A stretch of 64,000 bases of DNA, taken from the IMG/VR virus record IMGVR_UViG_3300012286_000299, positions 109,277 through 173,276 of that record; one strand, given 5' to 3'. This stretch comes from a virus (taxonomy: Duplodnaviria > Heunggongvirae > Uroviricota > Caudoviricetes). Both the position numbers and the translations under genes were made by a program. Positions within the stretch are counted from its first letter, which is position 1, and every line of letters starts with the position of its first letter. The notes beneath the pieces were generated by a model that had not been told where the DNA came from, ran no database searches, and saw nothing but the letters and a program-made list of their open reading frames with translations. This document shows positions 1 through 64,000 of the stretch, piece after piece.

Positions 1-1
1 T

Positions 2-1111
2 GAATATGGTCGTGTTGATTCTTCAAGTACTAAACTAACTAAATCTATGTCACAATGGGGTTCTATCTACCGTGAAAAAACTAAAAAAGGTTACAAAGAT
101 ATAACTCATTTAGTTACTGAAAAGGTAGAAGATGATTCTACAGATGAAGTAGATGAAGTATTAGCAAAATTAGATGAAGCTAAAGTAAATGCTTTTCTAG
201 ATTTAATGCAAAAGTATACTGATGGGTTAGTTAAAAATACTTATTCGGTTACTTATAAAAGTGTAACAGTTGAGCAAGTTAAAAAAGCACAGGATATCTT
301 AAATGAATTCGATGACATTAATAAAAGCGATGAGAAGGCTGTAAACGAAAAGTTAATCGAGTTATACACTGTTATTCCCCGAAGAATGGGTAAGGTTGGT
401 GATTATTTATTACCAAGATTAGATTTAGATAAAGCCTTAGAAAAAGAACAAGATAACATTGACGCGATGTCTTCTAAAGTTCAAATGTACGAGCAAGAGA
501 AAGAAAACTCTAAACAAAATAAGGATAAAAAAGAGAAACCAAAACAAACAATGTTGGATGTTTTAGGATTATCTAAAATGGTTGAAACTAAATCTAATTC
601 TGATTTAAAGTACTTAATTGATCAAATTGGTGGTAGTAGAAGAGTTGAAGGTATATTTGAATTAGTTAAACCTGAAGAAGATAAATCATTTGATAAGTGG
701 ATGAGTGGGCAGAAAAATGTTCAAACACGAACTTTAATTCATGGAACTAGATGTTCATCAGTATTATCAATTCTTAAACAAGGTTTGAAAATCAGACCTT
801 CAGGTAACTTCCAATTTTCAGGTAAAGTATATGGGAATGGTAATTACTTCTCAGAAGTAGTACAAAAATCCTTAGGTTATACTGGATATGATAATGATAA
901 AATATTATTAGTATACGAAGTACATACAGGTAATCCATTTGTTTATGATGGTTGGTATAGAGGTAATTCATTTACTTTAGATTACAAAAACTTACAACAA
1001 CGTGGATTTGATTCAACTTACGTTAAAGCAGGTAATGGATTATTAAACAGTGAAATTATTGCCTATAAAGAGGAACAATGTAGAATTAAATATATAATTT
1101 GGTTAAAATAA
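2..1111 (+). CDS. WGR-domain / PARP-like ADP-ribosyltransferase (5' end runs off the window)
   Basis: The frame stays open upstream of the Met at 47 back to nt 2 (EYGRVDSSS...KTKKGY looks like the tail of a WGR domain). The C-terminal half carries PARP H-Y-E triad contexts: LIHGTR, GNGNYFSE, LLNSEIIAY. Confidence 0.75.
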   Translation, partial: EYGRVDSSSTKLTKSMSQWGSIYREKTKKGYKDITHLVTEKVEDDSTDEVDEVLAKLDEAKVNAFLDLMQKYTDGLVKNTYSVTYKSVTVEQVKKAQDILNEFDDINKSDEKAVNEKLIELYTVIPRRMGKVGDYLLPRLDLDKALEKEQDNIDAMSSKVQMYEQEKENSKQNKDKKEKPKQTMLDVLGLSKMVETKSNSDLKYLIDQIGGSRRVEGIFELVKPEEDKSFDKWMSGQKNVQTRTLIHGTRCSSVLSILKQGLKIRPSGNFQFSGKVYGNGNYFSEVVQKSLGYTGYDNDKILLVYEVHTGNPFVYDGWYRGNSFTLDYKNLQQRGFDSTYVKAGNGLLNSEIIAYKEEQCRIKYIIWLK

Positions 1112-1139
1112 TAAGAACTTAATAAAAACTATAAGTAAT

Positions 1140-1712
1140 ATGAAAACAAGTAAGATTAACAAAGTGTTTAAAGTAGCAAAAGGTTTGTGTAAAGCAAATA
1201 ACACAGTAACTACTCTAGAAATTAAAAATGAATTGAGAAAAAAATACTCAAAAAGAAATTGGAGACAAGATGAAATTTCTCAAGTTATGGCTGATTTCTA
1301 TTTAGAGGGTAAATTTGATTACTTAGATAATGGTACATTCAGAGTGTATTCATTAGCAGGCACTAACCCAACATCAGCTCCAGCTACACAATCTACTGTA
1401 GTAAATAAAGTTGCAAAAGTAAAAGCACCAAAAGCTCCATTAACTACACAAAGAATTTCACGTACTAAAGCTTTGGATGTTATTCAAAACTCAAATGGTA
1501 AATTCTTCACAGTAACTTTCATTAAAAAAGATGGTTCACAACGTGTAATGAATGGTCAACATACATCAGATATGGGAGTAAGTCCATTAGGTTATATTTT
1601 AGTAAAAGATATGACAGCGGTACGTAAAAAAGAAACTTCAACTGTTAAAAGTGTAAATTTACAAACTATCGAAAGCATTAAATTAAATAATGTGTTGTTT
1701 AAAGTAGATTAA
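1140..1712 (+). CDS. hypothetical protein with a basic Ala/Pro/Lys linker and a small C-terminal barrel-like domain
   Basis: ORF track. Linker is VAKVKAPKAP. FFTVTFIKKDGSQRVMNG is reminiscent of WYL_2/DUF2693-type SH3 barrels (tentative). Confidence 0.6.
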   Translation: MKTSKINKVFKVAKGLCKANNTVTTLEIKNELRKKYSKRNWRQDEISQVMADFYLEGKFDYLDNGTFRVYSLAGTNPTSAPATQSTVVNKVAKVKAPKAPLTTQRISRTKALDVIQNSNGKFFTVTFIKKDGSQRVMNGQHTSDMGVSPLGYILVKDMTAVRKKETSTVKSVNLQTIESIKLNNVLFKVD

Positions 1713-1730
1713 ATTTTAAAAATTATTCAA

Positions 1731-1758
1731 AGAGAGCTTGCTTACGCAAGCTCTTTTT
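1731..1758 (+). terminator. rho-independent terminator
   Basis: 9-bp stem AGAGCTTGC / GCAAGCTCT with loop TTAC, followed by a T run. Confidence 0.75.
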
Positions 1759-1768
1759 CGTATATTTA
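1738..1768 (+). promoter_or_regulatory. promoter, TTG-N20-TATATTTA
   Basis: TTG at 1738-1740. The 20-nt spacer contains the terminator 3' arm. TTCG-TATATTTA core. Precedes ORF 1794. Confidence 0.65.
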
Positions 1769-1793
1769 AGTATATTAATTTAAAATAAAGGTT

Positions 1794-2054
1794 ATGAAGT
1801 TTTTAAGATTTCTTTTTGGAGTTCTGATAATGCCTGTAATAGGTTGTTTAGAAATTTTTCTAGCAATAATGTTTCTATGTTGGGCATTTAGTGGATTTGG
1901 GTTAATTATGATAGCTATAGATTATACTGATCATAATCATCATTTTACTTGGGTAGGGTATAGTTTAATGGTTTTAGATGCTATAATATTAATACTGTTT
2001 CTATATGAGCATGTAACAAATGTTTACGAAAAAGTTTATAAAAATCAAAATTAA
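1794..2054 (+). CDS. small membrane protein
   Basis: ORF track; two long hydrophobic segments. Confidence 0.65.
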   Translation: MKFLRFLFGVLIMPVIGCLEIFLAIMFLCWAFSGFGLIMIAIDYTDHNHHFTWVGYSLMVLDAIILILFLYEHVTNVYEKVYKNQN

Positions 2055-2059
2055 AAGTT

Positions 2060-2413
2060 ATGTTTAAAAAATTATTCGCTTACAAACCAACAGAGCAAGA
2101 ACAGCAGTTTATAGACATTGTTAAAGATTTATTAAATCATCCTGACACTGTAGTGAGAATGTCTTTTTATTCAAGAAAGTACTTTTTGACTAACGAGAAA
2201 AAGCATTACTATATGATGCTACAATGGCCAAATGTACAAGTAACTAATACTAAGTTTTCATTTTGTAAATCAATGCATCCAAAAGCATATGATATAATTT
2301 TAAAATTAGTACATGATTATATTGAAAAAGATCGTCAAGCGTTAGAAGATCATATTTTTGCAAACGAAAATAAAATGCTTGAACAAGTAAGAACTAAATT
2401 ACAATTAGCATAA
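2060..2413 (+). CDS. hypothetical protein
   Basis: ORF track; co-oriented and tightly packed; no motif recognised. Confidence 0.6.
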   Translation: MFKKLFAYKPTEQEQQFIDIVKDLLNHPDTVVRMSFYSRKYFLTNEKKHYYMMLQWPNVQVTNTKFSFCKSMHPKAYDIILKLVHDYIEKDRQALEDHIFANENKMLEQVRTKLQLA

Positions 2414-2652
2414 TGTATACAAAAAATATTTACATAGAAGGATTTTTAACTCGTAATGGGTTTAAAAAAATGAATGAAAATGATTTTGCTAATATGAAAT
2501 GTGTTGTAAAAGTTTTTCCCAAATATTATGAAATAGTATTTAATGATGATGAATTTGGGGAAATGACAATGTATACTGATAATATTTCAATACCTCAATT
2601 AGTAGGTATTTTAACTTGGCACGGTTTAATTGATAAAGATTACAATAAATAA
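2413..2652 (+). CDS. hypothetical protein
   Basis: ORF track; TAATG stop/start coupling to the upstream ORF. Confidence 0.6.
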   Translation: MYTKNIYIEGFLTRNGFKKMNENDFANMKCVVKVFPKYYEIVFNDDEFGEMTMYTDNISIPQLVGILTWHGLIDKDYNK

Positions 2653-2927
2653 TGAGAGTAAAACATAGTAAATTTAAAGATTGTGAATTTGTCGTTAGTG
2701 TTGATACTGATGGTAAAAGTTTTACATTAGTAAAAGATCCTTATCCGGCTTATGATGTTAAACCTGATTACTACATTTATTGGAGAAATATAGGAGAAGA
2801 TATTAGAACAGCAGGAAGAACATTATTACGTACTCCTTCAGGACGTAAAGTATCACAAAGTAGAGCTACTAAAATATTACATAATATGATAGCAGCATCA
2901 AAACAACTAACATTTAGCAAATTATAA
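2652..2927 (+). CDS. hypothetical protein
   Basis: ORF track; TAATG coupling. Confidence 0.6.
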   Translation: MRVKHSKFKDCEFVVSVDTDGKSFTLVKDPYPAYDVKPDYYIYWRNIGEDIRTAGRTLLRTPSGRKVSQSRATKILHNMIAASKQLTFSKL

Positions 2928-3160
2928 TGGCAGCACTATCAGACAACAAATACGATGTATTTAATTGGATTATAAAAGTTTATGATTCATGTGAGAATGT
3001 ATCTCAAATAATAACAACAGAAAAATTAATTCGAAACTTTTATAAAATGTACGACGATTATACTTTGTATGATAAGTTACAGGACTATTATTTCGAAGTA
3101 TCAGAAAGACTACAACAAAAAGTAGATAAAAAGACTAGAAAACAAATACTAAAAGGATAA
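2927..3160 (+). CDS. hypothetical protein
   Basis: ORF track; TAATG coupling. Confidence 0.6.
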   Translation: MAALSDNKYDVFNWIIKVYDSCENVSQIITTEKLIRNFYKMYDDYTLYDKLQDYYFEVSERLQQKVDKKTRKQILKG

Positions 3161-3163
3161 ATT

Positions 3164-3565
3164 ATGACATTTATACAGAAATACGTAGACTTTATCTTAG
3201 ATAACATCATACAGGATAATATAAGAGTTCAGCTTTACAAACCTTTTGAAGATGGTTCAAGAATGATTACAAAGATAGGACCTACAGTACATTGTAAAGT
3301 AAAGATTGAAGTAATTGAAAAGTATACACGATCTGCTAAACTAAAACTGACCTTTGATAAATACGAAATCGAAGAACTATTCTTCATACCTTTCAGCTCA
3401 AGTCCAGAATCAATTGAAGGTAAGACACGAACTAAAATTGAAAAGATCGTAAATCAAACTTTCATTGACGATAACAGAACTGAGGATATAAAGCAGATGT
3501 ACGAACAACAACACAAGTTATTAGGAGAAGCACTATCAAAAATAGTAGGTAAGAAAAAAATATGA
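3164..3565 (+). CDS. hypothetical protein
   Basis: ORF track; no motif recognised. Confidence 0.6.
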   Translation: MTFIQKYVDFILDNIIQDNIRVQLYKPFEDGSRMITKIGPTVHCKVKIEVIEKYTRSAKLKLTFDKYEIEELFFIPFSSSPESIEGKTRTKIEKIVNQTFIDDNRTEDIKQMYEQQHKLLGEALSKIVGKKKI

Positions 3566-3912
3566 AGCTAGATAAACAACTCACAACATTAAATCAAGTT
3601 GCTGGTGCTATGTTTTTAGCCAACTCTAGATTTAAAACACAAGCCCATATATCTTCTCAAATGCTAAATCCTGAATGCAATGTAGATCATGAGGAAAGAG
3701 TTAGATATGAAATAATACAAAATCTATCAAAGCATGCAGTTGATACTTTCTCCAAAGAAATTAAAAAACAACAAGTACATGATGGAGAAGTACATTCACT
3801 TGAATTATTTATATTTCCAACTGAAGCATTAAAACTAGCAGTAGAGTACATTATTTCAGAAATGCCACAATCAGAAATAGACAGAATAAGAACAACACCA
3901 ATTTTTATTTAA
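3562..3912 (+). CDS. hypothetical protein
   Basis: ORF track; ATGA overlap with the upstream ORF. Confidence 0.6.
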   Translation: MKLDKQLTTLNQVAGAMFLANSRFKTQAHISSQMLNPECNVDHEERVRYEIIQNLSKHAVDTFSKEIKKQQVHDGEVHSLELFIFPTEALKLAVEYIISEMPQSEIDRIRTTPIFI

Positions 3913-3939
3913 GATTAAGTAAAATAAAATGGAAAAAGT

Positions 3940-3970
3940 TTGCTTATTTAGATTTTTCTTCGTATATTTA
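3940..3970 (+). promoter_or_regulatory. promoter, TTG-N20-TATATTTA
   Basis: TTG at 3940-3942 and a TTCGTATATTTA core. Precedes ORF 4003. Confidence 0.65.
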
Positions 3971-4002
3971 AGTATTATAAATTTAAAAAATAAATAAAAA
4001 TT

Positions 4003-4170
4003 ATGAAAAACATACACATAATACCAACTACAAAGTCAAATAAGTTGTATAAAAATCTATTAACAGATAAATTATTTATTTTAGAAAATTCATTTATGGA
4101 TGTTTCTGAATGTAATAGAGAATATCAAAACATCTACATCACTTCTGATGAAGAAATTAAAGAAGGAGAT
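4003..4170 (+). repeat. dispersed direct repeat (copy 1), high nucleotide identity to 5706-5873
   Basis: Aligned by eye with only scattered substitutions. Includes the ATG and part of the upstream AAATAAATAA leader. Confidence 0.8.
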
Positions 4171-4953
4171 TATGGATTAATAGTAAATGAAGTATTATCA
4201 TATAGTCAAATGCACAAAAAATGGGGTATACCACAAGGTAAAAAAATCATTCTAACAACAGACCAAGACTTAATCAAAGATGGTGTACAACCTATTGATG
4301 ATGAGTTTTTAGAATGGTTTGTTAATAATCCAAGTTGTGAAAGTGTTGAGATTGAAGAATTATGTGGTGGATGTGGCAGTAATGATGGGGACTGTTGGAG
4401 AAGTAAAGAGTGTAATAAAGGGTATTATAAAAATAAATACAAAATAATCATTTCAAAAAAAGAACCTAAACAAGACATAAACACTTGTAAAAACTTTGAT
4501 AGAGAAATTGGTTGTGATTTAGCAGATTGTCTTTGTGAAAAAGAAGAACCTACTCAAGAACTAGCTAAAACAGAAATTGATTGGTCAGGTTTTCCAAAAT
4601 CAACACAAGAACAAGTTGGTTTTACTGAACCAAATATCATTGATGAATGGTTAGATAAAAATGGTAGTCCAGAAATTGCTAAACAAGTTGATGAAGAAGC
4701 AAAAGAGTTATGTGAACAAGAAACACTTGAAGAAGCTTTGGAAAGATTATCTTTAACAGATACTAAAAAATTAAGTATATTTTTAGATGGAATGAGGTAT
4801 CAACAAGAAAGAAGTTATAGTGAGGAAGAAGTTAAAATAATGTACAGAAGTTTATGGACTCCGAAGGATTTTGGGTTTTATAGTTCTTATGAAATGGAAA
4901 GTAATTTTGAAGACGATTTTAATTTATGGTTTGAACAATTTAAAAAGAAATAA
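4003..4953 (+). CDS. hypothetical Cys-rich protein (paralogue A of ORF 5706)
   Basis: ORF track. The N-terminal ~56 aa are near-identical to ORF 5706. Central CGGCGSNDGDCWRSKEC. Shares KEEPTQEL.KTEIDWSG with the paralogue. Confidence 0.7.
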   Translation: MKNIHIIPTTKSNKLYKNLLTDKLFILENSFMDVSECNREYQNIYITSDEEIKEGDYGLIVNEVLSYSQMHKKWGIPQGKKIILTTDQDLIKDGVQPIDDEFLEWFVNNPSCESVEIEELCGGCGSNDGDCWRSKECNKGYYKNKYKIIISKKEPKQDINTCKNFDREIGCDLADCLCEKEEPTQELAKTEIDWSGFPKSTQEQVGFTEPNIIDEWLDKNGSPEIAKQVDEEAKELCEQETLEEALERLSLTDTKKLSIFLDGMRYQQERSYSEEEVKIMYRSLWTPKDFGFYSSYEMESNFEDDFNLWFEQFKKK

Positions 4954-4954
4954 G

Positions 4955-5191
4955 ATGAAACAAACAGCAGTAGAATATTTAGAAAAAGAATTTAATACGT
5001 ATGGAACATTATTAAATGCTGATTTTATAAACGCAAAAGCAATGGAAAAGCAACAACAAGGCTATAGTGAAAATGAAGTTGAATTAATTGCTAATGAAAT
5101 GGTAAATTGGGCTATTGATAATATTGGTAATCCAAACCCTCAAAGTGGTAAAAAGTTTGATGAAGTTTTGGCTAAATATAAAAACAAATAA
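4955..5191 (+). CDS. hypothetical protein
   Basis: The ORF-track frame 4871-5191 was trimmed to the first non-overlapping ATG (MKQTAVEYL), 1 nt after the upstream stop. Confidence 0.55.
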   Translation: MKQTAVEYLEKEFNTYGTLLNADFINAKAMEKQQQGYSENEVELIANEMVNWAIDNIGNPNPQSGKKFDEVLAKYKNK

Positions 5192-5196
5192 AAATT

Positions 5197-5547
5197 ATGA
5201 AAACAGAAATTGCAGAATTAGAAATTAACCAACTAAAATCAGAAGGATTAAATTTTGATTATGAGTTTACACAAAAAAATTATCTTAATTACTTAAACTT
5301 GTGTATTGAAAAAGAAGGTTATGATATAAAAACAATTATATCAAAATTAAAACAAAATGAGAAAATTATTTTTTCACTTAATTTAGGTGATAACTTCAAT
5401 GGTTCAAAAGACCAAAAAAAAGGTAGCATTTATTGGAAACACCCACAATATGGTTTGTGCATTAGAGTTCAGTCAAGTGAAAAAAGTTTACAAGAATGGT
5501 CTTATGAATTAGAAAAAACATTTTCCTTAACTCCTTCTAACATATAA
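5197..5547 (+). CDS. hypothetical protein
   Basis: ORF track; no motif recognised. Confidence 0.6.
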   Translation: MKTEIAELEINQLKSEGLNFDYEFTQKNYLNYLNLCIEKEGYDIKTIISKLKQNEKIIFSLNLGDNFNGSKDQKKGSIYWKHPQYGLCIRVQSSEKSLQEWSYELEKTFSLTPSNI

Positions 5548-5705
5548 AAACAAATAAAATGAATAAACAAAATTTTTTTTTATCCTAAGAAAAATAATTG
5601 GGATATTGGGTGGCCTTGCTCTCCAAGATTTTTTAGTCTTTTAGTTTTAGGTATGACAGTGGTGATTTTAATATTAACTAATAACTTTTAAAAATAAATA
5701 AGATT

Positions 5706-5873
5706 ATGAAAAACATACACATATTATCAACAGATAAACCAAGTAGGTTGTATAGAAATCTATTAACAGACAAATTATTCATTTTAGAAAATTCAGTTAT
5801 GGATGTTTCTGAATGTAATAGAGAATACCAAAACATCTACATCACTAATGATGAAGAAATTAAAGATGGTGAT
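5706..5873 (+). repeat. dispersed direct repeat (copy 2) of 4003-4170
   Basis: See copy 1. Confidence 0.8.
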
Positions 5874-6194
5874 TGGTTTTTAACTCCGATGAATGATTTA
5901 GAATATGCAAATAAGGAATGGATAATTACTATTTCAAAATTTATACCTAAAACTAATTTTAAAAAAATCATCCTAACAACAGACCAAGATTTAGATGGAA
6001 TACAAGCTATTGATTATGAGTTTTTAGAATGGTTTTGTAAAAATAGTAGTTGTGAGTTTGTTGAGGTTCAAAAAGGATTTGCTGATGGAAGTAATTATGG
6101 TTATAACTTTCTTGATTACAAAATAATCATTACAAAAGAAGAACCTACTCAAGAACTTCCTAAAACAGAAATTGATTGGTCAGGACAAAACTAG
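5706..6194 (+). CDS. truncated paralogue B of ORF 4003
   Basis: Same N-terminus as ORF 4003 but lacks the Cys-rich insert. Homology breaks directly after EIDWSG, then QN-stop. Confidence 0.55.
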   Translation: MKNIHILSTDKPSRLYRNLLTDKLFILENSVMDVSECNREYQNIYITNDEEIKDGDWFLTPMNDLEYANKEWIITISKFIPKTNFKKIILTTDQDLDGIQAIDYEFLEWFCKNSSCEFVEVQKGFADGSNYGYNFLDYKIIITKEEPTQELPKTEIDWSGQN

Positions 6195-6295
6195 CAGCTG
6201 TACACTTAGGATGTGATCCATCAACAATTACAGCTAATTTAAGAGGAATAACAAAAAAAGGATTCGGTTATATATGGAAAAGAAAAACAACATAG
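6176..6295 (+). pseudogene. start-less remnant of a homing-endonuclease C-terminal DNA-binding tail
   Basis: Frame 2 reads LVRTKLAAVHLGCDPSTITANLRGITKKGFGYIWKRKTT-stop with no start codon. It resembles the tail of the intact HNH gene at 25103 (ISEAQRQIGGDIKGALAGRQKTAAGFIWKYKN). It overlaps the thyA-like start. Confidence 0.55.
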
Positions 6296-7509
6296 ATTCT
6301 CAGTATATTAAGCTACTAGAGGATATTTTAGAAAATGGTATTAAAAAACAAACAAGAAATGGTGAAACTATTTCAGTATTCGGAAGACAAATACGTCACG
6401 ATATGAAAGACGGTTTTCCGTTGCTTACAACCAAGAAAATGCCGTTCAAAACAATCGTAACAGAACTTCTTTGGTTCTTACGAGGTGATACCAATATTAA
6501 GTATTTGGTTGATAATAATTGTCATATTTGGGATGGTGATGCTTATAAGAATTATATAAATACCGCACCACCTACATTAGATGGGAAGTATTTATCACAA
6601 CCAGAATTTATTCATTGGATAAAAACAGATGATGAGTTTGCTAAGAAGTGGGGTGAGTTAGGTCCAATTTACGGTAAGCAATGGAGAGATATTCCTGTAA
6701 TAAAAGATGGAGATGTAGAAGGTCATAAGATATTAAGTAGTATAGACCAAATCCAAAACCTAATCAACGACCTTAAAACAAATCCAGACTCAAGACGATT
6801 AATGGTTAATGCTTGGAATGTTGGAGAATTAGACCAAATGGTTCTTCCACCTTGTCATTATGGATTTCAAGTTTATACTAGAGAGTTGACTAAACAGGAA
6901 CGTTGGATGGCTTATTGTAATAAATGTAATGAATTAAAAACAGAATCAATTATAGGTTCTACCGATGATAAAGTAATGGAAAGTTATTATCAAGAATATA
7001 ACATACCAACACGAGCAATCTCTTTAATGTGGAATCAACGTTCAGTGGATACATTCTTAGGTTTACCATTTAATATTGCTTCTTATGGATTGTTGTTGGA
7101 AATCATTGCTGAAATCGTTAACATGGTTCCTGACCAATTGATTGGTAATCTTGGTGATACACACTTGTATTCAAATCATATTGAACAAGCAAAAGAACAG
7201 ATTGGAAGAGAGCTTAATGAAGATGAGAGATATGAATTAGTAACCCAGCAAATGAGTAAACTAAGAGCGATCAGAGATGAAGATTACATTAATTACAATA
7301 TTCCAACTAGAACAAGACAACCTTATTCTTTACCTAAAGTAAGAATCAATACTGAATTCTGGAACCCTGGTACAGAAGATGGATGTGGAATGGGACCAGG
7401 AACTTATACAAAAGATATAGGTGCTCTTGTAGAAGGAATGGAAGTAAATGATTTTCAAATTGAGGATTATCAATCACATCCAACAATCAAAGCACCCTTA
7501 TCAAATTAA
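6274..7509 (+). CDS. thyA: thymidylate synthase (ThyA) family enzyme with large insertions; a dUMP-hydroxymethylase alternative is not excluded
   Basis: Motifs LPPCH, QRSVDTFLGLPFNIASY and GDTHLYSNH. 411 aa against ~264-320 for typical ThyA. Confidence 0.85.
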   Translation: MEKKNNIDSQYIKLLEDILENGIKKQTRNGETISVFGRQIRHDMKDGFPLLTTKKMPFKTIVTELLWFLRGDTNIKYLVDNNCHIWDGDAYKNYINTAPPTLDGKYLSQPEFIHWIKTDDEFAKKWGELGPIYGKQWRDIPVIKDGDVEGHKILSSIDQIQNLINDLKTNPDSRRLMVNAWNVGELDQMVLPPCHYGFQVYTRELTKQERWMAYCNKCNELKTESIIGSTDDKVMESYYQEYNIPTRAISLMWNQRSVDTFLGLPFNIASYGLLLEIIAEIVNMVPDQLIGNLGDTHLYSNHIEQAKEQIGRELNEDERYELVTQQMSKLRAIRDEDYINYNIPTRTRQPYSLPKVRINTEFWNPGTEDGCGMGPGTYTKDIGALVEGMEVNDFQIEDYQSHPTIKAPLSN

Positions 7510-7513
7510 AAAT

Positions 7514-7735
7514 ATGACACGAACTGAAATACACCCAAACACTTTTATATTTAGTGAAATACATGAATTAGAACCAGTTTCTTTAGAAATGGTGGTTGTG
7601 GATAAACAAGATGTTGTGTTATTTGACCATAAACAAGCAGCAGAACAGTTTTTAAATACTTTCCATGAAAAAGTTTGTGATTATTTTTTAATAGAACTAG
7701 TTGAAATAATTCAACAAACTAGATTAAATAAGTAA
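7514..7735 (+). CDS. hypothetical protein
   Basis: The ORF-track frame 7448-7735 was trimmed to the ATG at 7514 (MTRTEIHP), just after the thyA stop. Confidence 0.55.
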   Translation: MTRTEIHPNTFIFSEIHELEPVSLEMVVVDKQDVVLFDHKQAAEQFLNTFHEKVCDYFLIELVEIIQQTRLNK

Positions 7736-7740
7736 TTAAT

Positions 7741-8079
7741 ATGAATTTTATAATAGGGTTTTTATTAGGTTTATTGGCACAAGTATTAACTTTTATACAA
7801 TTACAAGGTCAATTCAAGTTTACTTGGATGAGAGAAAATCCATTTTTTGTAGCATTATTAGGATTACCCATTTCTTATTTATTAATTAAATCTGTTAATA
7901 GATTAGTAATACACTTTGATGGTCAATTATGGCCATCAAGGTTAATGGGTTTTTCAATAGGAGCAATAGTTTTTACTTTAATGTCACGTTGGTTATTTAA
8001 TGAACCCTTTACTTTAAAAACTGTTGTTTGTTTAACATTAGCATTTTGCATATTAATGATTCAATTATTTTGGAAATGA
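7741..8079 (+). CDS. membrane protein
   Basis: ORF track; several hydrophobic helices. Confidence 0.65.
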   Translation: MNFIIGFLLGLLAQVLTFIQLQGQFKFTWMRENPFFVALLGLPISYLLIKSVNRLVIHFDGQLWPSRLMGFSIGAIVFTLMSRWLFNEPFTLKTVVCLTLAFCILMIQLFWK

Positions 8080-8378
8080 AAAATTTAGAAACATGTCACC
8101 ATTGTGGTGAAGAAAAAGAAAACTGTTATCATGGATTTATAGCAATGACTCTTCCAATTCCTGAAGCAGAAGCTAAAAAGGAAAAATGGGGAGGGAAAGA
8201 ATGGTGGAAAAATTTAGAAAGAACAGATCTTACTAAAGAAGAGATGGAAGAGTTAGATGGACTTTGTACGTATGACCAACTACTAAATACAGTTGGAAGA
8301 GGAGTGCAGTGTGATGATTGTGGAAAAAGAGAAGCAGAACTTTATGAAATATATTATCCAAAAAGTTTGGAATCTTAA
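8076..8378 (+). CDS. small zinc-binding-type protein
   Basis: The frame of ORF 8028 was trimmed to the ATGA-coupled ATG at 8076. Two CxxC pairs (CHHCG, CDDCG). Confidence 0.55.
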   Translation: MKNLETCHHCGEEKENCYHGFIAMTLPIPEAEAKKEKWGGKEWWKNLERTDLTKEEMEELDGLCTYDQLLNTVGRGVQCDDCGKREAELYEIYYPKSLES

Positions 8379-8397
8379 AATAAATTTTGTATATTAA
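8367..8397 (+). promoter_or_regulatory. promoter, TTG-N20-TATATTAA
   Basis: TTG at 8367-8369 and a TTTGTATATTAA core. Precedes the small ORF 8414. Confidence 0.55.
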
Positions 8398-8413
8398 ATA
8401 AAAAATAAAAGTT

Positions 8414-8590
8414 ATGTTTGATACAATTTTAAAATGGTGGAACAGAAAGTGGAGTAATTGGGAACTTGATACTCCTGATTGTAAAGTATTTAATGATGAT
8501 TCATCAAAACGGCCTTGGCAGATCTACGATAGATTTAAACGTACATCTAATGATGGGTTAGTAGAGTATAAAAAAGTTATTAAATCATGA
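8414..8590 (+). CDS. hypothetical 58-aa protein (below the ORF-track cutoff)
   Basis: Translated by hand: MFDTILKWWNRKW...KKVIKS. Fills an otherwise empty gap. Confidence 0.5.
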   Translation: MFDTILKWWNRKWSNWELDTPDCKVFNDDSSKRPWQIYDRFKRTSNDGLVEYKKVIKS

Positions 8591-8763
8591 GACAAATAAA
8601 CGACCATATGAAAGACGTAGTAGGTATCGAACCCGTACAAAAACCACAACAACCACAACCTTCATTCAATCCTTTAAAATGGAATTGGACAGCAATTATT
8701 ACATGGGCAATAATGGGATTTATTGCTTTCAATATTTTTAAATACTTATTTAGTTTAATATGA
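8587..8763 (+). CDS. 58-aa membrane protein (below cutoff)
   Basis: ATGA coupling. C-terminal TM segment TAIITWAIMGFIAFNIF. Confidence 0.5.
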   Translation: MRQINDHMKDVVGIEPVQKPQQPQPSFNPLKWNWTAIITWAIMGFIAFNIFKYLFSLI

Positions 8764-8924
8764 GATCATTTTACGTTATTGCATTAGCAATTATTTTATT
8801 ACCTATACCTTATTTTACAGGATTACCACAATGGTTAGCTTTAATACCAACTGCTTATTTGGTTTGGATATTTATAACCTCTTCTTGGTATGCTATTAAA
8901 CGTACATTCTTTAACAAAGACTAA
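8760..8924 (+). CDS. 54-aa membrane protein (below cutoff)
   Basis: ATGA coupling at the 5' end and TAATG coupling at the 3' end. Two hydrophobic segments. Confidence 0.5.
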   Translation: MRSFYVIALAIILLPIPYFTGLPQWLALIPTAYLVWIFITSSWYAIKRTFFNKD

Positions 8925-9403
8925 TGATCTACACAATACAAAAAGGAAGTCATAGGAGTACCTGGTTACCTAAATTTAATACAAATACAATAATAAACTT
9001 TAAGTTTAAATTTTTATCTGATCCTTCATATATTTTAGGTAATAAATTAGATCAAGAAGACACTAACAAAATATTTGGAATATCAGATTCATGGTATCAT
9101 CGTAGACATTCAGTTAGATTAGGTTGGAGATATGATGACAAATTGCAAAAATCTATACTTTGTGTGTATTACTACAGAGATAGTAAACATTATACTCAAG
9201 ATTTAGGTGAAATGTATCAAGATAAAACATATTATGGTTTTATATCAATGTATAAAGATGAGTACATGATAGCATGTTTAGGAGATGTAATAACAATTCC
9301 AAGAACATCAAAATGGTGGGGTCCTCGATATTTATTGTTCCCATACTTTGGGGGACAACAAGTGGCACCAAAACAATTTAAAATAGAATTAACAAACTGG
9401 TAA
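8924..9403 (+). CDS. hypothetical protein, first gene of the queD-queE block
   Basis: ORF track; ends 3 nt before queD; no motif recognised. Confidence 0.65.
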   Translation: MIYTIQKGSHRSTWLPKFNTNTIINFKFKFLSDPSYILGNKLDQEDTNKIFGISDSWYHRRHSVRLGWRYDDKLQKSILCVYYYRDSKHYTQDLGEMYQDKTYYGFISMYKDEYMIACLGDVITIPRTSKWWGPRYLLFPYFGGQQVAPKQFKIELTNW

Positions 9404-9405
9404 AA

Positions 9406-9882
9406 ATGGGAAAATATCAATCAACAAAATTATTCGAGAACTACTCAGTAGCTATCAGACAATGGAAAGCACAACACTCACATTGTCAATTACTTCACGG
9501 ATATGCTTTAGAATTTAAAGTATGGTTTGAATCAATCGAACCTTTAGAAGAAAATCAATTAGACGAAATGAACTGGATCATGGACTATGGTGGGTTTAAA
9601 GAACAACCACAAGGAAACGGTTTAAAAGCATGGATGGACTATATGTGGGATCATACTCTACTAATCGAGAAAGATGATCCGCAATTAGAAACATTCCAAT
9701 ACATGCAAGAATTAGGTTTGTGTCATTTAAGAGTTATGGATAAGATTGGAGCTGAATCAGCTGCTAAACTAGTCTTCGATAAATTCAATGATGTAATGTC
9801 TAAGAATGGAGGAGGTAGAGTAAAAGTAGTAAAAGTAGAGTGCTGGGAAGCTCCTAAGAATTCATCAATTTATGGAGAGTAA
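9406..9882 (+). CDS. queD: 6-carboxytetrahydropterin synthase (QueD/PTPS family)
   Basis: HSHCQLLHGYALEF matches the QueD Cx3HG(H/Y) core. Size and neighbourhood (queE, folE) fit. Confidence 0.8.
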   Translation: MGKYQSTKLFENYSVAIRQWKAQHSHCQLLHGYALEFKVWFESIEPLEENQLDEMNWIMDYGGFKEQPQGNGLKAWMDYMWDHTLLIEKDDPQLETFQYMQELGLCHLRVMDKIGAESAAKLVFDKFNDVMSKNGGGRVKVVKVECWEAPKNSSIYGE

Positions 9883-10747
9883 ATTTCTACAAGAGAATGG
9901 TTTTTTCGATGATAATACAGGAAAAATATCTCTAGCAGATAAATTAGAAGGTAAAACAAAACAGTATATGAAATTAAAAAGAATAGAAGATTACAACAAA
10001 ATACTGCCGATAGTAGAAGTCTATACAGCAGTACAATCAGAAGGAAGTAGAGCAGGATATCCTACAGTAGTAATTCGAACAAGTGGCTGTACTCACCGCT
10101 GCTGGTTCGGTGAAGGAGGTTGGTGTGATAGTCCATACACATCAATTCATCCAGAGAAAGGGAAATATTCATTCCAGAATATAATTGAAGCATACGACAG
10201 AAATCCTCACATCACAGAGATGATGTTAACTGGAGGATCACCAACAATGCATCCAGCATTAGTAAACGAATTAACACATTTTGCACATGAAAGAGGAATT
10301 TTTATTACTATGGAAACAGAGGGATCACATTACTTGGAAACAGACTTTCCGATTAATTTACTTAGCATTAGCCCTAAGTTTTCAAATTCAATTCCAGCAT
10401 TGGGAACCCGCACTCCAGGCGGTGACATCGTTGATGAAAAGATGGTTAAACAGCATAACAAACTTAGATTAAATTATGATGCAATGTCTAAGTCAATTGC
10501 GTATCATTCTGATTATCACCTGAAACCAGTGTGGGATGGAGAGGATGAAGGAGCATTGAAAGAGATTATGGCTTGCATTAAAATTCTAGATATTCCAGAA
10601 GACAAAGTTTGGTTCATGCCAGCAGGAGATTCAAGAGAGGCTTTATTCAAATCATATCCTAAAATGTTTGATTGGGTAAGAGATAATGGATATAGATTGA
10701 CTTGGAGACCACACATCATTGCATTTGAAGATAAAAGAGAAGTATAA
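9872..10747 (+). CDS. queE: 7-carboxy-7-deazaguanine synthase (radical-SAM QueE)
   Basis: VVIRTSGCTHRCWFGEGGWCDSPYT cluster loop and GGSPTMH. Overlaps queD by 11 nt. Confidence 0.8.
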   Translation: MESKFLQENGFFDDNTGKISLADKLEGKTKQYMKLKRIEDYNKILPIVEVYTAVQSEGSRAGYPTVVIRTSGCTHRCWFGEGGWCDSPYTSIHPEKGKYSFQNIIEAYDRNPHITEMMLTGGSPTMHPALVNELTHFAHERGIFITMETEGSHYLETDFPINLLSISPKFSNSIPALGTRTPGGDIVDEKMVKQHNKLRLNYDAMSKSIAYHSDYHLKPVWDGEDEGALKEIMACIKILDIPEDKVWFMPAGDSREALFKSYPKMFDWVRDNGYRLTWRPHIIAFEDKREV

Positions 10748-10753
10748 TATCAT

Positions 10754-10784
10754 TTGGATATTAAAATAGAATTTATTACATTTA
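10754..10784 (+). promoter_or_regulatory. promoter, TTG-N20-TACATTTA
   Basis: TTG at 10754-10756, 20-nt spacer, TACATTTA. Precedes folE. Confidence 0.5.
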
Positions 10785-10803
10785 CCTATTAAAAAAATTA
10801 TAA

Positions 10804-11499
10804 ATGACAGAAAATAGAAAAAAAGTCCACAACGATTTAGAAGTGGTACAAGTGGGATTTGCTAATGGTGTAGCACCTGGATTTCCCCTAAATGAGATTG
10901 AAAAACAAGGTATGATTGAGCAGGCTGCTGAAGCCTATGGTCAGTTTTTAACAGCATTAGGTTGTGATTGGAAAAATGATCCTAATAGTGCTGATACACC
11001 AAGACGTGTAGCTAAAGCCTATGTTAACGATCTATGGAAAGGTAGATATACTCCAATGTCTGAAATTACTTCATTCCCAAGTGATGGTTATGATGGGATT
11101 GTGATTGAAAGAAATATCCCTTTAACATCAATGTGTTCACATCACCACCAAACAATTGGAGGGGTAGTTCATATTGGGTATGTGGTAGGTGAAAATGGTA
11201 GAGTAATTGGTTTATCTAAATTAAACCGAATTGTAGAGCATTTTGGGCGTAGAGGTGCTATTCAAGAACAATTAACCTCTGCTATTCATCAAGCTGTAGA
11301 TAAAATTTGTGAAAATAATAGAGGTGTAATAGTTTCTATTGTTGGTACTCACAATTGCGTTTCTTGTAGAGGTGTTAAGCATCAAGGTGCTTCAATGATT
11401 ACAACTAAAGCATCAGGTGTTTTTATGGAGAATGGAAACTTAGCAAGAGAAGAATTCTTTGATTCAATTAAAATTAATAATGGTAATCATCCAGTATAA
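10804..11499 (+). CDS. folE: GTP cyclohydrolase I
   Basis: SMCSHHHQTIGGVVHIGYV (compare SMCEHHLVPF in E. coli FolE) and RRGAIQEQLT. Confidence 0.9.
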   Translation: MTENRKKVHNDLEVVQVGFANGVAPGFPLNEIEKQGMIEQAAEAYGQFLTALGCDWKNDPNSADTPRRVAKAYVNDLWKGRYTPMSEITSFPSDGYDGIVIERNIPLTSMCSHHHQTIGGVVHIGYVVGENGRVIGLSKLNRIVEHFGRRGAIQEQLTSAIHQAVDKICENNRGVIVSIVGTHNCVSCRGVKHQGASMITTKASGVFMENGNLAREEFFDSIKINNGNHPV

Positions 11500-11903
11500 T
11501 GGCTTTAAGAATTCATAATAAAATTTATTTAGGTTGGGATGATATTAATGATTTAATTGATACATTATGTTCAAAAATTATTACTGATCTTCCTAATATT
11601 GATTCAGTTCATGGTATAAAACGCGGTGGGTTAATTCCTGCCGTGTTGGTATCACATAAATTAGGTTTACCGTGGTCTGACGTGATGTTACCTAATACTT
11701 TAGTAATAGATGATATTTGTGATACTGGAGTTACTTTAAAAAATACAGTTGGAACTTATACGGCTGCTTTACATTATAAACCTCATACTTCTTGTTTTAT
11801 ACCTAATATTTATGCCCACGAACATAAAGGTGATGAATGGATTATCTACCCTTGGGAAAGAAAAGATTCAGAATCTATACAAGATTATTTAAAAACAAAA
11901 TAA
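11499..11903 (+). CDS. type-I phosphoribosyltransferase, Gpt (xanthine-guanine PRT)-like
   Basis: PRPP loop LVIDDICDTGVTL, plus RGGLIPA and WIIYPWE. TAATG coupling to folE. Confidence 0.8.
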   Translation: MALRIHNKIYLGWDDINDLIDTLCSKIITDLPNIDSVHGIKRGGLIPAVLVSHKLGLPWSDVMLPNTLVIDDICDTGVTLKNTVGTYTAALHYKPHTSCFIPNIYAHEHKGDEWIIYPWERKDSESIQDYLKTK

Positions 11904-11907
11904 AAAC

Positions 11908-12099
11908 ATGGCAAAAACTGAACAAATTCTCCAAATTACAGAAGTTATTTCAAATTTAGGAAAAGATCTTTTATCTGCAAATGAATCTAAAACAAATGCA
12001 TCATCTGAAGATCTACTTTTAATAGAACAAAATATTCAATATCTTGAAACTGTTTTACAAGAACATAAAGATAAACTTCAACAACTTATTTCTGAATAA
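11908..12099 (+). CDS. hypothetical coiled-coil protein
   Basis: ORF track. Confidence 0.55.
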   Translation: MAKTEQILQITEVISNLGKDLLSANESKTNASSEDLLLIEQNIQYLETVLQEHKDKLQQLISE

Positions 12100-12102
12100 T
12101 AA

Positions 12103-12492
12103 ATGACAGAAAATTTTGATCCAAATGCTCCTTCAAGAGGATTAGGTGATACAATTGCTAAATTTACTCATACAACTGGTATAGCTAAAGCTGTAGAAGT
12201 TGTAACGGGTGCTTTAGGAATAGAAGATTGTGGTTGTGGAAGAAGACAAGAATGGGTTAATAATTTAATTCCATATGAGAATCAGCCCAACCATAATGTT
12301 CAATATGATCCTAATAATGCTACAGAAGTAGAAGAAGGGATATATGAGGTAATGTATGAGATCCATGCTACTAAAGAAGGTAATAAATTTGATTACAAAG
12401 TAGGTGAAAAAATTTTGATAAATGAAAATCATTTATTATATTCAAATTGGCCTTATTATATAATGATAGGCGCAGTTAAAAAACAAAATTAA
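12103..12492 (+). CDS. hypothetical protein
   Basis: ORF track; no motif recognised. Confidence 0.6.
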   Translation: MTENFDPNAPSRGLGDTIAKFTHTTGIAKAVEVVTGALGIEDCGCGRRQEWVNNLIPYENQPNHNVQYDPNNATEVEEGIYEVMYEIHATKEGNKFDYKVGEKILINENHLLYSNWPYYIMIGAVKKQN

Positions 12493-12501
12493 ATTAAAGT
12501 T

Positions 12502-13026
12502 ATGATTACAAAACCCAATGTACCTTTTATTGACGAGGTAGAAGAATTTAATGCCGTGATGGGCAAACCAAACAATTATGAACCAATTATTCCCGAAAGA
12601 AAAGAGTGGGAGTTCGTGTACAATTTCATCCTTGAGGAACTTGAAGAATATCGAGAAGCTTGCGAAGCAGGAAACATCGTGGAAGTTTTGGATGCTTTGT
12701 GCGATATTACTTATGTTGCCACTGGGAACGGTGCTATGCTACATGGCCTTAAGGGTAAGGTATGGCCGGCATATCAAGAAGTACAAGCTTCAAATTTATC
12801 GAAAGCTTGCCAAACTGAAGACGAAGCTAAAGCAACTGTCATTCAAAGATCGAGTGAACAAGGTGAAGAATGTCATTACGAAAAAGTTGGAGAATATTTC
12901 ATCGTATATCGAACAAGAGATAGAAAAGTAATGAAAAACGTAAATTACTTCAAACCAAACTTAAAACAATTCTTTACAGATAAAGAAATTCAAAAATCAT
13001 ATTTAATACAAATAACAGGAAATTAA
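12502..13026 (+). CDS. MazG-like all-alpha NTP pyrophosphohydrolase
   Basis: Acidic metal-binding helix pair EELEEYREACEAGNIVEVLDALCDITYV. Visibly GC-richer than its neighbours. Confidence 0.7.
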   Translation: MITKPNVPFIDEVEEFNAVMGKPNNYEPIIPERKEWEFVYNFILEELEEYREACEAGNIVEVLDALCDITYVATGNGAMLHGLKGKVWPAYQEVQASNLSKACQTEDEAKATVIQRSSEQGEECHYEKVGEYFIVYRTRDRKVMKNVNYFKPNLKQFFTDKEIQKSYLIQITGN

Positions 13027-13041
13027 TTTAAACTAGAAAAC

Positions 13042-13464
13042 ATGACAGCAATACAAGTATTAGGATTAATAGCATTTATAATAGCATTATCAGGTGTATT
13101 AGGGTTCTTATTTCAAGCCGGAAACGACGAAGAAGAAGAAGTTACATTTACTACTCCTGAGTATACTAAAGAAGAACTAGAAAATATTAAAGCTGCTGAA
13201 GCAGAATATAATAAACCTGTAGTAGCCGAAGAACTTGAAGTTACAGAACCTGAATTTGTAGCAAAAGGACTTAGTAGTACACCAGTAGCTCCGGAATTTC
13301 CAAACATAGGAAAGGATCTTACAAAAGTATTCCCACCAGATGCAACTATTAACACAGAAGAAATAGTAGAAACTAAATTGAAAAAGGTAAAAGAACCTAA
13401 ATCAGAGTTTCCAATTGATAAACCAAAGAAAAAAAGAAAATATTATCCTAAAAAAGCAAAATAA
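13042..13464 (+). CDS. membrane-anchored acidic protein with a Lys-rich tail
   Basis: N-terminal TM segment, EEEE/EELE-rich body, KPKKKRKYYPKKAK tail. Confidence 0.6.
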   Translation: MTAIQVLGLIAFIIALSGVLGFLFQAGNDEEEEVTFTTPEYTKEELENIKAAEAEYNKPVVAEELEVTEPEFVAKGLSSTPVAPEFPNIGKDLTKVFPPDATINTEEIVETKLKKVKEPKSEFPIDKPKKKRKYYPKKAK

Positions 13465-13539
13465 TATTAAATAAAGGTTAATTTTACATTATGGACTGAA
13501 TTAATTTAATTATTTTATAATCTGTCCATATTTATATGC

Positions 13540-14085
13540 ATGGATAAAAAAGTATGCAGTAAATGTAAAATTGAAAAAACTTTAGAAGAGTTTTCAATAG
13601 ATTTGTCTACTAAAAGTGGTAGAAAAAGTCAATGTAAAGAATGTAGAAAATTAATTTCTAAAAAGGAATATAAAAGTGATCCTTTATCTCATAATGTTAG
13701 AACTAGTGCTTATTATAAGGATAATAAAGAGTCTACTAGGAAGCAACAACGTGATTATGAAAGAAAACGTTTAAAAGTAGATCCCTTATTTAAATTAGGA
13801 AAATCAATGAGATGTCATTTGTATAGAATATTACAAGGACAAAAATCCATGAGTACTAAAGAATTATTAGGGTATAATGTTGAAGAATTAAAAATTCATA
13901 TTGAATCTCTTTGGGTAGAAGGAATGAATTGGGAAAATTGGGGTAAAGAATGGGAAATTGATCATATTTATCCTCTATCTCAATATTTAAAAGAAGGAGA
14001 AACTAGGCCTAGTATAATTAATAGTCTTAAAAATCTTCAACCTATAAGTAAAATTGAAAATCGAAAAAAATCAAATAAGTTATAA
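13540..14085 (+). CDS. HNH homing endonuclease (free-standing), paralogue of ORF 50911
   Basis: N-terminal CSKCK...CKEC zinc motif. C-terminal EIDHIYPLS...NLQPISKIENRKKSN. Abuts the polB start (TAATG). Confidence 0.8.
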   Translation: MDKKVCSKCKIEKTLEEFSIDLSTKSGRKSQCKECRKLISKKEYKSDPLSHNVRTSAYYKDNKESTRKQQRDYERKRLKVDPLFKLGKSMRCHLYRILQGQKSMSTKELLGYNVEELKIHIESLWVEGMNWENWGKEWEIDHIYPLSQYLKEGETRPSIINSLKNLQPISKIENRKKSNKL

Positions 14086-15812
14086 TGTATAAGAATATTG
14101 TTACGAATTCATTAGGGAAAAATAGATATAAGGTCATTTTATACACTGATGATGGAGTTGAAGAACATGAATTTCAAAATTATGCATATGAAGTGTGTAG
14201 CCAAAACCAGGCTACACATTTTGGTCTAAATGGAGAACCTTTAATGAAAACTACTTATTGGGATAAAACCAATCCCTTTATTCATTATCATGATATGCCT
14301 ATTCATCAAAAATTTTTAATTGATAAATATGGTACTAATGATGAACCCTCAACTACACATCAAGAAATATTTTTTGATATTGAGATTGAAATGGGAGGTG
14401 CTCTTACACCTGAGTACATTAGAAAAGCTCCAAAACCTGTTACTTCAATTGCTTGGTGGCATAAACAAGAAGATAAATGGTATATTTTAATTTTAGATAA
14501 AGATAATAAAATTGAAAAAACTACTATAGAGAATAAATATATTATTCCTGTACCTAACGAAAGAGAATTATTAAATAAGTGGTTAAATTATTTGAACAAA
14601 GTTAACCCTGATATCTTAATTGGCTATAATAGTGATTACTTCGATATACCTTACCTATACTATAGAATACTAAATCAATTAGGTGAACGTAGAGCTAATG
14701 CTTTCTCTCCAATAGGTAAAGTTAAAGAACAAAAACATTCAAATGAATCAGGAATGGTTTTTTGGAATGAAGAACAACCTATAAGAATAGAAGGAATGTA
14801 TTCTTTGGATTACATTCGCTTACATAAAAAATATTCGTTTGCAGATGAACCATCTTATAAATTAGATGCTTTAGGAGAAAAGTATTGTAAATTAGGTAAA
14901 ATTGAATATGAAGGTAGTTTAGACAGATTATTTGAAACTGATAAAGAAAAATTCATTGAATATAACTTTCGAGATGTTGAAATCCTAAAAGCACTTGATA
15001 ATAAATTTAATTATATTAGTTTAACTAAAAATCTAGCTCATAAGGGTAAAATCCATTATGATGATGTTTATCAATCATCTAAAATTCATGATGGAGCTAT
15101 TTCAGCATTCTTATTATCAGAAGATATAATTCCTCCTTCACGAGATAGAAACCCAATTAAAAAAGCTAATTACGCTGGTGGTTATTTGTTTTGTCCTAAA
15201 GCAGGGTTATATCGCTATATGTTTGATGAGGATTTAACTTCACTATACCCATCAATTATTATGTCTCTTAACATTGGTAAAGAAACATTAATAGGTAGAA
15301 TTATTGATTTAAATGATAGAAACAATCATTTAGGTTTAAATGATTTAATAAATGATATTGAAGATAGACCTCGTACTATGGAATGGTTTACTAATAAAGA
15401 TAAGTTCAGTAAAATTGATTGGACTTCTTCTAAAGTAGTTAAACTAATTCAACAATATAATTTGGCTATCTCAGCAAATGGTGTTATCTTTCGTACAGAT
15501 AAAGAGTCTGTATTATCAACTATTCTGAATAAGTGGTTTGATGAAAGGGTTTTATACAAAAATAAAATGAAAGCTGCATATAAAGCAGGAGATACAGTAG
15601 GTGGTGAGAAATATCATTTATTGCAATATACAATGAAAATCTTACTTAATTCACTTTATGGTGCTACAGCATTACCTTCATTTAGATATGGGAATGTAAT
15701 TCTATCAGAAGCAATCACTTTAAGTGGACAACGTATTATTCAAGAATCAGCACTTTGTGCTAACAGACATATGAACAAAGTTATTCGTGGTGAAATTAAA
15801 TTAGAGATATAA
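14085..15812 (+). CDS. family-B DNA polymerase, N-terminal piece (exonuclease domain plus motifs A and B)
   Basis: ExoI FFDIEIE, ExoII IGYNSDYFDIPYL, ExoIII YNFRDVEIL, motif A DLTSLYPSII, motif B KILLNSLYG. Stops before motif C. Confidence 0.92.
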   Translation: MYKNIVTNSLGKNRYKVILYTDDGVEEHEFQNYAYEVCSQNQATHFGLNGEPLMKTTYWDKTNPFIHYHDMPIHQKFLIDKYGTNDEPSTTHQEIFFDIEIEMGGALTPEYIRKAPKPVTSIAWWHKQEDKWYILILDKDNKIEKTTIENKYIIPVPNERELLNKWLNYLNKVNPDILIGYNSDYFDIPYLYYRILNQLGERRANAFSPIGKVKEQKHSNESGMVFWNEEQPIRIEGMYSLDYIRLHKKYSFADEPSYKLDALGEKYCKLGKIEYEGSLDRLFETDKEKFIEYNFRDVEILKALDNKFNYISLTKNLAHKGKIHYDDVYQSSKIHDGAISAFLLSEDIIPPSRDRNPIKKANYAGGYLFCPKAGLYRYMFDEDLTSLYPSIIMSLNIGKETLIGRIIDLNDRNNHLGLNDLINDIEDRPRTMEWFTNKDKFSKIDWTSSKVVKLIQQYNLAISANGVIFRTDKESVLSTILNKWFDERVLYKNKMKAAYKAGDTVGGEKYHLLQYTMKILLNSLYGATALPSFRYGNVILSEAITLSGQRIIQESALCANRHMNKVIRGEIKLEI

Positions 15813-16075
15813 TGGCATTAAAAGGACAATCAATTAGAAACGGGGTTACTATTAATATAAATGGTGTTAAAGCCGAAAAACAATTAGTTATTGATTTATC
15901 TGAAAATTGGGATGAATCACAAGAAAGATTCTTTAAGAAAATGCTTAAACAAGGAGGAAAATGTAAAGTTAATGGAAACTCATTTGAAATTATCCTCAAA
16001 GAAAGATCTGATATAGATTCAAAAGGAAATAGACCTATTAATTTACCACCAGTACCAGGAGAAAGAACATTTTAA
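15812..16075 (+). CDS. 87-aa ORF inserted between the two polB pieces
   Basis: ORF track. TAATG coupling upstream and TAATATG downstream. No nuclease or intein motif recognised. Confidence 0.5.
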   Translation: MALKGQSIRNGVTININGVKAEKQLVIDLSENWDESQERFFKKMLKQGGKCKVNGNSFEIILKERSDIDSKGNRPINLPPVPGERTF

Positions 16076-16076
16076 T

Positions 16077-17012
16077 ATGAAACATTTAGAAGATACCCCA
16101 TGGTGGATATGTGATGAAGGTGATTTTAATTTTTGTGCTTATGTTGATACAGATTCTAATTATTTCAATGCTGAGCCATTATTGAAACATTTATATCCTG
16201 ATTTTGATGAAAAAACTGATCAAGAAAAAGATGATTTATTAGAGAAAGTAGCTCTTAAGTACCAAGATATTATAACTGAACACTATGATATACTTGCTAA
16301 AGAAGCCTTTAATATTAGTACACACCGATTAGAAATGAAAACTGAGTGTGTTATTCGTTCTGCTTATTTTAGAGCTACAAGACGTTATGCTCAATGGATT
16401 ACTAAAAAAGAAGGTATAGCAAAAGAGGAATTAGACATTAAAGGATTAGAATTTAAAAAAGCTAATTTCCCTAAATATTTTGGAAAGTTTTATCAAGAAA
16501 TTCTTGAATTAATCATTAAAGGTACTTCACAGAGTATTATAGATAAGAAAATTCATGAATTTAGACAAGAAGCAACCTCAACTGATATAGATTTTACCCT
16601 TATAGGTAACCCAACATCAGTTAAAACATTAAATGAGTATATAGCTTCCCACCCTAAACCAGGTAAAATATTATCTGAAATAAAATCAGGAGCTGGTGCA
16701 TCAGTTAAAGCTTCTATCAAACATAATGATTTATTACGATTTTGGCAATTAGATTCAAAACATAGTCAAATAGTACAAGGTGATAAAGTAAAATGGGTTT
16801 ATTTAAAAAATAACCCTTATAATATAGAAGCTATTGCATTTTTAGAATTTGATATGGCTGATAAAATCAAAGACTTCATTAATGAATATATTGATAGAGG
16901 GAAAAGTTTTGAAACTATATTACAGAAAAAACTACAAGGCTTCTATGATGACCTTGAATGGATGTTACCACCAGCAAATCCACTAATACATAAATTTTTT
17001 ACATTCAACTAA
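16077..17012 (+). CDS. family-B DNA polymerase, C-terminal piece (motif C plus thumb)
   Basis: YVDTDSNYF (motif C) lies 25 aa from the start. Same reading frame as the N-terminal piece. Confidence 0.88.
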   Translation: MKHLEDTPWWICDEGDFNFCAYVDTDSNYFNAEPLLKHLYPDFDEKTDQEKDDLLEKVALKYQDIITEHYDILAKEAFNISTHRLEMKTECVIRSAYFRATRRYAQWITKKEGIAKEELDIKGLEFKKANFPKYFGKFYQEILELIIKGTSQSIIDKKIHEFRQEATSTDIDFTLIGNPTSVKTLNEYIASHPKPGKILSEIKSGAGASVKASIKHNDLLRFWQLDSKHSQIVQGDKVKWVYLKNNPYNIEAIAFLEFDMADKIKDFINEYIDRGKSFETILQKKLQGFYDDLEWMLPPANPLIHKFFTFN

Positions 17013-17734
17013 TGGATAAAACAATATTAACACAAATAATTGAAAGCTTTTACTTAAATGGATTAACATCTCAAGTTAAATTTAAGGTAAAAAACAACGA
17101 AGCTCACATTAAATTTGCAGTCGACAATAAGGATTGCATAGGAGAAGTTATTGCGCCTATAACTTTAGAAGATTGCGAGATTGGTATTTTTAATACTAGT
17201 CAATTACTTAAATTAATTAATATAACTAATGATTTTATTGATTTAAAATTAGAAAAAAATGGTATTCACTTTTTAAAACTTCATATTAGTGATAACCAAT
17301 TTGATTTATCATATAATTTAAGTGATTTAGGGTTAATTCAAGATCCTGGTGTAGTTCCTAATTTACCTCCTCATGATTTAGAATTTGATATTAATTTTGA
17401 TTTTACTCAAAAATATATTAAAGCACATAACGCATTAGATAAACCACCTCGTTTTGAAATAGGTGTATCTAAAGATTTTAAAAATGATGAAGTTATAAAT
17501 TTCATGATTGGTGAAAAATCATCTTATTCAAATAAAGCAAATTTTGCAGAATCTGGGAAAATTATAAATAAAATAAAACCTATAGCATTTAGTGCTAATA
17601 ACTTTAGAGAAGTAATATCTGTAAATAAAAATGCAGTAGGTAAGGTATGTGTTTATAAAGATGGGTTGTTAAAAATTAATCTAGAAGAAGCAGGAGTAAA
17701 ATCAGAATATTTTCTTGTAGCTTTACATGAGTAG
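17012..17734 (+). CDS. putative sliding clamp (gp45/PCNA-like)
   Basis: Call rests on position and size only: 240 aa, coupled to polB, with the clamp loader downstream. Confidence 0.45.
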   Translation: MDKTILTQIIESFYLNGLTSQVKFKVKNNEAHIKFAVDNKDCIGEVIAPITLEDCEIGIFNTSQLLKLINITNDFIDLKLEKNGIHFLKLHISDNQFDLSYNLSDLGLIQDPGVVPNLPPHDLEFDINFDFTQKYIKAHNALDKPPRFEIGVSKDFKNDEVINFMIGEKSSYSNKANFAESGKIINKIKPIAFSANNFREVISVNKNAVGKVCVYKDGLLKINLEEAGVKSEYFLVALHE

Positions 17735-17806
17735 TAATATTTATGACAAATGACCTAAGGGCAATTAATAACGAGTAGCAAAAGCACTCACAAAACGTAA
17801 ATCAAT

Positions 17807-18214
17807 ATGAGTACAAAATTTAATGAATTTGACATTCTATTCCACAATTTCTTTTACCCAACAAGTGGATTCGGTTCAGCAGCAACCACAAAACAACCTC
17901 ACCCTTTAAATATCTTTTATGACGATAACGGACTTCACTTTGAAGTAGCGTGTACTGGTCTTACTAAAGATGAGGTAAATGTAGATATCGAGGATGATAT
18001 CTTAAAAATTAGTTATAATAAAGCAGAAGAAGAAAAAGAACTTCATCCTGGAACAATCGTAAGAGGATTGTCTAAAAAATCTTTTAATTTAGGTTATAAA
18101 ATTTCAGCTAAATATGATTTGTCATTAGCACTAGCAAAACTAGAAAATGGTTTGCTAGAAATTTCTATACCTGTAGCTGAAAAAGCAAAACCAAAATCAA
18201 TAAAAATAAAATAA
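17807..18214 (+). CDS. small heat-shock protein (Hsp20/alpha-crystallin)
   Basis: LHFEVACTGLTKDEVNVDIEDDILKISYNK ... LENGLLEISIP. Confidence 0.8.
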   Translation: MSTKFNEFDILFHNFFYPTSGFGSAATTKQPHPLNIFYDDNGLHFEVACTGLTKDEVNVDIEDDILKISYNKAEEEKELHPGTIVRGLSKKSFNLGYKISAKYDLSLALAKLENGLLEISIPVAEKAKPKSIKIK

Positions 18215-18242
18215 AAATCTAAGCCCTTAGGTTAAGTTTTAT

Positions 18243-18273
18243 TTGGAGATTCAAGAAAAATTTATTATATTAT
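18243..18273 (+). promoter_or_regulatory. promoter, TTG-N20-TATATTAT
   Basis: TTG at 18243-18245 (the ORF track used it as a start codon), 20-nt spacer, TATATTAT. Confidence 0.55.
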
Positions 18274-18299
18274 ATAATAAAAATTTAATTATAAAAGTT

Positions 18300-18602
18300 A
18301 TGGCAAATCCTCAATTCAAAGGTAGACAAAAAGGATCTATCAAAAAAACATCAACAATTTCCGATCCATCATTGGGTAATTTTAAAATTATCGTAGATGA
18401 TGAAAGTTATAATCTAGTTTTAACTGACCCTGAAACTGGAAAGGAAAAAATTATTGGTTATTATACTAGATTAACTAATGCTTTAAAGTATGTAGTTAGA
18501 ACCCAAACAGTTGAGAAAAAACCAACTTATACTATTAAAGAATATATCCAAGAATTAGAAACAGTTTTAAACAATTTAAACAATTTAATTAACAATGAGT
18601 AA
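18300..18602 (+). CDS. hypothetical protein
   Basis: The ORF-track frame was trimmed to the first ATG (MANPQFKGRQ), downstream of the promoter. Confidence 0.6.
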   Translation: MANPQFKGRQKGSIKKTSTISDPSLGNFKIIVDDESYNLVLTDPETGKEKIIGYYTRLTNALKYVVRTQTVEKKPTYTIKEYIQELETVLNNLNNLINNE

Positions 18603-18888
18603 ATTAGAATCAAGAGGTGGTAGTATCATCTTAAAACAACTTGAAGAAAATGAAATGAAAGTTGGTAACATCATTATCCCTGATAATGGTCATGAAAAAT
18701 CACTTGTAGCTGAAATTATAGCAGTATCAGATGTATTTAATTGGCATAGAGGAGAATTTGTACCATCAGATCTAAAAATAGGTCAAAAAGTAGTAATCCC
18801 ACCAATGGGAGCACAAAAATTAACATTAGATAATGTAGATTATTTAATCATTTCACAAGAACAAATCCCAGCAATAATAGTAGATTAA
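18595..18888 (+). CDS. groES: co-chaperonin GroES/Cpn10-like
   Basis: 97 aa, directly upstream of groEL. GNIIIPD ... KIGQKVVIPP pattern. Confidence 0.75.
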   Translation: MSKLESRGGSIILKQLEENEMKVGNIIIPDNGHEKSLVAEIIAVSDVFNWHRGEFVPSDLKIGQKVVIPPMGAQKLTLDNVDYLIISQEQIPAIIVD

Positions 18889-18890
18889 TT

Positions 18891-20531
18891 ATGACAGAAA
18901 CAGTATTTGGACCCGAATTAAAATCAAAACTATTAGAAGGAGTTAGAAAACTCAATAATAGTGTATCATCTACCCTAGGACCAGCAGGTAGAACAGTATT
19001 AATTAAAGGTGAGTATGGTCAATTAACCGTAACTAAAGACGGTGTATCCGTAGCTAAGGCTTTTAAAGAATTAGAAGATCCAGTAGAATCTACAGGTGCA
19101 GAATTAGTACAAAAAGTATCAGTTAAATCCGCAAATGAAGTTGGAGATGGAACAACTACAGGTACTTTATTAACCTATGCTCTTTTAGAAGAAGGTTTAA
19201 AACATGTTAATGCAGGACAAAATGCAGTAGAAATTAAAAAAGGTATTGATGCTGCTGTAGAAGAAATTAAATCCTCACTTAACAATTTAACAGAAGATAT
19301 TTCTGATAACCAACAAATTAAAGAAGTTGCTACTATTTCAGGTAATAACGATGAAGAAATTGGTAATTTAATTGCTACTGCTTTAGAAAAAGTAGGCAGA
19401 GATGGAGTAGTTGCTATTGAAGAGTCTAAATCAGGCGAAACTTCACTTGAAGTTGTAGAAGGTATGCAGTTTGATAGAGGTTACAAATCACCTTATTTTG
19501 TAACTGATAATAATACAATGACAGCTGTATTAGATAACCCATATATTTTAATTTATAATGGTAGAATTACTAACCACCAAGAATTAATTCCAGCTTTAAC
19601 TTTAGCTAACACTGAAAAACGTTCATTATTAGTAGTAGCAGAAGATATTGATGGTGAAGCATTAGCAGTAGCTATTGTTAATAAAATGAGAGGTATTGTA
19701 AATGTTGTTGCTGTTAAAGCTCCTGATTTTGGAGATCGTAGAACAATGGCTTTAGAAGATTTAGCTATTATTACAGGTGGTCAAGTTTTATCTAAAGATA
19801 AGGGGCATAAATTAGAAAAAATTGATGTTAATACCTTAAAACAATGTTTAGGTACATCTCGTACTGCTACAATTGGAAAAGAGAAAACTACTATTGTAGA
19901 TGGTAAAGGTGAAGAAGAAGCTATTACAACTAGAGCTCAAGAAATTAAAAAACAAATTGATGACGCTGGTTCACCATTTGAAAAAGAAAAATTACAAGAG
20001 CGTTTAGGTAAGATGATTGGTGGAGTAGCTATTATTAACGTAGGTGGTAATAGTGAATTAGAAATCAAAGAGAAAAAAGATAGAGTAGAAGATGCTTTAT
20101 TCGCTACAAGAGCTGCTTTAGAAGAAGGTATTGTAGTAGGTGGTGGTACTGCTTTATTATATGCTAGAAAATCTATTACATTTGAAGGTGCAAATGATTT
20201 TGTTTTAGGTAAAAAAATAGTTTATAAAGCTGTAACAGCACCCTTCCAGAAAATTTTAACTAATGCCGGACACGATCTTGTAGAAGTACAATATTTAGGT
20301 TCTAAATTAACTGATTCTGAAAAAGGAAGTAATTGGGCAGGTCTTAATTATAAAGATTTATCAACAATGGATTTCAAATCAGCAGGTATTATTGATCCTA
20401 AAAAAGTAACTCGTATTGCATTAGAAAATGCAGCATCAGTTGCAGGTACAATTTTAACAACTGAATCTGTAATCTACGAGAAAAAAGAAGACAATAAAGA
20501 AGAAATCAATCCTATGCAAGGAATGATGTAA
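18891..20531 (+). CDS. groEL: chaperonin GroEL/Cpn60
   Basis: GPAGRTVLI, VTKDGVSVAK, VGDGTTTGT, GIVVGGGTALL, and a PMQGMM tail. Confidence 0.97.
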   Translation: MTETVFGPELKSKLLEGVRKLNNSVSSTLGPAGRTVLIKGEYGQLTVTKDGVSVAKAFKELEDPVESTGAELVQKVSVKSANEVGDGTTTGTLLTYALLEEGLKHVNAGQNAVEIKKGIDAAVEEIKSSLNNLTEDISDNQQIKEVATISGNNDEEIGNLIATALEKVGRDGVVAIEESKSGETSLEVVEGMQFDRGYKSPYFVTDNNTMTAVLDNPYILIYNGRITNHQELIPALTLANTEKRSLLVVAEDIDGEALAVAIVNKMRGIVNVVAVKAPDFGDRRTMALEDLAIITGGQVLSKDKGHKLEKIDVNTLKQCLGTSRTATIGKEKTTIVDGKGEEEAITTRAQEIKKQIDDAGSPFEKEKLQERLGKMIGGVAIINVGGNSELEIKEKKDRVEDALFATRAALEEGIVVGGGTALLYARKSITFEGANDFVLGKKIVYKAVTAPFQKILTNAGHDLVEVQYLGSKLTDSEKGSNWAGLNYKDLSTMDFKSAGIIDPKKVTRIALENAASVAGTILTTESVIYEKKEDNKEEINPMQGMM

Positions 20532-20536
20532 TAAAT

Positions 20537-20567
20537 TTGGAGTCTCGAAAGAGACTCCATATATTAA
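20537..20567 (+). promoter_or_regulatory. promoter, TTG-N20-TATATTAA
   Basis: TTG at 20537-20539. The spacer is the hairpin. TATATTAA at 20560-20567. Precedes ORF 20574. Confidence 0.55.
20539..20558 (+). terminator. hairpin after groEL
   Basis: GGAGTCTC GAAA GAGACTCC. There is no long T run, and it sits inside the next promoter's spacer. Confidence 0.55.
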
Positions 20568-20573
20568 AAAGTT

Positions 20574-21485
20574 ATGTTCAATAAAAAACACACTATTTGG
20601 GTAGAAAAATACAGACCAGATACTTTAGAAGGGTATATTGGTAATGAATTTTTTGTAGAGAAATTAAATCAATGGGTAGGAGATAATGATATCCCTCATC
20701 TATTACTTACAGGTCCTGCTGGTACAGGAAAAACAACTGCTGCTAAATTAATAGTAAATAATATTAATTGTGATTTTATCTACATTAATTGTTCAGATGA
20801 AAATGGTGTTGATACTATTAGAGATAAAGTAAAATCGTTTGTTTCCGCTGCTAGTTTTAAACCACTTAAAGTGGTTATAATGGATGAAGCAGATTTCTTA
20901 ACACTTAATGCTCAAGCATCTTTAAGAAACGTAATTGAAACTTATAGTTTAAATGCTCGTTTTATATTTACTTGTAATTTTGTAGAAAGAATTATGGAAC
21001 CAATTCAATCTAGAACAAATATATTTGAATTAATGCCTCCTTCTATGCAAGATGTAGCATTCAAATGTGTTGAAATTTTAGATTTAGAAAAAATTACTTA
21101 TACTAGAGCAGATATAGTAAGAATTGTAAAACAAACTTACCCTGATATTAGAAAGTGTTTAAACTTACTCCAAATATCTATTAGAAATGGAGAATTAATT
21201 GAAAGTAGAACTTCATCTAATTTTAAACAAACCTCTGACCAAGTAATAGAATTACTTAAAACTAAAAACGTTAAAAACTTTACTGCTATAAGACAGTTAG
21301 TAATGGATTCTAATGTTAGAGATTACAACGAGTTATATAGAGTATTATTTGAAAGAGCAGATGAATTTAATGAATCTGCTGTTACTACTCTTATAATAGC
21401 TGATTACCAACACAAATCAATTATGGCACCTGATAAAGAAATTACATTTTGTGCCTGTATCGCTAAATTATTAACAACTAAATAA
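20574..21485 (+). CDS. clamp-loader AAA+ ATPase (RFC small subunit / gp44-like)
   Basis: Walker A GPAGTGKTT, Walker B VIMDEADFLT, sensor PIQSRT. Confidence 0.9.
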   Translation: MFNKKHTIWVEKYRPDTLEGYIGNEFFVEKLNQWVGDNDIPHLLLTGPAGTGKTTAAKLIVNNINCDFIYINCSDENGVDTIRDKVKSFVSAASFKPLKVVIMDEADFLTLNAQASLRNVIETYSLNARFIFTCNFVERIMEPIQSRTNIFELMPPSMQDVAFKCVEILDLEKITYTRADIVRIVKQTYPDIRKCLNLLQISIRNGELIESRTSSNFKQTSDQVIELLKTKNVKNFTAIRQLVMDSNVRDYNELYRVLFERADEFNESAVTTLIIADYQHKSIMAPDKEITFCACIAKLLTTK

Positions 21486-21487
21486 AA

Positions 21488-21736
21488 ATGGAAGGACAAC
21501 AACCACAAATGAGCTTAGATTTAAGCAAAACAACTCCAATTTTAACTGCTGCTGGCGGTAAAATTTGGCATCAAGGATACCTTTTAAGAAAAGTATCTAA
21601 ATTTATAACTGGTACTAATGAAGACAATGTGCTACCAATCCAAGTATTCTATGATCCAGAAACTGGTGAGATTTTAAAAGATGGTTTACCTGATGAGTTT
21701 AAATTCATTTTAGAAGATGGACAAGAAAATCAATAG
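21488..21736 (+). CDS. hypothetical protein
   Basis: ORF track. Confidence 0.55.
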   Translation: MEGQQPQMSLDLSKTTPILTAAGGKIWHQGYLLRKVSKFITGTNEDNVLPIQVFYDPETGEILKDGLPDEFKFILEDGQENQ

Positions 21737-22139
21737 TATATTTGATTGGGTAAAACAAATGTCTTATGATAAAGAATCATGGTCCTCATTTTCGAATGAG
21801 GAGCATGAAATCTTTAGTAATTTTATGGTTAACAAAATAATTTCAATGAATCCTAACTATATTGAGTTAGTAGCTGAAATACAAGAATACCAAATGCCCA
21901 AACAAAAACTATATGAATTTTATTGTAAAACTTTACCTAAACAAAAATTCTTTAACAAATATCAAAAACCCTCTAAACAACAATACCCAAAAGAAGTAAT
22001 AAATTTATTAACACTTTATTATCAAATAAGTACAAGAGAAGTTTTAGATTACTGTAATATCTTAACACAACAAGATATAAAAGATATTTTATTACAATTA
22101 GGTAAAGATGAAAAAGAAATCAAAAAATTACTAAAATGA
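21717..22139 (+). CDS. hypothetical protein (possible clamp-loader accessory subunit, by position only)
   Basis: ORF track; 20-nt overlap with the upstream ORF. Confidence 0.5.
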   Translation: MDKKINSIFDWVKQMSYDKESWSSFSNEEHEIFSNFMVNKIISMNPNYIELVAEIQEYQMPKQKLYEFYCKTLPKQKFFNKYQKPSKQQYPKEVINLLTLYYQISTREVLDYCNILTQQDIKDILLQLGKDEKEIKKLLK

Positions 22140-22420
22140 GTGATTCAATAAAAAAATTTGAAGAAATGAATGATAGAGAAATGCATTTCACCATTGATGA
22201 TGATGAAAATAATATGGTAATACATCCAAATCACTATGGAGGTAAAGATAACCCTTATGAGGCTATCAAAGTTATAGAAGCTTGGGAAGTAGGATTTAAT
22301 TTAGGTAATACACTTAAATATATTTCCAGAGCAGGTAAAAAAGATAATATAATCCAGGATTTAGAAAAAGCTCTATTTTATTTAGATAGAGAAATCCAAA
22401 ATAGAAAAAAACTTGGCTAA
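22136..22420 (+). CDS. DUF3310-like phage protein
   Basis: HPNHYGG...PYEAIKVIEAW...GNTLKYISRAGKK...DLEKALFYL. Confidence 0.6.
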   Translation: MSDSIKKFEEMNDREMHFTIDDDENNMVIHPNHYGGKDNPYEAIKVIEAWEVGFNLGNTLKYISRAGKKDNIIQDLEKALFYLDREIQNRKKLG

Positions 22421-23384
22421 ACAAATCCCACCAGTATTAAAGGATCTTAAGAAGGTAATAGTTCCACCCGTCAACTACGAAGTTAATAAGTATATATCGT
22501 ATTCTCAATTAAGTATGTTTTCTAACTGCCCTTTTCAATGGGGTTTGAGATATAGAGATGGCTTTAAAGTATTTGAACCAAGTATACACGCGGTATTTGG
22601 AACAGCATTACACTTAACTCTACAAAACTATTTAACAGTATTGTATGAAGAAAGTGGTGTAGCAGCAGATCATTTAGATATTGAGACAGATTTTAAAAAT
22701 GCTTTAAAAAACGAATACAAACTTACTTTAGAAAAGAATAATAATGTTCATTTTTCTACAGCTGCGGAATTAGCAGAATTTTGTGATGATGGGATTCAAA
22801 TCCTTAATTTCATTAGAGAAAAACGAGCTGCTTACTTTTCTAAAAAAGGTTGGTATTTAGTAGGTTGTGAGTTACCAATTGTTTTGAACCCTATTAAAAC
22901 TCTAGAAAAAGTCTTTATAACAGGTTTTATTGATGTAGTGTTTTACCATGAACCAACTAATACAATTAAGATTCTTGATATAAAGACTTCAACTAGAGGT
23001 TGGGGTGACAAAGAAAAGAAAGATGATGTTAAAGTGACTCAAATACTTCTATACAAAAAGTTCTTTGCAGAACAATATGATTTCCCAATGGATAACATTG
23101 AGGTAGAATTCTTTATTACAAGAAGAAAAGTATATGAAGGTGGAGATTTCCCACAAAAACGAATTCAAGAATTTAAACCTGCTGCAGGTAAAATAAAATT
23201 GAATAAATCTACACAATTATTAGAAGGGTTTTTAAAACAAGTATTTGATTCTGAAGGGAATTACAATATGGCCGAATTAGAGAAAAAACCAAGTAAACGT
23301 AATTGTCATTTTTGTCCTTACAAAAATAATCAAGATTTATGTGATAAAAACGAGGATATTAAAAAAACATTCAAATTTTATTAG
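22413..23384 (+). CDS. PD-(D/E)XK exonuclease, Cas4/AddB-like with Fe-S cysteines
   Basis: GFIDVVF...ILDIKTS (D...DxK), QILLYK (QxxxY), an N-terminal Cys plus C-terminal CHFCPYKNNQDLC. The track start is TTG; the true start is uncertain. Confidence 0.75.
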   Translation: MAKQIPPVLKDLKKVIVPPVNYEVNKYISYSQLSMFSNCPFQWGLRYRDGFKVFEPSIHAVFGTALHLTLQNYLTVLYEESGVAADHLDIETDFKNALKNEYKLTLEKNNNVHFSTAAELAEFCDDGIQILNFIREKRAAYFSKKGWYLVGCELPIVLNPIKTLEKVFITGFIDVVFYHEPTNTIKILDIKTSTRGWGDKEKKDDVKVTQILLYKKFFAEQYDFPMDNIEVEFFITRRKVYEGGDFPQKRIQEFKPAAGKIKLNKSTQLLEGFLKQVFDSEGNYNMAELEKKPSKRNCHFCPYKNNQDLCDKNEDIKKTFKFY

Positions 23385-23425
23385 AGTACATATATTTATA
23401 TATAATAACAATAAAAATATAAATT

Positions 23426-23614
23426 ATGTCACAAAATCAACAATTAACAAGTGTGAAGGTAGACAAAGATATCTTTGAAGCTTTCAAAATTGAGACTATT
23501 AAAACTAAGTTCTCATTACAAAAATTAGCAGATAGGTGTATGCATCTATACTTAACAGACCCTGAATTTCAAAAAATGGTTCACGATCATATGAATTTGG
23601 AATTAGAAAAATAA
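23426..23614 (+). CDS. small protein, possibly a ribbon-helix-helix DNA binder
   Basis: SVKVDKDIFEAFKIETIKTKFSLQKLADRCMHLY has a strand-helix-helix pattern (tentative). Confidence 0.5.
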   Translation: MSQNQQLTSVKVDKDIFEAFKIETIKTKFSLQKLADRCMHLYLTDPEFQKMVHDHMNLELEK

Positions 23615-23619
23615 AATTT

Positions 23620-25044
23620 ATGAAAGAAGGTTATATACCAAAAGAACAAAGAAAAAAGATATTATTCATTTGTGATGATATCAGAATGCACTCGGGTGTA
23701 GCTACAATGGCTCGAGAAATAGTTTTAGGAACCTCTCACCATTATAACTGGGTAATAATTGGAGCAGCTATTGATCATCCTGAATCAGGACAAAGATTAG
23801 ACTTATCTGATGCTACTAACAAAGAAACTGGAAATGAGGATACAAATGTAATTATCTATCCTAGTAATGGATATGGAAGTGCTGATTTAATCAGATATAT
23901 GATAAAGAATGAAAAACCTGATGGGTTAATGTTCTTTACGGATCCAAGATATTATGACTGGTTATTTGCTATCGAAAATGAAGTAAGAAAACAAATACCA
24001 ATGATTTACTTAAACATTTGGGATGATTTACCTGCTCCACTTTATAATAGAGCATTCTATGAATCATGTGATGCTTTATTAGCTATCTCAAAACAAACCA
24101 AAAACATTAATGAAATGGTTTTAGGTAAAAAAGCAGATGGTAAAGTTATCTCTTATGTACCTCATGGTATTAATGAAAAAATGTTTTATCCTATAGAAGA
24201 TAAAACACAGTTACAAGAAACTAAGAAAAAATTATTTGGAGATAAAGAATTTGATTTTGTATTATTCTTTAATTCACGTAATATTAGGAGAAAATGTACT
24301 AGTGATTTATTAGCAGCTCATAAAATGTTTTTAGATTCTTTACCTAAAGAAAAAGCTGATAAAATTGCCTTAGTATTACATACACAAGTTGTAGATAATA
24401 ATGGTACTGATTTAGATGCTGTTAGAACTTTATTATTTGGTAAGAAATCAAACATATTCTTTTCAGATCAAAGAATTGATACTGCTGAGTTAAATAGAAT
24501 TTATAATATATCTGATGCTGTAGTATTACCTTCTTCAAATGAAGGATGGGGATTAGCAATAACTGAAGCTATGATGGCTGGTAAAATGATAATCGCTAAT
24601 GTAACTGGAGGTATGCAAGATCAAATGCGTTTTGAGGATGAAAATGGTAAATGGATTGAATTAACACCTGAATTTCCTTCTAATCATTTTGGTACTTATA
24701 AAAAATGTGGTAAGTGGGCTGTACCTGTATTCCCTAATAACATGTCATTAGTAGGTTCACCTATAACTCCTTATATTTGGGATGATAGATTAGATTTTAG
24801 AGACTTAGCAAATGCTATTAATCAGGTTTATGAATTATCTCCTGAAGAAAGAGTAGAAAATGGTAAAGCAGCTAGAGAATGGGTAACTTCTGATGAATCT
24901 GGTATGAGTGCTAGAATGATGTGCAATAATGTAATTAAAGATATTGATTTAACTTTAGAAACATTTAAACCTAAAAAATCATTTGATCTACTTTTAGTAG
25001 AAGATTTGGAACCTCTAGAATTAGTTCATAAATTAACGTATTAA
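23620..25044 (+). CDS. GT-B glycosyltransferase (GT4-like)
   Basis: LPSSNEGWGLAITEAMMAGKMIIANVTGG (EX7E motif). Confidence 0.8.
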   Translation: MKEGYIPKEQRKKILFICDDIRMHSGVATMAREIVLGTSHHYNWVIIGAAIDHPESGQRLDLSDATNKETGNEDTNVIIYPSNGYGSADLIRYMIKNEKPDGLMFFTDPRYYDWLFAIENEVRKQIPMIYLNIWDDLPAPLYNRAFYESCDALLAISKQTKNINEMVLGKKADGKVISYVPHGINEKMFYPIEDKTQLQETKKKLFGDKEFDFVLFFNSRNIRRKCTSDLLAAHKMFLDSLPKEKADKIALVLHTQVVDNNGTDLDAVRTLLFGKKSNIFFSDQRIDTAELNRIYNISDAVVLPSSNEGWGLAITEAMMAGKMIIANVTGGMQDQMRFEDENGKWIELTPEFPSNHFGTYKKCGKWAVPVFPNNMSLVGSPITPYIWDDRLDFRDLANAINQVYELSPEERVENGKAAREWVTSDESGMSARMMCNNVIKDIDLTLETFKPKKSFDLLLVEDLEPLELVHKLTY

Positions 25045-25102
25045 TTAGATAAGATAAGTTTTCCATTGGGTACATATATTTATTATCATAAATACGTACC
25101 TA

Positions 25103-25774
25103 ATGGATTATCAAAGAATTTACAACCAATTAATAGAAAAAGCTCAAAGTAGAACCTTAGAAGGTTATATTGAAAAACATCATATTATCCCTAAATGTCT
25201 AGGAGGAAGTAATGATAAAGAAAATTTAGTAGAATTAACAGCAAGAGAACATTTTTTATGTCATATGTTACTTTGTGAGATTTATCCTAAAGAAAATAAA
25301 CTAAAACATGCCTTATTTTTAATGTCTATTGGTAAACAAAGGATTAAAGAAAAACATTATGTTGTTGGTTCTAGAGTTTATGAAAGGCTTAAAACTGAAT
25401 ATTCTCAATTTTTAACAGGTAAAAAACAATCACAAGAAACTAAAGATAAAAAGAGTAAAGCTATGTTAGGAATTTGGGAAGATAAAACCCAAGAAGAAAA
25501 ATCTAAGATAGGACAAAAAAGATGGGACACTAGAATCAAAAATGGGACTACTAATATTAAAAGTATTAATAGAAGTAAATCATTAAAGGGTAGAGAAATT
25601 ACATGGGACCGAGGAGTTAATAAAATCATTATTCAATATGATAAACAAAATAACTTTATTAAAGAATGGTCTAGTATATCAGAAGCTCAAAGGCAAATAG
25701 GAGGGGATATTAAAGGTGCTTTAGCAGGGAGGCAAAAAACTGCTGCAGGTTTTATTTGGAAATACAAAAACTAG
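25103..25774 (+). CDS. HNH homing endonuclease with a C-terminal HTH tail, inserted between two GT genes
   Basis: EKHHIIPKCLGGSNDKENLVELTAREH. Tail reads WSSISEAQRQIGGDIKGALAGRQKTAAGFIWKY. Confidence 0.85.
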   Translation: MDYQRIYNQLIEKAQSRTLEGYIEKHHIIPKCLGGSNDKENLVELTAREHFLCHMLLCEIYPKENKLKHALFLMSIGKQRIKEKHYVVGSRVYERLKTEYSQFLTGKKQSQETKDKKSKAMLGIWEDKTQEEKSKIGQKRWDTRIKNGTTNIKSINRSKSLKGREITWDRGVNKIIIQYDKQNNFIKEWSSISEAQRQIGGDIKGALAGRQKTAAGFIWKYKN

Positions 25775-25786
25775 TTATTATATTAA
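25756..25786 (+). promoter_or_regulatory. promoter, TTG-N20-TATATTAA
   Basis: The -33 TTG lies inside the 3' end of the HNH ORF. TATATTAA at 25779-25786. Precedes ORF 25798. Confidence 0.5.
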
Positions 25787-25797
25787 AATAAAAAAAA

Positions 25798-27105
25798 ATG
25801 AAAAATACATTTGTGATATCATGTCCCATAGATTGTTATGCAGGGTATGGAGCACGTTCACGTGATTTAGTTAAAGCGTTAATTAATTTAGATAAATACG
25901 ATGTTAAAATAATGCCTCAACGTTGGGGAAATACACCTTGGAGTTTTATTGAAGATCATCAAGAAGAATGGGGATTTTTACAACCACATATTTTAACAGG
26001 TCAGTTAACTCAACAACCTGATATTTGGGCTCAAATAACAGTACCTAATGAATTTCAAGCTATTGGAAAATATAATATTGGAATAACAGCGGGTATCGAA
26101 ACTACTATTTGTGCTCCTCAATGGATTGAGGGTATGAATAGAATGAGTTTAAATTTAGTTTCATCAGAACATGCTAAAAAAGTATTTCAAGATTCTAAAT
26201 TTCAAAAACATGATGAAAGGACTAAACAAGTTGTTGGTGTAATAGAATTAACATCTCCTATTGAAGTATTATTTGAAGGAGTAGATATTGTTAAATACTT
26301 TGCATCTACATTAACTCCTACTTCCGAAATAAAGCAAGCCTTAGATAATGTAAAAGAAGAGTTTGCATTTTTATTTGTGGGTCATTGGCTTCAAGGTGAT
26401 TGGGGTCAAGATAGAAAAGATGTAGGAGGGTTAGTTAGAGTATTCTTAGAAGCCTTTAAAAATAAATCTAAAAAACCTGCTCTTATATTAAAAACAATGT
26501 CAGGTCCAACTAGTATTATAGATAGAGATAATATCTTGAAAAAAATAGACGTTATAAGACAATCTATGCCTACTAAAAACTTACCTAATATTTACTTATT
26601 TCATGGTGAAATATCAGACGATGAAATGAATCAATTATATAACCATTCTAAAGTAAAAGCAATGGTTAGTTTTACTAAAGGAGAAGGATTTGGTAGACCT
26701 TTACTTGAATTTACTCAAACTAAAAAACCAGTTATTGCTTCAAATTGGAGTGGACAATTGGATTTCTTAAACCCTGAATTTACTTCATTAATACCTGGTA
26801 CTTTAACTAATATTCATCCATCTGCTCAAGTTAAGGATATGTTAATTGATGGTTCACAGTGGTTTACAGTAGATTATGGATTTGCTGGTGGTATATTAAG
26901 AGATTATTTTGAAAATTATAAAAAATATCAAGATAATGGTAAACGTTTAGCACATTATTGTAAAACTAATTTCTCATTTGAGAAAATGCAAGAAAAATTA
27001 GATACTATATTAACTGCTAATATACCTGAGTTTCCAAAGCAAGTGCAATTGAAATTACCTCAATTAAAAAAGGTTGAGTTACCTAAATTAAAAAAAGTAG
27101 AATAA
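25798..27105 (+). CDS. GT-B glycosyltransferase
   Basis: SFTKGEGFGRPLLEFTQTKKPVIASNWSG (EX7E-like). Confidence 0.75.
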   Translation: MKNTFVISCPIDCYAGYGARSRDLVKALINLDKYDVKIMPQRWGNTPWSFIEDHQEEWGFLQPHILTGQLTQQPDIWAQITVPNEFQAIGKYNIGITAGIETTICAPQWIEGMNRMSLNLVSSEHAKKVFQDSKFQKHDERTKQVVGVIELTSPIEVLFEGVDIVKYFASTLTPTSEIKQALDNVKEEFAFLFVGHWLQGDWGQDRKDVGGLVRVFLEAFKNKSKKPALILKTMSGPTSIIDRDNILKKIDVIRQSMPTKNLPNIYLFHGEISDDEMNQLYNHSKVKAMVSFTKGEGFGRPLLEFTQTKKPVIASNWSGQLDFLNPEFTSLIPGTLTNIHPSAQVKDMLIDGSQWFTVDYGFAGGILRDYFENYKKYQDNGKRLAHYCKTNFSFEKMQEKLDTILTANIPEFPKQVQLKLPQLKKVELPKLKKVE

Positions 27106-27106
27106 A

Positions 27107-27559
27107 ATGAAAGATAAATTATCTATATGCCCACGTTGCGGGAGTGATGCTTGTTATGTCACTCCTGTAAATGAAGTAAAAAACAACTATTTCTGTTTTG
27201 GATGTGGTTTTCAAACAAATGACCTAATGAAAGAAGGTGAATTTGATTTTGAAACATATGAAGAACCATTACCTGAACTATATAAAGATCTTAAAAACAC
27301 TGATTCAGAAAAACGTGTTTGGTATCCAATTACTATTAATATTCAGGATAAAGGAACGGTATTTGCCAATGGAAAAACCAAAGATAATTGGACATGGGCA
27401 GGAGTAAAGGCCGTTGAAGTAAGCGAAGAAGAAAAAGGTAAATTTAAAATACCTGGTACTGAAGATTACTATACTCATAAAACTGATATTAAATCTTTAA
27501 AGAATTATCCACAAGATGATTTTATTGAAGCCCTAGATTATATAGGTTTTTATAATTAA
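27107..27559 (+). CDS. zinc-ribbon protein
   Basis: CPRCGSDAC ... CFGCG. Confidence 0.6.
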   Translation: MKDKLSICPRCGSDACYVTPVNEVKNNYFCFGCGFQTNDLMKEGEFDFETYEEPLPELYKDLKNTDSEKRVWYPITINIQDKGTVFANGKTKDNWTWAGVKAVEVSEEEKGKFKIPGTEDYYTHKTDIKSLKNYPQDDFIEALDYIGFYN

Positions 27560-27562
27560 TAT

Positions 27563-28180
27563 ATGAGAATAAGTTATGCAATTCCTGTTTGTAATGAACA
27601 TGAAGAATTAATGAGATTACTAAGCATCCTCATCACCAATAAAAGAGATGAGGATGAAATAGTAGTTCAATGTGATCAGGGTAATACTACACCTGAAGTA
27701 TATAAAGTATTAGACCAATTTTTTGGTAGAATAAGTGTTATAGAATTTCCATTAAAAGGTAATTTTGCGGCTTTTAAAAATAATTTAAAGAAGCATTGTA
27801 CTGGAGAATGGATTTTTCAAATTGATGCTGATGAATACGTAACTATTGAATTTTTACAAAGTTTACATTTAATTTTACAAGATAATCCTACAACAGAAGT
27901 ATTTTTGCTTCCTAGAATTAATACTGTAGAAGGATTAACTCAAGAGCATATTAATAAATGGAGATGGAATGTAAATGAGAAAGGATGGGTTAACTTCCCA
28001 GATTTACAACCTCGTATACTTCAAAATTCACCTAAAATTAATTGGGGTAATAAAGTACATGAAGTACTAATGGGTCATAGTACATGGTCTACTTTACCAT
28101 TAGAAGATGATTATTGTCTGTATCATCCAAAACATATTGAAAGACAAGAACGACAAAATAATTTATACGATTTATTATGA
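27563..28180 (+). CDS. GT-A (family 2-like) glycosyltransferase
   Basis: ISYAIPVCNEHEEL ... QIDADEY (DxD). Confidence 0.7.
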   Translation: MRISYAIPVCNEHEELMRLLSILITNKRDEDEIVVQCDQGNTTPEVYKVLDQFFGRISVIEFPLKGNFAAFKNNLKKHCTGEWIFQIDADEYVTIEFLQSLHLILQDNPTTEVFLLPRINTVEGLTQEHINKWRWNVNEKGWVNFPDLQPRILQNSPKINWGNKVHEVLMGHSTWSTLPLEDDYCLYHPKHIERQERQNNLYDLL

Positions 28181-29529
28181 TAAAATTTATAATATTTGAT
28201 TTAGATGGTGTTTTAGTAGAAGCCAAAAATATTCATTTTGAAGCTTTAAATGAAGCTTTAGGAAAAAAATATGAAATATCTTGGAATGAACATTTAAGTA
28301 AATATGATGGTTTAAAAACAAATCAAAAACTTGAAATGTTAACTCAAGATAAAGGGTTACCTGTTGCATTATATAAACAAGTTTGGGATGAAAAACAACG
28401 ATTAACTTTACATAAGTTAAAAAACTTACAACCTGATACTCAATTAATGGTTTGTATGGATTCATTAGTACAACAAGGTTATAAATTAGCAGTATGTTCA
28501 AATAGTATACGTAAAACTGTATTAACAGTGTTATCTAAATTAAATATAATTGAAAATTTTGATTTAATATTATCTAATGAAGACGTAAAGAATAGTAAAC
28601 CTCATCCTGAGATTTATTGGAAAGCCATATCACAAATGGGTTTTTTACCTGAGGAAACACTTATTGTTGAGGATTCACCTTATGGTTTACTAGCCGCAAG
28701 CAGGAGTAAAGCTTCTGTAATGAGAGTTGGATCCCCAAAAGATATTTCGTATAATAACATTTATAAATACTTAAACCAAGAAAAAATGAATTTAACACCT
28801 AAATGGAAAGATGACAAATTAAATGTTTTAATTCCTATGGCTGGAGCTGGTTCACGTTTTGAACAAGCAGGTTATACTTTTCCTAAACCTCTAATAGAAG
28901 TAAAAGGTAAACCAATGATCCAAGTTGTAGTTGAAAACTTAAACTTAGAAGCAAATTATATTTATGTAGTACAAAAAGCTCATAGACAAAAATATAACTT
29001 AGATACATTATTAAATCTAATTACACCAGGATGTAAAATTGTAGAGACTGATGGGTTAACTGAAGGAGCAGCATGTACTGCTTTATTAGCTAAAGAATTT
29101 ATAGACAACAATGCTCCATTGTTTTTTGCTAATTCAGATCAATTTGTAGAATGGGACTCAAATGAATTTATGTATAAAATGAATGAAACTAACGCTGATG
29201 GTGGTATTGTTTCATTTACTGCTACTCACCCTAAATGGTCATTTGCTAAAGTTGATGAAAACGGATTAGTAACTAAAGTTGCTGAGAAAAATCCTATTTC
29301 AGATATAGCAACTGTAGGATATTACTACTGGAAACATGGTTCAGATTTTGTTAAATATGCTGAGCAAATGATTGAAAAAAATATAAGAGTAAATAATGAA
29401 TTCTATGTATGTCCTGTATTTAATCAAGCAATTGAAGATTGTAAACAAATCCGAACTTTTAACACTAATGGAATGTGGGGTCTTGGAACACCTGAAGATT
29501 TAAATTATTATTTAGAACATTATGTATAA
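28177..29529 (+). CDS. bifunctional HAD phosphatase/mutase-like plus sugar-phosphate nucleotidyltransferase
   Basis: N-terminal IIFDLDGVLVEA (DxDG) ... VCSNS ... VEDSPYG. C-terminal LIPMAGAGSRF...KPLIEVKGKPMI. Confidence 0.8.
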   Translation: MIKFIIFDLDGVLVEAKNIHFEALNEALGKKYEISWNEHLSKYDGLKTNQKLEMLTQDKGLPVALYKQVWDEKQRLTLHKLKNLQPDTQLMVCMDSLVQQGYKLAVCSNSIRKTVLTVLSKLNIIENFDLILSNEDVKNSKPHPEIYWKAISQMGFLPEETLIVEDSPYGLLAASRSKASVMRVGSPKDISYNNIYKYLNQEKMNLTPKWKDDKLNVLIPMAGAGSRFEQAGYTFPKPLIEVKGKPMIQVVVENLNLEANYIYVVQKAHRQKYNLDTLLNLITPGCKIVETDGLTEGAACTALLAKEFIDNNAPLFFANSDQFVEWDSNEFMYKMNETNADGGIVSFTATHPKWSFAKVDENGLVTKVAEKNPISDIATVGYYYWKHGSDFVKYAEQMIEKNIRVNNEFYVCPVFNQAIEDCKQIRTFNTNGMWGLGTPEDLNYYLEHYV

Positions 29530-30322
29530 ATTACATATAGTAATACCTATTGGAGTAAGTTCACCTGGGACTCCAGTACCTGAATTTTTATTAAATGGTA
29601 TAGAAAGTTTAAAAGAACAAACATTAGATGATATTCTAATTACAGTAGCAGCTGACGAAAATATATCAGATGAATGTAAACAAGTATTAAAAGATACAGG
29701 TGTAAATGTTGAATGGTTTCCTGAGTATTCTTATTTTACTAAAGAAGGAATTTGGGGTAAAATATTTAAATGTTGGGAAAATTATGATTCACAATATGTT
29801 TCATTTCTTCATTATGATGATCTTTGGGAAAGTAATAAAGCTTTAAATCAAATTAATTTTATTGAAAAAAACAATTTAGATGGTTGTTGGTCCCAAGTAT
29901 ATCTTATAAATGATAATAATGAAATTACTAGTGGAGATAGTATGCAAATTAGTAAATTATCTGCTAATTCTGTAGGATATTTAATTCCATGGATGTGTCA
30001 TTCTACTATTATAAAAAAAGATACCATATTAAACTGTGGAATATTAGAATATAGAGAAAAATGGAATTGTGATTTTGAATGGTTATATACTGTATTTTTA
30101 CATAAAATTAAAAACCTAATGAAATGTGAGGATGCTATATTTTTATGGAGACAACATGAAAGTCAAGTATCACACGCTCAAGGGATTAATATGAAAGAAG
30201 ATAATAATCATGTTAAAGAACAAAGAGAACTTGTAGGTTATTCGTTTGATGAAACCATGGAAGATTCTCGTTATGTGATGGAAAATATAAATTTAGAGGA
30301 GATTAAAAAACTATACAAATAA
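29522..30322 (+). CDS. GT-A (family 2-like) glycosyltransferase
   Basis: LHIVIPIG...ESLKEQT...ILITVAADE...FLHYDDLW. Confidence 0.65.
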   Translation: MYKLHIVIPIGVSSPGTPVPEFLLNGIESLKEQTLDDILITVAADENISDECKQVLKDTGVNVEWFPEYSYFTKEGIWGKIFKCWENYDSQYVSFLHYDDLWESNKALNQINFIEKNNLDGCWSQVYLINDNNEITSGDSMQISKLSANSVGYLIPWMCHSTIIKKDTILNCGILEYREKWNCDFEWLYTVFLHKIKNLMKCEDAIFLWRQHESQVSHAQGINMKEDNNHVKEQRELVGYSFDETMEDSRYVMENINLEEIKKLYK

Positions 30323-30324
30323 AA

Positions 30325-31011
30325 ATGGAAAATTTAAATCAATATGTAAATATGCTTAATGAAGCATACAAAATGGGAACAAATAACCACCCAGAACACA
30401 ATTCAAATCCTAATTATTGGGGCTTACTTTTAAATAGTATTAAATCAAATCCTGAAAACTGGGATGGGAAAAAAGCACTTGATTTTGGGTGTGGTAAAGG
30501 AAGAAATGTAACTAATATGTTATCTTTAGCTAATTTTGAAAGAGTAGATGGTATAGATGTTAGTGAAGATAATGTTAGATACTGTAAAGAAATATACACT
30601 AATCAACCTTCTGACTTTTATAAAAATTCAGGGGAAGATTTATCTGATTTAAATGATAATGAATATGATTTTGTAATGAGTACTATTGTATTCCAACATA
30701 TTTGTGTACATGAATTAAGATATAAATTAAAAGAAGAAATATATAGAGTATTAAAACCTGGAGGAGAATTTTCATTCCAAATGGGATTTGGACCTATAGA
30801 TTGGAGTGGTAATACAAAACAGAGAACTTACTTTGAAAATGGGTATAACGCTGAAAATTCTAATGGAAGTAATGATGTTCGAGTATCAGACCCACAAGAT
30901 TTAGTTAATGATTTAAGTAAAATTGGTTTTAAAGATATTACTTATTCTGTTGAAGAGCCTTGGGAAGATGGAGGTCATCCTAATTGGATTTATGTAAAAT
31001 GTTTTAAATAA
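30325..31011 (+). CDS. SAM-dependent methyltransferase
   Basis: Motif I ALDFGCGKGRN, then LKPGGEF. Confidence 0.8.
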   Translation: MENLNQYVNMLNEAYKMGTNNHPEHNSNPNYWGLLLNSIKSNPENWDGKKALDFGCGKGRNVTNMLSLANFERVDGIDVSEDNVRYCKEIYTNQPSDFYKNSGEDLSDLNDNEYDFVMSTIVFQHICVHELRYKLKEEIYRVLKPGGEFSFQMGFGPIDWSGNTKQRTYFENGYNAENSNGSNDVRVSDPQDLVNDLSKIGFKDITYSVEEPWEDGGHPNWIYVKCFK

Positions 31012-31871
31012 TGAACACTTGTATATTTACAACTCATACCACTTTAAATTTAAAACATGCTGAATACAGTTTGAAGTCCCTATTGGGGCTTCAAAGTGTT
31101 GATGTGATATGGGATAATTTTATAATTTATAATACTCATGATCATGAATTGAGTAACTATGATTTAGTAAATTTAATTAAACAATTTGATGTTAAGAATT
31201 ATATTAAAAACCTTTTAATATTTCCTTATGATTCTGAAATAAATAAAAAAAATTTATTACAAGATATAAGAAATTGGTATGATATAGGATTATCATTAGA
31301 ATTACAAAACACACCAGGTAAAATGTTATGGTTAAAATCAGACTATTGTGTTTCTAATAATTTCAACCAAATATTCTTAGAACATAGTCTTAATAATTGT
31401 ATGTGGTCATTACCTACATTAGGGGCTAAACAAAAAATTAGTTATGACACTATATTAACTAAACTTAATTTACCTGAGTTTACTACATCAGATTTTGAAA
31501 CATATTATAGGGGAGGAGATAATCCTAATAATGAATTATCTAATGAAGAAATATCACCTAATGGAGAAATGGATTATCATCCATCTATAAATTATGTTTC
31601 TCATAATTACGTTCATGATTTTAACTTACATGTTATATCTAATGATACTTTAGAATTAGGTAGAGAATTAGCTTATCATCCTCAAGTATTCGATATGAAT
31701 TCAACATGGGGTGGTCCCCATAATTTATTTTATGGTTTGAAACAAAATGGAGTGTATTTTAGTGGTGAATATAGAGCTTATGGTATCCATATGTTTCATG
31801 AAATAATTTCTGAAAATAGGTTGGAAGACAGAGGAGATGATCGTAAATTACATATAGGAGAAAAATATTAA
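31011..31871 (+). CDS. hypothetical protein of the glycosylation island
   Basis: ORF track; TAATG coupling; no motif recognised. Confidence 0.6.
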   Translation: MNTCIFTTHTTLNLKHAEYSLKSLLGLQSVDVIWDNFIIYNTHDHELSNYDLVNLIKQFDVKNYIKNLLIFPYDSEINKKNLLQDIRNWYDIGLSLELQNTPGKMLWLKSDYCVSNNFNQIFLEHSLNNCMWSLPTLGAKQKISYDTILTKLNLPEFTTSDFETYYRGGDNPNNELSNEEISPNGEMDYHPSINYVSHNYVHDFNLHVISNDTLELGRELAYHPQVFDMNSTWGGPHNLFYGLKQNGVYFSGEYRAYGIHMFHEIISENRLEDRGDDRKLHIGEKY

Positions 31872-31877
31872 AAAATT

Positions 31878-32312
31878 ATGATACTAATTTCACATAGAGG
31901 GAATACAAACGGGAAGTTTGAATCCTATGAAAATGAACCTAATTACATTGATAAAGCCATATCAGAAGGATATGATGTTGAAATTGATATTTGGTGTATT
32001 GAAGGTCTTTTATTATTAGGACATGATAAACCACAATACGGTATAACACAACATTGGTTAAATGAACGACATGATAAATTATGGATACATTGTAAAAATG
32101 TAGAAGCTGTAGAATGGTTTAACATGATTAAAGGGTTTAATTATTTTTGGCATGAAGAAGATACAGTAACATTGACATCACATGGATTTATTTGGGCTTA
32201 CCCAGGTAAACAACCTATAAAAAATTCAATAGCAGTATTACCTGAAAAATACAATGATAATTTAAATCAATGTATAGGAATATGCTCCGATTATTTAAAA
32301 AATTATAAATAA
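31878..32312 (+). CDS. glycerophosphodiester phosphodiesterase (GDPD)-like
   Basis: ISHRGN...ENEPNYIDKAISEGYDVEIDIW follows the HRG..EN..E.D pattern. Confidence 0.6.
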   Translation: MILISHRGNTNGKFESYENEPNYIDKAISEGYDVEIDIWCIEGLLLLGHDKPQYGITQHWLNERHDKLWIHCKNVEAVEWFNMIKGFNYFWHEEDTVTLTSHGFIWAYPGKQPIKNSIAVLPEKYNDNLNQCIGICSDYLKNYK

Positions 32313-32908
32313 TGAAAAACAGAGTTATTTTAGGAGGACCTTTAAGAGGAAATATAAATAACTGGAATAAATTACAAGAATTATTCTCATTATTATCAGC
32401 TGAGGTATACGTGTCATCTTATACAAAATGGGAAAATGTTCCTTTTGAATATCATTATACTCAAACAAAACCCTTTTTAGATTTAACATGTTTTTCTCAA
32501 GGACAACATGTTCACAATGCTAGATATAAAGAACAATGGGAATCATTATATACTTGTTATTCTACCTTTTCTCCATCATTTTCAGAAGATGATATAATCT
32601 TTAAATTAAGAAATGATATATGTTTAGAATCTTCATTAAATATATTATTAGAACTCCAAATAAAAGATAATTACATACACGCTCCCAATACTGAATTTCA
32701 TATGAATTGTCCATTTGATGTGAATGTAGTATGTAATGACCAATTTTATATTTCTAAAAAACCAGTAGCTGATAAGATCTTTAATCTTCCTTATAATTTT
32801 GTATTTGATTCTAATAAAGATTTAGGTATAGAAGCTATTTTACGGGATTATATGTCACAACAAAATATCAATTTAGAAACATTTGAATTTAAATACTCCC
32901 GAGTATGA
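32312..32908 (+). CDS. hypothetical protein of the glycosylation island
   Basis: ORF track; TAATG coupling. Confidence 0.6.
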   Translation: MKNRVILGGPLRGNINNWNKLQELFSLLSAEVYVSSYTKWENVPFEYHYTQTKPFLDLTCFSQGQHVHNARYKEQWESLYTCYSTFSPSFSEDDIIFKLRNDICLESSLNILLELQIKDNYIHAPNTEFHMNCPFDVNVVCNDQFYISKKPVADKIFNLPYNFVFDSNKDLGIEAILRDYMSQQNINLETFEFKYSRV

Positions 32909-33618
32909 AGTTAGCAATTTGCATAAGTGGTCAACCTAGAAATTTTGAACAAGGTTATGAAAGTTTAAAAACTTATTTTTTAGACAAATATGATTGTGAT
33001 ATTTACTTTCATACTTGGAAAATTGATAGTTTTGAATCAACTAATTTTGGTTTTGGTAATCATCAATATAGTTTTGATAGAAATGATTATTATAGTTTAA
33101 ACTTTTTATATCAACCCAAAAATCACATTTTAGAAAATCCTATTATATTTGATAGTAGTGGTTATAAATGTCCAATTTGGAGACAACCACTAAATAATAC
33201 ATTAAGTATGTTTTATTCTATTTATAGATCTTTTCAATTAATTGAAGGGAATTATGATTATATTATAAGAACTAGATTTGATGTAAATTACTCTAAATTT
33301 AATTTGGAGTTTCCAGAAAAAGGTATTATATTACCAGAATGGAATACTGATATTAGAGTTAAATCTAGGGGTTATTATGATGTATTTGCTTTGGGTAAAC
33401 CCGAAGATATGAAAATATATTCACAAGTATTTTCAAATATTATATCTTATGTAACTAATGATGAAGATTTTCTTAACTTCTTAACAGGAGGTTGGCCTGG
33501 ACAAGACTCACCATTAAGAAATGAGTATTTATTAAAATGGCATTTATTAAAAAATAATATAAAAGTAAAAGAATTACCTACATTAGAAATAAAAGCTGAT
33601 GTTGGTTTAATAAGATAA
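32905..33618 (+). CDS. hypothetical protein of the glycosylation island (possible transferase)
   Basis: ORF track. The N-terminus MKLAICISGQPRN loosely echoes ORF 32312 (ILGGPLRGN). Confidence 0.6.
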   Translation: MKLAICISGQPRNFEQGYESLKTYFLDKYDCDIYFHTWKIDSFESTNFGFGNHQYSFDRNDYYSLNFLYQPKNHILENPIIFDSSGYKCPIWRQPLNNTLSMFYSIYRSFQLIEGNYDYIIRTRFDVNYSKFNLEFPEKGIILPEWNTDIRVKSRGYYDVFALGKPEDMKIYSQVFSNIISYVTNDEDFLNFLTGGWPGQDSPLRNEYLLKWHLLKNNIKVKELPTLEIKADVGLIR

Positions 33619-33619
33619 T

Positions 33620-34534
33620 ATGAAAGGAGTCATAACTATATTTGCATTACCCCAAGAATTAGAAGATTTATCTTTAACATTATATAACCTAAAAAGAAAT
33701 TCAGTTTATTTAGACCCACAAGACAAATATTCAGTAGACATAACATTATGTTTATCAGATGAATTAACAGATTGGAACAGTTCTATATTACCTAAAGATT
33801 ATATTGAACAACGAACTATTGAATTATGTAAAAAGTTTTTAGATTGGTGTGAATATGATTTAAATATTGAAAAAGGAGATAATATATTAGGATGTGTTTC
33901 TCAAAGACGATATAGTTTAAATAAACATCAAGATGCTGATTTTTTTATTTGGTTAGATTGTGATTTTATATTTAAAGATTCAACATTATCCTATATGGCT
34001 ACTGCATATCAAAATATAAAAGATATAGGAACTAATAATTTTATTCTAACCCCTCAATTTGTAAGACAATGGGACACTTCATGGGATGTATTAGTTAATG
34101 AAAAATTTATAAATCACCCTATATGTTACCACGAATCAGCAGATGTTTATATTGATACCCTTCCACAAAATGATGAAATACAAGTTAAACAAATCAATAA
34201 CATTAAATTTGCAGGTGGGTGGTTCACATTAATAACAGGTAAATTATTACAAGAAATAACTATCCCTGAATCTTTAGGCCATTATGGTTTAGAAGATAAT
34301 TTTGTTATTGAGTGTTCTAAAATACTACAACATAAAGGTGTAAATATATCTCAATTTATATTAGACGGACTTGTTATAGGTGAAAGTTATACTCATAGAC
34401 CAAATCAAACTATTAAAAATTTTATTACAAGTAAAAATAGAAAACAAGAATTTACTCAAATAGCACAAGATAATTTTCCAATTGAATTAAATAAATTTTA
34501 TGAAAGAAGTAACAGTAGTATTAACAGCCTGTAA
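33620..34534 (+). CDS. GT-A-like glycosyltransferase (tentative)
   Basis: FIWLDCDFIF DxD-type motif; context. Confidence 0.5.
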   Translation: MKGVITIFALPQELEDLSLTLYNLKRNSVYLDPQDKYSVDITLCLSDELTDWNSSILPKDYIEQRTIELCKKFLDWCEYDLNIEKGDNILGCVSQRRYSLNKHQDADFFIWLDCDFIFKDSTLSYMATAYQNIKDIGTNNFILTPQFVRQWDTSWDVLVNEKFINHPICYHESADVYIDTLPQNDEIQVKQINNIKFAGGWFTLITGKLLQEITIPESLGHYGLEDNFVIECSKILQHKGVNISQFILDGLVIGESYTHRPNQTIKNFITSKNRKQEFTQIAQDNFPIELNKFYERSNSSINSL

Positions 34535-35189
34535 TAGGGCAGATTTATTAGAACGAACTTTAGATAGTTTTTTCGAAATGAACACTTATCCTCTTAAACG
34601 TTTTATTATCATTGATGATGGGATGAATTTTGGATGTAATGATTTTGTTAAAGATAAATATGATTTTCCTATTGAATTAATTTATAATGATCCTAAATTA
34701 TATCAAATTAAATCTATTGATTATGCCTATTCTTTAGTTGATACTGAATATATATTTCATATGGAAGAGGATTGGTTATTTCTTAAATCAGGTTTTATTG
34801 AAGATTCAATAGAAATATTAGAACAAGATCCTAACATAGTTCAAGTATGGTTAAGAGGTTTAGATGATAAAACTTTAAATCACCCTTATTCTCCTGATTT
34901 ATATTCTAGTGGTGATAAAAAATTAGTAATGAATTTACCTAATGGAGTATGGGGTGGAATTAGTTTTAACCCGGGATTAAATAGATTAAGTGATTGGAAA
35001 TCATTTGCTAATGGTTATGATGGATGTACTAGATTAACTCCTCCAGAAAACAGTGGTGGTGTAACACTTGAATGTGATATATCATATGAAAACATTCAAC
35101 GAGGTAAAATCACTATGAGATTTGTAGAATCATACATAGAACATATAGGATGGGATAGACATATAATACACGGAATAAATGGAGAATAA
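34500..35189 (+). CDS. GT-A (family 2-like) glycosyltransferase
   Basis: VTVVLTACNRADLLERTLDSF...FIIIDDG...HMEEDW. Confidence 0.7.
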   Translation: MKEVTVVLTACNRADLLERTLDSFFEMNTYPLKRFIIIDDGMNFGCNDFVKDKYDFPIELIYNDPKLYQIKSIDYAYSLVDTEYIFHMEEDWLFLKSGFIEDSIEILEQDPNIVQVWLRGLDDKTLNHPYSPDLYSSGDKKLVMNLPNGVWGGISFNPGLNRLSDWKSFANGYDGCTRLTPPENSGGVTLECDISYENIQRGKITMRFVESYIEHIGWDRHIIHGINGE

Positions 35190-36384
35190 ATTTAATATAA
35201 GCAATATATCAGTTGTTGTACCAAGTTACAATAATTTAGAATACCTTAAATCTTTATATAAATCAGTTAGACAAGTTTCATCTGAAATTGAATTAATAAT
35301 GTTTAGTGATGGTTCAACTGATGGGACTAAAGAATGGTTAGAACAATTAAATGATTCTAATTCAATAATAAAATGTTATAATGAAAGAAAGGGACATACC
35401 TTATTATATGATGAAGGATTTTTATTAGCAACTAAAGAAATCATAGGTATATTACATGCTGATATGATTGTAAATAAGAATTTCTTTAATTCTATTATAA
35501 AACATATTGCTACTAATAATATAGTTTGTGGAACGTGTATAGAACCACCTTTACACCCACCTGGAGGAGAAAAACATATATTAGATCTTGGAATGTATCC
35601 TAATGAATTCAATGAGGATAAATTTAATAGTTTTTGTAATGATAAAGATGTAAATCAAATATCCGAAGGTATATTTGCTCCTTGGTTTTTACTTAAAGAT
35701 GATTATATATCAAAAATAGGTAAACATGATATTATATATGCTCCTTATGGATACGAAGATAGTGATCTATTTACTAGAATGGCTTTAGCTAATTTTAATT
35801 TTATACAAAGTAGAGATGCTTTTGTATATCATTTTACTCAAAGAGGTCATAAATGGACTAAAGGAGTAGGGATAGAAAATAATGATTATCAGTATCAAAT
35901 GGGTAAAACTCGAAAAGAATATATTAGAAAGTTTGGGAGTGATCCTAAATTTGATTTTAATCATAAACCTACCCCTTCACCTAAATATAATATTGCTTAT
36001 GTAGTTAAACATGCAAACATGCAAATAGTAGAAGTATTAGAACCTTGGTGTGATAGACTTTATATTGAAGACAGTATGCAAGTGATTACAGATTCTTATA
36101 GAGAAAAAGAACAACTAAATACCAAGTTTGATTTATCAAAAAGAGTTCTTACATTGGAGTATAATGATCCAAAAGGAGAGAATGACATCGTAGTAGAATT
36201 TGATGCAAAACAATTTACAAATGCCGATTTTGCTTTCTTACAAAGACTTCCTGAGATTATAAAAGATAATGGAGATATAGGTGAATTTGAATTTGATATA
36301 TTTAAAATAACTATCAATTCAATGACTGAATACCAAAATGATTTAATTTATTTTGATAAAAATAATATTTATATTAAAACATAA
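35179..36384 (+). CDS. family 2 glycosyltransferase
   Basis: ISVVVPSYNNLEYLKSLYKSV...FSDGSTDGT...HADMIV. Confidence 0.85.
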   Translation: MENKFNISNISVVVPSYNNLEYLKSLYKSVRQVSSEIELIMFSDGSTDGTKEWLEQLNDSNSIIKCYNERKGHTLLYDEGFLLATKEIIGILHADMIVNKNFFNSIIKHIATNNIVCGTCIEPPLHPPGGEKHILDLGMYPNEFNEDKFNSFCNDKDVNQISEGIFAPWFLLKDDYISKIGKHDIIYAPYGYEDSDLFTRMALANFNFIQSRDAFVYHFTQRGHKWTKGVGIENNDYQYQMGKTRKEYIRKFGSDPKFDFNHKPTPSPKYNIAYVVKHANMQIVEVLEPWCDRLYIEDSMQVITDSYREKEQLNTKFDLSKRVLTLEYNDPKGENDIVVEFDAKQFTNADFAFLQRLPEIIKDNGDIGEFEFDIFKITINSMTEYQNDLIYFDKNNIYIKT

Positions 36385-36387
36385 ATT

Positions 36388-36834
36388 ATGGAATTTAAAT
36401 TACGAGATTTTTTCTTAAATGAAGAACTTCTTAGAGAAGAAGGTGAACTAAATTATGAAGCCACTTTAGGAGGTGAAAAATTTAGAGTGGTAGTTGATGT
36501 AAATAAAAACCCAACTAAAAAAGGTATCAAGGTTAAATTTTTCCCTGTTAATGAACAAGGAATGGTCCTTAGTAACTTAACACCTGAAGAAATAGATACA
36601 TTACAAAATAGTATTGCAACTGCAGTAACATCAAAATTTACTGATTATGGTTTAGAATTTGATAGAGATACAGATGCCCCTGATAGACAAGCAGCTAATT
36701 TCCAAATCCCATTAGATTCAGTATTTGCTTTTATTAGAGATACAATATTAGGAGGAGGCGAAGAATCAAGTATGGAAACACAACCTACTGAAGTTCCAAA
36801 TGAAATAGGTTATGATGAAGAAGAAAACGCCTAA
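36388..36834 (+). CDS. hypothetical acidic protein
   Basis: ORF track. Confidence 0.6.
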   Translation: MEFKLRDFFLNEELLREEGELNYEATLGGEKFRVVVDVNKNPTKKGIKVKFFPVNEQGMVLSNLTPEEIDTLQNSIATAVTSKFTDYGLEFDRDTDAPDRQAANFQIPLDSVFAFIRDTILGGGEESSMETQPTEVPNEIGYDEEENA

Positions 36835-37135
36835 TTTAATTTTAACAAGCTATAGTTTAAGAGGGGTACTAGATACCCTTTTTAATACTGAAATTCAAAA
36901 TGTTTTATATAATGAAACTTTTGAAAGTATTAAAACTGCTTTACAAACTAAAAAACGAGAATGTGTTGTATGTAACATTGGGCAATTAGAAACAACTATA
37001 ACACTTTCTAAATCCAATTGGGAACCTGCTTTAAAATCAATATTAGACTTTTATGTTAAAATAGAAGATTATGATAAATGTTCTCAAATTAACAAATTAA
37101 TACAAGAATTAAATGGAGAAGGAAGTAAAAAGTAA
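36812..37135 (+). CDS. hypothetical protein with a UVR-like C-terminal motif
   Basis: EDYDKCSQINKLIQEL. Paralogous tails occur in ORFs 38609 and 53629. Confidence 0.55.
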   Translation: MMKKKTPNLILTSYSLRGVLDTLFNTEIQNVLYNETFESIKTALQTKKRECVVCNIGQLETTITLSKSNWEPALKSILDFYVKIEDYDKCSQINKLIQELNGEGSKK

Positions 37136-37532
37136 TCTTGAAGAGGGATTTAATAAACTTTTCAACACTACAGTTAATATTAAGAGACAAAAAAAGGATA
37201 AAGAATTAAGAAAAAAAACATTATTCATATCTCTTATTAAACAATATGAAGATGTTATATCTAATTCATTTAAATTATTTGAAGGTTTTGGAATTGATTT
37301 AAAAGATTATGAAGATAATTATCATCAAATCATAGATAAAGTGCTCTTACTAAGTTGGGGTGCTGATGTATATGAAATAATTAATTATTATTTATATGAT
37401 CGTTTCGCTATGGATGGATTACCTAATTGCATTATAGAAGAAGTAGAAGGTGTAGAACAAGAGGTATTTTTAAGTAACCCTGAAGAATTGTATAACTACT
37501 TAGTAAATATAAATCCGAATTTTTTAAAATAA
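37113..37532 (+). CDS. hypothetical protein
   Basis: ORF track. Confidence 0.55.
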   Translation: MEKEVKSNLEEGFNKLFNTTVNIKRQKKDKELRKKTLFISLIKQYEDVISNSFKLFEGFGIDLKDYEDNYHQIIDKVLLLSWGADVYEIINYYLYDRFAMDGLPNCIIEEVEGVEQEVFLSNPEELYNYLVNINPNFLK

Positions 37533-37535
37533 GTT

Positions 37536-38192
37536 ATGGGAACTAGAGGTAAAGCCCCTAAAATTTACTCTAAGGAAGATTTGTTACGTTCAATGAAGGT
37601 TACTAAGAGTATCAGAGCAGCTGCTCGATACTTAAACTGTTCATATCAACATATTAAACCTTATTTTAAATCATATCGAGTTGATGACAACGATCCCAAC
37701 TCGCCTACATTATTTGATGTTCATAAAAATCAATTAGGTAAAGGTATTCCTAAATTCCTAAAACATCATGGTAAAGACCCGGATTTACAGAAAATACTAA
37801 CAGGAGAGTTATACACTGAATCATTTAGTATAGACAAATTCAAACGTCGTTTAATTCAGGAAGCTATATTAGCTGAAGAATGTGTTTGTTGTGGATTTAA
37901 AGAACAACGTGTATCAGATTATAGAGTACCCTTATTAATTAATTTTAAAAATGGGAATAAACGAGATTGGAAACGAGAAAATTTAGAATTTCTTTGTTAT
38001 AACTGTTACTTCTTAACAATTGGAGATGTGTTTACTAAAAAACAAACACAGGATATTGAAGATTATAATGAGGGGTATAAAGCAAATCAGGTAACTTGGG
38101 AATTAGATGAATATGCTGAAGAGCATTTCCGTTCACTAGGGTTAATTGATACTCCAAATGAAGAAGATGACTTTGTTTCTTATAATAGATAA
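37536..38192 (+). CDS. HNH-type homing endonuclease-like protein with an N-terminal HTH
   Basis: SIRAAARYLNCSYQHI, then CVCCG...PLLINFKNGNKRDWKRENLEFLCYNCY (a degenerate HNH/zinc pattern). Confidence 0.55.
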   Translation: MGTRGKAPKIYSKEDLLRSMKVTKSIRAAARYLNCSYQHIKPYFKSYRVDDNDPNSPTLFDVHKNQLGKGIPKFLKHHGKDPDLQKILTGELYTESFSIDKFKRRLIQEAILAEECVCCGFKEQRVSDYRVPLLINFKNGNKRDWKRENLEFLCYNCYFLTIGDVFTKKQTQDIEDYNEGYKANQVTWELDEYAEEHFRSLGLIDTPNEEDDFVSYNR

Positions 38193-38194
38193 GT

Positions 38195-38225
38195 TTGGAA
38201 ATTTAAAATTTTCTTCGTATATTAT
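38195..38225 (+). promoter_or_regulatory. promoter, TTG-N20-TATATTAT
   Basis: TTG at 38195-38197 and a TTCGTATATT core. Precedes ORF 38243. Confidence 0.65.
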
Positions 38226-38242
38226 AAGGTAAATCAAAAATT

Positions 38243-38608
38243 ATGAAAGTAGAAAATAGAGGTAGACAAGCCATAAATGATACTGTTATAAAACAATATA
38301 CTCAAGTATTTAAAGACCACAAAGGTGAAATAACTACTTGGGAATGGGACAAAAACATTCACGCAAATGGTCCTATTAGTGTTACTATTAAAGATCCCTT
38401 CTGGAGTGTTTTTGATAAAAAAGAAAAACAATTAGCTGATCTCTTAGATAGATACGAACCCAAAGGTAACGAGCGCAAACCACGTATTACAAAAGCTGAT
38501 AAAGAATTAATGGAGCAACTAGAATCCGAAATAAATGAAATCTGGTATGACTCATTCCCTGAAGATAGACCCAAAACTAGAAAACCAAGAACACCTAAAA
38601 ACAAATAA
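38243..38608 (+). CDS. hypothetical basic protein
   Basis: ORF track. Confidence 0.6.
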   Translation: MKVENRGRQAINDTVIKQYTQVFKDHKGEITTWEWDKNIHANGPISVTIKDPFWSVFDKKEKQLADLLDRYEPKGNERKPRITKADKELMEQLESEINEIWYDSFPEDRPKTRKPRTPKNK

Positions 38609-38920
38609 ATGAAAGCCAAAAAAATGACCTTAAGGGATTTAGATGAACTAATTGATTTCTCTGAAAATGAACCTGATCAAATTCATAATCAGACCTACAA
38701 AATGTTAAACCAAGAATGGAATAAGAATAAAAAATTCTCCATAGTTGACTTGTTTGTAGTTGAATTAACTGATGATGATGAAATGGAAGAGGTTATTTTA
38801 ACAGTTCAAGAACATGAATGGGAACGAGCCTTAGAATTAGGATTAGAACATTTTGAATCAGTTGAAAATTATGAAATGTGTGCTAAAGTTAAAAAATTAT
38901 TAGAAACAATTACTTTATAA
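38609..38920 (+). CDS. hypothetical protein with a UVR-like C-terminal motif
   Basis: ENYEMCAKVKKLLETI. Confidence 0.6.
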   Translation: MKAKKMTLRDLDELIDFSENEPDQIHNQTYKMLNQEWNKNKKFSIVDLFVVELTDDDEMEEVILTVQEHEWERALELGLEHFESVENYEMCAKVKKLLETITL

Positions 38921-38952
38921 TATTTATATCATATAATTTAAACTAATATAAA

Positions 38953-39429
38953 ATGAATAACGACTTTAACTTAAAACAATTCCTTACTGAAGGAAAATTA
39001 TTGAAAGAAAGTAAAGAAACTTTTAATACTCCTGAAGATTTAGCTGATTTTCTTAATCAGCATAAAGAAGAATTCTTTAATGAATTTAATACAGATGTTA
39101 TAATGTATGTAGTAGATGCCTTTGGGCCATTTGACGTTGATGGTGAAAATATAGATAACGAATGGGTTGAGGATCACTGGGATCATGAAAATATTAAAAA
39201 TTTTATTAAAAAATATTGGATGAAACCTGAAATGAAATTTGAAGTTGTAGATTTAGATACAGCAGAGGGTAATTTTCCTATAGTAAGTATATCTTGGCCC
39301 GGGTCCGATACTGATGTAGATATGTCAGGATATACATGGTTCCAAAATACTCCTGATACTGATACATCTTTTGGAGGTGATAAAACTGTAAACTTTTTAG
39401 GTAGAAAATTTTGGTATGATTATAATTAA
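38953..39429 (+). CDS. hypothetical acidic protein
   Basis: ORF track. Confidence 0.6.
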   Translation: MNNDFNLKQFLTEGKLLKESKETFNTPEDLADFLNQHKEEFFNEFNTDVIMYVVDAFGPFDVDGENIDNEWVEDHWDHENIKNFIKKYWMKPEMKFEVVDLDTAEGNFPIVSISWPGSDTDVDMSGYTWFQNTPDTDTSFGGDKTVNFLGRKFWYDYN

Positions 39430-39451
39430 ACTAAAATTTACATATAAAAAT

Positions 39452-39482
39452 TTGGCTCCCTAAGGGAGCCTTTGTATATTTA
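39452..39482 (+). promoter_or_regulatory. promoter, TTG-N20-TATATTTA
   Basis: TTG at 39452-39454. The spacer is the hairpin. TTTGTATATTTA core. Precedes ORF 39508. Confidence 0.6.
39454..39470 (+). terminator. hairpin terminator
   Basis: GGCTCCC TAA GGGAGCC followed by TTTG. Confidence 0.6.
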
Positions 39483-39507
39483 ACATTATAAATTTAAAAC
39501 AATAAAA

Positions 39508-39711
39508 ATGAGTTATTTCCAAGTAAACGTGTCTATTATAGACACAAATGACAAAGGTAAACAAACTAAAGTTACCGAACAATACCTAGTTGACGCTGTA
39601 AGTGTAACTGATGCCGAAGTAAAAGTTACTAAAATGTACGAAGACGAAGGTGGAAGCGTTGATTTCCAAGTTAAAAGTGTTAAGGAAACTAAGATCTTAC
39701 AGGTAATTTAA
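39508..39711 (+). CDS. small protein, DUF4494-like (tentative)
   Basis: KVTEQYLVDAVSVTDAEVKV recalls the Bacteroidota DUF4494 core, from memory. Confidence 0.55.
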   Translation: MSYFQVNVSIIDTNDKGKQTKVTEQYLVDAVSVTDAEVKVTKMYEDEGGSVDFQVKSVKETKILQVI

Positions 39712-39747
39712 TACCCGTCCCTATTTATATCCCTCCATATATACGCC

Positions 39748-39951
39748 ATGAAACACCTATTTAAACACAACGACAAACTCTATGTTATCATACGCGATAT
39801 GGCTATGCACAATTTTGAAAACAAAAATGGTAGCATTAACATGGAGGTACTCAAAGCATGGAGGGATCATATGGGGTGCGATCACGTTTTAAGACACAAC
39901 GACCGTTATTTATTAGTACAAACAATACAAGACGCAATAATAGAAGAATAG
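39748..39951 (+). CDS. hypothetical protein
   Basis: ORF track; locally GC-richer. Confidence 0.55.
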   Translation: MKHLFKHNDKLYVIIRDMAMHNFENKNGSINMEVLKAWRDHMGCDHVLRHNDRYLLVQTIQDAIIEE

Positions 39952-39953
39952 TT

Positions 39954-40157
39954 ATGGCAAGTGAATTTATAAATCACATGAAGGGTAAATACCCGGAATT
40001 AGATATAGACACGATTGTTAAATTAGTTAACCAAAATGTTAACAGTATTCAAACTCATACTAAAAATCCTAACAAACAAATATCTGTTCCATTAGGATGT
40101 GACATGAATAAAAATTTGATAATCAAAACTATTTCAGAATATTTAAAAAAAGATTAA
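39954..40157 (+). CDS. hypothetical protein
   Basis: The ORF-track frame 39858 was trimmed to the ATG at 39954 (MASEFINHMKG), right after the upstream stop. Confidence 0.55.
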   Translation: MASEFINHMKGKYPELDIDTIVKLVNQNVNSIQTHTKNPNKQISVPLGCDMNKNLIIKTISEYLKKD

Positions 40158-40158
40158 A

Positions 40159-40410
40159 ATGAAAACAGTAATTAAATACGGAGCAGCATGGTGCGGGCCT
40201 TGTAAGGTTTATGCCCCTAAATTTGCTCAAGCACAAAGTGAAATTTCAGGAGTTAATTTCCAATCAGTAGATGTTGATTCGGGTGATCCAAGAATTGTTG
40301 AACATGGAATTAGAAACGTTCCTACTACAGTGGTAATTGATGAGAATGGAAGCGTTCGTAAACAAACAGGTGTTATGAGTGTAGACCAATTAAGAGCGTT
40401 CATAGGGTAA
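40159..40410 (+). CDS. thioredoxin
   Basis: YGAAWCGPCKVYAPKF active site; 83 aa. Confidence 0.9.
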   Translation: MKTVIKYGAAWCGPCKVYAPKFAQAQSEISGVNFQSVDVDSGDPRIVEHGIRNVPTTVVIDENGSVRKQTGVMSVDQLRAFIG

Positions 40411-40434
40411 TATTTATTACCATACACTAAACTT

Positions 40435-41658
40435 ATGGCTCAATTAAAAGATATATTACCTCAAATACCTAAAGATGAATTAGCGATTTTAAAATCATTA
40501 AATCAGGAATTAGGAAAAGAATTAACAGAAGCAACTGCTAAAGAAACTGCTCAAGCTGTTAAAACAATAATTAAAGGATGGAAAGGTTGGTCACAGGCCA
40601 TGTTAGCAGCAATGCTATTAACACCAAATATATCTAATGCCTTAGAGACATACGCACCTGATACTTTAGATGCAATTAAAACTGAAATATCAGGAGAAAA
40701 ATCAAGTGAAATTAAAGGTAACCCAACTGCTGTTAAAACAGTAGACTTCTCACAAACCTTTTCTTCAGGGCAATCAGAAATTGTTAATAAACAAGTTATA
40801 CTTGAGAAAGTTAATGATTTGAAAAAATGGATAAGTGAAAATAAAACTAAACCATTTAAAATTGTAATCACAGCTAGCGAATCAAGAGTACCAAATCAAG
40901 CAGGATTTGAAGAAGGTGAATTGGCTCAAGCAAGAGGTGAAGCAATTAAAGCCGTAGTTGACAATTTAGGAGCACAAGATGTTGAAATCAAATCATTAGT
41001 AGGTGGACCTGCTTGGGATGGTAAAAACAAAGATGATGTTAAATATACTAAACACCAATACATTAAAGTTAGTATAGTAATTGATACAGAAAGTATCTGT
41101 ACTATGAATAGTATTGATGATACAGGTAAACAAGGTAATTCAACCAACAACTTTAGAACATATGATGAGTATCTAAGTGGAGATGGTAATATAACACTTC
41201 ATACAGGAACAATACCTGATAGAATGATTGTATTGGATGAAAATGATAATATCACACACGATACAGGATATGTAGCAACTGATGAGACTAATGCTCAAAG
41301 TGGGTATCAAGAATGGAATTACGTTCCAATTTATGTTTTAAAATTAACTAAATTGAAATCTAATCAAACTGTAATGGGATCAAATGTAGAAACCATTAAA
41401 GTAACATCTTATGAAGATTTAGTTAACAAAATGTTAAAACCAGGAGCTAAACAAGCTAAAAGTGATACTGTAGATAAAGCATTAGAAGAGTTAAAATCAA
41501 TGGTTGAAAGTGGGGTTAAAGAATTTGTTATTTATAAAGTAGGAACAGGTGATTTAAAAGTCGAGTTCATGAATAATAAAGGAGATACTAAAGTGCAAAT
41601 ATTCTCACCCGTTGGTAAAACAGGGTTCAGTTTAAAAGGACAATGTACTAGAATATAA
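40435..41658 (+). CDS. hypothetical 407-aa protein (weak OmpA-C-like middle segment)
   Basis: ORF track. KIVITASESRVPNQ...LAQARGEAIKAVVDNLG is only suggestive. Confidence 0.6.
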   Translation: MAQLKDILPQIPKDELAILKSLNQELGKELTEATAKETAQAVKTIIKGWKGWSQAMLAAMLLTPNISNALETYAPDTLDAIKTEISGEKSSEIKGNPTAVKTVDFSQTFSSGQSEIVNKQVILEKVNDLKKWISENKTKPFKIVITASESRVPNQAGFEEGELAQARGEAIKAVVDNLGAQDVEIKSLVGGPAWDGKNKDDVKYTKHQYIKVSIVIDTESICTMNSIDDTGKQGNSTNNFRTYDEYLSGDGNITLHTGTIPDRMIVLDENDNITHDTGYVATDETNAQSGYQEWNYVPIYVLKLTKLKSNQTVMGSNVETIKVTSYEDLVNKMLKPGAKQAKSDTVDKALEELKSMVESGVKEFVIYKVGTGDLKVEFMNNKGDTKVQIFSPVGKTGFSLKGQCTRI

Positions 41659-41662
41659 AAAG

Positions 41663-41682
41663 AGGCTTGTTAATTCAAGCCT
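41663..41682 (+). terminator. hairpin terminator
   Basis: AGGCTTG TTAATT CAAGCCT followed by TTCTT. Confidence 0.7.
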
Positions 41683-41697
41683 TTCTTCGTATATTAT
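41667..41697 (+). promoter_or_regulatory. promoter, TTG-N20-TATATTAT
   Basis: The -33 TTG is part of the terminator's 5' arm. TTCGTATATT core. Precedes ORF 41719. Confidence 0.65.
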
Positions 41698-41718
41698 ATC
41701 AAATTAAAATAATAAGTT

Positions 41719-42327
41719 ATGGAAGTTAAAATCTACAGAGAGCCTGAAAATGAAGCTCTAATATTGGATGAAGAACAATTAGCAGAATATCATGAATTAA
41801 CTGCTGAGTTGGGTCTTCAAGTTGTTGATCAGCAAGAACAAAAAGTACCAAACGTTTATACATTTCTAAACTCTGCTATGACTAAACAATTACATGCTAT
41901 ATGTCCTAGACATTTAAAAGTGGAAGAGTATAAAAAATCTACTATACCTGTAGAGGTATTGAAAGTGTTAAAGTTTGCTAAAGAACAAAACATGTATGAA
42001 GGTTATGAAATTTGGTATAATGATGTTGAACCAGATCCACTGTTAATTGGATGGAATTATTCAAATGATAGAGCTAGAGAAAACAATTATGATTGGCAAA
42101 AAGATAGATTCTTAATGGCTCGTTGGGGTGATTGCGCTATGGAATTACCTGAATTACTACAAGTAGGATTTGATAAGTTAAAACAAGAATTAATTGATAA
42201 AGCTAAACAAGCCATATCAACTTGCAAATCAGTAATAGAAGACCCTGACATGTATGTTAGAAAAGTGTTGAGTGATCAATCTGCTAACATCGATTTAACT
42301 ACTACTTCATCAAACACAATTTATTAA
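41719..42327 (+). CDS. hypothetical protein
   Basis: ORF track. Confidence 0.6.
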   Translation: MEVKIYREPENEALILDEEQLAEYHELTAELGLQVVDQQEQKVPNVYTFLNSAMTKQLHAICPRHLKVEEYKKSTIPVEVLKVLKFAKEQNMYEGYEIWYNDVEPDPLLIGWNYSNDRARENNYDWQKDRFLMARWGDCAMELPELLQVGFDKLKQELIDKAKQAISTCKSVIEDPDMYVRKVLSDQSANIDLTTTSSNTIY

Positions 42328-42328
42328 T

Positions 42329-42925
42329 ATGAAATTCAAATCACAACAAGCTTTTAATTATCACGAATTAAAAGGGTTATATCCTTACATTAAAGGTACA
42401 AAAGGTTTTATAGCAGGAGGATGCTTCAAAGACATATTTGCAGGTAACAAAGCTAGAGACATTGATGTTTTCTTTGAAAATGAAAGCGACTATAAAAAGG
42501 CTGTAAAACTTTATAAAACCAAAAATAATTTTAAGAAAATATACTCAAACGACAACTGTACAGGGTATAGAGATCTTAAAAACAATGTTGGAGTTGAATT
42601 AGTTAAATCAATATTTGGAACACCTGAAGCGGTGTTGGAGCAATTCGATTTTACTATTGTAAAAGCAGCTTACTATAACCCACCTACAGACGAGCAAGAA
42701 ATTCAATTCATATTTCACCCTGACTTTTTTGAGCATTTGCTTCTTAAAAGATTAGTTTTAGATGATGCTATACCTAGAGCTGTAGCAACACTTAACAGAA
42801 GTTGGAAATATGCTGCTTATGGATTTGGGTTGTGTAGAGAAAGTAAAGTTAAATTATCAAATGAGATTATCAACAAAGGAGTTGTTGATGACATTAATGG
42901 AGATTTATATTTTGGATATGACTAA
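42329..42925 (+). CDS. divergent class-II nucleotidyltransferase (CCA/poly(A)-polymerase head-domain-like)
   Basis: AGGCFKDIFAGNKARDIDVFF (GGxxxD...DxD) and QFDFTIVKAAY (compare RRDFTINA). Confidence 0.55.
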   Translation: MKFKSQQAFNYHELKGLYPYIKGTKGFIAGGCFKDIFAGNKARDIDVFFENESDYKKAVKLYKTKNNFKKIYSNDNCTGYRDLKNNVGVELVKSIFGTPEAVLEQFDFTIVKAAYYNPPTDEQEIQFIFHPDFFEHLLLKRLVLDDAIPRAVATLNRSWKYAAYGFGLCRESKVKLSNEIINKGVVDDINGDLYFGYD

Positions 42926-43403
42926 TAAAATATATAGAATGTATGGGTTAGTTCCATACAATATTAGCCCAATTCAGCAAGCTATTCAATATGGACATGC
43001 AGTTGTTGAGTATTTGAACAGTTATTTTAATGAACCTGACTGTACTGAGTGGAGATTGAATGATAAAACATTTATTATCTTAAATGGGGGTACAACTAAC
43101 AAATCATATTCAGAGTTTGGTACATTAAATAAACATCAACAGACGTTAAAATTTGCTGGAGTACGTAATGCTAGTTTTTTTGAACCTGATTTAGGAAATC
43201 AATTAACAGCAGTTGTCTTCTTGGTTGATGAAAGAGTTTATGATAAAAAGATGTGGCCTGATTATAATGGGTTATGTTACATGGATGGAACACCTGATGA
43301 AACAGAGTATTATACTTGGAAAATGCAATTTGCTGAAACTGAAGAAGAAGTAAACCAAATATTATTTTTAAGAGATTTCTTAAAACAATTTAGATTGGCT
43401 TAA
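42918..43403 (+). CDS. PTH2-like (peptidyl-tRNA hydrolase 2 fold) protein, tentative
   Basis: The track frame 42810 was trimmed to the ATG at 42918. SPIQQAIQYGHAV and FFEPDLGNQLTAVVFLV resemble PTH2 blocks. Confidence 0.4.
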   Translation: MTNKIYRMYGLVPYNISPIQQAIQYGHAVVEYLNSYFNEPDCTEWRLNDKTFIILNGGTTNKSYSEFGTLNKHQQTLKFAGVRNASFFEPDLGNQLTAVVFLVDERVYDKKMWPDYNGLCYMDGTPDETEYYTWKMQFAETEEEVNQILFLRDFLKQFRLA

Positions 43404-43425
43404 CTAAAAATTCTTCGTATATTAA
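43395..43425 (+). promoter_or_regulatory. promoter, TTG-N20-TATATTAA
   Basis: TTG at 43395-43397 and a TTCGTATATT core. Precedes ORF 43443. Confidence 0.65.
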
Positions 43426-43442
43426 ATCAAAATTAAAAGGTT

Positions 43443-44180
43443 ATGCCAAAATTATTTAAAGTAGGAGGATGTGTTAGAGATAGGTTGCTAGGAGTAAAGA
43501 CAAAAGATATTGACTTTGTATTTGTTCTAGATGATCTAAACAAAACAGTTGAAGAAGGATTTCAAGAGATGAAATCTTGGATGGAGAATGAAGGATTTAC
43601 AATATTCCTATCAGTCCCTGAAATGTACACAATCAGAGCTAAATTCCCACCTGACCATAAATTCGCTAAATTAGATGCTGACTTTGTAATGGCTCGTAAA
43701 GAAACTGGTTATGAAGAAGGAACAAGACGTCCTGTTTTAGAATTAGGAACTCTTGAAGATGATTTGGTTCGTAGAGACTTCACAGTTAATGCTATGGCTG
43801 AGGATGAGGATGGAAACATTATTGATATGTTCAATGGATTAGAAGATTTAGATTTTATGTTACTTCGTACTCCATTAGATCCAAAAGATACATTCATGGA
43901 TGATCCTTTGAGAATCTTACGTGCATTGAGATTTGTAATTACAAAAGGATTTACAATGTACGTAGATGTTTGGGAAGCAATACAACAACCACACATCCTA
44001 GCCAAACTAACTCAAACTGTAAGCAGTGAGAGAATAAGAGAAGAGGTATTAAAGATGATGGCTGTAGATACTCCAAGAACAATTCGATTGTTAATAGATA
44101 TTGATAATGAAGTGCCAGGATTTTTAGAAGTAGTATTCAAAGAAGGATTGTGGTTAAAACCAACATTTGAAAAAATATAG
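43443..44180 (+). CDS. cca: tRNA nucleotidyltransferase (CCA-adding enzyme family), short form
   Basis: GGCVRDRLLGVKTKDIDFVF, RRDFTVNAMA, DPLRILRALRF. Confidence 0.88.
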   Translation: MPKLFKVGGCVRDRLLGVKTKDIDFVFVLDDLNKTVEEGFQEMKSWMENEGFTIFLSVPEMYTIRAKFPPDHKFAKLDADFVMARKETGYEEGTRRPVLELGTLEDDLVRRDFTVNAMAEDEDGNIIDMFNGLEDLDFMLLRTPLDPKDTFMDDPLRILRALRFVITKGFTMYVDVWEAIQQPHILAKLTQTVSSERIREEVLKMMAVDTPRTIRLLIDIDNEVPGFLEVVFKEGLWLKPTFEKI

Positions 44181-44182
44181 TT

Positions 44183-44404
44183 ATGGAGAATTTTAGATTA
44201 CAAGCACTAGAAAGACGTGCTGAGGAACTAGTATTGGAATTAAGGGAACAAGGATTAATCAATCCAGATTTTGAATTGATCGGAGCAATAATATTTAATA
44301 AGTATAAGGGCTCTGAAGATAGGTTTAATGACCTTATTGGTAATATTGTAGAATTGAGAAAAGAAGCAGAAGACTTCCTTAAAAAACTAAAAGATGATAA
44401 ATAA
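44183..44404 (+). CDS. small coiled-coil protein
   Basis: ORF track. Confidence 0.55.
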   Translation: MENFRLQALERRAEELVLELREQGLINPDFELIGAIIFNKYKGSEDRFNDLIGNIVELRKEAEDFLKKLKDDK

Positions 44405-44996
44405 TATAGAACAAATAAAAGGATTGCTTCATTTTGAAGCACCAGGTGATTTTTATATGTTATACGTTTTTAAACGTAAGAAAGATCAGCCTGAAGGTGA
44501 AAGAGATAATCATCAATCAGTACGAACAATTAAGACATACTGTATTGAAAGTATCGATCACTTGGAAAGACGTTATGATGAGATCATACAACTGTGTGAA
44601 ATGTTTAAAGCAAGAGCTTATATTCACGTACAGAAACAGAACCATGCAGATGTATCATTGGAAATGATGATGGCACTTGCTCAACGTATTAAGAACGGAC
44701 AGCCAAATCAAAAAGGTTTATTCGATTCTGTTGTAGGTCAAATCAAGACTCAAGAAAAGAGATGGATTGTTGACATTGATACAAAAGATTTTGACTATGT
44801 GAAGAATGTACATGACTTTATCAATACTTTACAACCTGCAGGGCATAAAACTGAAGCTATTGTACCTACTAAGAATGGTTGTCATTTAATTACTTGTAAG
44901 TTTAATGTAATGGAATTTGCAAAACAATTCCCGGATGTTGATATACAGAAAAAGAATCCAACTTTATTATACTATCCTGATAGTTTGGATTTTTAA
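44394..44996 (+). CDS. hypothetical protein (WIVDIDTKD ... VPTKNGCHLI; a faint AEP/prim-pol-like pattern, unverified)
   Basis: ORF track; motif resemblance only. Confidence 0.55.
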   Translation: MINNIEQIKGLLHFEAPGDFYMLYVFKRKKDQPEGERDNHQSVRTIKTYCIESIDHLERRYDEIIQLCEMFKARAYIHVQKQNHADVSLEMMMALAQRIKNGQPNQKGLFDSVVGQIKTQEKRWIVDIDTKDFDYVKNVHDFINTLQPAGHKTEAIVPTKNGCHLITCKFNVMEFAKQFPDVDIQKKNPTLLYYPDSLDF

Positions 44997-45015
44997 ATTA
45001 AACTTCGTATATTTA
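44985..45015 (+). promoter_or_regulatory. promoter, TTG-N20-TATATTTA
   Basis: TTG at 44985-44987 (inside the 3' end of ORF 44394) and a TTCGTATATTTA core. Precedes ORF 45038. Confidence 0.65.
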
Positions 45016-45037
45016 ATCAAATAAAAAGATAAAGGTT

Positions 45038-45490
45038 ATGAAATTAAAAGAAAAGTTATTTGCTGACTTCATCACAGCAATGAAAGCTAAAGATGAAGTA
45101 GCTAAATCTGCCTTAAGTAGTGTTAAAGCCAAAATTATTGAAGCTGAAAAAGCAGCTGGTAATTGGGAACCTACAGATAGTGAAGTGTTAAAGATTATAA
45201 TCAAAGCTATTAAACAACGTGAAGAATCACAAGCTATATTTTTTAGTTCAGGCAGGATTCAACTTTCAATAGACGAAGCCAATGAAGCATCTGTACTGAG
45301 AAATTATTTACCCCAACAAATGACTGAAGTTGAAATTGAAAATGCAATACGCACAATTTCATCTGATATAATTGGTGTTGTTAATAATATGCAGGCCCTG
45401 AAAGGTAAAGTTATTGGTGAATTCAATAAACAATATAATGGGCAAGCTGATATAAATTTGGTAAAGCAAATTGTAGAGCGTATATTATGA
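45038..45490 (+). CDS. GatB/YqeY-domain protein
   Basis: LKEKLFADFITAMKAKDEVAKSALSSVKAKI ... LRNYLPQQMTEVEIENAI ... NLVKQIVERIL. Confidence 0.75.
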   Translation: MKLKEKLFADFITAMKAKDEVAKSALSSVKAKIIEAEKAAGNWEPTDSEVLKIIIKAIKQREESQAIFFSSGRIQLSIDEANEASVLRNYLPQQMTEVEIENAIRTISSDIIGVVNNMQALKGKVIGEFNKQYNGQADINLVKQIVERIL

Positions 45491-45666
45491 AAACAGTTTT
45501 AAGATTAATAAGTCGTGAGGGTAGTGACTTCATTGAAGTCCCAAACCCTTATAATATGACTCCAAGAAAAGACGATAATTTCGTTTGGAAAGAAAAATGT
45601 TATGTAGTTGATTGGGTTGAGTTTGATTTTGACACAAACACACTTTATATAATTTCAGTAAAATAA
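45487..45666 (+). CDS. hypothetical 59-aa protein (below cutoff)
   Basis: ATGA coupling to the YqeY-like ORF. Fills the gap before the ligase gene. Confidence 0.5.
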   Translation: MKTVLRLISREGSDFIEVPNPYNMTPRKDDNFVWKEKCYVVDWVEFDFDTNTLYIISVK

Positions 45667-45668
45667 TT

Positions 45669-46790
45669 ATGACAAAATTTCCAGCGTTGTATAAACGTTC
45701 AAACAGTAAAGACCACATTAATGAGTGGCAAATCGAAGTTGATGGTTGTATGTTTAGAACTACAACTGGGTTTGTAGGTATGAAAATGTTTACAGGCGAT
45801 TGGACAGTATGTTCTCCTAAAAATATTGGGAAGAAAAACGGAACCACTGCAGAACAACAAGCATTAGCTGAAGCTCAAGCGCTATGGCAAAAACGTAAAG
45901 ATTTAGGTTATTGGGAGGACGTTAATGACTGTGATAAGAAAGTATTCTTCCAACCTATGTTGGCACAAGACTATGATAAACGTAAAGGTAAAATCAAATA
46001 CCCTATCTTATCACAACCTAAATTAGATGGTGTTAGATGTGTCATTAAATCAGACGGAATGTGGTCTCGTAATGGTAAAGAAATTATATCTGCACCACAT
46101 ATATTTGAGAATCTAAAGCATATCTTCGAGAGTCAACCTGACCTAGTGTTAGACGGTGAGTTATATACTTCAGATAGGAGCGTTGATTTTAACACAATTA
46201 TTTCATGTGTTAGAAAGACAAAACCAACACAAGATGATTTAGATATGTCACAACAATACATAGAGTATTGGATGTATGATATAGTAAATGATAAGGATCA
46301 AGGTTATGAAGAGCGATATGAAGATTTAATTGACTTGATGTTGAATTACAAATTAGATACTTTATTGTTTCATGTAGTAGCTACTTATGAACTGCCTGAT
46401 GAAAAACACGTTATTGACCAGTTAAGTCATTACCTTGAACAAGGTTTTGAAGGGCAAATACTACGTGAATGTAATTCGTTTTATGAAAATAAACGCTCAA
46501 ATGGTTTATTAAAGCATAAAATATTTCATGATGAAGAATTTAAAATTCTAGCTATCAATGAAGGTGTAGGTAAATTTGCTAATAAAGCTGCTACAATGTC
46601 GTTTCAAACATCAATTGGTGTTAAATTTGATGCTACTATTAATGGTACTATGGCTTATTTAGAAGAAATTTGGGCTAATAAAGACAATTTAATAGGTAAG
46701 TTAGCAACTGTTAAGTATTTTGAAGAAACTACTGATGGTTCACTACGTTTTCCTAAAGTAATTAATATTGATAGAGCTAGTTATGAATAA
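45669..46790 (+). CDS. ATP-dependent DNA ligase
   Basis: Motif I KLDGVR, motif III VLDGELY, motif IV EGQILR, motif V LLKHK, motif VI-like LRFPKV. Confidence 0.88.
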   Translation: MTKFPALYKRSNSKDHINEWQIEVDGCMFRTTTGFVGMKMFTGDWTVCSPKNIGKKNGTTAEQQALAEAQALWQKRKDLGYWEDVNDCDKKVFFQPMLAQDYDKRKGKIKYPILSQPKLDGVRCVIKSDGMWSRNGKEIISAPHIFENLKHIFESQPDLVLDGELYTSDRSVDFNTIISCVRKTKPTQDDLDMSQQYIEYWMYDIVNDKDQGYEERYEDLIDLMLNYKLDTLLFHVVATYELPDEKHVIDQLSHYLEQGFEGQILRECNSFYENKRSNGLLKHKIFHDEEFKILAINEGVGKFANKAATMSFQTSIGVKFDATINGTMAYLEEIWANKDNLIGKLATVKYFEETTDGSLRFPKVINIDRASYE

Positions 46791-47163
46791 GTTTATATTA
46801 ACAATATTATTAATGAGCAGTATGTTGTGTACTGCTCAGTTTTTTAACAGTGATTTAGATAGAAGATATTTTTATCATTGGGAATCAGTTAATCCACAAC
46901 AGAATGATATGGAAATTATTATTCATAGAGAAAGTGGTAAAGCTAGGGTAACTGAAATTAAATTTGAGAAAGAAGGTAAATTAGGACAAGCTGTTGTTTA
47001 TACTACAGTTTATGTTTGTAAAAATAGAAAAGGTAAAATGGTAGTTGAAACTATTGATCCATCTACATTACAAATCATAGATAGTGAGTATATTCTCACT
47101 AAGGATAAAAAGTTATTGAGAATAACACAAAACGATACTATTACATTTCAAAGGCGATATTAA
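46783..47163 (+). CDS. secreted protein
   Basis: The track frame was trimmed to the ATG at 46783. Signal peptide MNKFILTILLMSSMLCTAQ. Confidence 0.6.
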   Translation: MNKFILTILLMSSMLCTAQFFNSDLDRRYFYHWESVNPQQNDMEIIIHRESGKARVTEIKFEKEGKLGQAVVYTTVYVCKNRKGKMVVETIDPSTLQIIDSEYILTKDKKLLRITQNDTITFQRRY

Positions 47164-47433
47164 ATGGAAAAAACAGGTAATACTGAGAAACTCAAATACA
47201 CATTTGAAACTGCAGCTAATTTAGAAGTGTTTATGCCTAATTTAAACGATTGGTATAGAGTTACAGCAAGAGAATTTCGCTCATTTAATGGAAAAAGACG
47301 TATAAACAACGTTGAGTATAATGGTGATATATACTTGTATGGAACCAATAAATTAATCGATTTAAACACAGAGATTCAAGGGAAAATAGCAGGTTATAGT
47401 TGGGTTTCTAAAAGAAGAGCAGGAGAGGATTAG
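47164..47433 (+). CDS. hypothetical protein
   Basis: ORF track. Confidence 0.6.
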   Translation: MEKTGNTEKLKYTFETAANLEVFMPNLNDWYRVTAREFRSFNGKRRINNVEYNGDIYLYGTNKLIDLNTEIQGKIAGYSWVSKRRAGED

Positions 47434-47461
47434 AATTATTAAAACTTTCTTCGTATATTTA
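47431..47461 (+). promoter_or_regulatory. promoter core TTCGTATATTTA (TAG replaces TTG at -33)
   Basis: Core at 47450-47461. Precedes ORF 47485. Confidence 0.55.
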
Positions 47462-47484
47462 AGTATAATTTTAAAAATAAAATA

Positions 47485-47679
47485 ATGTTAGAAAAAATTG
47501 GAACAGTTATTGGATTATTAGTTGTAGTAGCAGTATTATTGGCTTGGCCAGTCCAGTTACTATGGAATGGTTGTTTAGTTGGAGCAGTTGATGGAGTACA
47601 TCCAATTGGCTTTTGGCAAGCAATGGGGTTAAATTTCTTGTTTGGTATGTTATTTAAATCATCTAGTTCAAGTAAGTAA
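47485..47679 (+). CDS. small membrane protein
   Basis: ORF track; two hydrophobic helices. Confidence 0.6.
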   Translation: MLEKIGTVIGLLVVVAVLLAWPVQLLWNGCLVGAVDGVHPIGFWQAMGLNFLFGMLFKSSSSSK

Positions 47680-47897
47680 TGAGTGGTAAAATAACAAAAA
47701 TTCAGGAAAAAGTACCTCAAGAGACTACACTACCTGATGGAACATATACCGGAACGTGGGGTGGATACACCATTGACGTTAGGTACAAGGACAAGTCTTA
47801 TGAACTTACTACTGAAGAAGGAGTAAGAGGAATGGGATTCAAAGTAGTAGTTCATATTGTGGACGGAGTAGCAACATTCACATCAACAAATAATTAA
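47679..47897 (+). CDS. hypothetical protein
   Basis: ORF track; TAATG coupling. Confidence 0.6.
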   Translation: MSGKITKIQEKVPQETTLPDGTYTGTWGGYTIDVRYKDKSYELTTEEGVRGMGFKVVVHIVDGVATFTSTNN

Positions 47898-47899
47898 TT

Positions 47900-48133
47900 A
47901 TGAAGATATCAACAGGATGGAAAATAATATTATATGCTTTTGCAGTAATATTACTAATACAGGGTTTGGATTTATCATATTATTTGATGAATCAAAAAGA
48001 TAGTTACTTAGCTAACTTAGGGATAATAGCCTTAGTAGCAAATATTGCAGCTATAGGATATTGTTTAGTGCAAATAGTAACAAATGCTTTACAACACATT
48101 AAAGAACAAATTAAAAAAGAAGAACAGCCATGA
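47900..48133 (+). CDS. small membrane protein
   Basis: ORF track; two TM segments. Confidence 0.6.
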   Translation: MKISTGWKIILYAFAVILLIQGLDLSYYLMNQKDSYLANLGIIALVANIAAIGYCLVQIVTNALQHIKEQIKKEEQP

Positions 48134-48501
48134 TTATATTATTTTTATTAGTAATAGCTTTAGTTATAGGAATTATAATAGAGTGTATAAACATGGCTGA
48201 ACATGGAACACCCGCTAAAGATTCTGACATTTTAGAGATGTTAGAGAATTGTGAATCAAGTTATGAAGTAGAAAAAAAATGGAATGACAAATTCAAACTA
48301 AAAGCATCATATAGAACATTAGCACCTACTATACATCAAACACAGTATAGTGTTATATTTCCATATTATATAAGTGATGTAGGTGTTATTCCTATCTGGT
48401 ATAAGTCAGCAGGTAGAATTAGAAAAATATTTGAGGAAAAGATCTCTGCCTCAAAATATGATGTAACAAAGAGAGATAAATTAGGTTTAAATAAAAAATA
48501 A
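48130..48501 (+). CDS. membrane-anchored protein
   Basis: N-terminal TM segment MIILFLLVIALVIGIIIECI. Confidence 0.6.
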   Translation: MIILFLLVIALVIGIIIECINMAEHGTPAKDSDILEMLENCESSYEVEKKWNDKFKLKASYRTLAPTIHQTQYSVIFPYYISDVGVIPIWYKSAGRIRKIFEEKISASKYDVTKRDKLGLNKK

Positions 48502-48504
48502 GTT

Positions 48505-48861
48505 ATGATGATATTATTAATAATATTAGGAGTTATATGGATTGCTGGTACAATAGCATCATTTAGTAGTTTTAAATACTATAAATCAACTTACCAAAAA
48601 TTAGTAAATGGTAATGTTGTGTTTAATTATAAATCAAGTGGGTTATATTGGTTTTGTGAACCTTCAAATAAAGATAAATATATAGATGATGTTGTATTTT
48701 TTACACATCTTGATGGGACTATAAGTGATATAAAAGTAGGAGATGGAGAATATATACATGGGGGTGTATTATCATATATGAGCCCTTATTCACTTTACTG
48801 GTTGTTCAAGTATAAAAATTGGTTTAAAGAAAATAAAGCTAAATTTGATTCTATAAAATAA
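48505..48861 (+). CDS. membrane-anchored protein
   Basis: N-terminal TM segment MMILLIILGVIWIAGTIASF. Confidence 0.6.
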   Translation: MMILLIILGVIWIAGTIASFSSFKYYKSTYQKLVNGNVVFNYKSSGLYWFCEPSNKDKYIDDVVFFTHLDGTISDIKVGDGEYIHGGVLSYMSPYSLYWLFKYKNWFKENKAKFDSIK

Positions 48862-48875
48862 TTTTCGTATATTTA
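48845..48875 (+). promoter_or_regulatory. promoter, TTG-N20-TATATTTA
   Basis: TTG at 48845-48847. Precedes ORF 48902. Confidence 0.65.
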
Positions 48876-48901
48876 ATTATAATTTTAAACAAATAAAGTT
48901 T

Positions 48902-49156
48902 ATGACAACGTACAAACACATTCGTACAGGTAGAGTAATTACCGAATCAGATTACAGAAGATTAAGTTCATACGAACAAAGAGACTATTCATACAATGGA
49001 AGCTCTTCATCAACATCAGACAGTTCAGGAGATTTTTTAACATCAGCAGCTATTGGTTATGCAACTGATAATGCTTTGTTAGGAGGTGCACTTGGAGGAG
49101 ATATGCTTGGAGGTATTGTAGGTGATCTTTTAGATGGTGACGGAGGATTATTCTAA
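48902..49156 (+). CDS. glycine-zipper protein
   Basis: C-terminal LLGGALGGDMLGGIVGDLLDGDGG. Confidence 0.6.
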   Translation: MTTYKHIRTGRVITESDYRRLSSYEQRDYSYNGSSSSTSDSSGDFLTSAAIGYATDNALLGGALGGDMLGGIVGDLLDGDGGLF

Positions 49157-49443
49157 TGAAAAAAGTACTATTAGCATTACTGTTAGTTATAAGTATAGCT
49201 AGCTGTAATAAGGCTGAAGAAGCAAAAGATACAGGTAATACACAACAAGAACAAGTAGCTTGGGATTTAGACACAACTACATATGATGCTGTTGACGTAG
49301 ATGAAACTTCAGAAGATGAAGTATCTAATGGTCCCACAGAATGGATTTGGGACGGTAGTCAATTCGATACATTATATGTTGGAGCTACTTTAAGAATCTC
49401 AAACATTGATGGAGATAAAGTTTATTTAGTTATGTCAAAATAA
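49156..49443 (+). CDS. lipoprotein
   Basis: Signal peptide plus lipobox LLLVISIASC. Confidence 0.65.
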   Translation: MKKVLLALLLVISIASCNKAEEAKDTGNTQQEQVAWDLDTTTYDAVDVDETSEDEVSNGPTEWIWDGSQFDTLYVGATLRISNIDGDKVYLVMSK

Positions 49444-49445
49444 AT

Positions 49446-49476
49446 TTGATTATATAAATTTTTCTTCGTATATTAA
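49446..49476 (+). promoter_or_regulatory. promoter, TTG-N20-TATATTAA
   Basis: TTG at 49446-49448. A second, perfect TAnnTTTG box (TACCTTTG, 49509-49516) lies in the long leader before ORF 49568. Confidence 0.6.
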
Positions 49477-49567
49477 ATCATTAGAAATTTAAAAATTAAG
49501 GTTGATACTACCTTTGCAAAAATAGTATTAGATAAATAAAAACAAGTTATAAATTAAAAACAAAAAA

Positions 49568-50407
49568 ATGAAGAAAATTTTAGGTATTTTAGGAGCGATT
49601 GTATTAATTTTCGCAATGTTTAGTTCATGTGATGTGGTAAATGCCGGTCACGTAGGGGTTAAGGTTGATATGTTTGGTTCCGGTAAAGGAGTACAGAATG
49701 TAACAGCATGTACAGGATGGGTATTTTACAACCCAATCACAACAAAGGTATATGAGTTCCCAACTTATATCCAGCATAAAGAGTATAAGAAAACAGAAGA
49801 TGGAGATAATTCATTTACTGTAAATACTAAAGACGGGTCTGAGTTTAGAGTGTCACCTATACTAAATTATTCAGTTAATCCTGATAAAGCACCTTCAATC
49901 TTTGCTAAATATAGACGTACATTACCTGAATTAGAGGAAGGATTTTTAAAGACTGCTATTTATGATGCATTTAGATTAGCAACAAATAAATATTCAGCTG
50001 AAGAATTAATATCTAATCGAGCTAAATTTGAAGTTGAAGTACGTAAATTATTAGAAGCACAAATTGTTAAAGAAGGATTTATTGTTAATCAATTTACATC
50101 TAATTTAGAATATCCAACATCATTTAAGAATGCTATTAATGCTAAGAATAATGCAGTACAAGCTGCTTTAACAGCTGAGAATCAAGTTAAAACAGCTGAA
50201 GCACAAGCTAAAATTAAAGTAGCACAAGCAGCTGGTAACGCTGAAGCATTACTTACAAATGCACGAGCTGAAGCTGAATCTAATAAATTAAGATTATCAA
50301 CATTGACTCCAATGCTATTACAACAACAATGGATTGAAAAGTGGGATGGTGCATTACCAACTACACAGTTAGCATCAGGTGCTAATACAATGTATGGTTT
50401 GAAGTAA
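49568..50407 (+). CDS. SPFH/Band-7 (prohibitin/stomatin-like) lipoprotein
   Basis: Lipobox AMFSSC, GHVGVKVDMFG ... SPFH-type body, and an Ala/Gln-rich coiled-coil tail. Confidence 0.8.
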   Translation: MKKILGILGAIVLIFAMFSSCDVVNAGHVGVKVDMFGSGKGVQNVTACTGWVFYNPITTKVYEFPTYIQHKEYKKTEDGDNSFTVNTKDGSEFRVSPILNYSVNPDKAPSIFAKYRRTLPELEEGFLKTAIYDAFRLATNKYSAEELISNRAKFEVEVRKLLEAQIVKEGFIVNQFTSNLEYPTSFKNAINAKNNAVQAALTAENQVKTAEAQAKIKVAQAAGNAEALLTNARAEAESNKLRLSTLTPMLLQQQWIEKWDGALPTTQLASGANTMYGLK

Positions 50408-50425
50408 TAAAAATACTCAAAGAGG

Positions 50426-50443
50426 GGCTTGTTAATACAAGCC
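50426..50443 (+). terminator. hairpin terminator
   Basis: GGCTTG TTAATA CAAGCC followed by TTTCTTT. Confidence 0.7.
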
Positions 50444-50459
50444 TTTCTTTGTATATTAA
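50429..50459 (+). promoter_or_regulatory. promoter, TTG-N20-TATATTAA
   Basis: The TTG lies in the hairpin's 5' arm. TTTGTATATT core. Precedes ORF 50474. Confidence 0.6.
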
Positions 50460-50473
50460 ATCAAATAAAATAT

Positions 50474-50656
50474 ATGCCTCAAAAATATTATCAAGTACTG
50501 TTAAAAACAGGAAAAACACACCCATCACTTTATATTAATCTTCAAACAGCAATTAAAAAAGTAGGAGTAGAAAATATAAAAGAAATCAAAGAAATTAGAG
50601 CAGAATTAGTTAATGCCAAGTACAACGAAATAGTAGGAACAATCAATATAGAATAG
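50474..50656 (+). CDS. hypothetical protein
   Basis: The track frame 50429 (TTG inside the terminator) was trimmed to the ATG at 50474 (MPQKYYQ). Confidence 0.55.
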   Translation: MPQKYYQVLLKTGKTHPSLYINLQTAIKKVGVENIKEIKEIRAELVNAKYNEIVGTINIE

Positions 50657-50657
50657 T

Positions 50658-50798
50658 ATGTCTAAAAACTCAGCAAAATCAAATTACGAACAATTAATGG
50701 CATGGTTACCAACATTGAATGCACCAAAATTAAAAGTAGAACAATCTTCTACTAAGTTTTCAAAATCTACATATTACAAAGAAAAAGGTGTAAAGTAA
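50658..50798 (+). CDS. hypothetical 46-aa protein (below cutoff)
   Basis: Translated by hand: MSKNSAKSNYEQLMAWLP... Starts 2 nt after the upstream stop. Confidence 0.4.
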   Translation: MSKNSAKSNYEQLMAWLPTLNAPKLKVEQSSTKFSKSTYYKEKGVK

Positions 50799-50910
50799 TA
50801 TAAAATATTAATATTTATAGGTATAGTGTCGGACCTATAATATAAAATATTAATTTAAAGCTTATGGTGAGTAGAGAGTCCGACCTCGAAAACCTAAGCT
50901 TTTATTTTTT

Positions 50911-51546
50911 ATGGAAACCAAGGAATGTAAAGTTTGTAAAAATGAAAAAACATTAAATAATTTTAGTAAAAATCAAAAATCTATTGATGGGTTACATTAT
51001 AAATGTAAGGAATGTGTTAAAGAATATAATAAACATCATTACCAAAATAATGAGGAATCTATTAAAAATTATCACCAAAAATGGAGAGAAGATAATTTTA
51101 GTTATTTTAAAGATTACTATCAAAATAATGAGGAATACCTTAAAGGTAAAAATAAAGATTGGAGAGAAAATAATAAGGAAATGTTTAAAAATTATCAAAA
51201 AAACTATTCTAAATATAGGTTACAAAATGATCCTGTTTTTAAATTCAAATTTAATGTTAGAAATTTAATCAAGGGGTCTTTTAAAAGAGCTTGTAATGGT
51301 TTATTTCCTAAAACAGCAAAATCTATAGATATATTAGGATGTAATTTTGAATATTTTATTCAACATATACAATCTCAATTTACAGAAGGTATGACTTTAG
51401 AAAATTATGGTAAATGGCATTTAGACCATATTATACCCATATCAAAAGCACAAACCGAGGAAGATATTATAAAATTAAATCATTATACTAATTTTCAACC
51501 CTTATGGGCTATTGATAATTTAAAAAAAGGAAATAAAATTAAATAA
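50911..51546 (+). CDS. HNH homing endonuclease (free-standing), paralogue of ORF 13540
   Basis: CKVCKNEKTLNNF...CKEC, then WHLDHIIPIS...NFQPLWAIDNLKKGNK. Preceded by a 110-nt repeat- and hairpin-rich spacer. Confidence 0.8.
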   Translation: METKECKVCKNEKTLNNFSKNQKSIDGLHYKCKECVKEYNKHHYQNNEESIKNYHQKWREDNFSYFKDYYQNNEEYLKGKNKDWRENNKEMFKNYQKNYSKYRLQNDPVFKFKFNVRNLIKGSFKRACNGLFPKTAKSIDILGCNFEYFIQHIQSQFTEGMTLENYGKWHLDHIIPISKAQTEEDIIKLNHYTNFQPLWAIDNLKKGNKIK

Positions 51547-51553
51547 ACAACTA

Positions 51554-51730
51554 ATGACTGAAAGAAAACAAATTATTCAGCAAGTAAAAGAGTTAGGTAT
51601 CAAAACTGATAAACCTGCTCATATGTGCACTACATCTTATCTTAAAGGGTTATTACCTAAAGAAGAAGTTAAACAAGAAGAAGTTAAAATTGGGTTTTTT
51701 AAGAAGGTTTTAAGAGGATTAGGCTTTTAA
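51554..51730 (+). CDS. 58-aa protein with a HeH/SAP-like N-terminus (below cutoff), paralogous to the N-terminus of ORF 59038
   Basis: IIQQVKELGIKTDKPAHMCTTSYLKGLL against IIAEVKKLGLTTEKPAHQCKTDYLQQVL. Confidence 0.55.
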   Translation: MTERKQIIQQVKELGIKTDKPAHMCTTSYLKGLLPKEEVKQEEVKIGFFKKVLRGLGF

Positions 51731-51750
51731 AGCCTTTCTTCGTATATTAA
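51720..51750 (+). promoter_or_regulatory. promoter core TTCGTATATTAA (TAG at -33)
   Basis: Core at 51739-51750. Precedes ORF 51778. Confidence 0.55.
51721..51735 (+). terminator. short hairpin
   Basis: AGGCTT TTA AAGCCT followed by TTCTT. Confidence 0.45.
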
Positions 51751-51777
51751 AGCATTATTAATTTAAAAATAAAGGTT

Positions 51778-52575
51778 ATGAGTTTAAAAGCATTATCAAA
51801 AGGGGAATTAGCAGCATTAGCTCCTCAAACATTCAATCATGAAATCGGTTCTAATTTAACTGATAAGTATGTTCATATTCCAACTGATACCATAGTTGAT
51901 GATATGGAAGCGTTAGGTTGGTTTCCGTATGATGTAAAAACAGTTAGAGCAAGAAAGAAAAATGCTCAAACTGCTAAACATTTAATTCAGTTTTTTAACC
52001 CAAATATTGTTATTAATAACGAAGAAGGTGAAGCTGATATGCACCCAACACTATTACTTATCAATTCACATGATGGCTCTACAGCGGTTAGATTTGAAAT
52101 GGGTGTGTTTAGAATGATTTGTGAAAATGGTTTAGTAATCAAATCACAGGATTTCGGTGGATTCAGAATGAGACACATGGGTTATACCTTTGAAGATTTA
52201 CGTCAGTACATTAATCAATTGGTTGAAACACTACCAACTGTAGTTGCTAACCTGAATAAGTTTTCACAAGTATTAATGACACCTGAGCAACAACACGATT
52301 TCGCTGTTAAAGCAGTTGCAGCTCGTTTTGGTGAAGATAAACAATTGTCAGATGAGGCTATTAAAGATTTATTATTAGCAGAACGTAAAGAGGATATTGG
52401 TGATAATGTTTGGGTTGTATTAAATCGTGTTCAAGAAAAATTAACAAGTGGTGGTTTTAGTTACTTGGGTGTTAAAGGTAAACCAAGAAAAGCACGAGCT
52501 GTTAAAAATTTCACACAGGATGTTGAAATGAACTCCAAATTGTGGGAATTAGCTGAAACATATTTAATTAACTAA
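51778..52575 (+). CDS. DUF932-family protein
   Basis: LLLINSHDGSTAVRFEMGVFRMICENGLV. Confidence 0.7.
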   Translation: MSLKALSKGELAALAPQTFNHEIGSNLTDKYVHIPTDTIVDDMEALGWFPYDVKTVRARKKNAQTAKHLIQFFNPNIVINNEEGEADMHPTLLLINSHDGSTAVRFEMGVFRMICENGLVIKSQDFGGFRMRHMGYTFEDLRQYINQLVETLPTVVANLNKFSQVLMTPEQQHDFAVKAVAARFGEDKQLSDEAIKDLLLAERKEDIGDNVWVVLNRVQEKLTSGGFSYLGVKGKPRKARAVKNFTQDVEMNSKLWELAETYLIN

Positions 52576-52580
52576 TAATA

Positions 52581-52602
52581 AAGGGCCTGGAATAGGGCCC
52601 TT
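52581..52602 (+). terminator. hairpin terminator
   Basis: AAGGGCC ... GGCCCTT followed by TAAATTTT. Confidence 0.65.
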
Positions 52603-52623
52603 TAAATTTTCTTCGTATATTTA
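52593..52623 (+). promoter_or_regulatory. promoter core TTCGTATATTTA (TAG at -33)
   Basis: Core at 52612-52623. Precedes denV. Confidence 0.55.
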
Positions 52624-52637
52624 ATAAAATAAAGGTT

Positions 52638-53075
52638 ATGACAAGAATTAATGCATTCATACCAGTTGAGGATTTATCAAACAAACATTTGATAGCTGAA
52701 CACAGAGAGATAAAACGTATACCTAATCACGTAGCTAAACATTTTAGTAAAATGTCTCTATCAAAAATACCTAAACAATTTACGCTTAATACTGGTCACG
52801 TTACTTTCTTCTTTGATAAAGGGCAATTTACCTATGAAAGGTATAAGCAGCTTTATGAAGAGTGTAAAAAAAGAGGGTTCAATATCACTTATTATGGACA
52901 TGCTTGGGATGTTTATAAAGATAAACCTGATGTTTGGAATAAAGATTTAAACGTAACATCACAAGAAAAAATACGCATACAAACCCTAATTAAAGATAGA
53001 ATTAGGAGTAATGAAAAAATAGCCCTTGAAAAAAAGTTAGCAAAAAAGTTAAGTAAATCTATTTTGGATTTATAA
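52638..53075 (+). CDS. denV: pyrimidine-dimer DNA glycosylase (T4 endonuclease V family)
   Basis: MTRINAFIPVEDLSNKHLIAEHREIKRIP...GHVTFFFDK...KRGFNI is near-collinear with T4 DenV ([27 protein letters not shown]...GHVTFFYDK...KRGFNI). Confidence 0.95.
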   Translation: MTRINAFIPVEDLSNKHLIAEHREIKRIPNHVAKHFSKMSLSKIPKQFTLNTGHVTFFFDKGQFTYERYKQLYEECKKRGFNITYYGHAWDVYKDKPDVWNKDLNVTSQEKIRIQTLIKDRIRSNEKIALEKKLAKKLSKSILDL

Positions 53076-53094
53076 AATAATCTTCGTATATTTA
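53064..53094 (+). promoter_or_regulatory. promoter, TTG-N20-TATATTTA
   Basis: TTG at 53064-53066. Precedes ORF 53117. Confidence 0.65.
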
Positions 53095-53116
53095 ATTATA
53101 ATTAAAAATAAAGGTT

Positions 53117-53350
53117 ATGACATCACAAATGAATGAATACCATACTACTTTAAATAAGGTAGAAGAAATTATCACAATGTTAAGAAGTTTAACTCATAAA
53201 GGTGATTGTGTTGATGGAGAGACAATGCAATACATACTTGAACAGGTAGGTATGCAAGACCAAATGTTAAGACAACTAATGATGTCTATGCCTTATGATG
53301 AGGTTGAGTACATAATGGAAGAAAGAGCAATCTTTGAAAACAATAAGTAA
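53117..53350 (+). CDS. hypothetical protein
   Basis: ORF track. Confidence 0.6.
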   Translation: MTSQMNEYHTTLNKVEEIITMLRSLTHKGDCVDGETMQYILEQVGMQDQMLRQLMMSMPYDEVEYIMEERAIFENNK

Positions 53351-53625
53351 TGATAGTAGAACTATACACAATAGCATTTCCACATAATGGGGAAATAGTG
53401 TCTGAATTACACACATTCGATTCAGAAGATGAAAGTGATTTATTTGCTGTAATAGAGTATTTGGAAGAAGATGGAATTGATAGAGATGAAATGTCTCAAG
53501 ATGAATTTGAAACTGCTTGTAGAAAATGGTTATTTGAAGATGAAGTAGCATCTTGGGGACAAGCATTTGTTAATTGCATAGTTGTAACTAAAGAACAGTT
53601 AAAAAGAATTAAAAATATACAATAA
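53350..53625 (+). CDS. hypothetical acidic protein
   Basis: ORF track; TAATG coupling. Confidence 0.6.
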   Translation: MIVELYTIAFPHNGEIVSELHTFDSEDESDLFAVIEYLEEDGIDRDEMSQDEFETACRKWLFEDEVASWGQAFVNCIVVTKEQLKRIKNIQ

Positions 53626-53628
53626 GCT

Positions 53629-53991
53629 ATGGATAATAATTGGAAACCCGGAGACATTGGTATTTGTATCAATACAGGAAAACTACCTCATCAAAAAAAT
53701 GGTACAAACTTACCACCATTAAGACTTAAGGCAGAATATCTAGTTCAAAATGTTTCAAATTGTGGATGTGGTCTAATAGTGTTAGATGTAGGTTTTGGCT
53801 TAACTGACGGCAAAGGTGTAAATTGTAGTTGTGGAGCAACTACATCACCAGCAACCGGAATTAGATGGATAGCAGCTGAAAGATTAGTTAAGAAACAAAC
53901 TAAAAGTGAAATTGAATCGCAAATTGAAGAAGCAGTTGCTAATGAAAATTATGAGTTAGCTCCGGAATTAACAAAAAAATTAGAACAATAA
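53629..53991 (+). CDS. hypothetical protein with a UVR-like C-terminal motif
   Basis: ENYELAPELTKKLEQ. Confidence 0.6.
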   Translation: MDNNWKPGDIGICINTGKLPHQKNGTNLPPLRLKAEYLVQNVSNCGCGLIVLDVGFGLTDGKGVNCSCGATTSPATGIRWIAAERLVKKQTKSEIESQIEEAVANENYELAPELTKKLEQ

Positions 53992-53997
53992 AAGGTT

Positions 53998-54396
53998 ATG
54001 AAAAGAGTAATAGTTAAGTACAAAGATAGTGAACAAACACTAATTTATCACATTGTTAGTTTTAAAAACGACAAACGTCAAATTCTAGTTGAGGATGTAA
54101 AAGAATTCTTAGCAAACCCAAGAGTAGAATCATACGAAATCATAGACATGTCAGGGCGATCATCGAATTCTGATGGTGAAGGTAAAGTATACGAATCGAA
54201 GTACGAACGGGAAAATAATAACTTACCTAAAATAATCGCTAATGAGGTAATACAAGTTGCTACATCATTAAAAGGTTGTACTAAGGAAACCATTGATAAA
54301 TGGAACCAACATCTTGATTTTGACTTACATGAAAAGTTAAATGGTGAATACGGTTTTACAGGCGCCAAAAGATTATATAATATCTTTGGATTGTAA
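53998..54396 (+). CDS. hypothetical protein
   Basis: ORF track. Confidence 0.6.
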   Translation: MKRVIVKYKDSEQTLIYHIVSFKNDKRQILVEDVKEFLANPRVESYEIIDMSGRSSNSDGEGKVYESKYERENNNLPKIIANEVIQVATSLKGCTKETIDKWNQHLDFDLHEKLNGEYGFTGAKRLYNIFGL

Positions 54397-54416
54397 AATA
54401 TAACTTCGTATATTAA
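54386..54416 (+). promoter_or_regulatory. promoter, TTG-N20-TATATTAA
   Basis: TTG at 54386-54388. Precedes the small ORF 54438. Confidence 0.65.
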
Positions 54417-54437
54417 AGCATAATTAAAATATAAATT

Positions 54438-54551
54438 ATGAAAGATTTTGCAGATTGCGGGTTTTATTTTGCAATGGGATGTTGTCTCTTTGCTTGTGGT
54501 GTAATGGTGAGTGCACTAATTTTTAGAATGTTTAAAGATTTATTTAGATAA
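54438..54551 (+). CDS. 37-aa Cys-rich membrane peptide (below cutoff)
   Basis: Promoter-driven. MKDFADCGFYFAMGCCLFACGVMVSALIFRMFKDLFR. Confidence 0.5.
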   Translation: MKDFADCGFYFAMGCCLFACGVMVSALIFRMFKDLFR

Positions 54552-54553
54552 TT

Positions 54554-54670
54554 ATGAGTTTAGTAAGTAATTGTTGTGGTGCGTATTCAGAATATGCTGA
54601 GGACATAGACATTTGTCCTGATTGTCTTGAACATTGTGAATTCGAAGATGATGAAGAAGATGAAGATTAA
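54554..54670 (+). CDS. 38-aa Cys-rich acidic peptide (below cutoff)
   Basis: MSLVSNCCGAYSEYAEDIDICPDCLEHCEFEDDEEDED. Confidence 0.45.
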   Translation: MSLVSNCCGAYSEYAEDIDICPDCLEHCEFEDDEEDED

Positions 54671-54676
54671 ATAAAT

Positions 54677-54707
54677 TTGTTTTATTAAAATTTACTTAGT
54701 ATATTAA
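54677..54707 (+). promoter_or_regulatory. promoter, TTG-N20-TATATTAA (TTAG variant)
   Basis: TTG at 54677-54679. Precedes ORF 54730. Confidence 0.6.
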
Positions 54708-54729
54708 ATCATAATTAAAATAATAAGTT

Positions 54730-54933
54730 ATGTTTAAAACGGAAAAAGCAAGAGATTTATTTAGTCAATTATTGGATGTTAATTGGAAAATTGACAATAA
54801 AGAATATCGTTCACCTGAAGAACGAATTGAATTGAATGCCCAATACCGTAAGTTATATGATGAACTTATGTTAGAGATGGGTACAGAAGAGTTCACCAAA
54901 TTCATGGAAATGGGTCACAAATTGTTTAATTAA
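54730..54933 (+). CDS. hypothetical protein
   Basis: ORF track. Confidence 0.6.
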   Translation: MFKTEKARDLFSQLLDVNWKIDNKEYRSPEERIELNAQYRKLYDELMLEMGTEEFTKFMEMGHKLFN

Positions 54934-54943
54934 AATAAAGGTT

Positions 54944-55132
54944 ATGATATTACAGGTAATTAACACCAAAAAGGAAAAACACAATCAAATTCGTACAACT
55001 AAGGAAACTTTATTTCAAGACCTTAAAACTCAAGGTTGGGCAGTCCAAGATTGTAAAGTAACAGAACTAAATGAGGCTTTAGTAAACACTGTATATCGTG
55101 GTACTGATGGTAAAAATTCATTAAAACGTTAA
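54944..55132 (+). CDS. hypothetical protein
   Basis: ORF track. Confidence 0.55.
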   Translation: MILQVINTKKEKHNQIRTTKETLFQDLKTQGWAVQDCKVTELNEALVNTVYRGTDGKNSLKR

Positions 55133-55135
55133 AAT

Positions 55136-55288
55136 ATGGTAGTATTATTAGCACAACTTGTATTAATGGGTATAAATTTATATCTAGCAAAAGTACAAAC
55201 AGAACAGGGTAGAAATCCAGCAATACAATATTTTGTTGCAGGAATGTGTTTTATGGGTGCAATTGATGCACTTATTAAATTACTTTAG
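55136..55288 (+). CDS. 50-aa membrane peptide (below cutoff)
   Basis: MVVLLAQLVLMGINLYLAK...FVAGMCFMGAIDALIKLL. Confidence 0.45.
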   Translation: MVVLLAQLVLMGINLYLAKVQTEQGRNPAIQYFVAGMCFMGAIDALIKLL

Positions 55289-55297
55289 TAAGGCAAT

Positions 55298-55366
55298 AGT
55301 CAGGTAGTGTAATGGTAGCACCCGGAGGTCACACTTCTAGAACAGGTTCGAATCCTGTCCTGACTA
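55298..55366 (+). tRNA. tRNA-like element 1 (69 nt, non-canonical; possible pseudo-tRNA, loop GUCACAC would read CAC/Val)
   Basis: Good acceptor stem AGTCAGG/CCTGACT, D arm GTGT-AATGGTA-GCAC and T arm ACAGG-TTCGAAT-CCTGT. Only 20 nt remain for position 26, the anticodon arm and the variable loop, and the best stem needs 2 G-U pairs and a C-A mismatch. No encoded CCA. Confidence 0.45.
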
Positions 55367-55367
55367 C
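55344..55367 (+). repeat. 24-nt exact direct repeat (copy 1): AGGTTCGAATCCTGTCCTGACTAC
   Basis: Identical to 55560-55583. It is the T arm plus 3' acceptor of both tRNA-like elements. Confidence 0.95.
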
Positions 55368-55482
55368 AAAGTAATGCCTGGCGAAGTTGTCAAAACCGGG
55401 ATGAAGCAGAATTGTAAATAAAACACGCGAGTGTATAATGACAGATGGGATACACAAAAGTTACAATTAGAATTACTTAAAC

Positions 55483-55582
55483 AGTCAGGTGGCACTGAAG
55501 GTAGAGTGCTCCATAAAATAAGCAATAAGTGGTAATATGGTACCAATACTTATAGCCTTAGGTTCGAATCCTGTCCTGACTA
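55483..55582 (+). tRNA. tRNA-like element 2 (100 nt) with a long internal hairpin in place of a normal anticodon/variable region
   Basis: Same acceptor stem and T loop as element 1. D arm GCAC-TGAAGGTAGA-GTGC (type-II-like). Local positions 40-74 (55522-55556) fold into a ~13-bp interrupted hairpin (ATAAGT/ACTTAT plus TGGTA/TACCA). No encoded CCA. Confidence 0.4.
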
Positions 55583-55583
55583 C
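55560..55583 (+). repeat. 24-nt exact direct repeat (copy 2)
   Basis: See 55344-55367. Confidence 0.95.
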
Positions 55584-55592
55584 TATAACAAT

Positions 55593-55615
55593 ATAAGTGT
55601 TTCATAACCACTTAT
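55593..55615 (+). terminator. hairpin after tRNA-like element 2
   Basis: ATAAGTG tttcataac CACTTAT followed by TATTTTT. Confidence 0.5.
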
Positions 55616-55637
55616 TATTTTTAATTATGCCCGTAAT

Positions 55638-55655
55638 TAGCCCCGAAAGGGGCTA
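55638..55655 (+). terminator. hairpin terminator
   Basis: TAGCCCC GAAA GGGGCTA followed by TTACTTTATTT. Confidence 0.65.
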
Positions 55656-55664
55656 TTACTTTAT

Positions 55665-55695
55665 TTGGAGGGTATAAATTAAATTCGTATATTTA
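55665..55695 (+). promoter_or_regulatory. cassette promoter (TTGGAGGGTATAAATTAAATTCGTATATTT)
   Basis: Extended right-arm consensus. Precedes ORF 55712. Confidence 0.6.
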
Positions 55696-55711
55696 TTACA
55701 AATAAAATAAA

Positions 55712-55849
55712 ATGAAAGTAGTACAATTCACATTACAGGAAAGATGGGCTGCATCAAAGCACATGGTTCAAAAGAACAAGAAAAAATACAATAGGGAAAA
55801 AGATAAAAGAGAAAATAGGGAGGCTGGTAAGTCTCCTTACTTCATTTAA
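55712..55849 (+). CDS. 45-aa basic peptide (below cutoff)
   Basis: Promoter-driven. MKVVQFTLQERWAASKHMVQKNKKKYNREKDKRENREAGKSPYFI. Confidence 0.45.
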   Translation: MKVVQFTLQERWAASKHMVQKNKKKYNREKDKRENREAGKSPYFI

Positions 55850-55878
55850 TATATTTATAAGGGTCCTTATTTAGTTTC

Positions 55879-55909
55879 TTTGAGTGTTTAAAACTAATTC
55901 GTATATTAA
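55879..55909 (+). promoter_or_regulatory. cassette promoter
   Basis: TTTGAGTG...AATTCGTATATTAAAGTATAATTAA. Precedes ORF 55933. Confidence 0.6.
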
Positions 55910-55932
55910 AGTATAATTAAAAAATAAAGGTT

Positions 55933-56202
55933 ATGAATAAAATTGAAATAGAAGGTAAAGTTTATGAGCAAATTGAACAAAAATCTTCTAATAATGGGGT
56001 AAGTAAAAAAATGCTAGGAATGTTAGCTATGGCACAAGCTATGTATAACTTATCTTTTGGTGGTTCCAATTATAGCCGACAAAGACCCTCTGTAAATATA
56101 GTTGAAGAGTTCCGACTAATACAACAAAAGAAAAGTAAATTAAATCGTTCTGATAGGGACTGGGTTATATATCAATTTAATAGAAATTTTAAAGAAGTAT
56201 AA
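55933..56202 (+). CDS. hypothetical protein
   Basis: ORF track; own promoter. Confidence 0.65.
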   Translation: MNKIEIEGKVYEQIEQKSSNNGVSKKMLGMLAMAQAMYNLSFGGSNYSRQRPSVNIVEEFRLIQQKKSKLNRSDRDWVIYQFNRNFKEV

Positions 56203-56206
56203 GGTT

Positions 56207-56524
56207 ATGAATTTAGATTTTGACTTAATTAGAAGTGAGGTATTAGTAGCACGTAAGGAAGATAGTCCTAACGATTGCCCTTCCACAAATGTTGAAGAAC
56301 TTTCTGAAAATATAAAATATTTACTTGAAGAGCTTCCTATAATGAATTTATCTAATATTGAAGACCTCGATGAGGATGAATTCAGTTTATTTGATGATTA
56401 CTTTGAGGATGAACAATTCTGGATATTGATTTGGAAAGGCAGAACATTCTTTGTAGATACTCAAGGGTATTCCTATGCAAGATATTGTGGTGAATTAATT
56501 AATTATAATGAAGTTGAGGGTTAA
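56207..56524 (+). CDS. hypothetical acidic protein
   Basis: ORF track. Confidence 0.6.
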   Translation: MNLDFDLIRSEVLVARKEDSPNDCPSTNVEELSENIKYLLEELPIMNLSNIEDLDEDEFSLFDDYFEDEQFWILIWKGRTFFVDTQGYSYARYCGELINYNEVEG

Positions 56525-56543
56525 AATTAACTTAGTATATTAA
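56513..56543 (+). promoter_or_regulatory. cassette promoter (TTAG variant)
   Basis: TTGAGGGTTAAAATTAACTTAGTATATTAAAGTATATTAA. Precedes ORF 56567. Confidence 0.6.
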
Positions 56544-56566
56544 AGTATATTAATAATTAAAAAGTT

Positions 56567-56761
56567 ATGGCAAGTAAGATATTAATGTATAATGATGTAA
56601 CCGGGGAAGTAGTAGCTACTACTGCTAGTCTTGAAGGGCATAAGTTTGCAAACTTCATTGAAAAAGGATTTAAACCTATTTGTATAGCTTACCCTGTAAG
56701 TTACTCAGTAGCTGTAGAATCCTATACTGAAGAAAAACATGTAAGGTTAACTAAAAAATAA
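56567..56761 (+). CDS. hypothetical protein
   Basis: ORF track; own promoter. Confidence 0.6.
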   Translation: MASKILMYNDVTGEVVATTASLEGHKFANFIEKGFKPICIAYPVSYSVAVESYTEEKHVRLTKK

Positions 56762-56765
56762 GATT

Positions 56766-56927
56766 ATGACACAATTTGAAAAAAATTCTTTATCAATAGC
56801 AAAAGAACTAATTGAATTAAAATTTAAGGTTCAAGTTATTGCAATAGATTTTGAAGATGGTTCGGGAAGAAATTTTATTGTAACTACAAAGGATAATCCT
56901 TTAAAGAAAAGATTTGTTAAATTTTAA
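56766..56927 (+). CDS. 53-aa protein (below cutoff)
   Basis: MTQFEKNSLSIAKELIELKF... Shares the MTQFE start with the next ORF. Confidence 0.45.
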   Translation: MTQFEKNSLSIAKELIELKFKVQVIAIDFEDGSGRNFIVTTKDNPLKKRFVKF

Positions 56928-56935
56928 ATAAGGTT

Positions 56936-57100
56936 ATGACACAGTTTGAAGAAAACAACCCTAAGGAATTAAAGAAATTTATTTCCGAGTTAGACAATCT
57001 TATAGATGAATTTCACCCTAACATATATCTAATTGATGATGTGTTTAAAGGGGTAGAAATTATAAGAAACGCTATTAAGGAAGTGATTGCTGAGAAATAA
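56936..57100 (+). CDS. 54-aa protein (below cutoff)
   Basis: MTQFEENNPKELKKFISELDNLIDEF... Confidence 0.45.
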   Translation: MTQFEENNPKELKKFISELDNLIDEFHPNIYLIDDVFKGVEIIRNAIKEVIAEK

Positions 57101-57113
57101 CTTCGTATATTTA
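57083..57113 (+). promoter_or_regulatory. cassette promoter
   Basis: AACTTCGTATATTTAAGCATAATTAA. Precedes ORF 57137. Confidence 0.6.
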
Positions 57114-57136
57114 AGCATAATTAAAATAATAAAGTT

Positions 57137-57382
57137 ATGGCAAGAGGAGAAGGAACAATTACCTATGATGGTGTAGAAATTGATATTGAATTCCAATATG
57201 AACCTTTAGTAAGAGGTAGAATGTGGATGGACAATGGTGACCCAGGTTACCCTGATGAAGGAGGTGAATTCTATATTGAAAAAGCATTCATTGGAGGGCA
57301 AGATGTAACTGATTTACTTGGTGAAGACAAGCTAGAATCAATAGCTGAAGCCTATCAAGAAAAACATGGTGGGGAATATTAA
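57137..57382 (+). CDS. hypothetical protein
   Basis: ORF track; own promoter. Confidence 0.65.
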   Translation: MARGEGTITYDGVEIDIEFQYEPLVRGRMWMDNGDPGYPDEGGEFYIEKAFIGGQDVTDLLGEDKLESIAEAYQEKHGGEY

Positions 57383-57391
57383 TTCCCTGTC

Positions 57392-57422
57392 GTGTTTATT
57401 ATAAATTTACCTCGTATATTAA
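57392..57422 (+). promoter_or_regulatory. cassette promoter (CTCG variant)
   Basis: TTACCTCGTATATTAAAGCATAATTAA. Precedes ORF 57447. Confidence 0.55.
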
Positions 57423-57446
57423 AGCATAATTAAAATAAGAAAAGTT

Positions 57447-57842
57447 ATGAGTGCTGAATCAATTAAAATTGCATTTATTAAATTAAATGCTGCTGATAAA
57501 ATTAAAGTAAGGGCTTATATAAAATCCCTTAGTGAATCTTATAAGAAACCACCCTTAAAAGTTAAGGAATATAAAGTTAATACTATAACGGGTGCACTCA
57601 AACATACCCTATCCTCAATGGGGTGTGATATTGAAAATAAATATACATTTTCAGATAATCGTACCATTGGAATCAGTGTTAAAATATGTAACTTAAAACT
57701 TACAAAATCCCAGGAACAAGAAGTGAAATCTAAAATGGAAAACTTGGGGTACACTTACCACAGTATAAAAAGACCTTCACATAATCATGGTTCACCATAT
57801 TATAGAGATACTTTTAAGGGTACAAGATTTCATTTTTCTTAA
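57447..57842 (+). CDS. hypothetical protein
   Basis: ORF track; own promoter. Confidence 0.65.
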   Translation: MSAESIKIAFIKLNAADKIKVRAYIKSLSESYKKPPLKVKEYKVNTITGALKHTLSSMGCDIENKYTFSDNRTIGISVKICNLKLTKSQEQEVKSKMENLGYTYHSIKRPSHNHGSPYYRDTFKGTRFHFS

Positions 57843-57855
57843 AATAGTTAAGGTA

Positions 57856-57886
57856 TAGTGAGGTATAAATTAACTTCGTATATTAA
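57856..57886 (+). promoter_or_regulatory. cassette promoter
   Basis: GTGAGGTATAAATTAACTTCGTATATTAAGGCATAATTAA. Precedes ORF 57914. Confidence 0.65.
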
Positions 57887-57913
57887 GGCATAATTAATTA
57901 AAACATTAATATA

Positions 57914-58222
57914 ATGGATTACGGAAAAAAGTATTTCACTAACAACAATAAATTTGGTGTTGGTAGAGTTGAGACAATGAGGTTAGTTAATCAACCTGAA
58001 ATTTTGAATTTCATAACTCACAATCCTGGAAGAACAGAACTACAAATTATGGAGCAGTTGTATAATTACCCTAATTATGTAGGTATATTTCAGGAAAGTA
58101 ATAAAAAGTATGCTGACCGATTAAGAGCATTACTTCATAGTGGGAAAATATCCCGAGTTAAAGCTAGAACCATAGATGGGCCTCGTTTTATATATTTCTC
58201 AATATATGAGAAAAAGGCATAG
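57914..58222 (+). CDS. hypothetical protein
   Basis: ORF track; own promoter. Confidence 0.65.
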   Translation: MDYGKKYFTNNNKFGVGRVETMRLVNQPEILNFITHNPGRTELQIMEQLYNYPNYVGIFQESNKKYADRLRALLHSGKISRVKARTIDGPRFIYFSIYEKKA

Positions 58223-58250
58223 TAAGGTATAAATTAACTTCGTATATTAA
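58220..58250 (+). promoter_or_regulatory. cassette promoter
   Basis: GTAAGGTATAAATTAACTTCGTATATTAAGGCATAATTAA. Precedes ORF 58275. Confidence 0.65.
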
Positions 58251-58274
58251 GGCATAATTAAAATATTAAATGTT

Positions 58275-58571
58275 ATGAGTAAGTATGTAGAATTAATGAA
58301 TAACCCACCTAAATTAACTATTAAGGAGGGTGCTCGAGAAGTAGTGTTTAAAACCATAGCAAGTATGTGTGATAATGTTCACTACATTACATTCAAGAAA
58401 AATAATGAAGGTGACTTCAAAATGAGCGGTAATGGGTTTTCACTCTCAAACTGGGGAATGAAACATACACCTCAAGAGATTGAGTGGGAAGCAGATGAAA
58501 ACCTATGGGGAGGGGTTATTGCAATGGTTAATTCAGGTTATGAAGTTATTGAATCTGTAGTAAGTAGATAA
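58275..58571 (+). CDS. hypothetical protein
   Basis: ORF track; own promoter. Confidence 0.65.
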   Translation: MSKYVELMNNPPKLTIKEGAREVVFKTIASMCDNVHYITFKKNNEGDFKMSGNGFSLSNWGMKHTPQEIEWEADENLWGGVIAMVNSGYEVIESVVSR

Positions 58572-58578
58572 TAAGGCA

Positions 58579-58609
58579 TTTTGAGGTATAAATTAACTTC
58601 GTATATTAA
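58579..58609 (+). promoter_or_regulatory. cassette promoter
   Basis: TTGAGGTATAAATTAACTTCGTATATTAAAGTATAATTAA. Precedes ORF 58638. Confidence 0.65.
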
Positions 58610-58637
58610 AGTATAATTAAAATAAATAATTAAGGTT

Positions 58638-58952
58638 ATGACAAAAACACAAACAGTAGACTTATTAAAAAGTCAATTGCCAGGATTTTATTCCGCAGAA
58701 CAAGTAATCAATCTAATTGAGAAGATGGAGGACACTCCAAAAATTACTCAGGAACACATTAAAGAAATTGCAAGAAGTATCATGAATGATATTGAAAGCG
58801 AGGCACAAAGAGGTCACATTGTCAGTAATGACGAGGTTGAATTTGACTTAAGACACAGAGAAATTGAAGTGACTGACGTTCCAATTAACTTTGATACCAT
58901 CAGAGAGTGTATTGAAGAAGGTCTATCAAATGCCTTTGAAGAAGAAGAATAA
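58638..58952 (+). CDS. hypothetical acidic protein
   Basis: ORF track; own promoter. Confidence 0.65.
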   Translation: MTKTQTVDLLKSQLPGFYSAEQVINLIEKMEDTPKITQEHIKEIARSIMNDIESEAQRGHIVSNDEVEFDLRHREIEVTDVPINFDTIRECIEEGLSNAFEEEE

Positions 58953-58961
58953 ATCAAGGTA

Positions 58962-58992
58962 GTTGAGGGACAAAAATAAATTCGTATATTTA
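58962..58992 (+). promoter_or_regulatory. cassette promoter
   Basis: TTGAGGGACAAAAATAAATTCGTATATTTAAAACATATTAA. Precedes ORF 59038. Confidence 0.6.
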
Positions 58993-59037
58993 AAACATAT
59001 TAATAATAAAAAAGTTTAATTTTAAAATTTAAAGGTT

Positions 59038-59499
59038 ATGAACAGAATTGAAATCATTGCAGAAGTAAAAAAATTAGGTTTAACAACAGAAAAACCTGCG
59101 CACCAATGTAAAACTGATTACTTACAACAAGTATTAGATGCACACTATGCAACTAGTGTTGAAGTAAAACAGAAAGGTAGACCTGTGAATGAAAACAGTG
59201 AACGCCAAAAACGACTTGCTGAATTAGAAGCAAAACGTGAAGCAGGTGAACTACGTAAAGGTAGACCAGTAGTGGAAGGTAGTGCTCGTCAAGTGAGATT
59301 ATCACTTAAAGGTACATTGCCATTAGGTAGAAAACCAAATCCTGAAAGCGCTGCTTACAAACGTAAAATGGAATTGGAAGCAAAACGTGCTGCGGGTGAA
59401 CTAAAAAGAGGTAGACCAGCACAAGTAAAAGAAGCAGCTGAACCAGTAGCAGCTCAAGTAGAAGCGCCTGCAGCAGCAGAGCCACAAACTGAAGTATAA
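59038..59499 (+). CDS. AT-hook-type DNA-binding protein with a HeH/SAP-like N-terminus and an internal repeat
   Basis: GRP cores x4 (KGRPVNE, KGRPVVE, LGRKPNP, KRGRPAQ). Repeated ELEAKR(E/A)AGEL(R/K)(K/R)GRP. Ala/Pro-rich tail. Visibly GC-richer. Confidence 0.7.
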   Translation: MNRIEIIAEVKKLGLTTEKPAHQCKTDYLQQVLDAHYATSVEVKQKGRPVNENSERQKRLAELEAKREAGELRKGRPVVEGSARQVRLSLKGTLPLGRKPNPESAAYKRKMELEAKRAAGELKRGRPAQVKEAAEPVAAQVEAPAAAEPQTEV

Positions 59500-59516
59500 G
59501 AATTAATTACAGAAAA

Positions 59517-59541
59517 GGGACATGACGATTAGTTATGTCCC
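59517..59541 (+). terminator. hairpin after ORF 59038
   Basis: GGGACAT gacgattagtt ATGTCCC followed by TTACTTT. Confidence 0.55.
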
Positions 59542-59568
59542 TTACTTTAACCCTTAATCAGTATATAT

Positions 59569-59805
59569 TTGAAAAGACATACAGTAATTAGCAAAAAATA
59601 TGTTGAAACCTACAAAAATTACCCTAAAGCAAAACCCAAACCACAATATATAATTGGGTGTGTTTATTATGGAAGAAACCGCTCAAATCATTTAAAATTA
59701 GGCATACTAACCTTATTTGGTGATAGGGTATCAACTTTAAAAACTAAAGATGGTAAATTGGTTAAAGTTAAAAATAACACTCTAAAAAGCGCTCAAACAG
59801 GGTAG
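59569..59805 (+). CDS. hypothetical basic protein (start codon doubtful)
   Basis: The ORF track uses a TTG that is part of a perfect TATATTTG (-7-type) box at 59564-59571. There is no in-frame ATG. Confidence 0.35.
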   Translation: MKRHTVISKKYVETYKNYPKAKPKPQYIIGCVYYGRNRSNHLKLGILTLFGDRVSTLKTKDGKLVKVKNNTLKSAQTG

Positions 59806-59835
59806 TTTGAGGTATAATTTAACTTCGTATATTAA
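59805..59835 (+). promoter_or_regulatory. cassette promoter
   Basis: TTGAGGTATAATTTAACTTCGTATATTAAAGTATAATTAA. Precedes ORF 59860. Confidence 0.65.
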
Positions 59836-59859
59836 AGTATAATTAATAAATACATTATT

Positions 59860-59982
59860 ATGGTAAAAGTAGTTAAATCAGGCATCACATATTATGAGGT
59901 AAATTTAGGTAGTATATCTCTAATTGCATTTGAACCACAGGAATTAGTTATTAGCAACAGAAAAACCTGCGCACCAATGTAA
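59860..59982 (+). CDS. 40-aa ORF whose 3' end is rewritten by the duplication junction
   Basis: MVKVVKSGITYYEVNLGSISLIAFEPQELVI then SNRKTCAPM-stop. The second copy at 60731 ends RMVNMNISLN-stop. Confidence 0.4.
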   Translation: MVKVVKSGITYYEVNLGSISLIAFEPQELVISNRKTCAPM

Positions 59983-60370
59983 AACTGATTACTTACAACA
60001 AGTATTAGATGCACACTATGCAACTAGTGTTGAAGTAAAACAGAAAGGTAGACCTGTGAATGAAAACAGTGAACGCCAAAAACGACTTGCTGAATTAGAA
60101 GCAAAACGTGAAGCAGGTGAACTACGTAAAGGTAGACCAGTAGTGGAAGGTAGTGCTCGTCAAGTGAGATTATCACTTAAAGGTACATTGCCATTAGGTA
60201 GAAAACCAAATCCTGAAAGCGCTGCTTACAAACGTAAAATGGAATTGGAAGCAAAACGTGCTGCGGGTGAACTAAAAAGAGGTAGACCAGCACAAGTAAA
60301 AGAAGCAGCTGAACCAGTAGCAGCTCAAGTAGAAGCGCCTGCAGCAGCAGAGCCACAAACTGAAGTATAA
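59948..60370 (+). pseudogene. 5'-truncated duplicate of the AT-hook gene (lacks the first 15 codons, promoter and ATG)
   Basis: The frame opens after a TAG at 59945-59947. The ORF track could only start it at a GTG (60056). Sequence is identical to 59077-59499. Confidence 0.6.
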
Positions 60371-60387
60371 GAATTAATTACAGAAAA

Positions 60388-60412
60388 GGGACATGACGAT
60401 TAGTTATGTCCC
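60388..60412 (+). terminator. hairpin (duplicate of 59517-59541)
   Basis: Identical sequence at +871. Confidence 0.55.
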
Positions 60413-60439
60413 TTACTTTAACCCTTAATCAGTATATAT

Positions 60440-60676
60440 TTGAAAAGACATACAGTAATTAGCAAAAAATATGTTGAAACCTACAAAAATTACCCTAAAG
60501 CAAAACCCAAACCACAATATATAATTGGGTGTGTTTATTATGGAAGAAACCGCTCAAATCATTTAAAATTAGGCATACTAACCTTATTTGGTGATAGGGT
60601 ATCAACTTTAAAAACTAAAGATGGTAAATTGGTTAAAGTTAAAAATAACACTCTAAAAAGCGCTCAAACAGGGTAG
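60440..60676 (+). CDS. duplicate of ORF 59569 (same start-codon doubt)
   Basis: Identical 78-aa translation. Confidence 0.35.
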   Translation: MKRHTVISKKYVETYKNYPKAKPKPQYIIGCVYYGRNRSNHLKLGILTLFGDRVSTLKTKDGKLVKVKNNTLKSAQTG

Positions 60677-60706
60677 TTTGAGGTATAATTTAACTTCGTA
60701 TATTAA
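60676..60706 (+). promoter_or_regulatory. cassette promoter (duplicate)
   Basis: Identical to 59805-59835. Precedes ORF 60731. Confidence 0.65.
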
Positions 60707-60730
60707 AGTATAATTAATAAATACATTATT

Positions 60731-60856
60731 ATGGTAAAAGTAGTTAAATCAGGCATCACATATTATGAGGTAAATTTAGGTAGTATATCTCTAATTGCAT
60801 TTGAACCACAGGAATTAGTTATTAGAATGGTAAACATGAATATATCACTAAACTAA
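60731..60856 (+). CDS. 41-aa ORF, presumably the ancestral version of ORF 59860
   Basis: Promoter-driven; below the ORF-track cutoff. Confidence 0.45.
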   Translation: MVKVVKSGITYYEVNLGSISLIAFEPQELVIRMVNMNISLN

Positions 60857-60864
60857 TAAAGGTT

Positions 60865-61128
60865 ATGACGGAAAAATCAACTCAACAAGCGGCAAACGTT
60901 GCCAAAATAGGATTAATTATTTTATGGGCGGCATTCATGTATTCCCTAACATCATGTGGTTCACAATGTTCAAGAACAAAACGTTATTGGAGAAACCATA
61001 GATGTGTCGAGGTGAAAACCCAAAAATCAATCAACAGGGCAAGAAGATCATTGGATAGAAGAATACAATCAGCACAACAACAGTATGCTATTGTCAACAA
61101 TGAAATCATAATGTTTGAAAATTATTAG
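60865..61128 (+). CDS. lipoprotein / membrane-anchored basic protein
   Basis: IGLIILWAAFMYSLTSCGS (signal peptide plus lipobox). Confidence 0.6.
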   Translation: MTEKSTQQAANVAKIGLIILWAAFMYSLTSCGSQCSRTKRYWRNHRCVEVKTQKSINRARRSLDRRIQSAQQQYAIVNNEIIMFENY

Positions 61129-61133
61129 TGGTC

Positions 61134-61164
61134 GTTTGAGGTATAAATTTACTTCGTATATTTA
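61134..61164 (+). promoter_or_regulatory. cassette promoter
   Basis: TTGAGGTATAAATTTACTTCGTATATTTAAGCATATTAA. Precedes ORF 61193. Confidence 0.65.
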
Positions 61165-61192
61165 AGCATATTAATAATTAAAATATAATGTT

Positions 61193-61375
61193 ATGAAATT
61201 TAATGGTTTTGAAAAGTACTTAATTATACAAGGGTTAAATATAGTTAAGGAACAAGCTAAAACTGAAATACGTGAAGCTATAGCCAAAGGTGAAATGCCT
61301 ATTATGACGGAAGATTTCATTGATATAACTGTGAAAGAAGCCCTAGACAAATTAAATAAATTAACTGTAGAATAA
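61193..61375 (+). CDS. hypothetical protein
   Basis: ORF track; own promoter. Confidence 0.6.
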   Translation: MKFNGFEKYLIIQGLNIVKEQAKTEIREAIAKGEMPIMTEDFIDITVKEALDKLNKLTVE

Positions 61376-61377
61376 TT

Positions 61378-61563
61378 ATGGTAGCTAAAGTAAGAGAATA
61401 CTTCAGACAAAACTATGGACACGTGTACTTTGATGACATTAGTGATTCATTTATTGAAGAATACATGTCACGTTCCTACGTAGTCTCATTATCATTTGAA
61501 ATGCAAATGGACTGTTTGTATGATGCAGTCATGTCACAATCAATGGTTGATTATGACGAATAA
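61378..61563 (+). CDS. hypothetical protein
   Basis: ORF track. Confidence 0.55.
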   Translation: MVAKVREYFRQNYGHVYFDDISDSFIEEYMSRSYVVSLSFEMQMDCLYDAVMSQSMVDYDE

Positions 61564-61579
61564 AAAATTAATTATGGTA

Positions 61580-61610
61580 TGTGAGGGTTAAATATAACCT
61601 CGTATATTTA
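61580..61610 (+). promoter_or_regulatory. cassette promoter (CTCG variant)
   Basis: GTGAGGGTTAAATATAACCTCGTATATTTAAGTATAATTAA. Precedes ORF 61635. Confidence 0.6.
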
Positions 61611-61634
61611 AGTATAATTAATAAATAAAACATC

Positions 61635-61901
61635 ATGACAAAAGAGGAATTTATAGCAGGAACACCGTTCTATGTAGGTAAAAAAAGATACAGAGGTGAA
61701 TCAACACACTATTATGACCCAAAAATAGGTTGTATTTGTAAACAAAATAGATCTTCGGCCGATGAAAGAATTGTACTTGAAGATTATGCTTGCAATATTA
61801 AAAAAGTAGGTAGATTAGGGTTCGAAGGGTTCACTCATGTAATGAATAAACAAGTGAATGTTAAATATAAATTTGAGCATTTGAGTGTATTTGAGGGTTA
61901 A
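61635..61901 (+). CDS. hypothetical protein
   Basis: ORF track; own promoter. Confidence 0.65.
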   Translation: MTKEEFIAGTPFYVGKKRYRGESTHYYDPKIGCICKQNRSSADERIVLEDYACNIKKVGRLGFEGFTHVMNKQVNVKYKFEHLSVFEG

Positions 61902-61920
61902 GATTAGCTTCGTATATTAA
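61890..61920 (+). promoter_or_regulatory. cassette promoter
   Basis: TTGAGGGTTAAGATTAGCTTCGTATATTAAGGTATAATTAA. Overlaps the 3' end of ORF 61635. Precedes ORF 61951. Confidence 0.65.
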
Positions 61921-61950
61921 GGTATAATTAATAATAAAAACATAAAGGTT

Positions 61951-62316
61951 ATGAAAAAAGTTGTAAAAAAAGCATCACAGGTTAAGGTATCTATTACCCA
62001 CAAAACATTAATGGTGAATTTCGAGTTCCCAATTGTAGTAGGACAAGTTAAGATAATTGCTATTGGTCTAGCTCATGTTTATAAGGGTGATGAATCAGGA
62101 CAAATTGAAGCAGATATCGATTTTATGGATTATGGGGAAACAACCTATATGGACATGCCTGTTGAGGGGTATGAGGGTGTGAAAAAGTTAAAGGAAATGC
62201 ACAAAGGATTTGGTATTGACTTAGGTACCCTAATTGATAATGAATTCAATAAGGTTGTAACAGAGGAATTCAAAACCGAATTCCTAAAACAATTCGACGT
62301 TAGAATGTTTGAATAA
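61951..62316 (+). CDS. hypothetical protein
   Basis: ORF track; own promoter. Confidence 0.65.
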   Translation: MKKVVKKASQVKVSITHKTLMVNFEFPIVVGQVKIIAIGLAHVYKGDESGQIEADIDFMDYGETTYMDMPVEGYEGVKKLKEMHKGFGIDLGTLIDNEFNKVVTEEFKTEFLKQFDVRMFE

Positions 62317-62323
62317 TAAAAAT

Positions 62324-62342
62324 AAGCCCCGGAATGGGGCTT
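62324..62342 (+). terminator. hairpin terminator
   Basis: AAGCCCC GGAAT GGGGCTT. Confidence 0.6.
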
Positions 62343-62365
62343 ATAAATTTTACTTCGTATATTTA
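62335..62365 (+). promoter_or_regulatory. cassette promoter
   Basis: TTTTACTTCGTATATTTAAGTATAATTAA. Precedes ORF 62388. Confidence 0.6.
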
Positions 62366-62387
62366 AGTATAATTAAAAATTAAGGTT

Positions 62388-62705
62388 ATGTTAAATACAA
62401 CTTATTTAGGAAGAGAAATCACTAGACGTGATAATGTTAAAGTAGAAGGTACATTCCAATCATTTTATGAGGCATCAAAACGTTTGATGGGGATGGGTTA
62501 TATAATGGGAAGCATGTGTGGAGATGAACCAATAGGGTTTGCCGATGCAGACAAATACGAGTATATTGCCAAATGGAGAAACATTGACCCGAGCGATAGA
62601 GTAAAAGTGGACGGGGTAATGATCAGTAGTGACTGGAGAGAGGGTAGTGTTGAAATAATATGGTTTAAAGAGCCATTAAATAAGGCAGTAGCGGGTATAA
62701 ATTAA
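62388..62705 (+). CDS. hypothetical protein
   Basis: ORF track; own promoter. Confidence 0.65.
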   Translation: MLNTTYLGREITRRDNVKVEGTFQSFYEASKRLMGMGYIMGSMCGDEPIGFADADKYEYIAKWRNIDPSDRVKVDGVMISSDWREGSVEIIWFKEPLNKAVAGIN

Positions 62706-62718
62706 CTTCGTATATTGA
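62688..62718 (+). promoter_or_regulatory. cassette promoter
   Basis: GCGGGTATAAATTAACTTCGTATATTGAGGTATAATTAA. Overlaps the 3' end of ORF 62388. Precedes ORF 62743. Confidence 0.6.
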
Positions 62719-62742
62719 GGTATAATTAAAAAAGTAAACGTT

Positions 62743-63087
62743 ATGGTAAAAGAAATTACTGCAATAGATAAACTGATTGCTATTGAGGAAATGCTTGTTA
62801 AAATGAGGTATGACACTACAGGAATGAGTGTGAGCCAAGCACTGGAAATAATGAAGGCAACGGTAAAGGCTATTGATAAAGCAAAATTACCCTCAAACAC
62901 GATTTACCCTATGACACGAGACGATTTATACAAAATAATGGATTCAGAAAACTATACGGTGGACGAGATCAAAGATTCAGTGTATATGGGGAACAGAATA
63001 ACCACTATATTGGAGAATGAGGACGTGGAGATAGATGACGAACAGGTAAAGGTGTTGGTGGTAGAGTACCAAAATGCTAGAGCATAG
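62743..63087 (+). CDS. hypothetical protein
   Basis: ORF track; own promoter. Confidence 0.65.
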   Translation: MVKEITAIDKLIAIEEMLVKMRYDTTGMSVSQALEIMKATVKAIDKAKLPSNTIYPMTRDDLYKIMDSENYTVDEIKDSVYMGNRITTILENEDVEIDDEQVKVLVVEYQNARA

Positions 63088-63231
63088 TAATGTTAAACCA
63101 TTCCAATATCTAAAGATATCGTAATGTGGAAACTTATTCCTAGTATATTGGGGTAACGGACAAATGTTCCGGCGGTAACGCTTAATAGTATAGTTGTATG
63201 TGGAAATTGGGTTAAATTGGGGTGGATAATA

Positions 63232-63256
63232 GGGCAGGGTCTCCGCTCCCCTGCCC
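63232..63256 (+). other. GC-rich 8-bp stem hairpin inside an ORF-free GC-rich spacer
   Basis: GGGCAGGG tctccgctc CCCTGCCC. Confidence 0.7.
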
Positions 63257-63311
63257 CGTTATGGAATAACTTTCCTCCCTACCTCCCTTGTATATACAAT
63301 TTTTAATGGAA

Positions 63312-63342
63312 CTAGGTGGAACAAATCAACTTCGTATATTAT
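63312..63342 (+). promoter_or_regulatory. cassette promoter
   Basis: CAACTTCGTATATTATAGTATATTAA. Precedes ORF 63371. Confidence 0.6.
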
Positions 63343-63370
63343 AGTATATTAATAATTAAACAACTATATT

Positions 63371-63553
63371 ATGATAAAGTTTGAGGTTTACCCAAGTGTT
63401 AGATTACAAGCACACCAATTGTTAATCAATTCGAACCGTTTGAAAAGTGTATTTTATAATACTGGAAATACTTTCCTAATTGACCCCGTTGATTTACCTC
63501 GTTGTAAGGAAATACTTACCAAACGAATGATTAAATTAAAGGTAGTTAATTAA
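63371..63553 (+). CDS. hypothetical protein
   Basis: ORF track; own promoter. Confidence 0.6.
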   Translation: MIKFEVYPSVRLQAHQLLINSNRLKSVFYNTGNTFLIDPVDLPRCKEILTKRMIKLKVVN

Positions 63554-63557
63554 GGTA

Positions 63558-63588
63558 ATAGGGGAATAAAAATCCCTTCGTATATTAT
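63558..63588 (+). promoter_or_regulatory. cassette promoter
   Basis: TCCCTTCGTATATTATAGTATAATAA. Precedes ORF 63619. Confidence 0.6.
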
Positions 63589-63618
63589 AGTATAATAAAA
63601 AATATAAAATTAAAGGTT

Positions 63619-63855
63619 ATGAAAGCTAAAGTACAAATTAAATCAGTGTTCGAACAAATTGCAGGTAAAGTATTTACCATGACCAATGTTACCCAAGCCA
63701 AAGAGTATATCACTGAATTTATTACCAGTAAAGGTATTGATGGTACCGACAAACAAACCATCGTTAATAACGTTAATAAATGTACCTCAATTGCACAACT
63801 ACAACGTTACGTGTGTAATTCATTATTAATGTATGAGGGTATGGGTATCAGTTAA
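63619..63855 (+). CDS. hypothetical protein
   Basis: ORF track; own promoter. Confidence 0.65.
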   Translation: MKAKVQIKSVFEQIAGKVFTMTNVTQAKEYITEFITSKGIDGTDKQTIVNNVNKCTSIAQLQRYVCNSLLMYEGMGIS

Positions 63856-63885
63856 TACCCCGCTATTACCCACATTCCCACCGCA

Positions 63886-63930
63886 GGGACCCAGGCTTTA
63901 CAGCCCCGGGTCCCTTCTTTGTTTTTCTTT
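63886..63930 (+). terminator. strong GC-rich rho-independent terminator
   Basis: GGGACCC-a-GGCT ttac AGCC-cc-GGGTCCC followed by TTCTTTGTTTTTCTTT. Confidence 0.75.
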
Positions 63931-63940
63931 CCCTTTTCGT

Positions 63941-63961
63941 CCGAATTCGGTCCGCATGCGG
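63941..63961. repeat. two back-to-back perfect 10-bp palindromes
   Basis: CCGAATTCGG (63941-63950) and CCGCATGCGG (63952-63961), separated by one T, in GC-rich DNA. Confidence 0.9.
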
Positions 63962-64000
63962 ATCGGCACGGGTTGCCCACGCGGCGTTGCTGTCCATAAA

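Follow-up and report, generated by a model that had tools for sequence, protein, structure and literature searches.

The PARP Gene and its Domain Architecture

The window analysed here is a 64,000-nucleotide stretch of a Caudoviricetes genome (IMG/VR record IMGVR_UViG_3300012286_000299, positions 109,277 to 173,276). Its first feature, at 2-1111 (+), is the 3′ 1110 nt of a PARP gene, encoding residues 31-399 of 399 followed by TAA, as established from translation, Pfam, PHROG and the contig L003. Translation of 2-1111 gives 369 residues without an internal stop, with TAA at 1109-1111 and the frame open at the 5′ edge, as the original prediction had described; all the motifs it quoted (EYGRVDSSS, WGSIYREKTKKGY, LIHGTR, GNGNYFSE and LLNSEIIAY) are found in the translation. 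It had also asked for the missing 5′ end, which was recovered from L003 (Logan ERR3489837_526), a contig 100% identical to window positions 1-4123 (0 mismatches over 4,123 nt). The ATG lies at L003 8773, which is 89 nt 5′ of window position 1, and adds 30 residues (1-30) to give a full protein of 399 aa. The main stop in the window is TAA, which terminates 81 of the 95 ORFs. Stop-codon recoding, an idea that arose from short ORFs at 54-64 kb and from one homologue in a MAG labelled Absconditabacterales, was rejected, as reassignment of TGA or TAG gives no gain in coding coverage.

Profile alignments and the structure model show a minimal PARP1-3-type enzyme in which a WGR sensor (YGR variant), a helical regulatory domain (HD) and an H-Y-E ART domain are arranged collinearly. 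Residues 31-64 (2-103, +), assigned from Pfam and the model, make up the C-terminal end of the WGR domain and include Y32-G33-R34 together with K56, K59, G60 and Y61. The EYGRV segment, which had been read as the end of a WGR domain, is the WGR motif itself in its “YGR” form. It is followed by a WGR-HD connector (residues 65-89; 104-178, +) that is acidic here and disordered in the model, the HD, or PARP_reg-like domain (residues 90-202; 179-517, +), an HD-ART connector holding a Lys-rich segment (residues 203-221; 518-574, +) and the ART catalytic domain (residues 222-399; 575-1108, +), which is supported by Pfam, profile alignments and conservation. Alignment to the PARP1 motifs places the triad codons on the same strand at 740-742 (H277), 845-847 (Y312) and 1052-1054 (E381), and the pocket residues G278, K319, S320 and Y323 also lie within 575-1108 (+).

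The claim that the phage encodes a PARP, with both WGR domain and H-Y-E triad, is borne out by profile searches, model, fold matches and conservation, and the profile matches lie well outside what chance would give. The Pfam PARP profile PF00644 is matched at E=1.3e-16 (61 bits against a cut-off of 26.7), with an alignment that spans only profile positions 24-120 of 199. PHROG 23333 is matched at E=1.7e-66, residues 1-369 of the window protein aligning with profile positions 34-383 of 383. PDB chains of PARP1/2/3 are matched at E ~1e-7 with the single sequence and, for catalytic-fragment chains, at 5e-16 with the family profile; in the PDB-chain alignments H277, Y312 and E381 stand opposite PARP1 HGSR, GIYFA and YNEY. 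Positions 3-339 of the family profile align in one piece with the PARP1 WGR-HD-ART chains 7s6h_B, 4dqy_C and 9mi8_A (588-950), at E=9e-15 to 1e-12 over the whole sequence. The AF2 model (pLDDT 79.7, pTM 0.71) contains a WGR sheet and helix, a five-helix bundle (90-202) and an ART core, and its best Foldseek matches are PARP2 and PARP1 on DNA breaks (E=1e-17 to 1e-16; TMq 0.70 for 4dqy_C). In P0001, a protein with 99% identity to that of the window and with the same N-terminal 30 residues as L003, the WGR profile PF05406 reaches 21.9 bits, below its cut-off of 22; in P0003 it reaches 26.5 bits. The profile passes in relatives and is matched in 35 of 46 family members.

The “long acidic, Lys-rich helical linker” of the original prediction did not hold up. 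Residues 90-202 are a folded HD, and only 65-89 and 203-221 are short connectors. The correction matters because the HD is the autoinhibitory element of PARP1-3. In the HD the segment YTVIPR aligns with PARP1 FYTLIPHDFG, and EQDNID with MLDNLLD of PARP1 alpha-F. Pfam scans of the PARP and its relatives with PARP_reg (PF02877) gave no match, and the HD assignment draws on profile and fold evidence only. In the ART domain, ~19 residues fewer than in PARP1 separate the last core strands, and an invariant Asn occupies the position of PARP1 Y986. The H-Y-E triad is necessary but not sufficient for PAR chain synthesis. PARP3 and PARP4 are H-Y-E mono-transferases, and chain elongation is uncertain in view of this, the shortened C-terminal ART segment and the replacement of Y986 by Asn. 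The H-Y-E active site places the protein outside the R-S-E clade of T4 Alt/ModA/ModB-type enzymes, Pfam and PHROG scans found no similarity of the PARP to the Alt and Mod families, and neither the PARP nor its partner described below matched a PADLOC defence-system model at E<=1e-3.

Conservation and Phage Origin of the Family

The PARP family comprises 245 clusters at 50% identity (E <1e-30), and conservation was assessed in 142 representatives with 30-56% identity. H277 and Y312 are present in 142/142 and E381 in 138/142; within the NAD+ pocket, G278 is conserved in 142/142, K319 in 139/142, S320 in 133/142 and Y323 in 141/142. Outside the catalytic domain, G33, R34 and Y61 of the WGR domain are each found in all 142 sequences, as are P156 and R157 of the HD, where E179 (139/142) and D184 (136/142) are nearly invariant. 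The WGR core is basic in 99% of family sequences, at a median net charge of +5. Length and charge vary across the family in both connectors, and a conserved acidic automodification region there is not supported. The PARP is apparently an active enzyme.

This PARP subfamily is carried by phages and not by cellular genomes. Close relatives were found on 23 IMG/VR viral contigs, whereas the sole match in a search of 185,579 species genomes was a partial copy located on a MAG contig. The window genome itself is that of a large T4-polymerase-type phage without a close cultured relative, and the context of the gene is unambiguously phage: the window encodes, all on one strand, a split T4-type PolB, GroEL, ThyA, QueE, glycosyltransferases and an ATP-dependent ligase. 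The best match of the window polymerase is 34% identical, and a megablast of window positions 1-3000 against 50,697 phage records gave no match, so a near-identical known phage was rejected. An exact look-up of the GroEL encoded in the window likewise gave no record. The PARP gene sits among small early-type genes. Elsewhere in the window there is a Gad2-family gene, and the phage therefore carries anti-defence genes.

The Partner Gene and its Probable Transcription Unit

A partner gene of 190 aa (1140-1712, +) begins 28 nt past the PARP stop and was characterised from a structure model, fold and profile searches, and synteny. It has a winged helix (3-72), a disordered Ala/Pro/Lys-rich linker (76-93) and an SH3/WYL_2-like beta-barrel (102-189). 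The partner lies 3′ of the PARP on the same strand in 24/24 loci, whereas each of 31 other flanking genes occurs in <=6 of the 24, and background synteny was thus rejected as the cause of the adjacency. Unbiased clustering gave the same picture, with the pair present in 22/22 non-redundant loci, phage phi4:1 included, where gp030 is the partner (hhalign 99.4%, E=6e-22). A reverse look-up from four divergent partners found a PARP upstream in 4/4.

The partner is predicted from its fold to bind DNA. Its winged helix is repressor-like and resembles BlaI/MecI and Fur in fold comparison. It has the N-terminal winged helix-turn-helix of wHTH-WYL regulators; a WCX-type dimerisation domain is absent, as nothing follows the barrel, which runs to 189-190, in either model or alignment. 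Fold matches to BrxR, CapW and DriD are marginal (E=6e-4 to 7e-3), matches to PF10902 (WYL_2) occur in 11 of 38 members and are all sub-threshold (best E=0.0064), and a sequence-profile search of the PDB with the partner gave no match. The C-terminal barrel was undetected in 5 loci.

A terminator-like hairpin (1729-1758, +; 2 found against 0.4 expected) ends the two genes. It is near-identical to one just upstream of the PARP ATG (L003 8717-8750), and the hairpin scan found none between PARP and partner. In this genome the two genes form what reads as one terminator-bounded, co-transcription-like unit. An intergenic motif, T[T/C]TTCGTATATTTAA, follows at 1755-1769 (+) and is recurrent, with 6 copies against 0.09 expected; another copy lies upstream of the PARP ATG. 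It is a candidate phage promoter or regulatory element.

Ligase and NAD+ Genes around the Pair

An ATP-dependent DNA ligase lies close to the PARP (nearest gene end <=4 kb away) in 10 of the 22 loci, in two gene orders and with two ligase types, and also in 2 of the 4 reverse-look-up loci. In the window genome the ATP-dependent ligase is 44 kb from the PARP, with no close linkage. This recurrent proximity points to a part in the handling of nicks or breaks.

The second type of neighbourhood concerns NAD+. Upstream of the PARP, the window genome contains a PRPS-like and a NAMPT-like gene and, between them, a TARG1/DarG-type macrodomain gene, NADAR, a 131-aa ORF and Nuc_deoxyri_tr2, with the macrodomain and NADAR located 3 kb upstream of the PARP. 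The PRPS-like gene (L003 4322-5218) matches TIGR01251 with 116 bits against a cut-off of 113; the NAMPT-like gene (L003 7073-8710) matches PF04095 and NF006629 (401 bits, cut-off 405). The operational criterion for NARP1 is a PRPS-family gene within 10 genes of a NAMPT-family gene in a phage (bioRxiv 10.1101/2024.02.11.579819), and in L003 the two are four genes apart. Further criteria, namely Adps-clade membership and, for ADPR-PP specificity, the adenine “selectivity clamp” of Namat, have been given elsewhere (PMC12774641). Three loci have NARP1-like genes (PRPS-like, NAMPT-like) flanking or next to the pair: that of the window genome, and L034 and L035, where the pair is placed between them; remnants occur in L001. 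Because 22 of the 26 loci are without such an island and that of L001 has decayed, it was rejected as a conserved PARP neighbourhood; the linkage, seen in 4 loci only, could simply come from a hotspot for accessory genes that both share. A PARG is missing from the genes annotated with Pfam in L003 (8.8 kb upstream + 4 kb) and in L033 (window ~35-52 kb), and a TARG1/DarG-type macrodomain is present instead. The gene context gives some support to both the DNA-end theme of the original prediction (partner, ligase) and its NAD+ theme (NARP1-like genes, macrodomain, NADAR).

Comparison with Known Systems

The closest matches in both sequence and fold are PARP1/2/3 (“clade 1”), with which the C-terminal WGR-HD-ART (H-Y-E) module is common and collinear, and the PARP1 pocket residues G863, K903, S904 and Y907 have equivalents in the phage protein. 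At 17-19% identity in the structure-based alignment (Foldseek), the phage PARP differs from PARP1-3 in being only 399 aa long and without zinc fingers, BRCT or N-terminal tail, in having YGR in place of WGR, and in the shorter C-terminal half of its ART domain with Asn at the Y986 position. It is also paired with a prokaryotic-type winged-helix protein, whereas eukaryotic PARPs are paired with HPF1 or histones.

Bacterial PARPs are likewise compact WGR-(HD)-ART proteins. In bacteria YGR is commoner than WGR as the form of this motif, the WGR domain of bacterial PARPs is under high constraint at G-R and G-Y, and in bacterial “clade 1” WGR-PARP_cat proteins (Cytophagales, Clostridiales) Pfam often fails to detect the HD that models show (PMC5966428). 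Bacterial and phage PARPs had been called “essentially uncharacterised”, which stands for phages but not for bacteria, as two bacterial enzymes are active in vitro (PMC8120803). Herpetosiphon aurantiacus HaPARP is DNA-dependent and makes PAR (PMC8120803; PMC4245714), CdPARP of C. difficile CD160 is the other active enzyme, and each has its own PAR glycohydrolase that reverses PARylation (PMC8120803). The invariant neighbour of the phage PARP is instead a winged-helix/beta-barrel protein, and PARG was not seen in the annotated parts.

Phage PARPs are already on record in phage phi4:1 (2014), in PHROG 23333 (where a phage “polymerase” equals the PARP family) and in a Klebsiella phage. The Cellulophaga phage phi4:1 protein gp031, which Perina et al. 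2014 (PMC4245714) included among viral PARPs, belongs to the same family (36.6% identity, full-length) and forms the pair gp031-gp030 as in the window. This phage is of a different lineage (Lightbulbvirus), and the genes on either side of its pair encode a CCA-adding enzyme and a DNA ligase, with no NARP1-like island. Among jumbo and other phages, Xanthomonas phage XacN1 (BBA65562), Stenotrophomonas phage RAS14 and Klebsiella phage FBKp34 (QQV91759) also encode PARPs (noted in PMC7824862), that of FBKp34 being annotated with WGR, regulatory and catalytic domains; they are more distant, being 27-32% identical over the ART domain only. The pair is not a property of all phage PARPs, as the partner HMM had no match near the PARPs of LR756500, XacN1, FBKp34 and RAS14.

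The best whole-chain fold matches of the partner are wHTH-WYL regulators (BrxR, CapW, DriD, PafBC), which it resembles in its N-terminal winged helix and, as predicted, in a following SH3/Sm-like barrel. Its linker, however, is basic and of low complexity and sometimes carries AT hooks, where theirs is a rigid connection, and it is without a third domain. ssDNA or DNA damage acts as the trigger for DriD and PafBC. As for NARP1 (Adps + Namat), the island of the window genome has in common with it the PRPS-like and NAMPT-family gene pair; it differs in that four genes separate the two here and in that the PARP pair stands between them in L034 and L035. The partner pairing, the ligase proximity and the NARP1-like neighbourhood are new with respect to the searchable literature, in which nothing was found on phage PARP function or on PARP-WYL pairing.

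Proposed Function and Alternatives

The best explanation, given an even chance of being correct, is that the 399-aa protein is an ADP-ribosyltransferase that acts together with its partner on DNA-bound substrates in phage DNA metabolism. In PARP1-3, the WGR domain binds a DNA end, the HD is displaced from the NAD+ site and the ART domain is activated. By analogy, the basic WGR domain of the phage protein would bind a nucleic-acid end or nick, end binding would displace or unfold the HD that otherwise blocks the NAD+ site, and the ART domain would then move ADP-ribose from NAD+ to targets as a single unit or a chain. The gene context suggests that the enzyme may act, with the partner, on DNA-bound substrates during phage DNA metabolism; the partner would be the likeliest DNA-bound substrate, recruiter or reader of the PARP, although this is a guess. 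The frequent link to a phage ATP-dependent ligase would point to nick or break handling, and in some genomes the activity may be linked to ADP-ribose removal (TARG1/DarG-type macrodomain, NADAR) and to the rebuilding of NAD+ from ADP-ribose and nicotinamide (NARP1-like).

An extension of this explanation, speculative and rather improbable in its full form, is that the two genes are a phage-specific ADP-ribosylation signalling module, a minimal viral analogue of break signalling in eukaryotes, which serves nick sealing by the ligase and in some phages has a closed NAD+ cycle. The PARP would sense nicks or ends in replicating phage DNA and ADP-ribosylate the DNA-bound partner, or the partner would recruit or read the PARP, so that nick sealing by the ligase is organised. 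In some phages nicotinamide would be freed by the PARP and ADP-ribose by the TARG1-type macrodomain, and NARP1-like Adps and Namat would rebuild NAD+ from the two. If true, NARP1-type genes would, besides counter-defence, have the housekeeping task of supplying a viral PARP with NAD+.

A different role, unlikely but the foremost alternative, is host takeover, in which the PARP modifies host RNA polymerase, nucleoid or repair/recombination proteins like T4 Alt/ModA/ModB and is switched on by DNA ends that arise when host DNA is nicked or degraded by the phage. The partner would then be a mere transcription factor that regulates the unit or redirects transcription. Surveys have proposed this for phage PARPs by analogy (PMC7824862; PMC9503650), and the small early-type genes around the PARP, the recurrent intergenic motif upstream of it and the repressor-like winged helix of the partner (BlaI/MecI, Fur) are consistent with it. 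However, the takeover ARTs of T4 type are R-S-E enzymes without WGR and HD sensors, and ~44% of surveyed phage ARTs are fused or adjacent to head/packaging genes or lie in T4-like contexts (PMC9503650), which is not the case here. The recurrent ligase and the strictly conserved, predicted DNA-binding partner also favour DNA transactions over a generic modification of host proteins.

Counter-defence appears rather unlikely. The PARP would inactivate a host defence protein by ADP-ribosylation, or divert NAD+ from TIR/SIR2 signalling or DarT, while the NARP1-like enzymes keep NAD+ on hand for the phage. The position of the PARP directly after the PRPS-like, macrodomain, NADAR, Nuc_deoxyri_tr2 and NAMPT-like genes, or of the pair inside the island in L034 and L035, agrees with this, NARP1 being an established anti-defence pathway (bioRxiv 10.1101/2024.02.11.579819). 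The island is also variable and decayed in a sister phage, as is often the case for accessory anti-defence loci, and the Gad2-family gene adds to this side. Against this, the 22 of 26 pair loci noted above have no NARP1-like genes nearby, and the PARP does not depend on the NAD+ island, because it is kept in L001 where the island decays. A WGR-HD sensor fits poorly with a constitutive NAD+ sink or a modifier of defence proteins, and the NARP papers searched do not mention PARP.

It is also conceivable, at a low probability, that the acceptor is a DNA or RNA terminus, whereby ends or nicks of phage DNA are capped against host exonucleases or host ends are marked. PARP2 and PARP3 ADP-ribosylate terminal phosphates of nucleic acids in vitro. 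WGR-type end recognition and the recurrent neighbouring DNA ligase are in keeping with such chemistry, and NADAR and the DarG/TARG1-type macrodomain upstream of the PARP belong to DNA-ADP-ribose hydrolase families (PMC11125620). A simpler explanation of these genes, which most loci lack, is nevertheless that they counter DarT toxins of the host, and the conserved partner is a ready protein substrate. Finally, an inert remnant acting only as a DNA-end binder, or a cellular gene mis-binned as viral, might be read from the shorter ART domain, the Pfam match to half of the catalytic profile and the homologue in the Absconditabacterales MAG, but is extremely improbable given the near-invariant triad and NAD+ pocket in 142 divergent relatives, a gene GC equal to that of the phage window, the unambiguous phage context, the single partial match among the species genomes and the absence of TGA recoding.

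Significance

PARP-type break signalling is usually seen as a eukaryotic invention with sporadic bacterial copies. Because the large and well-conserved phage family described here keeps a sensor, a putative autoinhibitory domain and a catalytic site intact, it appears that ADP-ribosylation in phages goes beyond toxin-like modification and is also used in a regulated form. The conserved partner provides a candidate substrate, recruiter or reader, and phi4:1 gp031/gp030 provides a cultured system for this pair. A link between NARP genes and a phage PARP is absent from the searchable NARP literature, and the NARP1-like adjacency suggests a tie between NAD+ reconstitution in phages and a phage-encoded consumer of NAD+.

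Recovery and identity of the phage PARP

Window positions 2-1111 on the plus strand translate into 369 codons without a stop, with TAA at 1109-1111. The frame is open at the 5′ edge of the window, as originally noted, and every motif quoted from the fragment is present in the translation, including the H-Y-E triad at codons 740-742 (H277), 845-847 (Y312) and 1052-1054 (E381; full-length numbering). The missing 5′ end, whose recovery had been called for, was retrieved from L003, a 13.9 kb Logan contig of the same genome (ERR3489837_526) found by exact-protein look-up of the gene next to PARP. Because L003 matches window 1-4123 with 0 mismatches (L003 position 8862 being window position 1), the PARP is 399 aa long and starts at an ATG 89 nt upstream of the window, which lacks only residues 1-30, MGQYCKLVMVTEANNNKFYIMEEKNGLIHI.

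The window fragment matches Pfam PARP PF00644 (E=1.3e-16; 61 bits, gathering score 26.7), PHROG 23333 over its entire length (E=1.7e-66, from profile position 34 of 383) and PDB chains of PARP1, PARP2 and PARP3 (E about 1e-7 for the sequence by itself, 5e-16 for a family profile). At the sequence level, the resemblance to PARPs lies far beyond chance. The family alignment comprises 46 sequences headed by the full-length homologue P0001 (99% identical to the window PARP), and its profile positions 3-339 are collinear in one stretch with the PARP1 WGR-HD-ART chains 7s6h_B, 4dqy_C and 9mi8_A (the last a full-length PARP1 chain, aligned at 588-950). An AlphaFold2 model (pLDDT 79.7, pTM 0.71) places a WGR part with a four-stranded sheet and a helix at residues 4-58, a disordered acidic stretch at 70-83, a bundle of five helices at 90-202, a short low-confidence connector between 202 and 222, and the catalytic (ART) core at 222-399. 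Its best Foldseek matches are DNA-break-bound WGR-HD-ART chains of PARP2 and PARP1 (E=1e-17 to 1e-16; 4dqy_C TMq 0.70).

The predicted WGR domain scores 21.9 bits in P0001 (Pfam cut-off 22) and 26.5 in the homologue P0003, and is matched in 35 of the 46 family members. The window's ‘EYGRV’ is the WGR motif itself in its ‘YGR’ form, which is commoner in bacteria (García-Saura et al., PMC5966428). The supposed long acidic, Lys-rich helical linker is, by profile alignment and model, mostly the helical regulatory domain (HD): ‘YTVIPR’ pairs with PARP1 ‘FYTLIPHDFG’, and ‘EQDNID’ with ‘MLDNLLD’ of the alpha-F segment. True connectors are confined to residues 65-89 and 203-221, neither length nor charge of which is kept across the family. 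With this one revision, the original prediction of a phage-encoded WGR-PARP holds. Pfam PARP_reg has no match in the phage PARP, and it goes undetected in most bacterial PARPs even though models show the domain (PMC5966428); bacterial PARPs share with the phage PARP both the YGR variant and a helical domain invisible to Pfam.

Genomic setting

Nearly all genes of the window lie on the plus strand, and they encode ThyA, GroEL, a QueE-like radical-SAM enzyme, several glycosyltransferases, an ATP-dependent DNA ligase and a T4 gp43-type family-B polymerase whose identity to cultured-phage polymerases does not exceed 34%. A megablast search with window 1-3000 against 50,697 phage records found no near relative. 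Close relatives of the PARP occur on 23 IMG/VR viral contigs, mostly of 100-170 kb, and a scan of 185,579 prokaryotic species (one genome each) returned only one copy, which is partial and lies on a MAG contig. The G+C content of the PARP gene (29.5%) equals that of the window (29.7%). Given the phage gene set, the viral relatives and the matching G+C, the PARP is a resident gene of a large, uncultured phage.

Several other features of the window were recorded. The polymerase is divided between ORFs 14085-15812 and 16077-17012, 264 nt apart, which match PHROG 262 positions 22-567 and 565-846; either a split gene or an intervening element could account for the break. ThyA (6274-7509) has 411 aa against 339 aa in the sister phage contig L001, and an insertion is suggested because 410 of its residues cover only 282 positions of the PHROG profile. 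The 198-aa product of 42329-42925 is likely an anti-defence gene, having a precomputed Pfam Gad2 (PF26128, anti-Gabija) match on the same-sample contig L033. The QueE-like enzyme, GroEL and three glycosyltransferases are found among 9872-10747, 18891-20531, 23620-27105 and 35179-36384; the QueE-like enzyme (7-deazaguanine pathway) suggests modified DNA. ARAGORN calls a tRNA-like gene with an odd two-base anticodon at 55298-55367. The region 54400-64000 carries many small plus-strand ORFs (60-140 aa), and its coding density, counted from ORFs of 90 aa or more, is lower; stop-codon recoding does not explain this, and the window shows no sign of such recoding.

An invariant partner gene

A gene of 190 aa (1140-1712) starts 28 nt past the PARP stop. 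Its winged-helix and beta-barrel product has no Pfam or NCBIfam match. By tblastn, all 24 loci carry this partner 3′ of PARP in the same orientation, while each of 31 other flanking genes occurs in at most 6; an unbiased clustering of every ORF in the surrounding 6 kb recovers it in 22 of 22 non-redundant loci. The gene following PARP in Cellulophaga phage phi4:1, gp030, is homologous to it over both domains (hhalign 99.4%, E=6e-22), and reverse look-up from four divergent homologues (35-38% identity) found PARP just upstream in 4/4. It was not found near the distant phage PARPs of XacN1, RAS14, FBKp34 and LR756500. PARP-partner gaps of 0.7-2 kb at some loci are filled by inserted small ORFs, the larger gaps being due to homing-endonuclease-type ORFs. 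Such ORFs lie within or beside the unit at L014 11237-11890 (a candidate judged by motif only), L010 12823-13245 and L007 3200-3622, the latter two SegE-like GIY-YIG (Pfam-confirmed for L010). In 8/22 loci (e.g. L014 12643-13350) the next gene after the partner belongs to the GP88 family (PF17338; about 235 aa), as it does in L037 (4962-5693).

Exactly 2 terminator-like hairpins occur in L003 8500-10900, against 0.4 expected. One ends 23 nt ahead of the PARP ATG and the other (window 1729-1758) begins 17 nt past the partner stop. The two hairpins have almost the same sequence, with TTTTCGTATATTTAA after each, and the gap from PARP to partner contains no hairpin. The core motif T[T/C]TTCGTATATTTAA, a candidate phage promoter or regulatory cassette, has 6 copies in the window against 0.09 expected, all intergenic and on the plus strand (1755-1769, 3957-3971, 47448-47462, 48862-48876, 52610-52624 and 53081-53095), and one beyond the window edge at L003 8746-8760. 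Since the hairpins flank the pair, none separates it and the motif recurs, PARP and partner appear to form a bicistronic unit controlled by a recurrent phage signal.

NAD+ island and ligase neighbourhood

Directly upstream of PARP in the same genome, an island (L003 4322-8710) encodes in order a PRPS-like protein (298 aa; TIGR01251, 116 bits), a macrodomain of the TARG1/OARD1-BT1257-DarG type (180 aa; PDB profile E=2.6e-11, partial DarG hits), a NADAR protein (157 aa), an ORF of 131 aa, a Nuc_deoxyri_tr2 protein (154 aa) and a NAMPT-family protein (545 aa; NF006629, 401 bits). The NARP1 pathway, which rebuilds NAD+ from ADP-ribose and nicotinamide, is recognized operationally by a phage PRPS-like gene within ten genes of a NAMPT-like gene (bioRxiv 10.1101/2024.02.11.579819); a selectivity clamp has been described for its Namat enzyme (PMC12774641). 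The island shows this proximity signature and resembles NARP1 with ADP-ribose hydrolases added between its PRPS-like and NAMPT-like genes. In L001, whose PARP is 86% identical, it has decayed to a 130-aa PRPS-like fragment (7276-7668) and a C-terminal NAMPT-like remnant (about 9642-10000) that abut an intact PARP. At two distant loci (L034 954-6660 and L035 298-6402), the PARP-partner pair lies between PRPS-like and NAMPT-like genes.

In 10/22 loci an ATP-dependent ligase lies close to the pair: its end is 5-820 nt upstream of PARP in 7 loci, it lies 3-4 kb upstream in 2, and in phi4:1 it comes immediately after the partner. These ligases are of two types and occur in two gene orders, and 2/4 reverse look-up loci have one as well. 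The window's own ligase (45669-46790) lies 44 kb from PARP, in a cluster (43443-46790) with a CCA-adding enzyme/poly(A) polymerase and YqeY. In phi4:1, a CCA-adding enzyme and the ligase stand on either side of the pair, and Klebsiella phage FBKp34 has a YqeY-like gene one gene downstream of PARP.

Proposed mechanism and likely activity

The phage PARP has a three-domain architecture, conserved functional residues, an invariant partner and operon-like packaging. The mechanism proposed for it builds on that established for PARP1-3. By analogy with these enzymes and with the DNA-dependent Herpetosiphon PARP (PMC8120803, PMC4245714), WGR would bind a nucleic-acid end or nick, binding would lift the HD block of the NAD+ site, and ART would then transfer ADP-ribose. 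Context suggests that the relevant substrates are DNA-bound, with the partner as prime candidate for substrate, recruiter or reader; ligase linkage points to a part in phage DNA transactions, optionally coupled to ADP-ribose removal and NAD+ resynthesis. We consider this whole package about evenly balanced between right and wrong. A T4 Alt/Mod-like role in host takeover is unlikely, and slightly less probable still is counter-defence within the NAD+/ADP-ribose conflict island, which is missing from most related loci; neither PARP nor partner resembles any PADLOC defence protein. That nucleic-acid ends are themselves the targets of ADP-ribosylation, rather than proteins, is improbable.

Among 142 full-length sequences, each representing a 50%-identity cluster and sharing 30-56% identity with the query, H277 and Y312 are present in 142/142 and E381 in 138. 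The NAD+ pocket keeps G278 (142), K319 (139), S320 (133) and Y323 (141), and the HD keeps P156 and R157 (142 each), E179 (139) and D184 (136). In WGR, G33, R34 and Y61 are invariant (142/142), 94 sequences begin the motif with Y and 32 with W, and the core is basic in 99% of sequences (median net charge +5). Judged from these alignments, the residue pattern is that of an enzyme under selection for catalysis, sensor and regulatory domain. An inert or mis-assigned gene is highly improbable. Where PARP1 has Y986, the family almost always has Asn, and PARP1 is about 19 residues longer in the segment leading to the catalytic Glu; the H-Y-E triad is necessary, not sufficient, for ADP-ribose chain synthesis.

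Significance

Perina et al. listed viral PARPs in 2014, the phi4:1 gene among them (PMC4245714), Iyer et al. noted PARPs of jumbo phages in 2021 (PMC7824862), PARTs were counted in 2022 among the commonest viral ART families (PMC9503650), and a Klebsiella phage PARP carries a GenBank annotation with all three domains. The phage PARP therefore belongs to an already known kind, and its existence will not surprise a specialist. The searchable literature yielded no account of the invariant winged-helix/barrel partner, of the recurrent ligase neighbourhood or of PARP and partner placed next to or within a set of NARP1-like genes. This large, unstudied family is clearly under selection, and the partner together with the cultured phage phi4:1 makes PARP function directly testable.

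Follow-up and report, generated by a model that had tools for sequence, protein, structure and literature searches.

The 64,000-nt stretch of viral DNA analysed here (the window) repeatedly carries the motif TTCGTATATT, raising the question of whether the motif is a promoter and, if so, what would read it. The repeated motif is real: 28 exact copies were found, all on the + strand, versus 0.23 expected from 100 dinucleotide shuffles, which agrees with the recurrent motif described in an earlier reading made without database searches (the sequence-only reading). A core PWM (>=14 bits) recovered 35 sites on the + strand and 0 on the - strand versus 0.13 expected. The 39 copies counted previously were reproduced exactly, all intergenic and on the + strand, and are made up of the 35 PWM sites, the two-mismatch sites 8385 and 20555, and the clamp-less sites 10754, 18243, and 25756. 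TCG directly preceded 30 of 49 intergenic TATATT hexamers versus 0 of 73 genic ones, even though CpG was depleted genome-wide (O/E 0.49). On a crude gene map, TATATT was present in 37 of 54 intergenic gaps >25 nt, such that the proposed occurrence of the motif in nearly every such gap was approximately valid for 38-64 kb only.

The phage belongs to the immuto-like clade of large myophages, is uncultured, and possesses a T4-like replication module. Forty ORFs of the window have counterparts in the same order in vB_FspM_immuto, a cultured Flavobacterium phage (host Flavobacterium sp. LMO8), and the motif recurs in the immuto genome, also in its terminator-in-spacer form, which supports both a Bacteroidota host and the earlier claim of a promoter-like element from a Bacteroidota/Flavobacteriia phage. 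The GroEL was closest to that of immuto (53%) followed by the Bacteroides DAC phages (48%), and Shine-Dalgarno motifs were essentially lacking (<=5 of 124 genes). From these affinities, the host is very probably a member of the Bacteroidota/Flavobacteriia.

Anatomy and distribution of the sites

The first T of TATATT was numbered -12 according to the F. johnsoniae convention. A TTG lay 20 nt upstream of the hexamer (N20) in 19 of 39 sites, compared to a chance frequency of 1.8% per position, and at N18 and N19 in four sites each. All 19 TTG-N20 coordinates listed previously were verified, while the accompanying totals of 22 such sites and three with TAG at N20 were corrected to 19 and five, respectively. 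Downstream, a conserved aAAGyATAATTAA block extends the motif to ~15 nt past the box and lies at a fixed distance from TATATT, while the distance from TATATT to the start codon varies between 8 and 47 nt (mostly 22-40 nt from the next ATG). The sites split into two classes, A and B, and a distinct late-type box, (C/A)TATTTATA, also exists; the block, the split, and the late-type box had been missed in the sequence-only reading.

Class A sites, picked up by a sigma-70 scan as TTGGAA-17-TATATT, included those at 3940..3984 (TTG-N20, CTTCGTATATT, ATG 4003), 38195..38239 (TTGGAA-17-TATATT), 43395..43439 (ahead of a tRNA nucleotidyltransferase gene), 44985..45029, 47431..47475 (TAG at N20), 48845..48889 (TTTCGTATATT), 49446..49490 (ahead of an SPFH/Band-7 gene with a long leader, ATG 49568), 53064..53108, 54386..54430 (followed by a short ORF), and 54677..54721 (CTTAGTATATT). 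The class A variant core TTTTGTATATT at 8367..8411 occupies an orthologous site kept in the relatives and immuto. Clamp-less variants with TTG-N20 were identified at 10754..10798 ahead of FolE, a weak site with TACATT in place of the TATATT reported earlier; at 18243..18287 ahead of the GroES/GroEL operon, with TTTAT replacing CTTCG before TATATT; and at 25756..25800, with TATATT ahead of a 12-kb glycosyltransferase operon.

The sites follow terminators, and terminator-like sites were enriched in the window (17 vs. 5.7 +/- 2.2). The seven hairpins said to lie inside the spacer were all confirmed as strong, with dG of -11.0 to -17.8 kcal/mol compared to a background mean of -4.2 and 5% quantile of -9.1. 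These class A sites were at 1738..1782 (N20 TTG within the hairpin, dG -17.8, core TTTCGTATATT, next ATG 1794), 20537..20581 (variant CTCCATATATT, dG -11.0, ahead of the clamp loader gene), 39452..39496 (CTTTGTATATT, hairpin 39454-39470, dG -13.9), 41667..41711 (TTG within GGCTTG..CAAGCC, dG -12.2), 50429..50473 (CTTTGTATATT, dG -17.7), 51720..51764 (TAG at N20, terminator 51721-51735, dG -15.1, ahead of a DUF932 gene), and 52593..52637 (TAG at N20, terminator 52579-52604 overlapping the -33 region, dG -16.4, ahead of an endonuclease V gene). An eighth spacer hairpin, GCCCCggaatGGGGC at -36..-14 (dG -15.0), was found in the right-arm site 62335..62379 and was absent from the earlier list. The suggestion that the motif exposes mis-started ORFs was borne out at 18243 and 50429, where the TTG "starts" are the -33 TTG. 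The third locus named, 59569, is not a TTG-N20 site, and the TTG there overlaps a CAGTATATATT box.

The first right-arm site (55665..55709; TTGGAGGGTATAAATTAA ATTCGTATATT) is preceded by a terminator at 55638-55655. Class B consisted of 17 sites within 8 kb, each followed by one small ORF, with copies having ~70 nt in common at 60-77% identity. In class B, as in the related contig L006, TTG is missing at N20 and different G-rich blocks are conserved upstream, among them GAGGTATAAATTAA in class B. Class B promoter candidates were located at 55879..55923, 56513..56557 (CTTAGTATATT), 57083..57127, 57392..57436 (CCTCGTATATT), 57856..57900 (with the GAGGTATAAATTAA block), 58220..58264, 58579..58623, 58962..59006 (ATTCGTATATT), 61134..61178, 61580..61624 (CCTCGTATATT), 61890..61934, 62688..62732, 63312..63356, and 63558..63602, in addition to 59805..59849 and 60676..60720 that lie in identical contexts in copies 1 and 2 of an 871-bp tandem duplication.

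Conservation in relatives and other phages

Immuto and relatives with PolB identities as low as 52-64% retained the core, and orthologous genes kept it with diverging flanks, as for the DUF932 gene (window 51738/immuto 63146) and a second pair (window 8385/immuto 29838). The bases before the hexamer varied at one orthologous site (TTTTG, TTACG, GTGCG, GTTCG, or GTCCG), with only (T)CG constant across the relatives and CA in its place in the 35%-PolB group. The Bacteroides phage DAC16, which is unrelated, has an identical TTCG before the canonical TACCTTTG, in few copies (five, of which four look like one repeated cassette). The earlier designation of a "phage-specific CTTCG clamp" was consequently too strong. 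The closely related box of B124-14 reads TCCT-TATATTTG and, like that of DAC16, has the canonical host ending. The block downstream of the box contains TATAAT in the window, TATAAATA in the related contigs L001 and L006, and GGTATCAAT in immuto.

The relatives also displayed a sharp TATATT-N6-ATG peak (28 cases vs. 1-12 at adjacent spacings and <=2 on the opposite strand), with TTTGG at N20 in many cases. With this spacing, the A of the ATG coincides exactly with +1 for a -10-type hexamer, a leaderless geometry that supports TATATT as the probable -10/-7 element. The clamp loader ATG at the 20537 site lies 8 nt after TATATT compared to 6 nt, the leaderless geometry, in the relatives. In immuto, the motif occurred mainly where the small ORFs and replication genes lie, whereas the structural genes have (C)TATTTATA.

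Candidate readings of the motif

The motif is almost certainly the early/middle promoter of an immuto-like phage. The favored explanation, with a probability of roughly 60%, is that the 39 sites are such promoters and are read by the host RNA polymerase carrying the primary sigma via an extended -7 element. The predicted promoter would consist of an optional tTTGg ending at -33 (found in the majority of class A sites), an AT-rich spacer that at eight sites would be formed by the intrinsic terminator before it (3' arm and U-tract), the "extended -7" element (C)TTCG at -17 to -13, and TATATT at -12 to -7 followed by (A/T)A. Transcription would probably start 6-7 nt past the hexamer at the conserved yA, such that the transcript may begin with the conserved A-rich ..AGyATAATTAAAA.. 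before a start codon lacking a Shine-Dalgarno sequence. The implied leaders of about 10-28 nt agree with the 23 nt mode of Bacteroides 5' UTRs (PMC7366714). The host polymerase and primary sigma would open the TATATT hexamer, with predicted duplex contacts to the fixed TCG just upstream, plus TTTG where present, making up for the lack of the TG with which the host -7 box (TAnnTTTG) ends and rendering the promoters strong. Class B would drive early genes with a presumed role in host takeover; operons for replication, nucleotide metabolism, and repair would depend on class A; and the different late-type box (C)TATTTATA would serve the structural genes as in immuto.

Promoters of F. johnsoniae hardly ever deviate from T-12, A-11, T-8, T-7, T-6, and G-5 (PMC6847099), whereas the TATATT(A/T)A box had G-5 in 0 of 36 sites and T-6 in 14 of 36, so the earlier assignment to the host -7 box did not hold. 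As the box lacks G-5 in 36/36 and T-6 in 22/36 sites, the host sigma might not recognize it without help. The same departure from the host consensus (PMC6847099) argues for a promoter that needs a phage-made or virion-delivered factor, such as a phage sigma, a sigma-appropriation/activator pair comparable to AsiA/MotA of T4, or a modifier acting on the host RNA polymerase; the factor would bind (T)TCG or, in class B, the GAGGTATAAATTAA block. Conservation far tighter than in host promoters, the blocks that replace the -33 TTG in class B and L006, the many small early ORFs without known function, and the T4-like replication module, which makes a T4-like program conceivable, are consistent with such a factor. 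This reading is nevertheless unlikely, as the same core precedes both the presumed earliest genes (the small-ORF array) and the replication genes, which requires that a subset of copies, at a minimum, function with host polymerase that has not been modified; moreover, TTCG adjoins a canonical host -7 box in DAC16 and B124-14 uses TATATTTG. Neither an RNA polymerase nor a sigma factor was detected in the window, which is only part of the genome and where ~2/3 of the ORFs lack known function, or annotated in the complete immuto genome; RpoD regions 2-4 used as a probe gave no convincing match, and a search for a MotA/AsiA-like family found none.

Canonical sigma-70 promoters have TTGACA-N17-TATAAT geometry. 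TTG-N20-TATATT has the same spacing and the geometry is therefore not diagnostic, contrary to its earlier description as "Bacteroidota-type". Ordinary sigma-70 promoters (-35 TTGnnn, 17-bp spacer, -10 TATATT) of a non-Bacteroidota low-GC host would also explain the agreement of TATATT with TATAAT at 5/6 positions, including A-11 and T-7, and the absence of the Bacteroidota-defining TTTG end. This is very improbable given the same motif in a collinear phage isolated on Flavobacterium, the GroEL affinities, the near absence of Shine-Dalgarno motifs, -35 hexamers of the TTGG/TTGC/TTGA type but never TTGACA, and a TATATT hexamer in common with the B. fragilis phage B124-14. Improbable too is a functional unit in the downstream block, either as DNA, with GTATAAT/GTATAAA acting as the real -10 or as a second promoter of the late gp55 type resembling TATAAATA, or as an RNA processing site or translation enhancer. 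The block is conserved, contains TATAAT here and the T4 late consensus TATAAATA in L001/L006, and, with TATATT as the -10, would be part of the 5' leader; conservation of the block as initially transcribed sequence, however, fits the host-polymerase explanation as well. Several good sites lack the block (8385, 20555, 52611, 43413, and 45003), it reads GGTATCAAT in immuto, its information content is far below that of TCGTATATT, the N6-ATG peak is anchored on TATATT, and 30 nt would separate the TTG from the downstream box; there was no Rfam family match. Finally, the perfect 871-bp duplication holding two identical copies and the ~70 nt similarity of class B could reflect recent cassette duplication in the right arm with copies alike by descent only and no selected function. 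This is highly improbable and already disfavored by the invariant core with diverging flanks, its retention to 52-64% PolB identity and in immuto, and the strict strand bias, intergenic placement, and fixed geometry.

Comparison with known promoter systems

The motif resembles a host promoter without the usual final TG and with extra fixed bases. Primary-sigma (sigma-ABfr) promoters of the Bacteroidota have -33 TTTG and -7 TAnnTTTG (PMC6847099; PMC7366714), and similarities include TA at -12/-11, TT at -8/-7, TTTG ending at -33 in class A, leaders of ~10-28 nt, and genes lacking Shine-Dalgarno sequences. In contrast, the phage box ends in (A/T)A rather than TG and, unlike the published host consensus, five upstream (CTTCG) and ~15 downstream bases are fixed. 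As in the sigma-70 extended -10 (TGn), conserved bases directly 5' of the hexamer could replace a weak or absent upstream element, as in the class B sites without TTG at N20, although the phage bases are T-15 C-14 G-13 compared to T-15 G-14 n-13.

Phage B124-14 is presumably the source of P_BfP1E6. This B. fragilis phage promoter is used as a strong constitutive part (PMC11554821; bioRxiv 10.1101/2025.03.18.644028). B124-14 (TCCT-TATATTTG-CA) and DAC16 (TTCG-TACCTTTG) likewise carry many near-identical copies before phage genes, with B124-14 sharing the hexamer and DAC16 the TTCG, and in all three phages the box is immediately preceded by a pyrimidine-rich tetramer in which C occupies -14. B124-14 and DAC16 differ in keeping the canonical TTTG ending and in their upstream elements and genome types.

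The early promoters of T4 (and T5) are read by host sigma-70. The window phage resembles them in its T4-like replication module, dense arrays of predicted strong promoters before small early genes, a consensus tighter and longer than that of the host including spacer and initially transcribed positions, and a separate single-box late class; it differs in host sigma type and sequences and in that no AsiA/MotA-type middle system was identified. The late box (C)TATTTATA is a different element from the TATATT motif and, similar to the T4 late promoter TATAAATA (gp55), consists of a single AT-rich box, located 20-25 nt ahead of late genes in immuto-like phages, although on the coding strand it is the reverse complement of TATAAATA.

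The repeated motif and its two classes

The sequence-only reading had described 39 copies of a promoter-like motif with the core (C)TTCG-TATATT(A/T)A, and this observation was confirmed and the count reproduced exactly, the total being reached once two sites with two mismatches (8385 and 20555) and three sites lacking the CTTCG "clamp" (10754, 18243, and 25756) were added to the weight-matrix sites. The matrix of the core (16 columns; cut-off 14 bits) identified 35 sites on the plus strand and 0 on the minus strand compared to 0.13 expected, and the decamer TTCGTATATT occurred in 28 copies, all on the plus strand, compared to 0.23 expected in dinucleotide-preserving shuffles. All 35 matrix sites were intergenic, with TATATT mostly 22-40 nt 5' of the ATG of the next long ORF, and TCG preceded 30 of the 49 intergenic TATATT copies versus 0 of the 73 genic copies in a CpG-depleted genome (O/E 0.49). 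A TTG exactly 20 nt upstream of TATATT (TTG-N20) was present in 19/39 sites, mostly as tTTGg, where chance gives 1.8% per position; each of the 19 positions that had been named for it was verified, but the claimed total of 22 was not reached. The accompanying counts also required revision, as TTG was situated at 18-19 nt in eight further sites rather than about six and TAG at N20 in five rather than three.

Alignment of the sites revealed conservation running on downstream of the core as TATATT-a-A-A-(G/T)-(T/C)-A-T-A-A-T-T-A-A, including a pyrimidine-A 5-6 nt after the hexamer, and the motif is larger than previously described and divided into two classes. Class A comprised 18 clamp-bearing sites at 1.7-54.7 kb with the pattern tTTGg-N15-CTTcGTATATTaAAt.A, standing before replication, nucleotide metabolism, and repair operons. 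Class B consisted of 17 sites in the right arm at 55.6-63.6 kb, spaced 214-1329 nt apart and each followed by one small ORF (median 89 aa), with the pattern gG..GAGGtataAAtTaACTTCGTATATTaAaGtATAATtAAaA and the TTG absent or moved to N18-19. The downstream block maintained a fixed distance to TATATT while its distance to the ATG varied from 8 to 47 nt, and it is therefore assigned to the promoter or transcript start and not to the ribosome-binding region. The conserved leader matched no Rfam family in a scan of the window, in which only a tRNA at 55298-55366 reached the threshold. This tRNA gene (55298-55367; 44.8 bits) is located where the right arm begins, within a gap of 423 nt, and was reported by ARAGORN as "tRNA-???" with a two-base "ca" and no anticodon assigned.

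Strong hairpins were identified at each of the seven sites where a terminator had been placed within the spacer and at an eighth (62335-62379), with dG values for the eight of -11 to -17.8 kcal/mol compared to a background mean of -4.2. An independent scan also displayed an excess of terminator-like sites (17 vs 5.7 +/- 2.2), some of them directly adjoining motif copies, with predicted terminators at 39454-39470, 51721-51735, 52579-52604, and 55638-55655. The predicted overlapping intrinsic terminators combine a GC-rich hairpin, a T-run, and a position after a gene end, and the earlier description of a Bacteroidota phage promoter at times fused to the upstream terminator was right in kind.

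The phage clade and its probable host

All window genes are on one strand with a GC content of 26-34%, encoding a split family-B DNA polymerase (PolB), clamp loader, GroES/GroEL, Hsp20, thymidylate synthase, FolE/QueD/QueE, DNA ligase, endonucleases V and VII, and tRNA nucleotidyltransferase. Cultured phages yielded no match to 8 kb searched by megablast, PolB tblastn returned distant matches only (at most 34%) without a host clue, and a match of the window in the Logan assembly of run ERR3489837 carried no host information. The GroEL was closest to that from Flavobacterium phage vB_FspM_immuto (hereafter immuto; 53%) followed by the Bacteroides phages DAC (48%). Immuto has an annotated genome of 160 kb and infects Flavobacterium sp. 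LMO8, and the window was collinear with it over 40 common ORFs at 30-88% identity, window 2-38 kb pairing with 26-62 kb of immuto and window 47-62 kb with 62-74 kb. PolB occupies the locus at which immuto has the family-A polymerase PolA, in agreement with the swapped canonical DNA polymerases published for the immuto-like phages, a recognized clade (PMC11348598). The Shine-Dalgarno variants GGAG, GAGG, and AGGA each preceded at most 5 of the 124 window genes and the gene leaders were A-rich, as has been described for Bacteroidota (PMC6847099). The collinearity and shared motif with immuto, the GroEL affinities, and the missing Shine-Dalgarno sequences, all of them indirect evidence, make a Bacteroidota host, probably among the Flavobacteriia, well supported but not proven for this exact phage.

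Several other features of the window were recorded. The family-B polymerase is encoded by two separate ORFs (14085-15812 and 16077-17012), which flank an ORF of 87 aa; upstream there is an ORF resembling His-Me finger endonucleases (region 13540-17012), and an HNH-like ORF is present at 25103 (region 25103-25774). Genes for glycosyltransferases, methyltransferases, and HAD hydrolases fill approximately 12 kb (25798-38192) and are partly common to immuto; they contain no promoter motif, and it appears that the clamp-less site 25756 heads them as a single long operon. Start contexts were A-rich...(A)AGGTTATG, with AGGTTATG occurring 23 times on the plus and 0 times on the minus strand among starts genome-wide in the window, and favored T at -1/-2 and a purine at -3, as also in immuto. 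A 100-aa protein (8076-8378), 80% identical to immuto gp218, ranks among the clade's best conserved small proteins; the gp218 label "RNA polymerase subunit N (RPB10)" lacked Pfam or PHROG support and was rejected. A tandem duplication with a period of 871 nt (59080-59379 identical at 100% to 59951-60250, and extending further) holds small ORFs and the promoter twice without any difference (59805-59849 and 60676-60720), the duplicated ORF having internal 49-nt repeats, and could be a recent event or an assembly artefact. The last 145 nt of the window (63856-64000) are abruptly GC-rich (CCAGGCTTTACAGCCCCGGGTCCC...GGATCGGCACGGGTTGCCCACGCGG), unlike the remainder, and could represent the end of the genome, a join between unrelated sequences (a chimera), or foreign DNA.

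The motif was further compared across 62 related IMG/VR loci, with PolB identities from 93% to 23%, and the motif-dense early regions of close relatives. Among these relatives TCGTATATT was invariant and the two preceding bases varied (CT, AT, TT, GT, or AG). At one orthologous site, TTTGGA and GTATATTA were invariant with the clamp reading TTTTG, TTACG, GTGCG, GTTCG, or GTCCG, in a region that is partly coding and thus not a clean test. The groups at 64%, 58-60%, and 52% PolB identity retained TTTGG-N-(C/T)TTCGTATATT and the 35% group TTTGG-N-CATATATT without the TCG. Every form of the motif was present in immuto, even GGCTTGtttattCAAGTCtttTTTCGTATATT, in which the TTG falls within the terminator stem. 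The motif was found there mainly in the small-ORF block (63-76 kb) and the replication/metabolism regions, and the structural region had a few copies, these following terminators. Blastn of the promoter consensus against cultured phages was significant for immuto only (E = 2e-4); the other matches, including 61 phages of Flavobacterium sp. BAL314, were short with E up to 10 and were not relied on. Literature searches for CGTATATT found nothing relevant, nor did they turn up a description of promoters in immuto-like phages.

The most telling observation was that the arrangement TTG-N20-TATATT-N6-ATG recurred; across all loci, the N6 spacing between TATATT and ATG was present 28 times compared to 1-12 times for adjacent spacings and at most twice on the opposite strand. 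As the N6 spacing puts the A of the start codon at +1 of a -10-type hexamer, TATATT would be the melting hexamer and the mRNA leaderless. Such putative leaderless genes were observed in several clade lineages (loci L007, L013, L017, L018, L022, L026, L028, L029, L033, L036, L043, L046, and L054/55/65, and window position 20560), for example the clamp-loader gene; leaderless mRNAs are reportedly rare in Bacteroides at about 3.7% (PMC7366714). The reverse-strand early region of L006 (IMGVR_UViG_3300046010_009812) maintained (N)TTCGTATATT, but in place of the TTG it had another block, aGGAATA/GGACGT, some 25 nt upstream, and the downstream block was ccAGTATAAATAA, an exact TATAAATA, such that flanking elements evolve faster than the core.

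Recognition of the motif and possible guanine modification

PHROG or Pfam scans of about 70 ORFs of the window detected neither an RNA polymerase nor a sigma factor, nor any protein like MotA or AsiA, of which distant analogues would escape such searches; likewise, none of these is annotated in the complete immuto genome. Escherichia coli RpoD regions 2-4 used as a probe gave no convincing match, and immuto gp092 was discarded as an RpoD-like candidate after a weak match (E = 0.02) without family support. Recognition by a phage factor is less likely to be the explanation for the motif, and the host polymerase with its primary sigma factor is favored as its reader because the same core stands before the presumed earliest genes. 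In this reading by the host enzyme, duplex contacts made to the TCG, and to TTTG at the sites that have it, would compensate for the TG of the host box that is missing.

A more novel reading is that the (T)TCG at -16 to -13, numbered with the first T of TATATT at -12, may be an undescribed Bacteroidota "extended -7" element, coupled to hypermodification of guanine; the probability of this joint reading is put at roughly 15%. In immuto DNA, 100% of G is replaced by 7-formamidomethyl-7-deazaguanine (fdPreQ1; PMC10516641), and the window genes for QueD, QueE, and FolE of the 7-deazaguanine pathway (9406-11499) are 45-88% identical to those of immuto; on these grounds, the conserved Gs of the TTG and TCG and the G opposite C would be hypermodified. 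DpdA, QueC, and QueF were not identified in the window; QueC is present in one close relative, and DpdA was not found in close-relative loci and was seen only in the 64%-PolB group, leaving modification of this phage's DNA unproven. Loss of the G of the host box could be an adaptation to hypermodification, or recognition could even depend on the modification, which would allow phage DNA to be told apart from host DNA. Cellulophaga phage phiST (100% dDG) displays TATCTTTG before its first small ORFs and TATCTTTA at many other sites, an ambiguous test of this idea as phiST encodes its own RNA polymerase.

The map would be the first of promoters for the immuto-like clade of large flavobacterial phages, whose members are abundant in metagenomes from fresh and marine water (IMG/VR has 62 related loci); it would separate their early/middle from their late programme and put ORF starts right. 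The sites are candidate strong, compact, and portable expression parts for Flavobacteriia, including a combined terminator-promoter module, a use already made of a B. fragilis phage promoter in Bacteroides. An "extended -7", if true, would let phages build very strong promoters without a -33 TTTG or terminal TG, and the off-consensus -7, fixed TCG, and probably hypermodified G offer a test case for DNA reading by the unusual sigma of Bacteroidota and for a possible influence of base modification on the sequence of promoters, with immuto on LMO8 as a cultured system at hand.

Relation to known promoters

In Flavobacterium johnsoniae, the -7 element TAnnTTTG has nearly invariant T-12, A-11, T-8, T-7, T-6, and G-5, transcription begins 4-5 nt past the 8-mer, and there is a weak -33 element (PMC6847099); the same motif is present at 81% of primary start sites in B. 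thetaiotaomicron with a 5' UTR mode of 23 nt (PMC7366714). The phage box held T-12, A-11, T-8, and T-7 in 36/36 sites, T-6 in 14/36, and G-5 in 0/36, such that it falls outside the full Bacteroidota -7 definition, though matching TATAAT at 5/6 positions, and the claim that the host -7 box is copied did not stand. The TTG placement in the sites (exactly 20 nt in 19/39, 18-19 nt in eight more) agrees with a -33 element, a TTTG expected some 19-21 nt before the -7 box and itself weak or absent in F. johnsoniae. A host-type start would be 6-7 nt after the first six bases, for which the N6-ATG peak of the relatives and the conserved pyrimidine-A are indirect support.

The TTG-N20-TATATT geometry had been considered diagnostic of Bacteroidota; it is identical to TTGACA-N17-TATAAT and so has no diagnostic value. 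Compared to canonical sigma-70, the spacer is 17 and the -10 agrees at 5/6 positions with the -35 agreeing in TTG only (TTGGAA, TTGCTT, or TTGATT), and a sigma-70 scan reported class A sites as TTGGAA-17-TATATT. This generic scan showed no enrichment (114 vs 112.6 in shuffles) and has no discriminating power in AT-rich DNA, and the host type argues against canonical sigma-70 membership. An extended -10 with TG at -15/-14 was absent, the positions being T at -15 in 35/36, C at -14 in 31/36, and G at -13 in 35/36 sites, and the window sites contained no MotA box, which has the pattern (a/t)(a/t)(a/t)TGCTTtA with its centre at -30.

A separate box accompanies the structural genes of immuto, at least 17 of which have (C)TATTTATA 20-25 nt ahead of the ATG, pointing to at least two promoter classes of which the 39-site motif is the early/middle one. 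In the window, the late-type ATATTTATA occurred seven times on the plus strand (13528, 23392, 36365, 38920, 39721, 50811, and 55851, as (C/A)TATTTATA) and 0 times on the minus strand. The late box of T4, TATAAATA, is the reverse complement of this late-type box in immuto and the window.

The phage and host box forms are connected, by sequence comparison, through two cultured Bacteroides phages. B124-14 has repeated promoters of the form TCCT-TATATTTG-CA, with the hexamer of the window plus the host TG, and DAC16 has TTCG-TACCTTTG, placing the TTCG of the window before a canonical box, in five copies only of which four look like one repeated cassette. The clamp is thus not unique to the window phage, contrary to what had been supposed, and its bases vary among relatives. 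A pyrimidine-rich tetramer with C at -14 looks to be common to strong Bacteroidota phage promoters and is outside the published host consensus. The window motif belongs to an already known kind of element, early promoters of phages in which the host promoter is mimicked in a stricter form.
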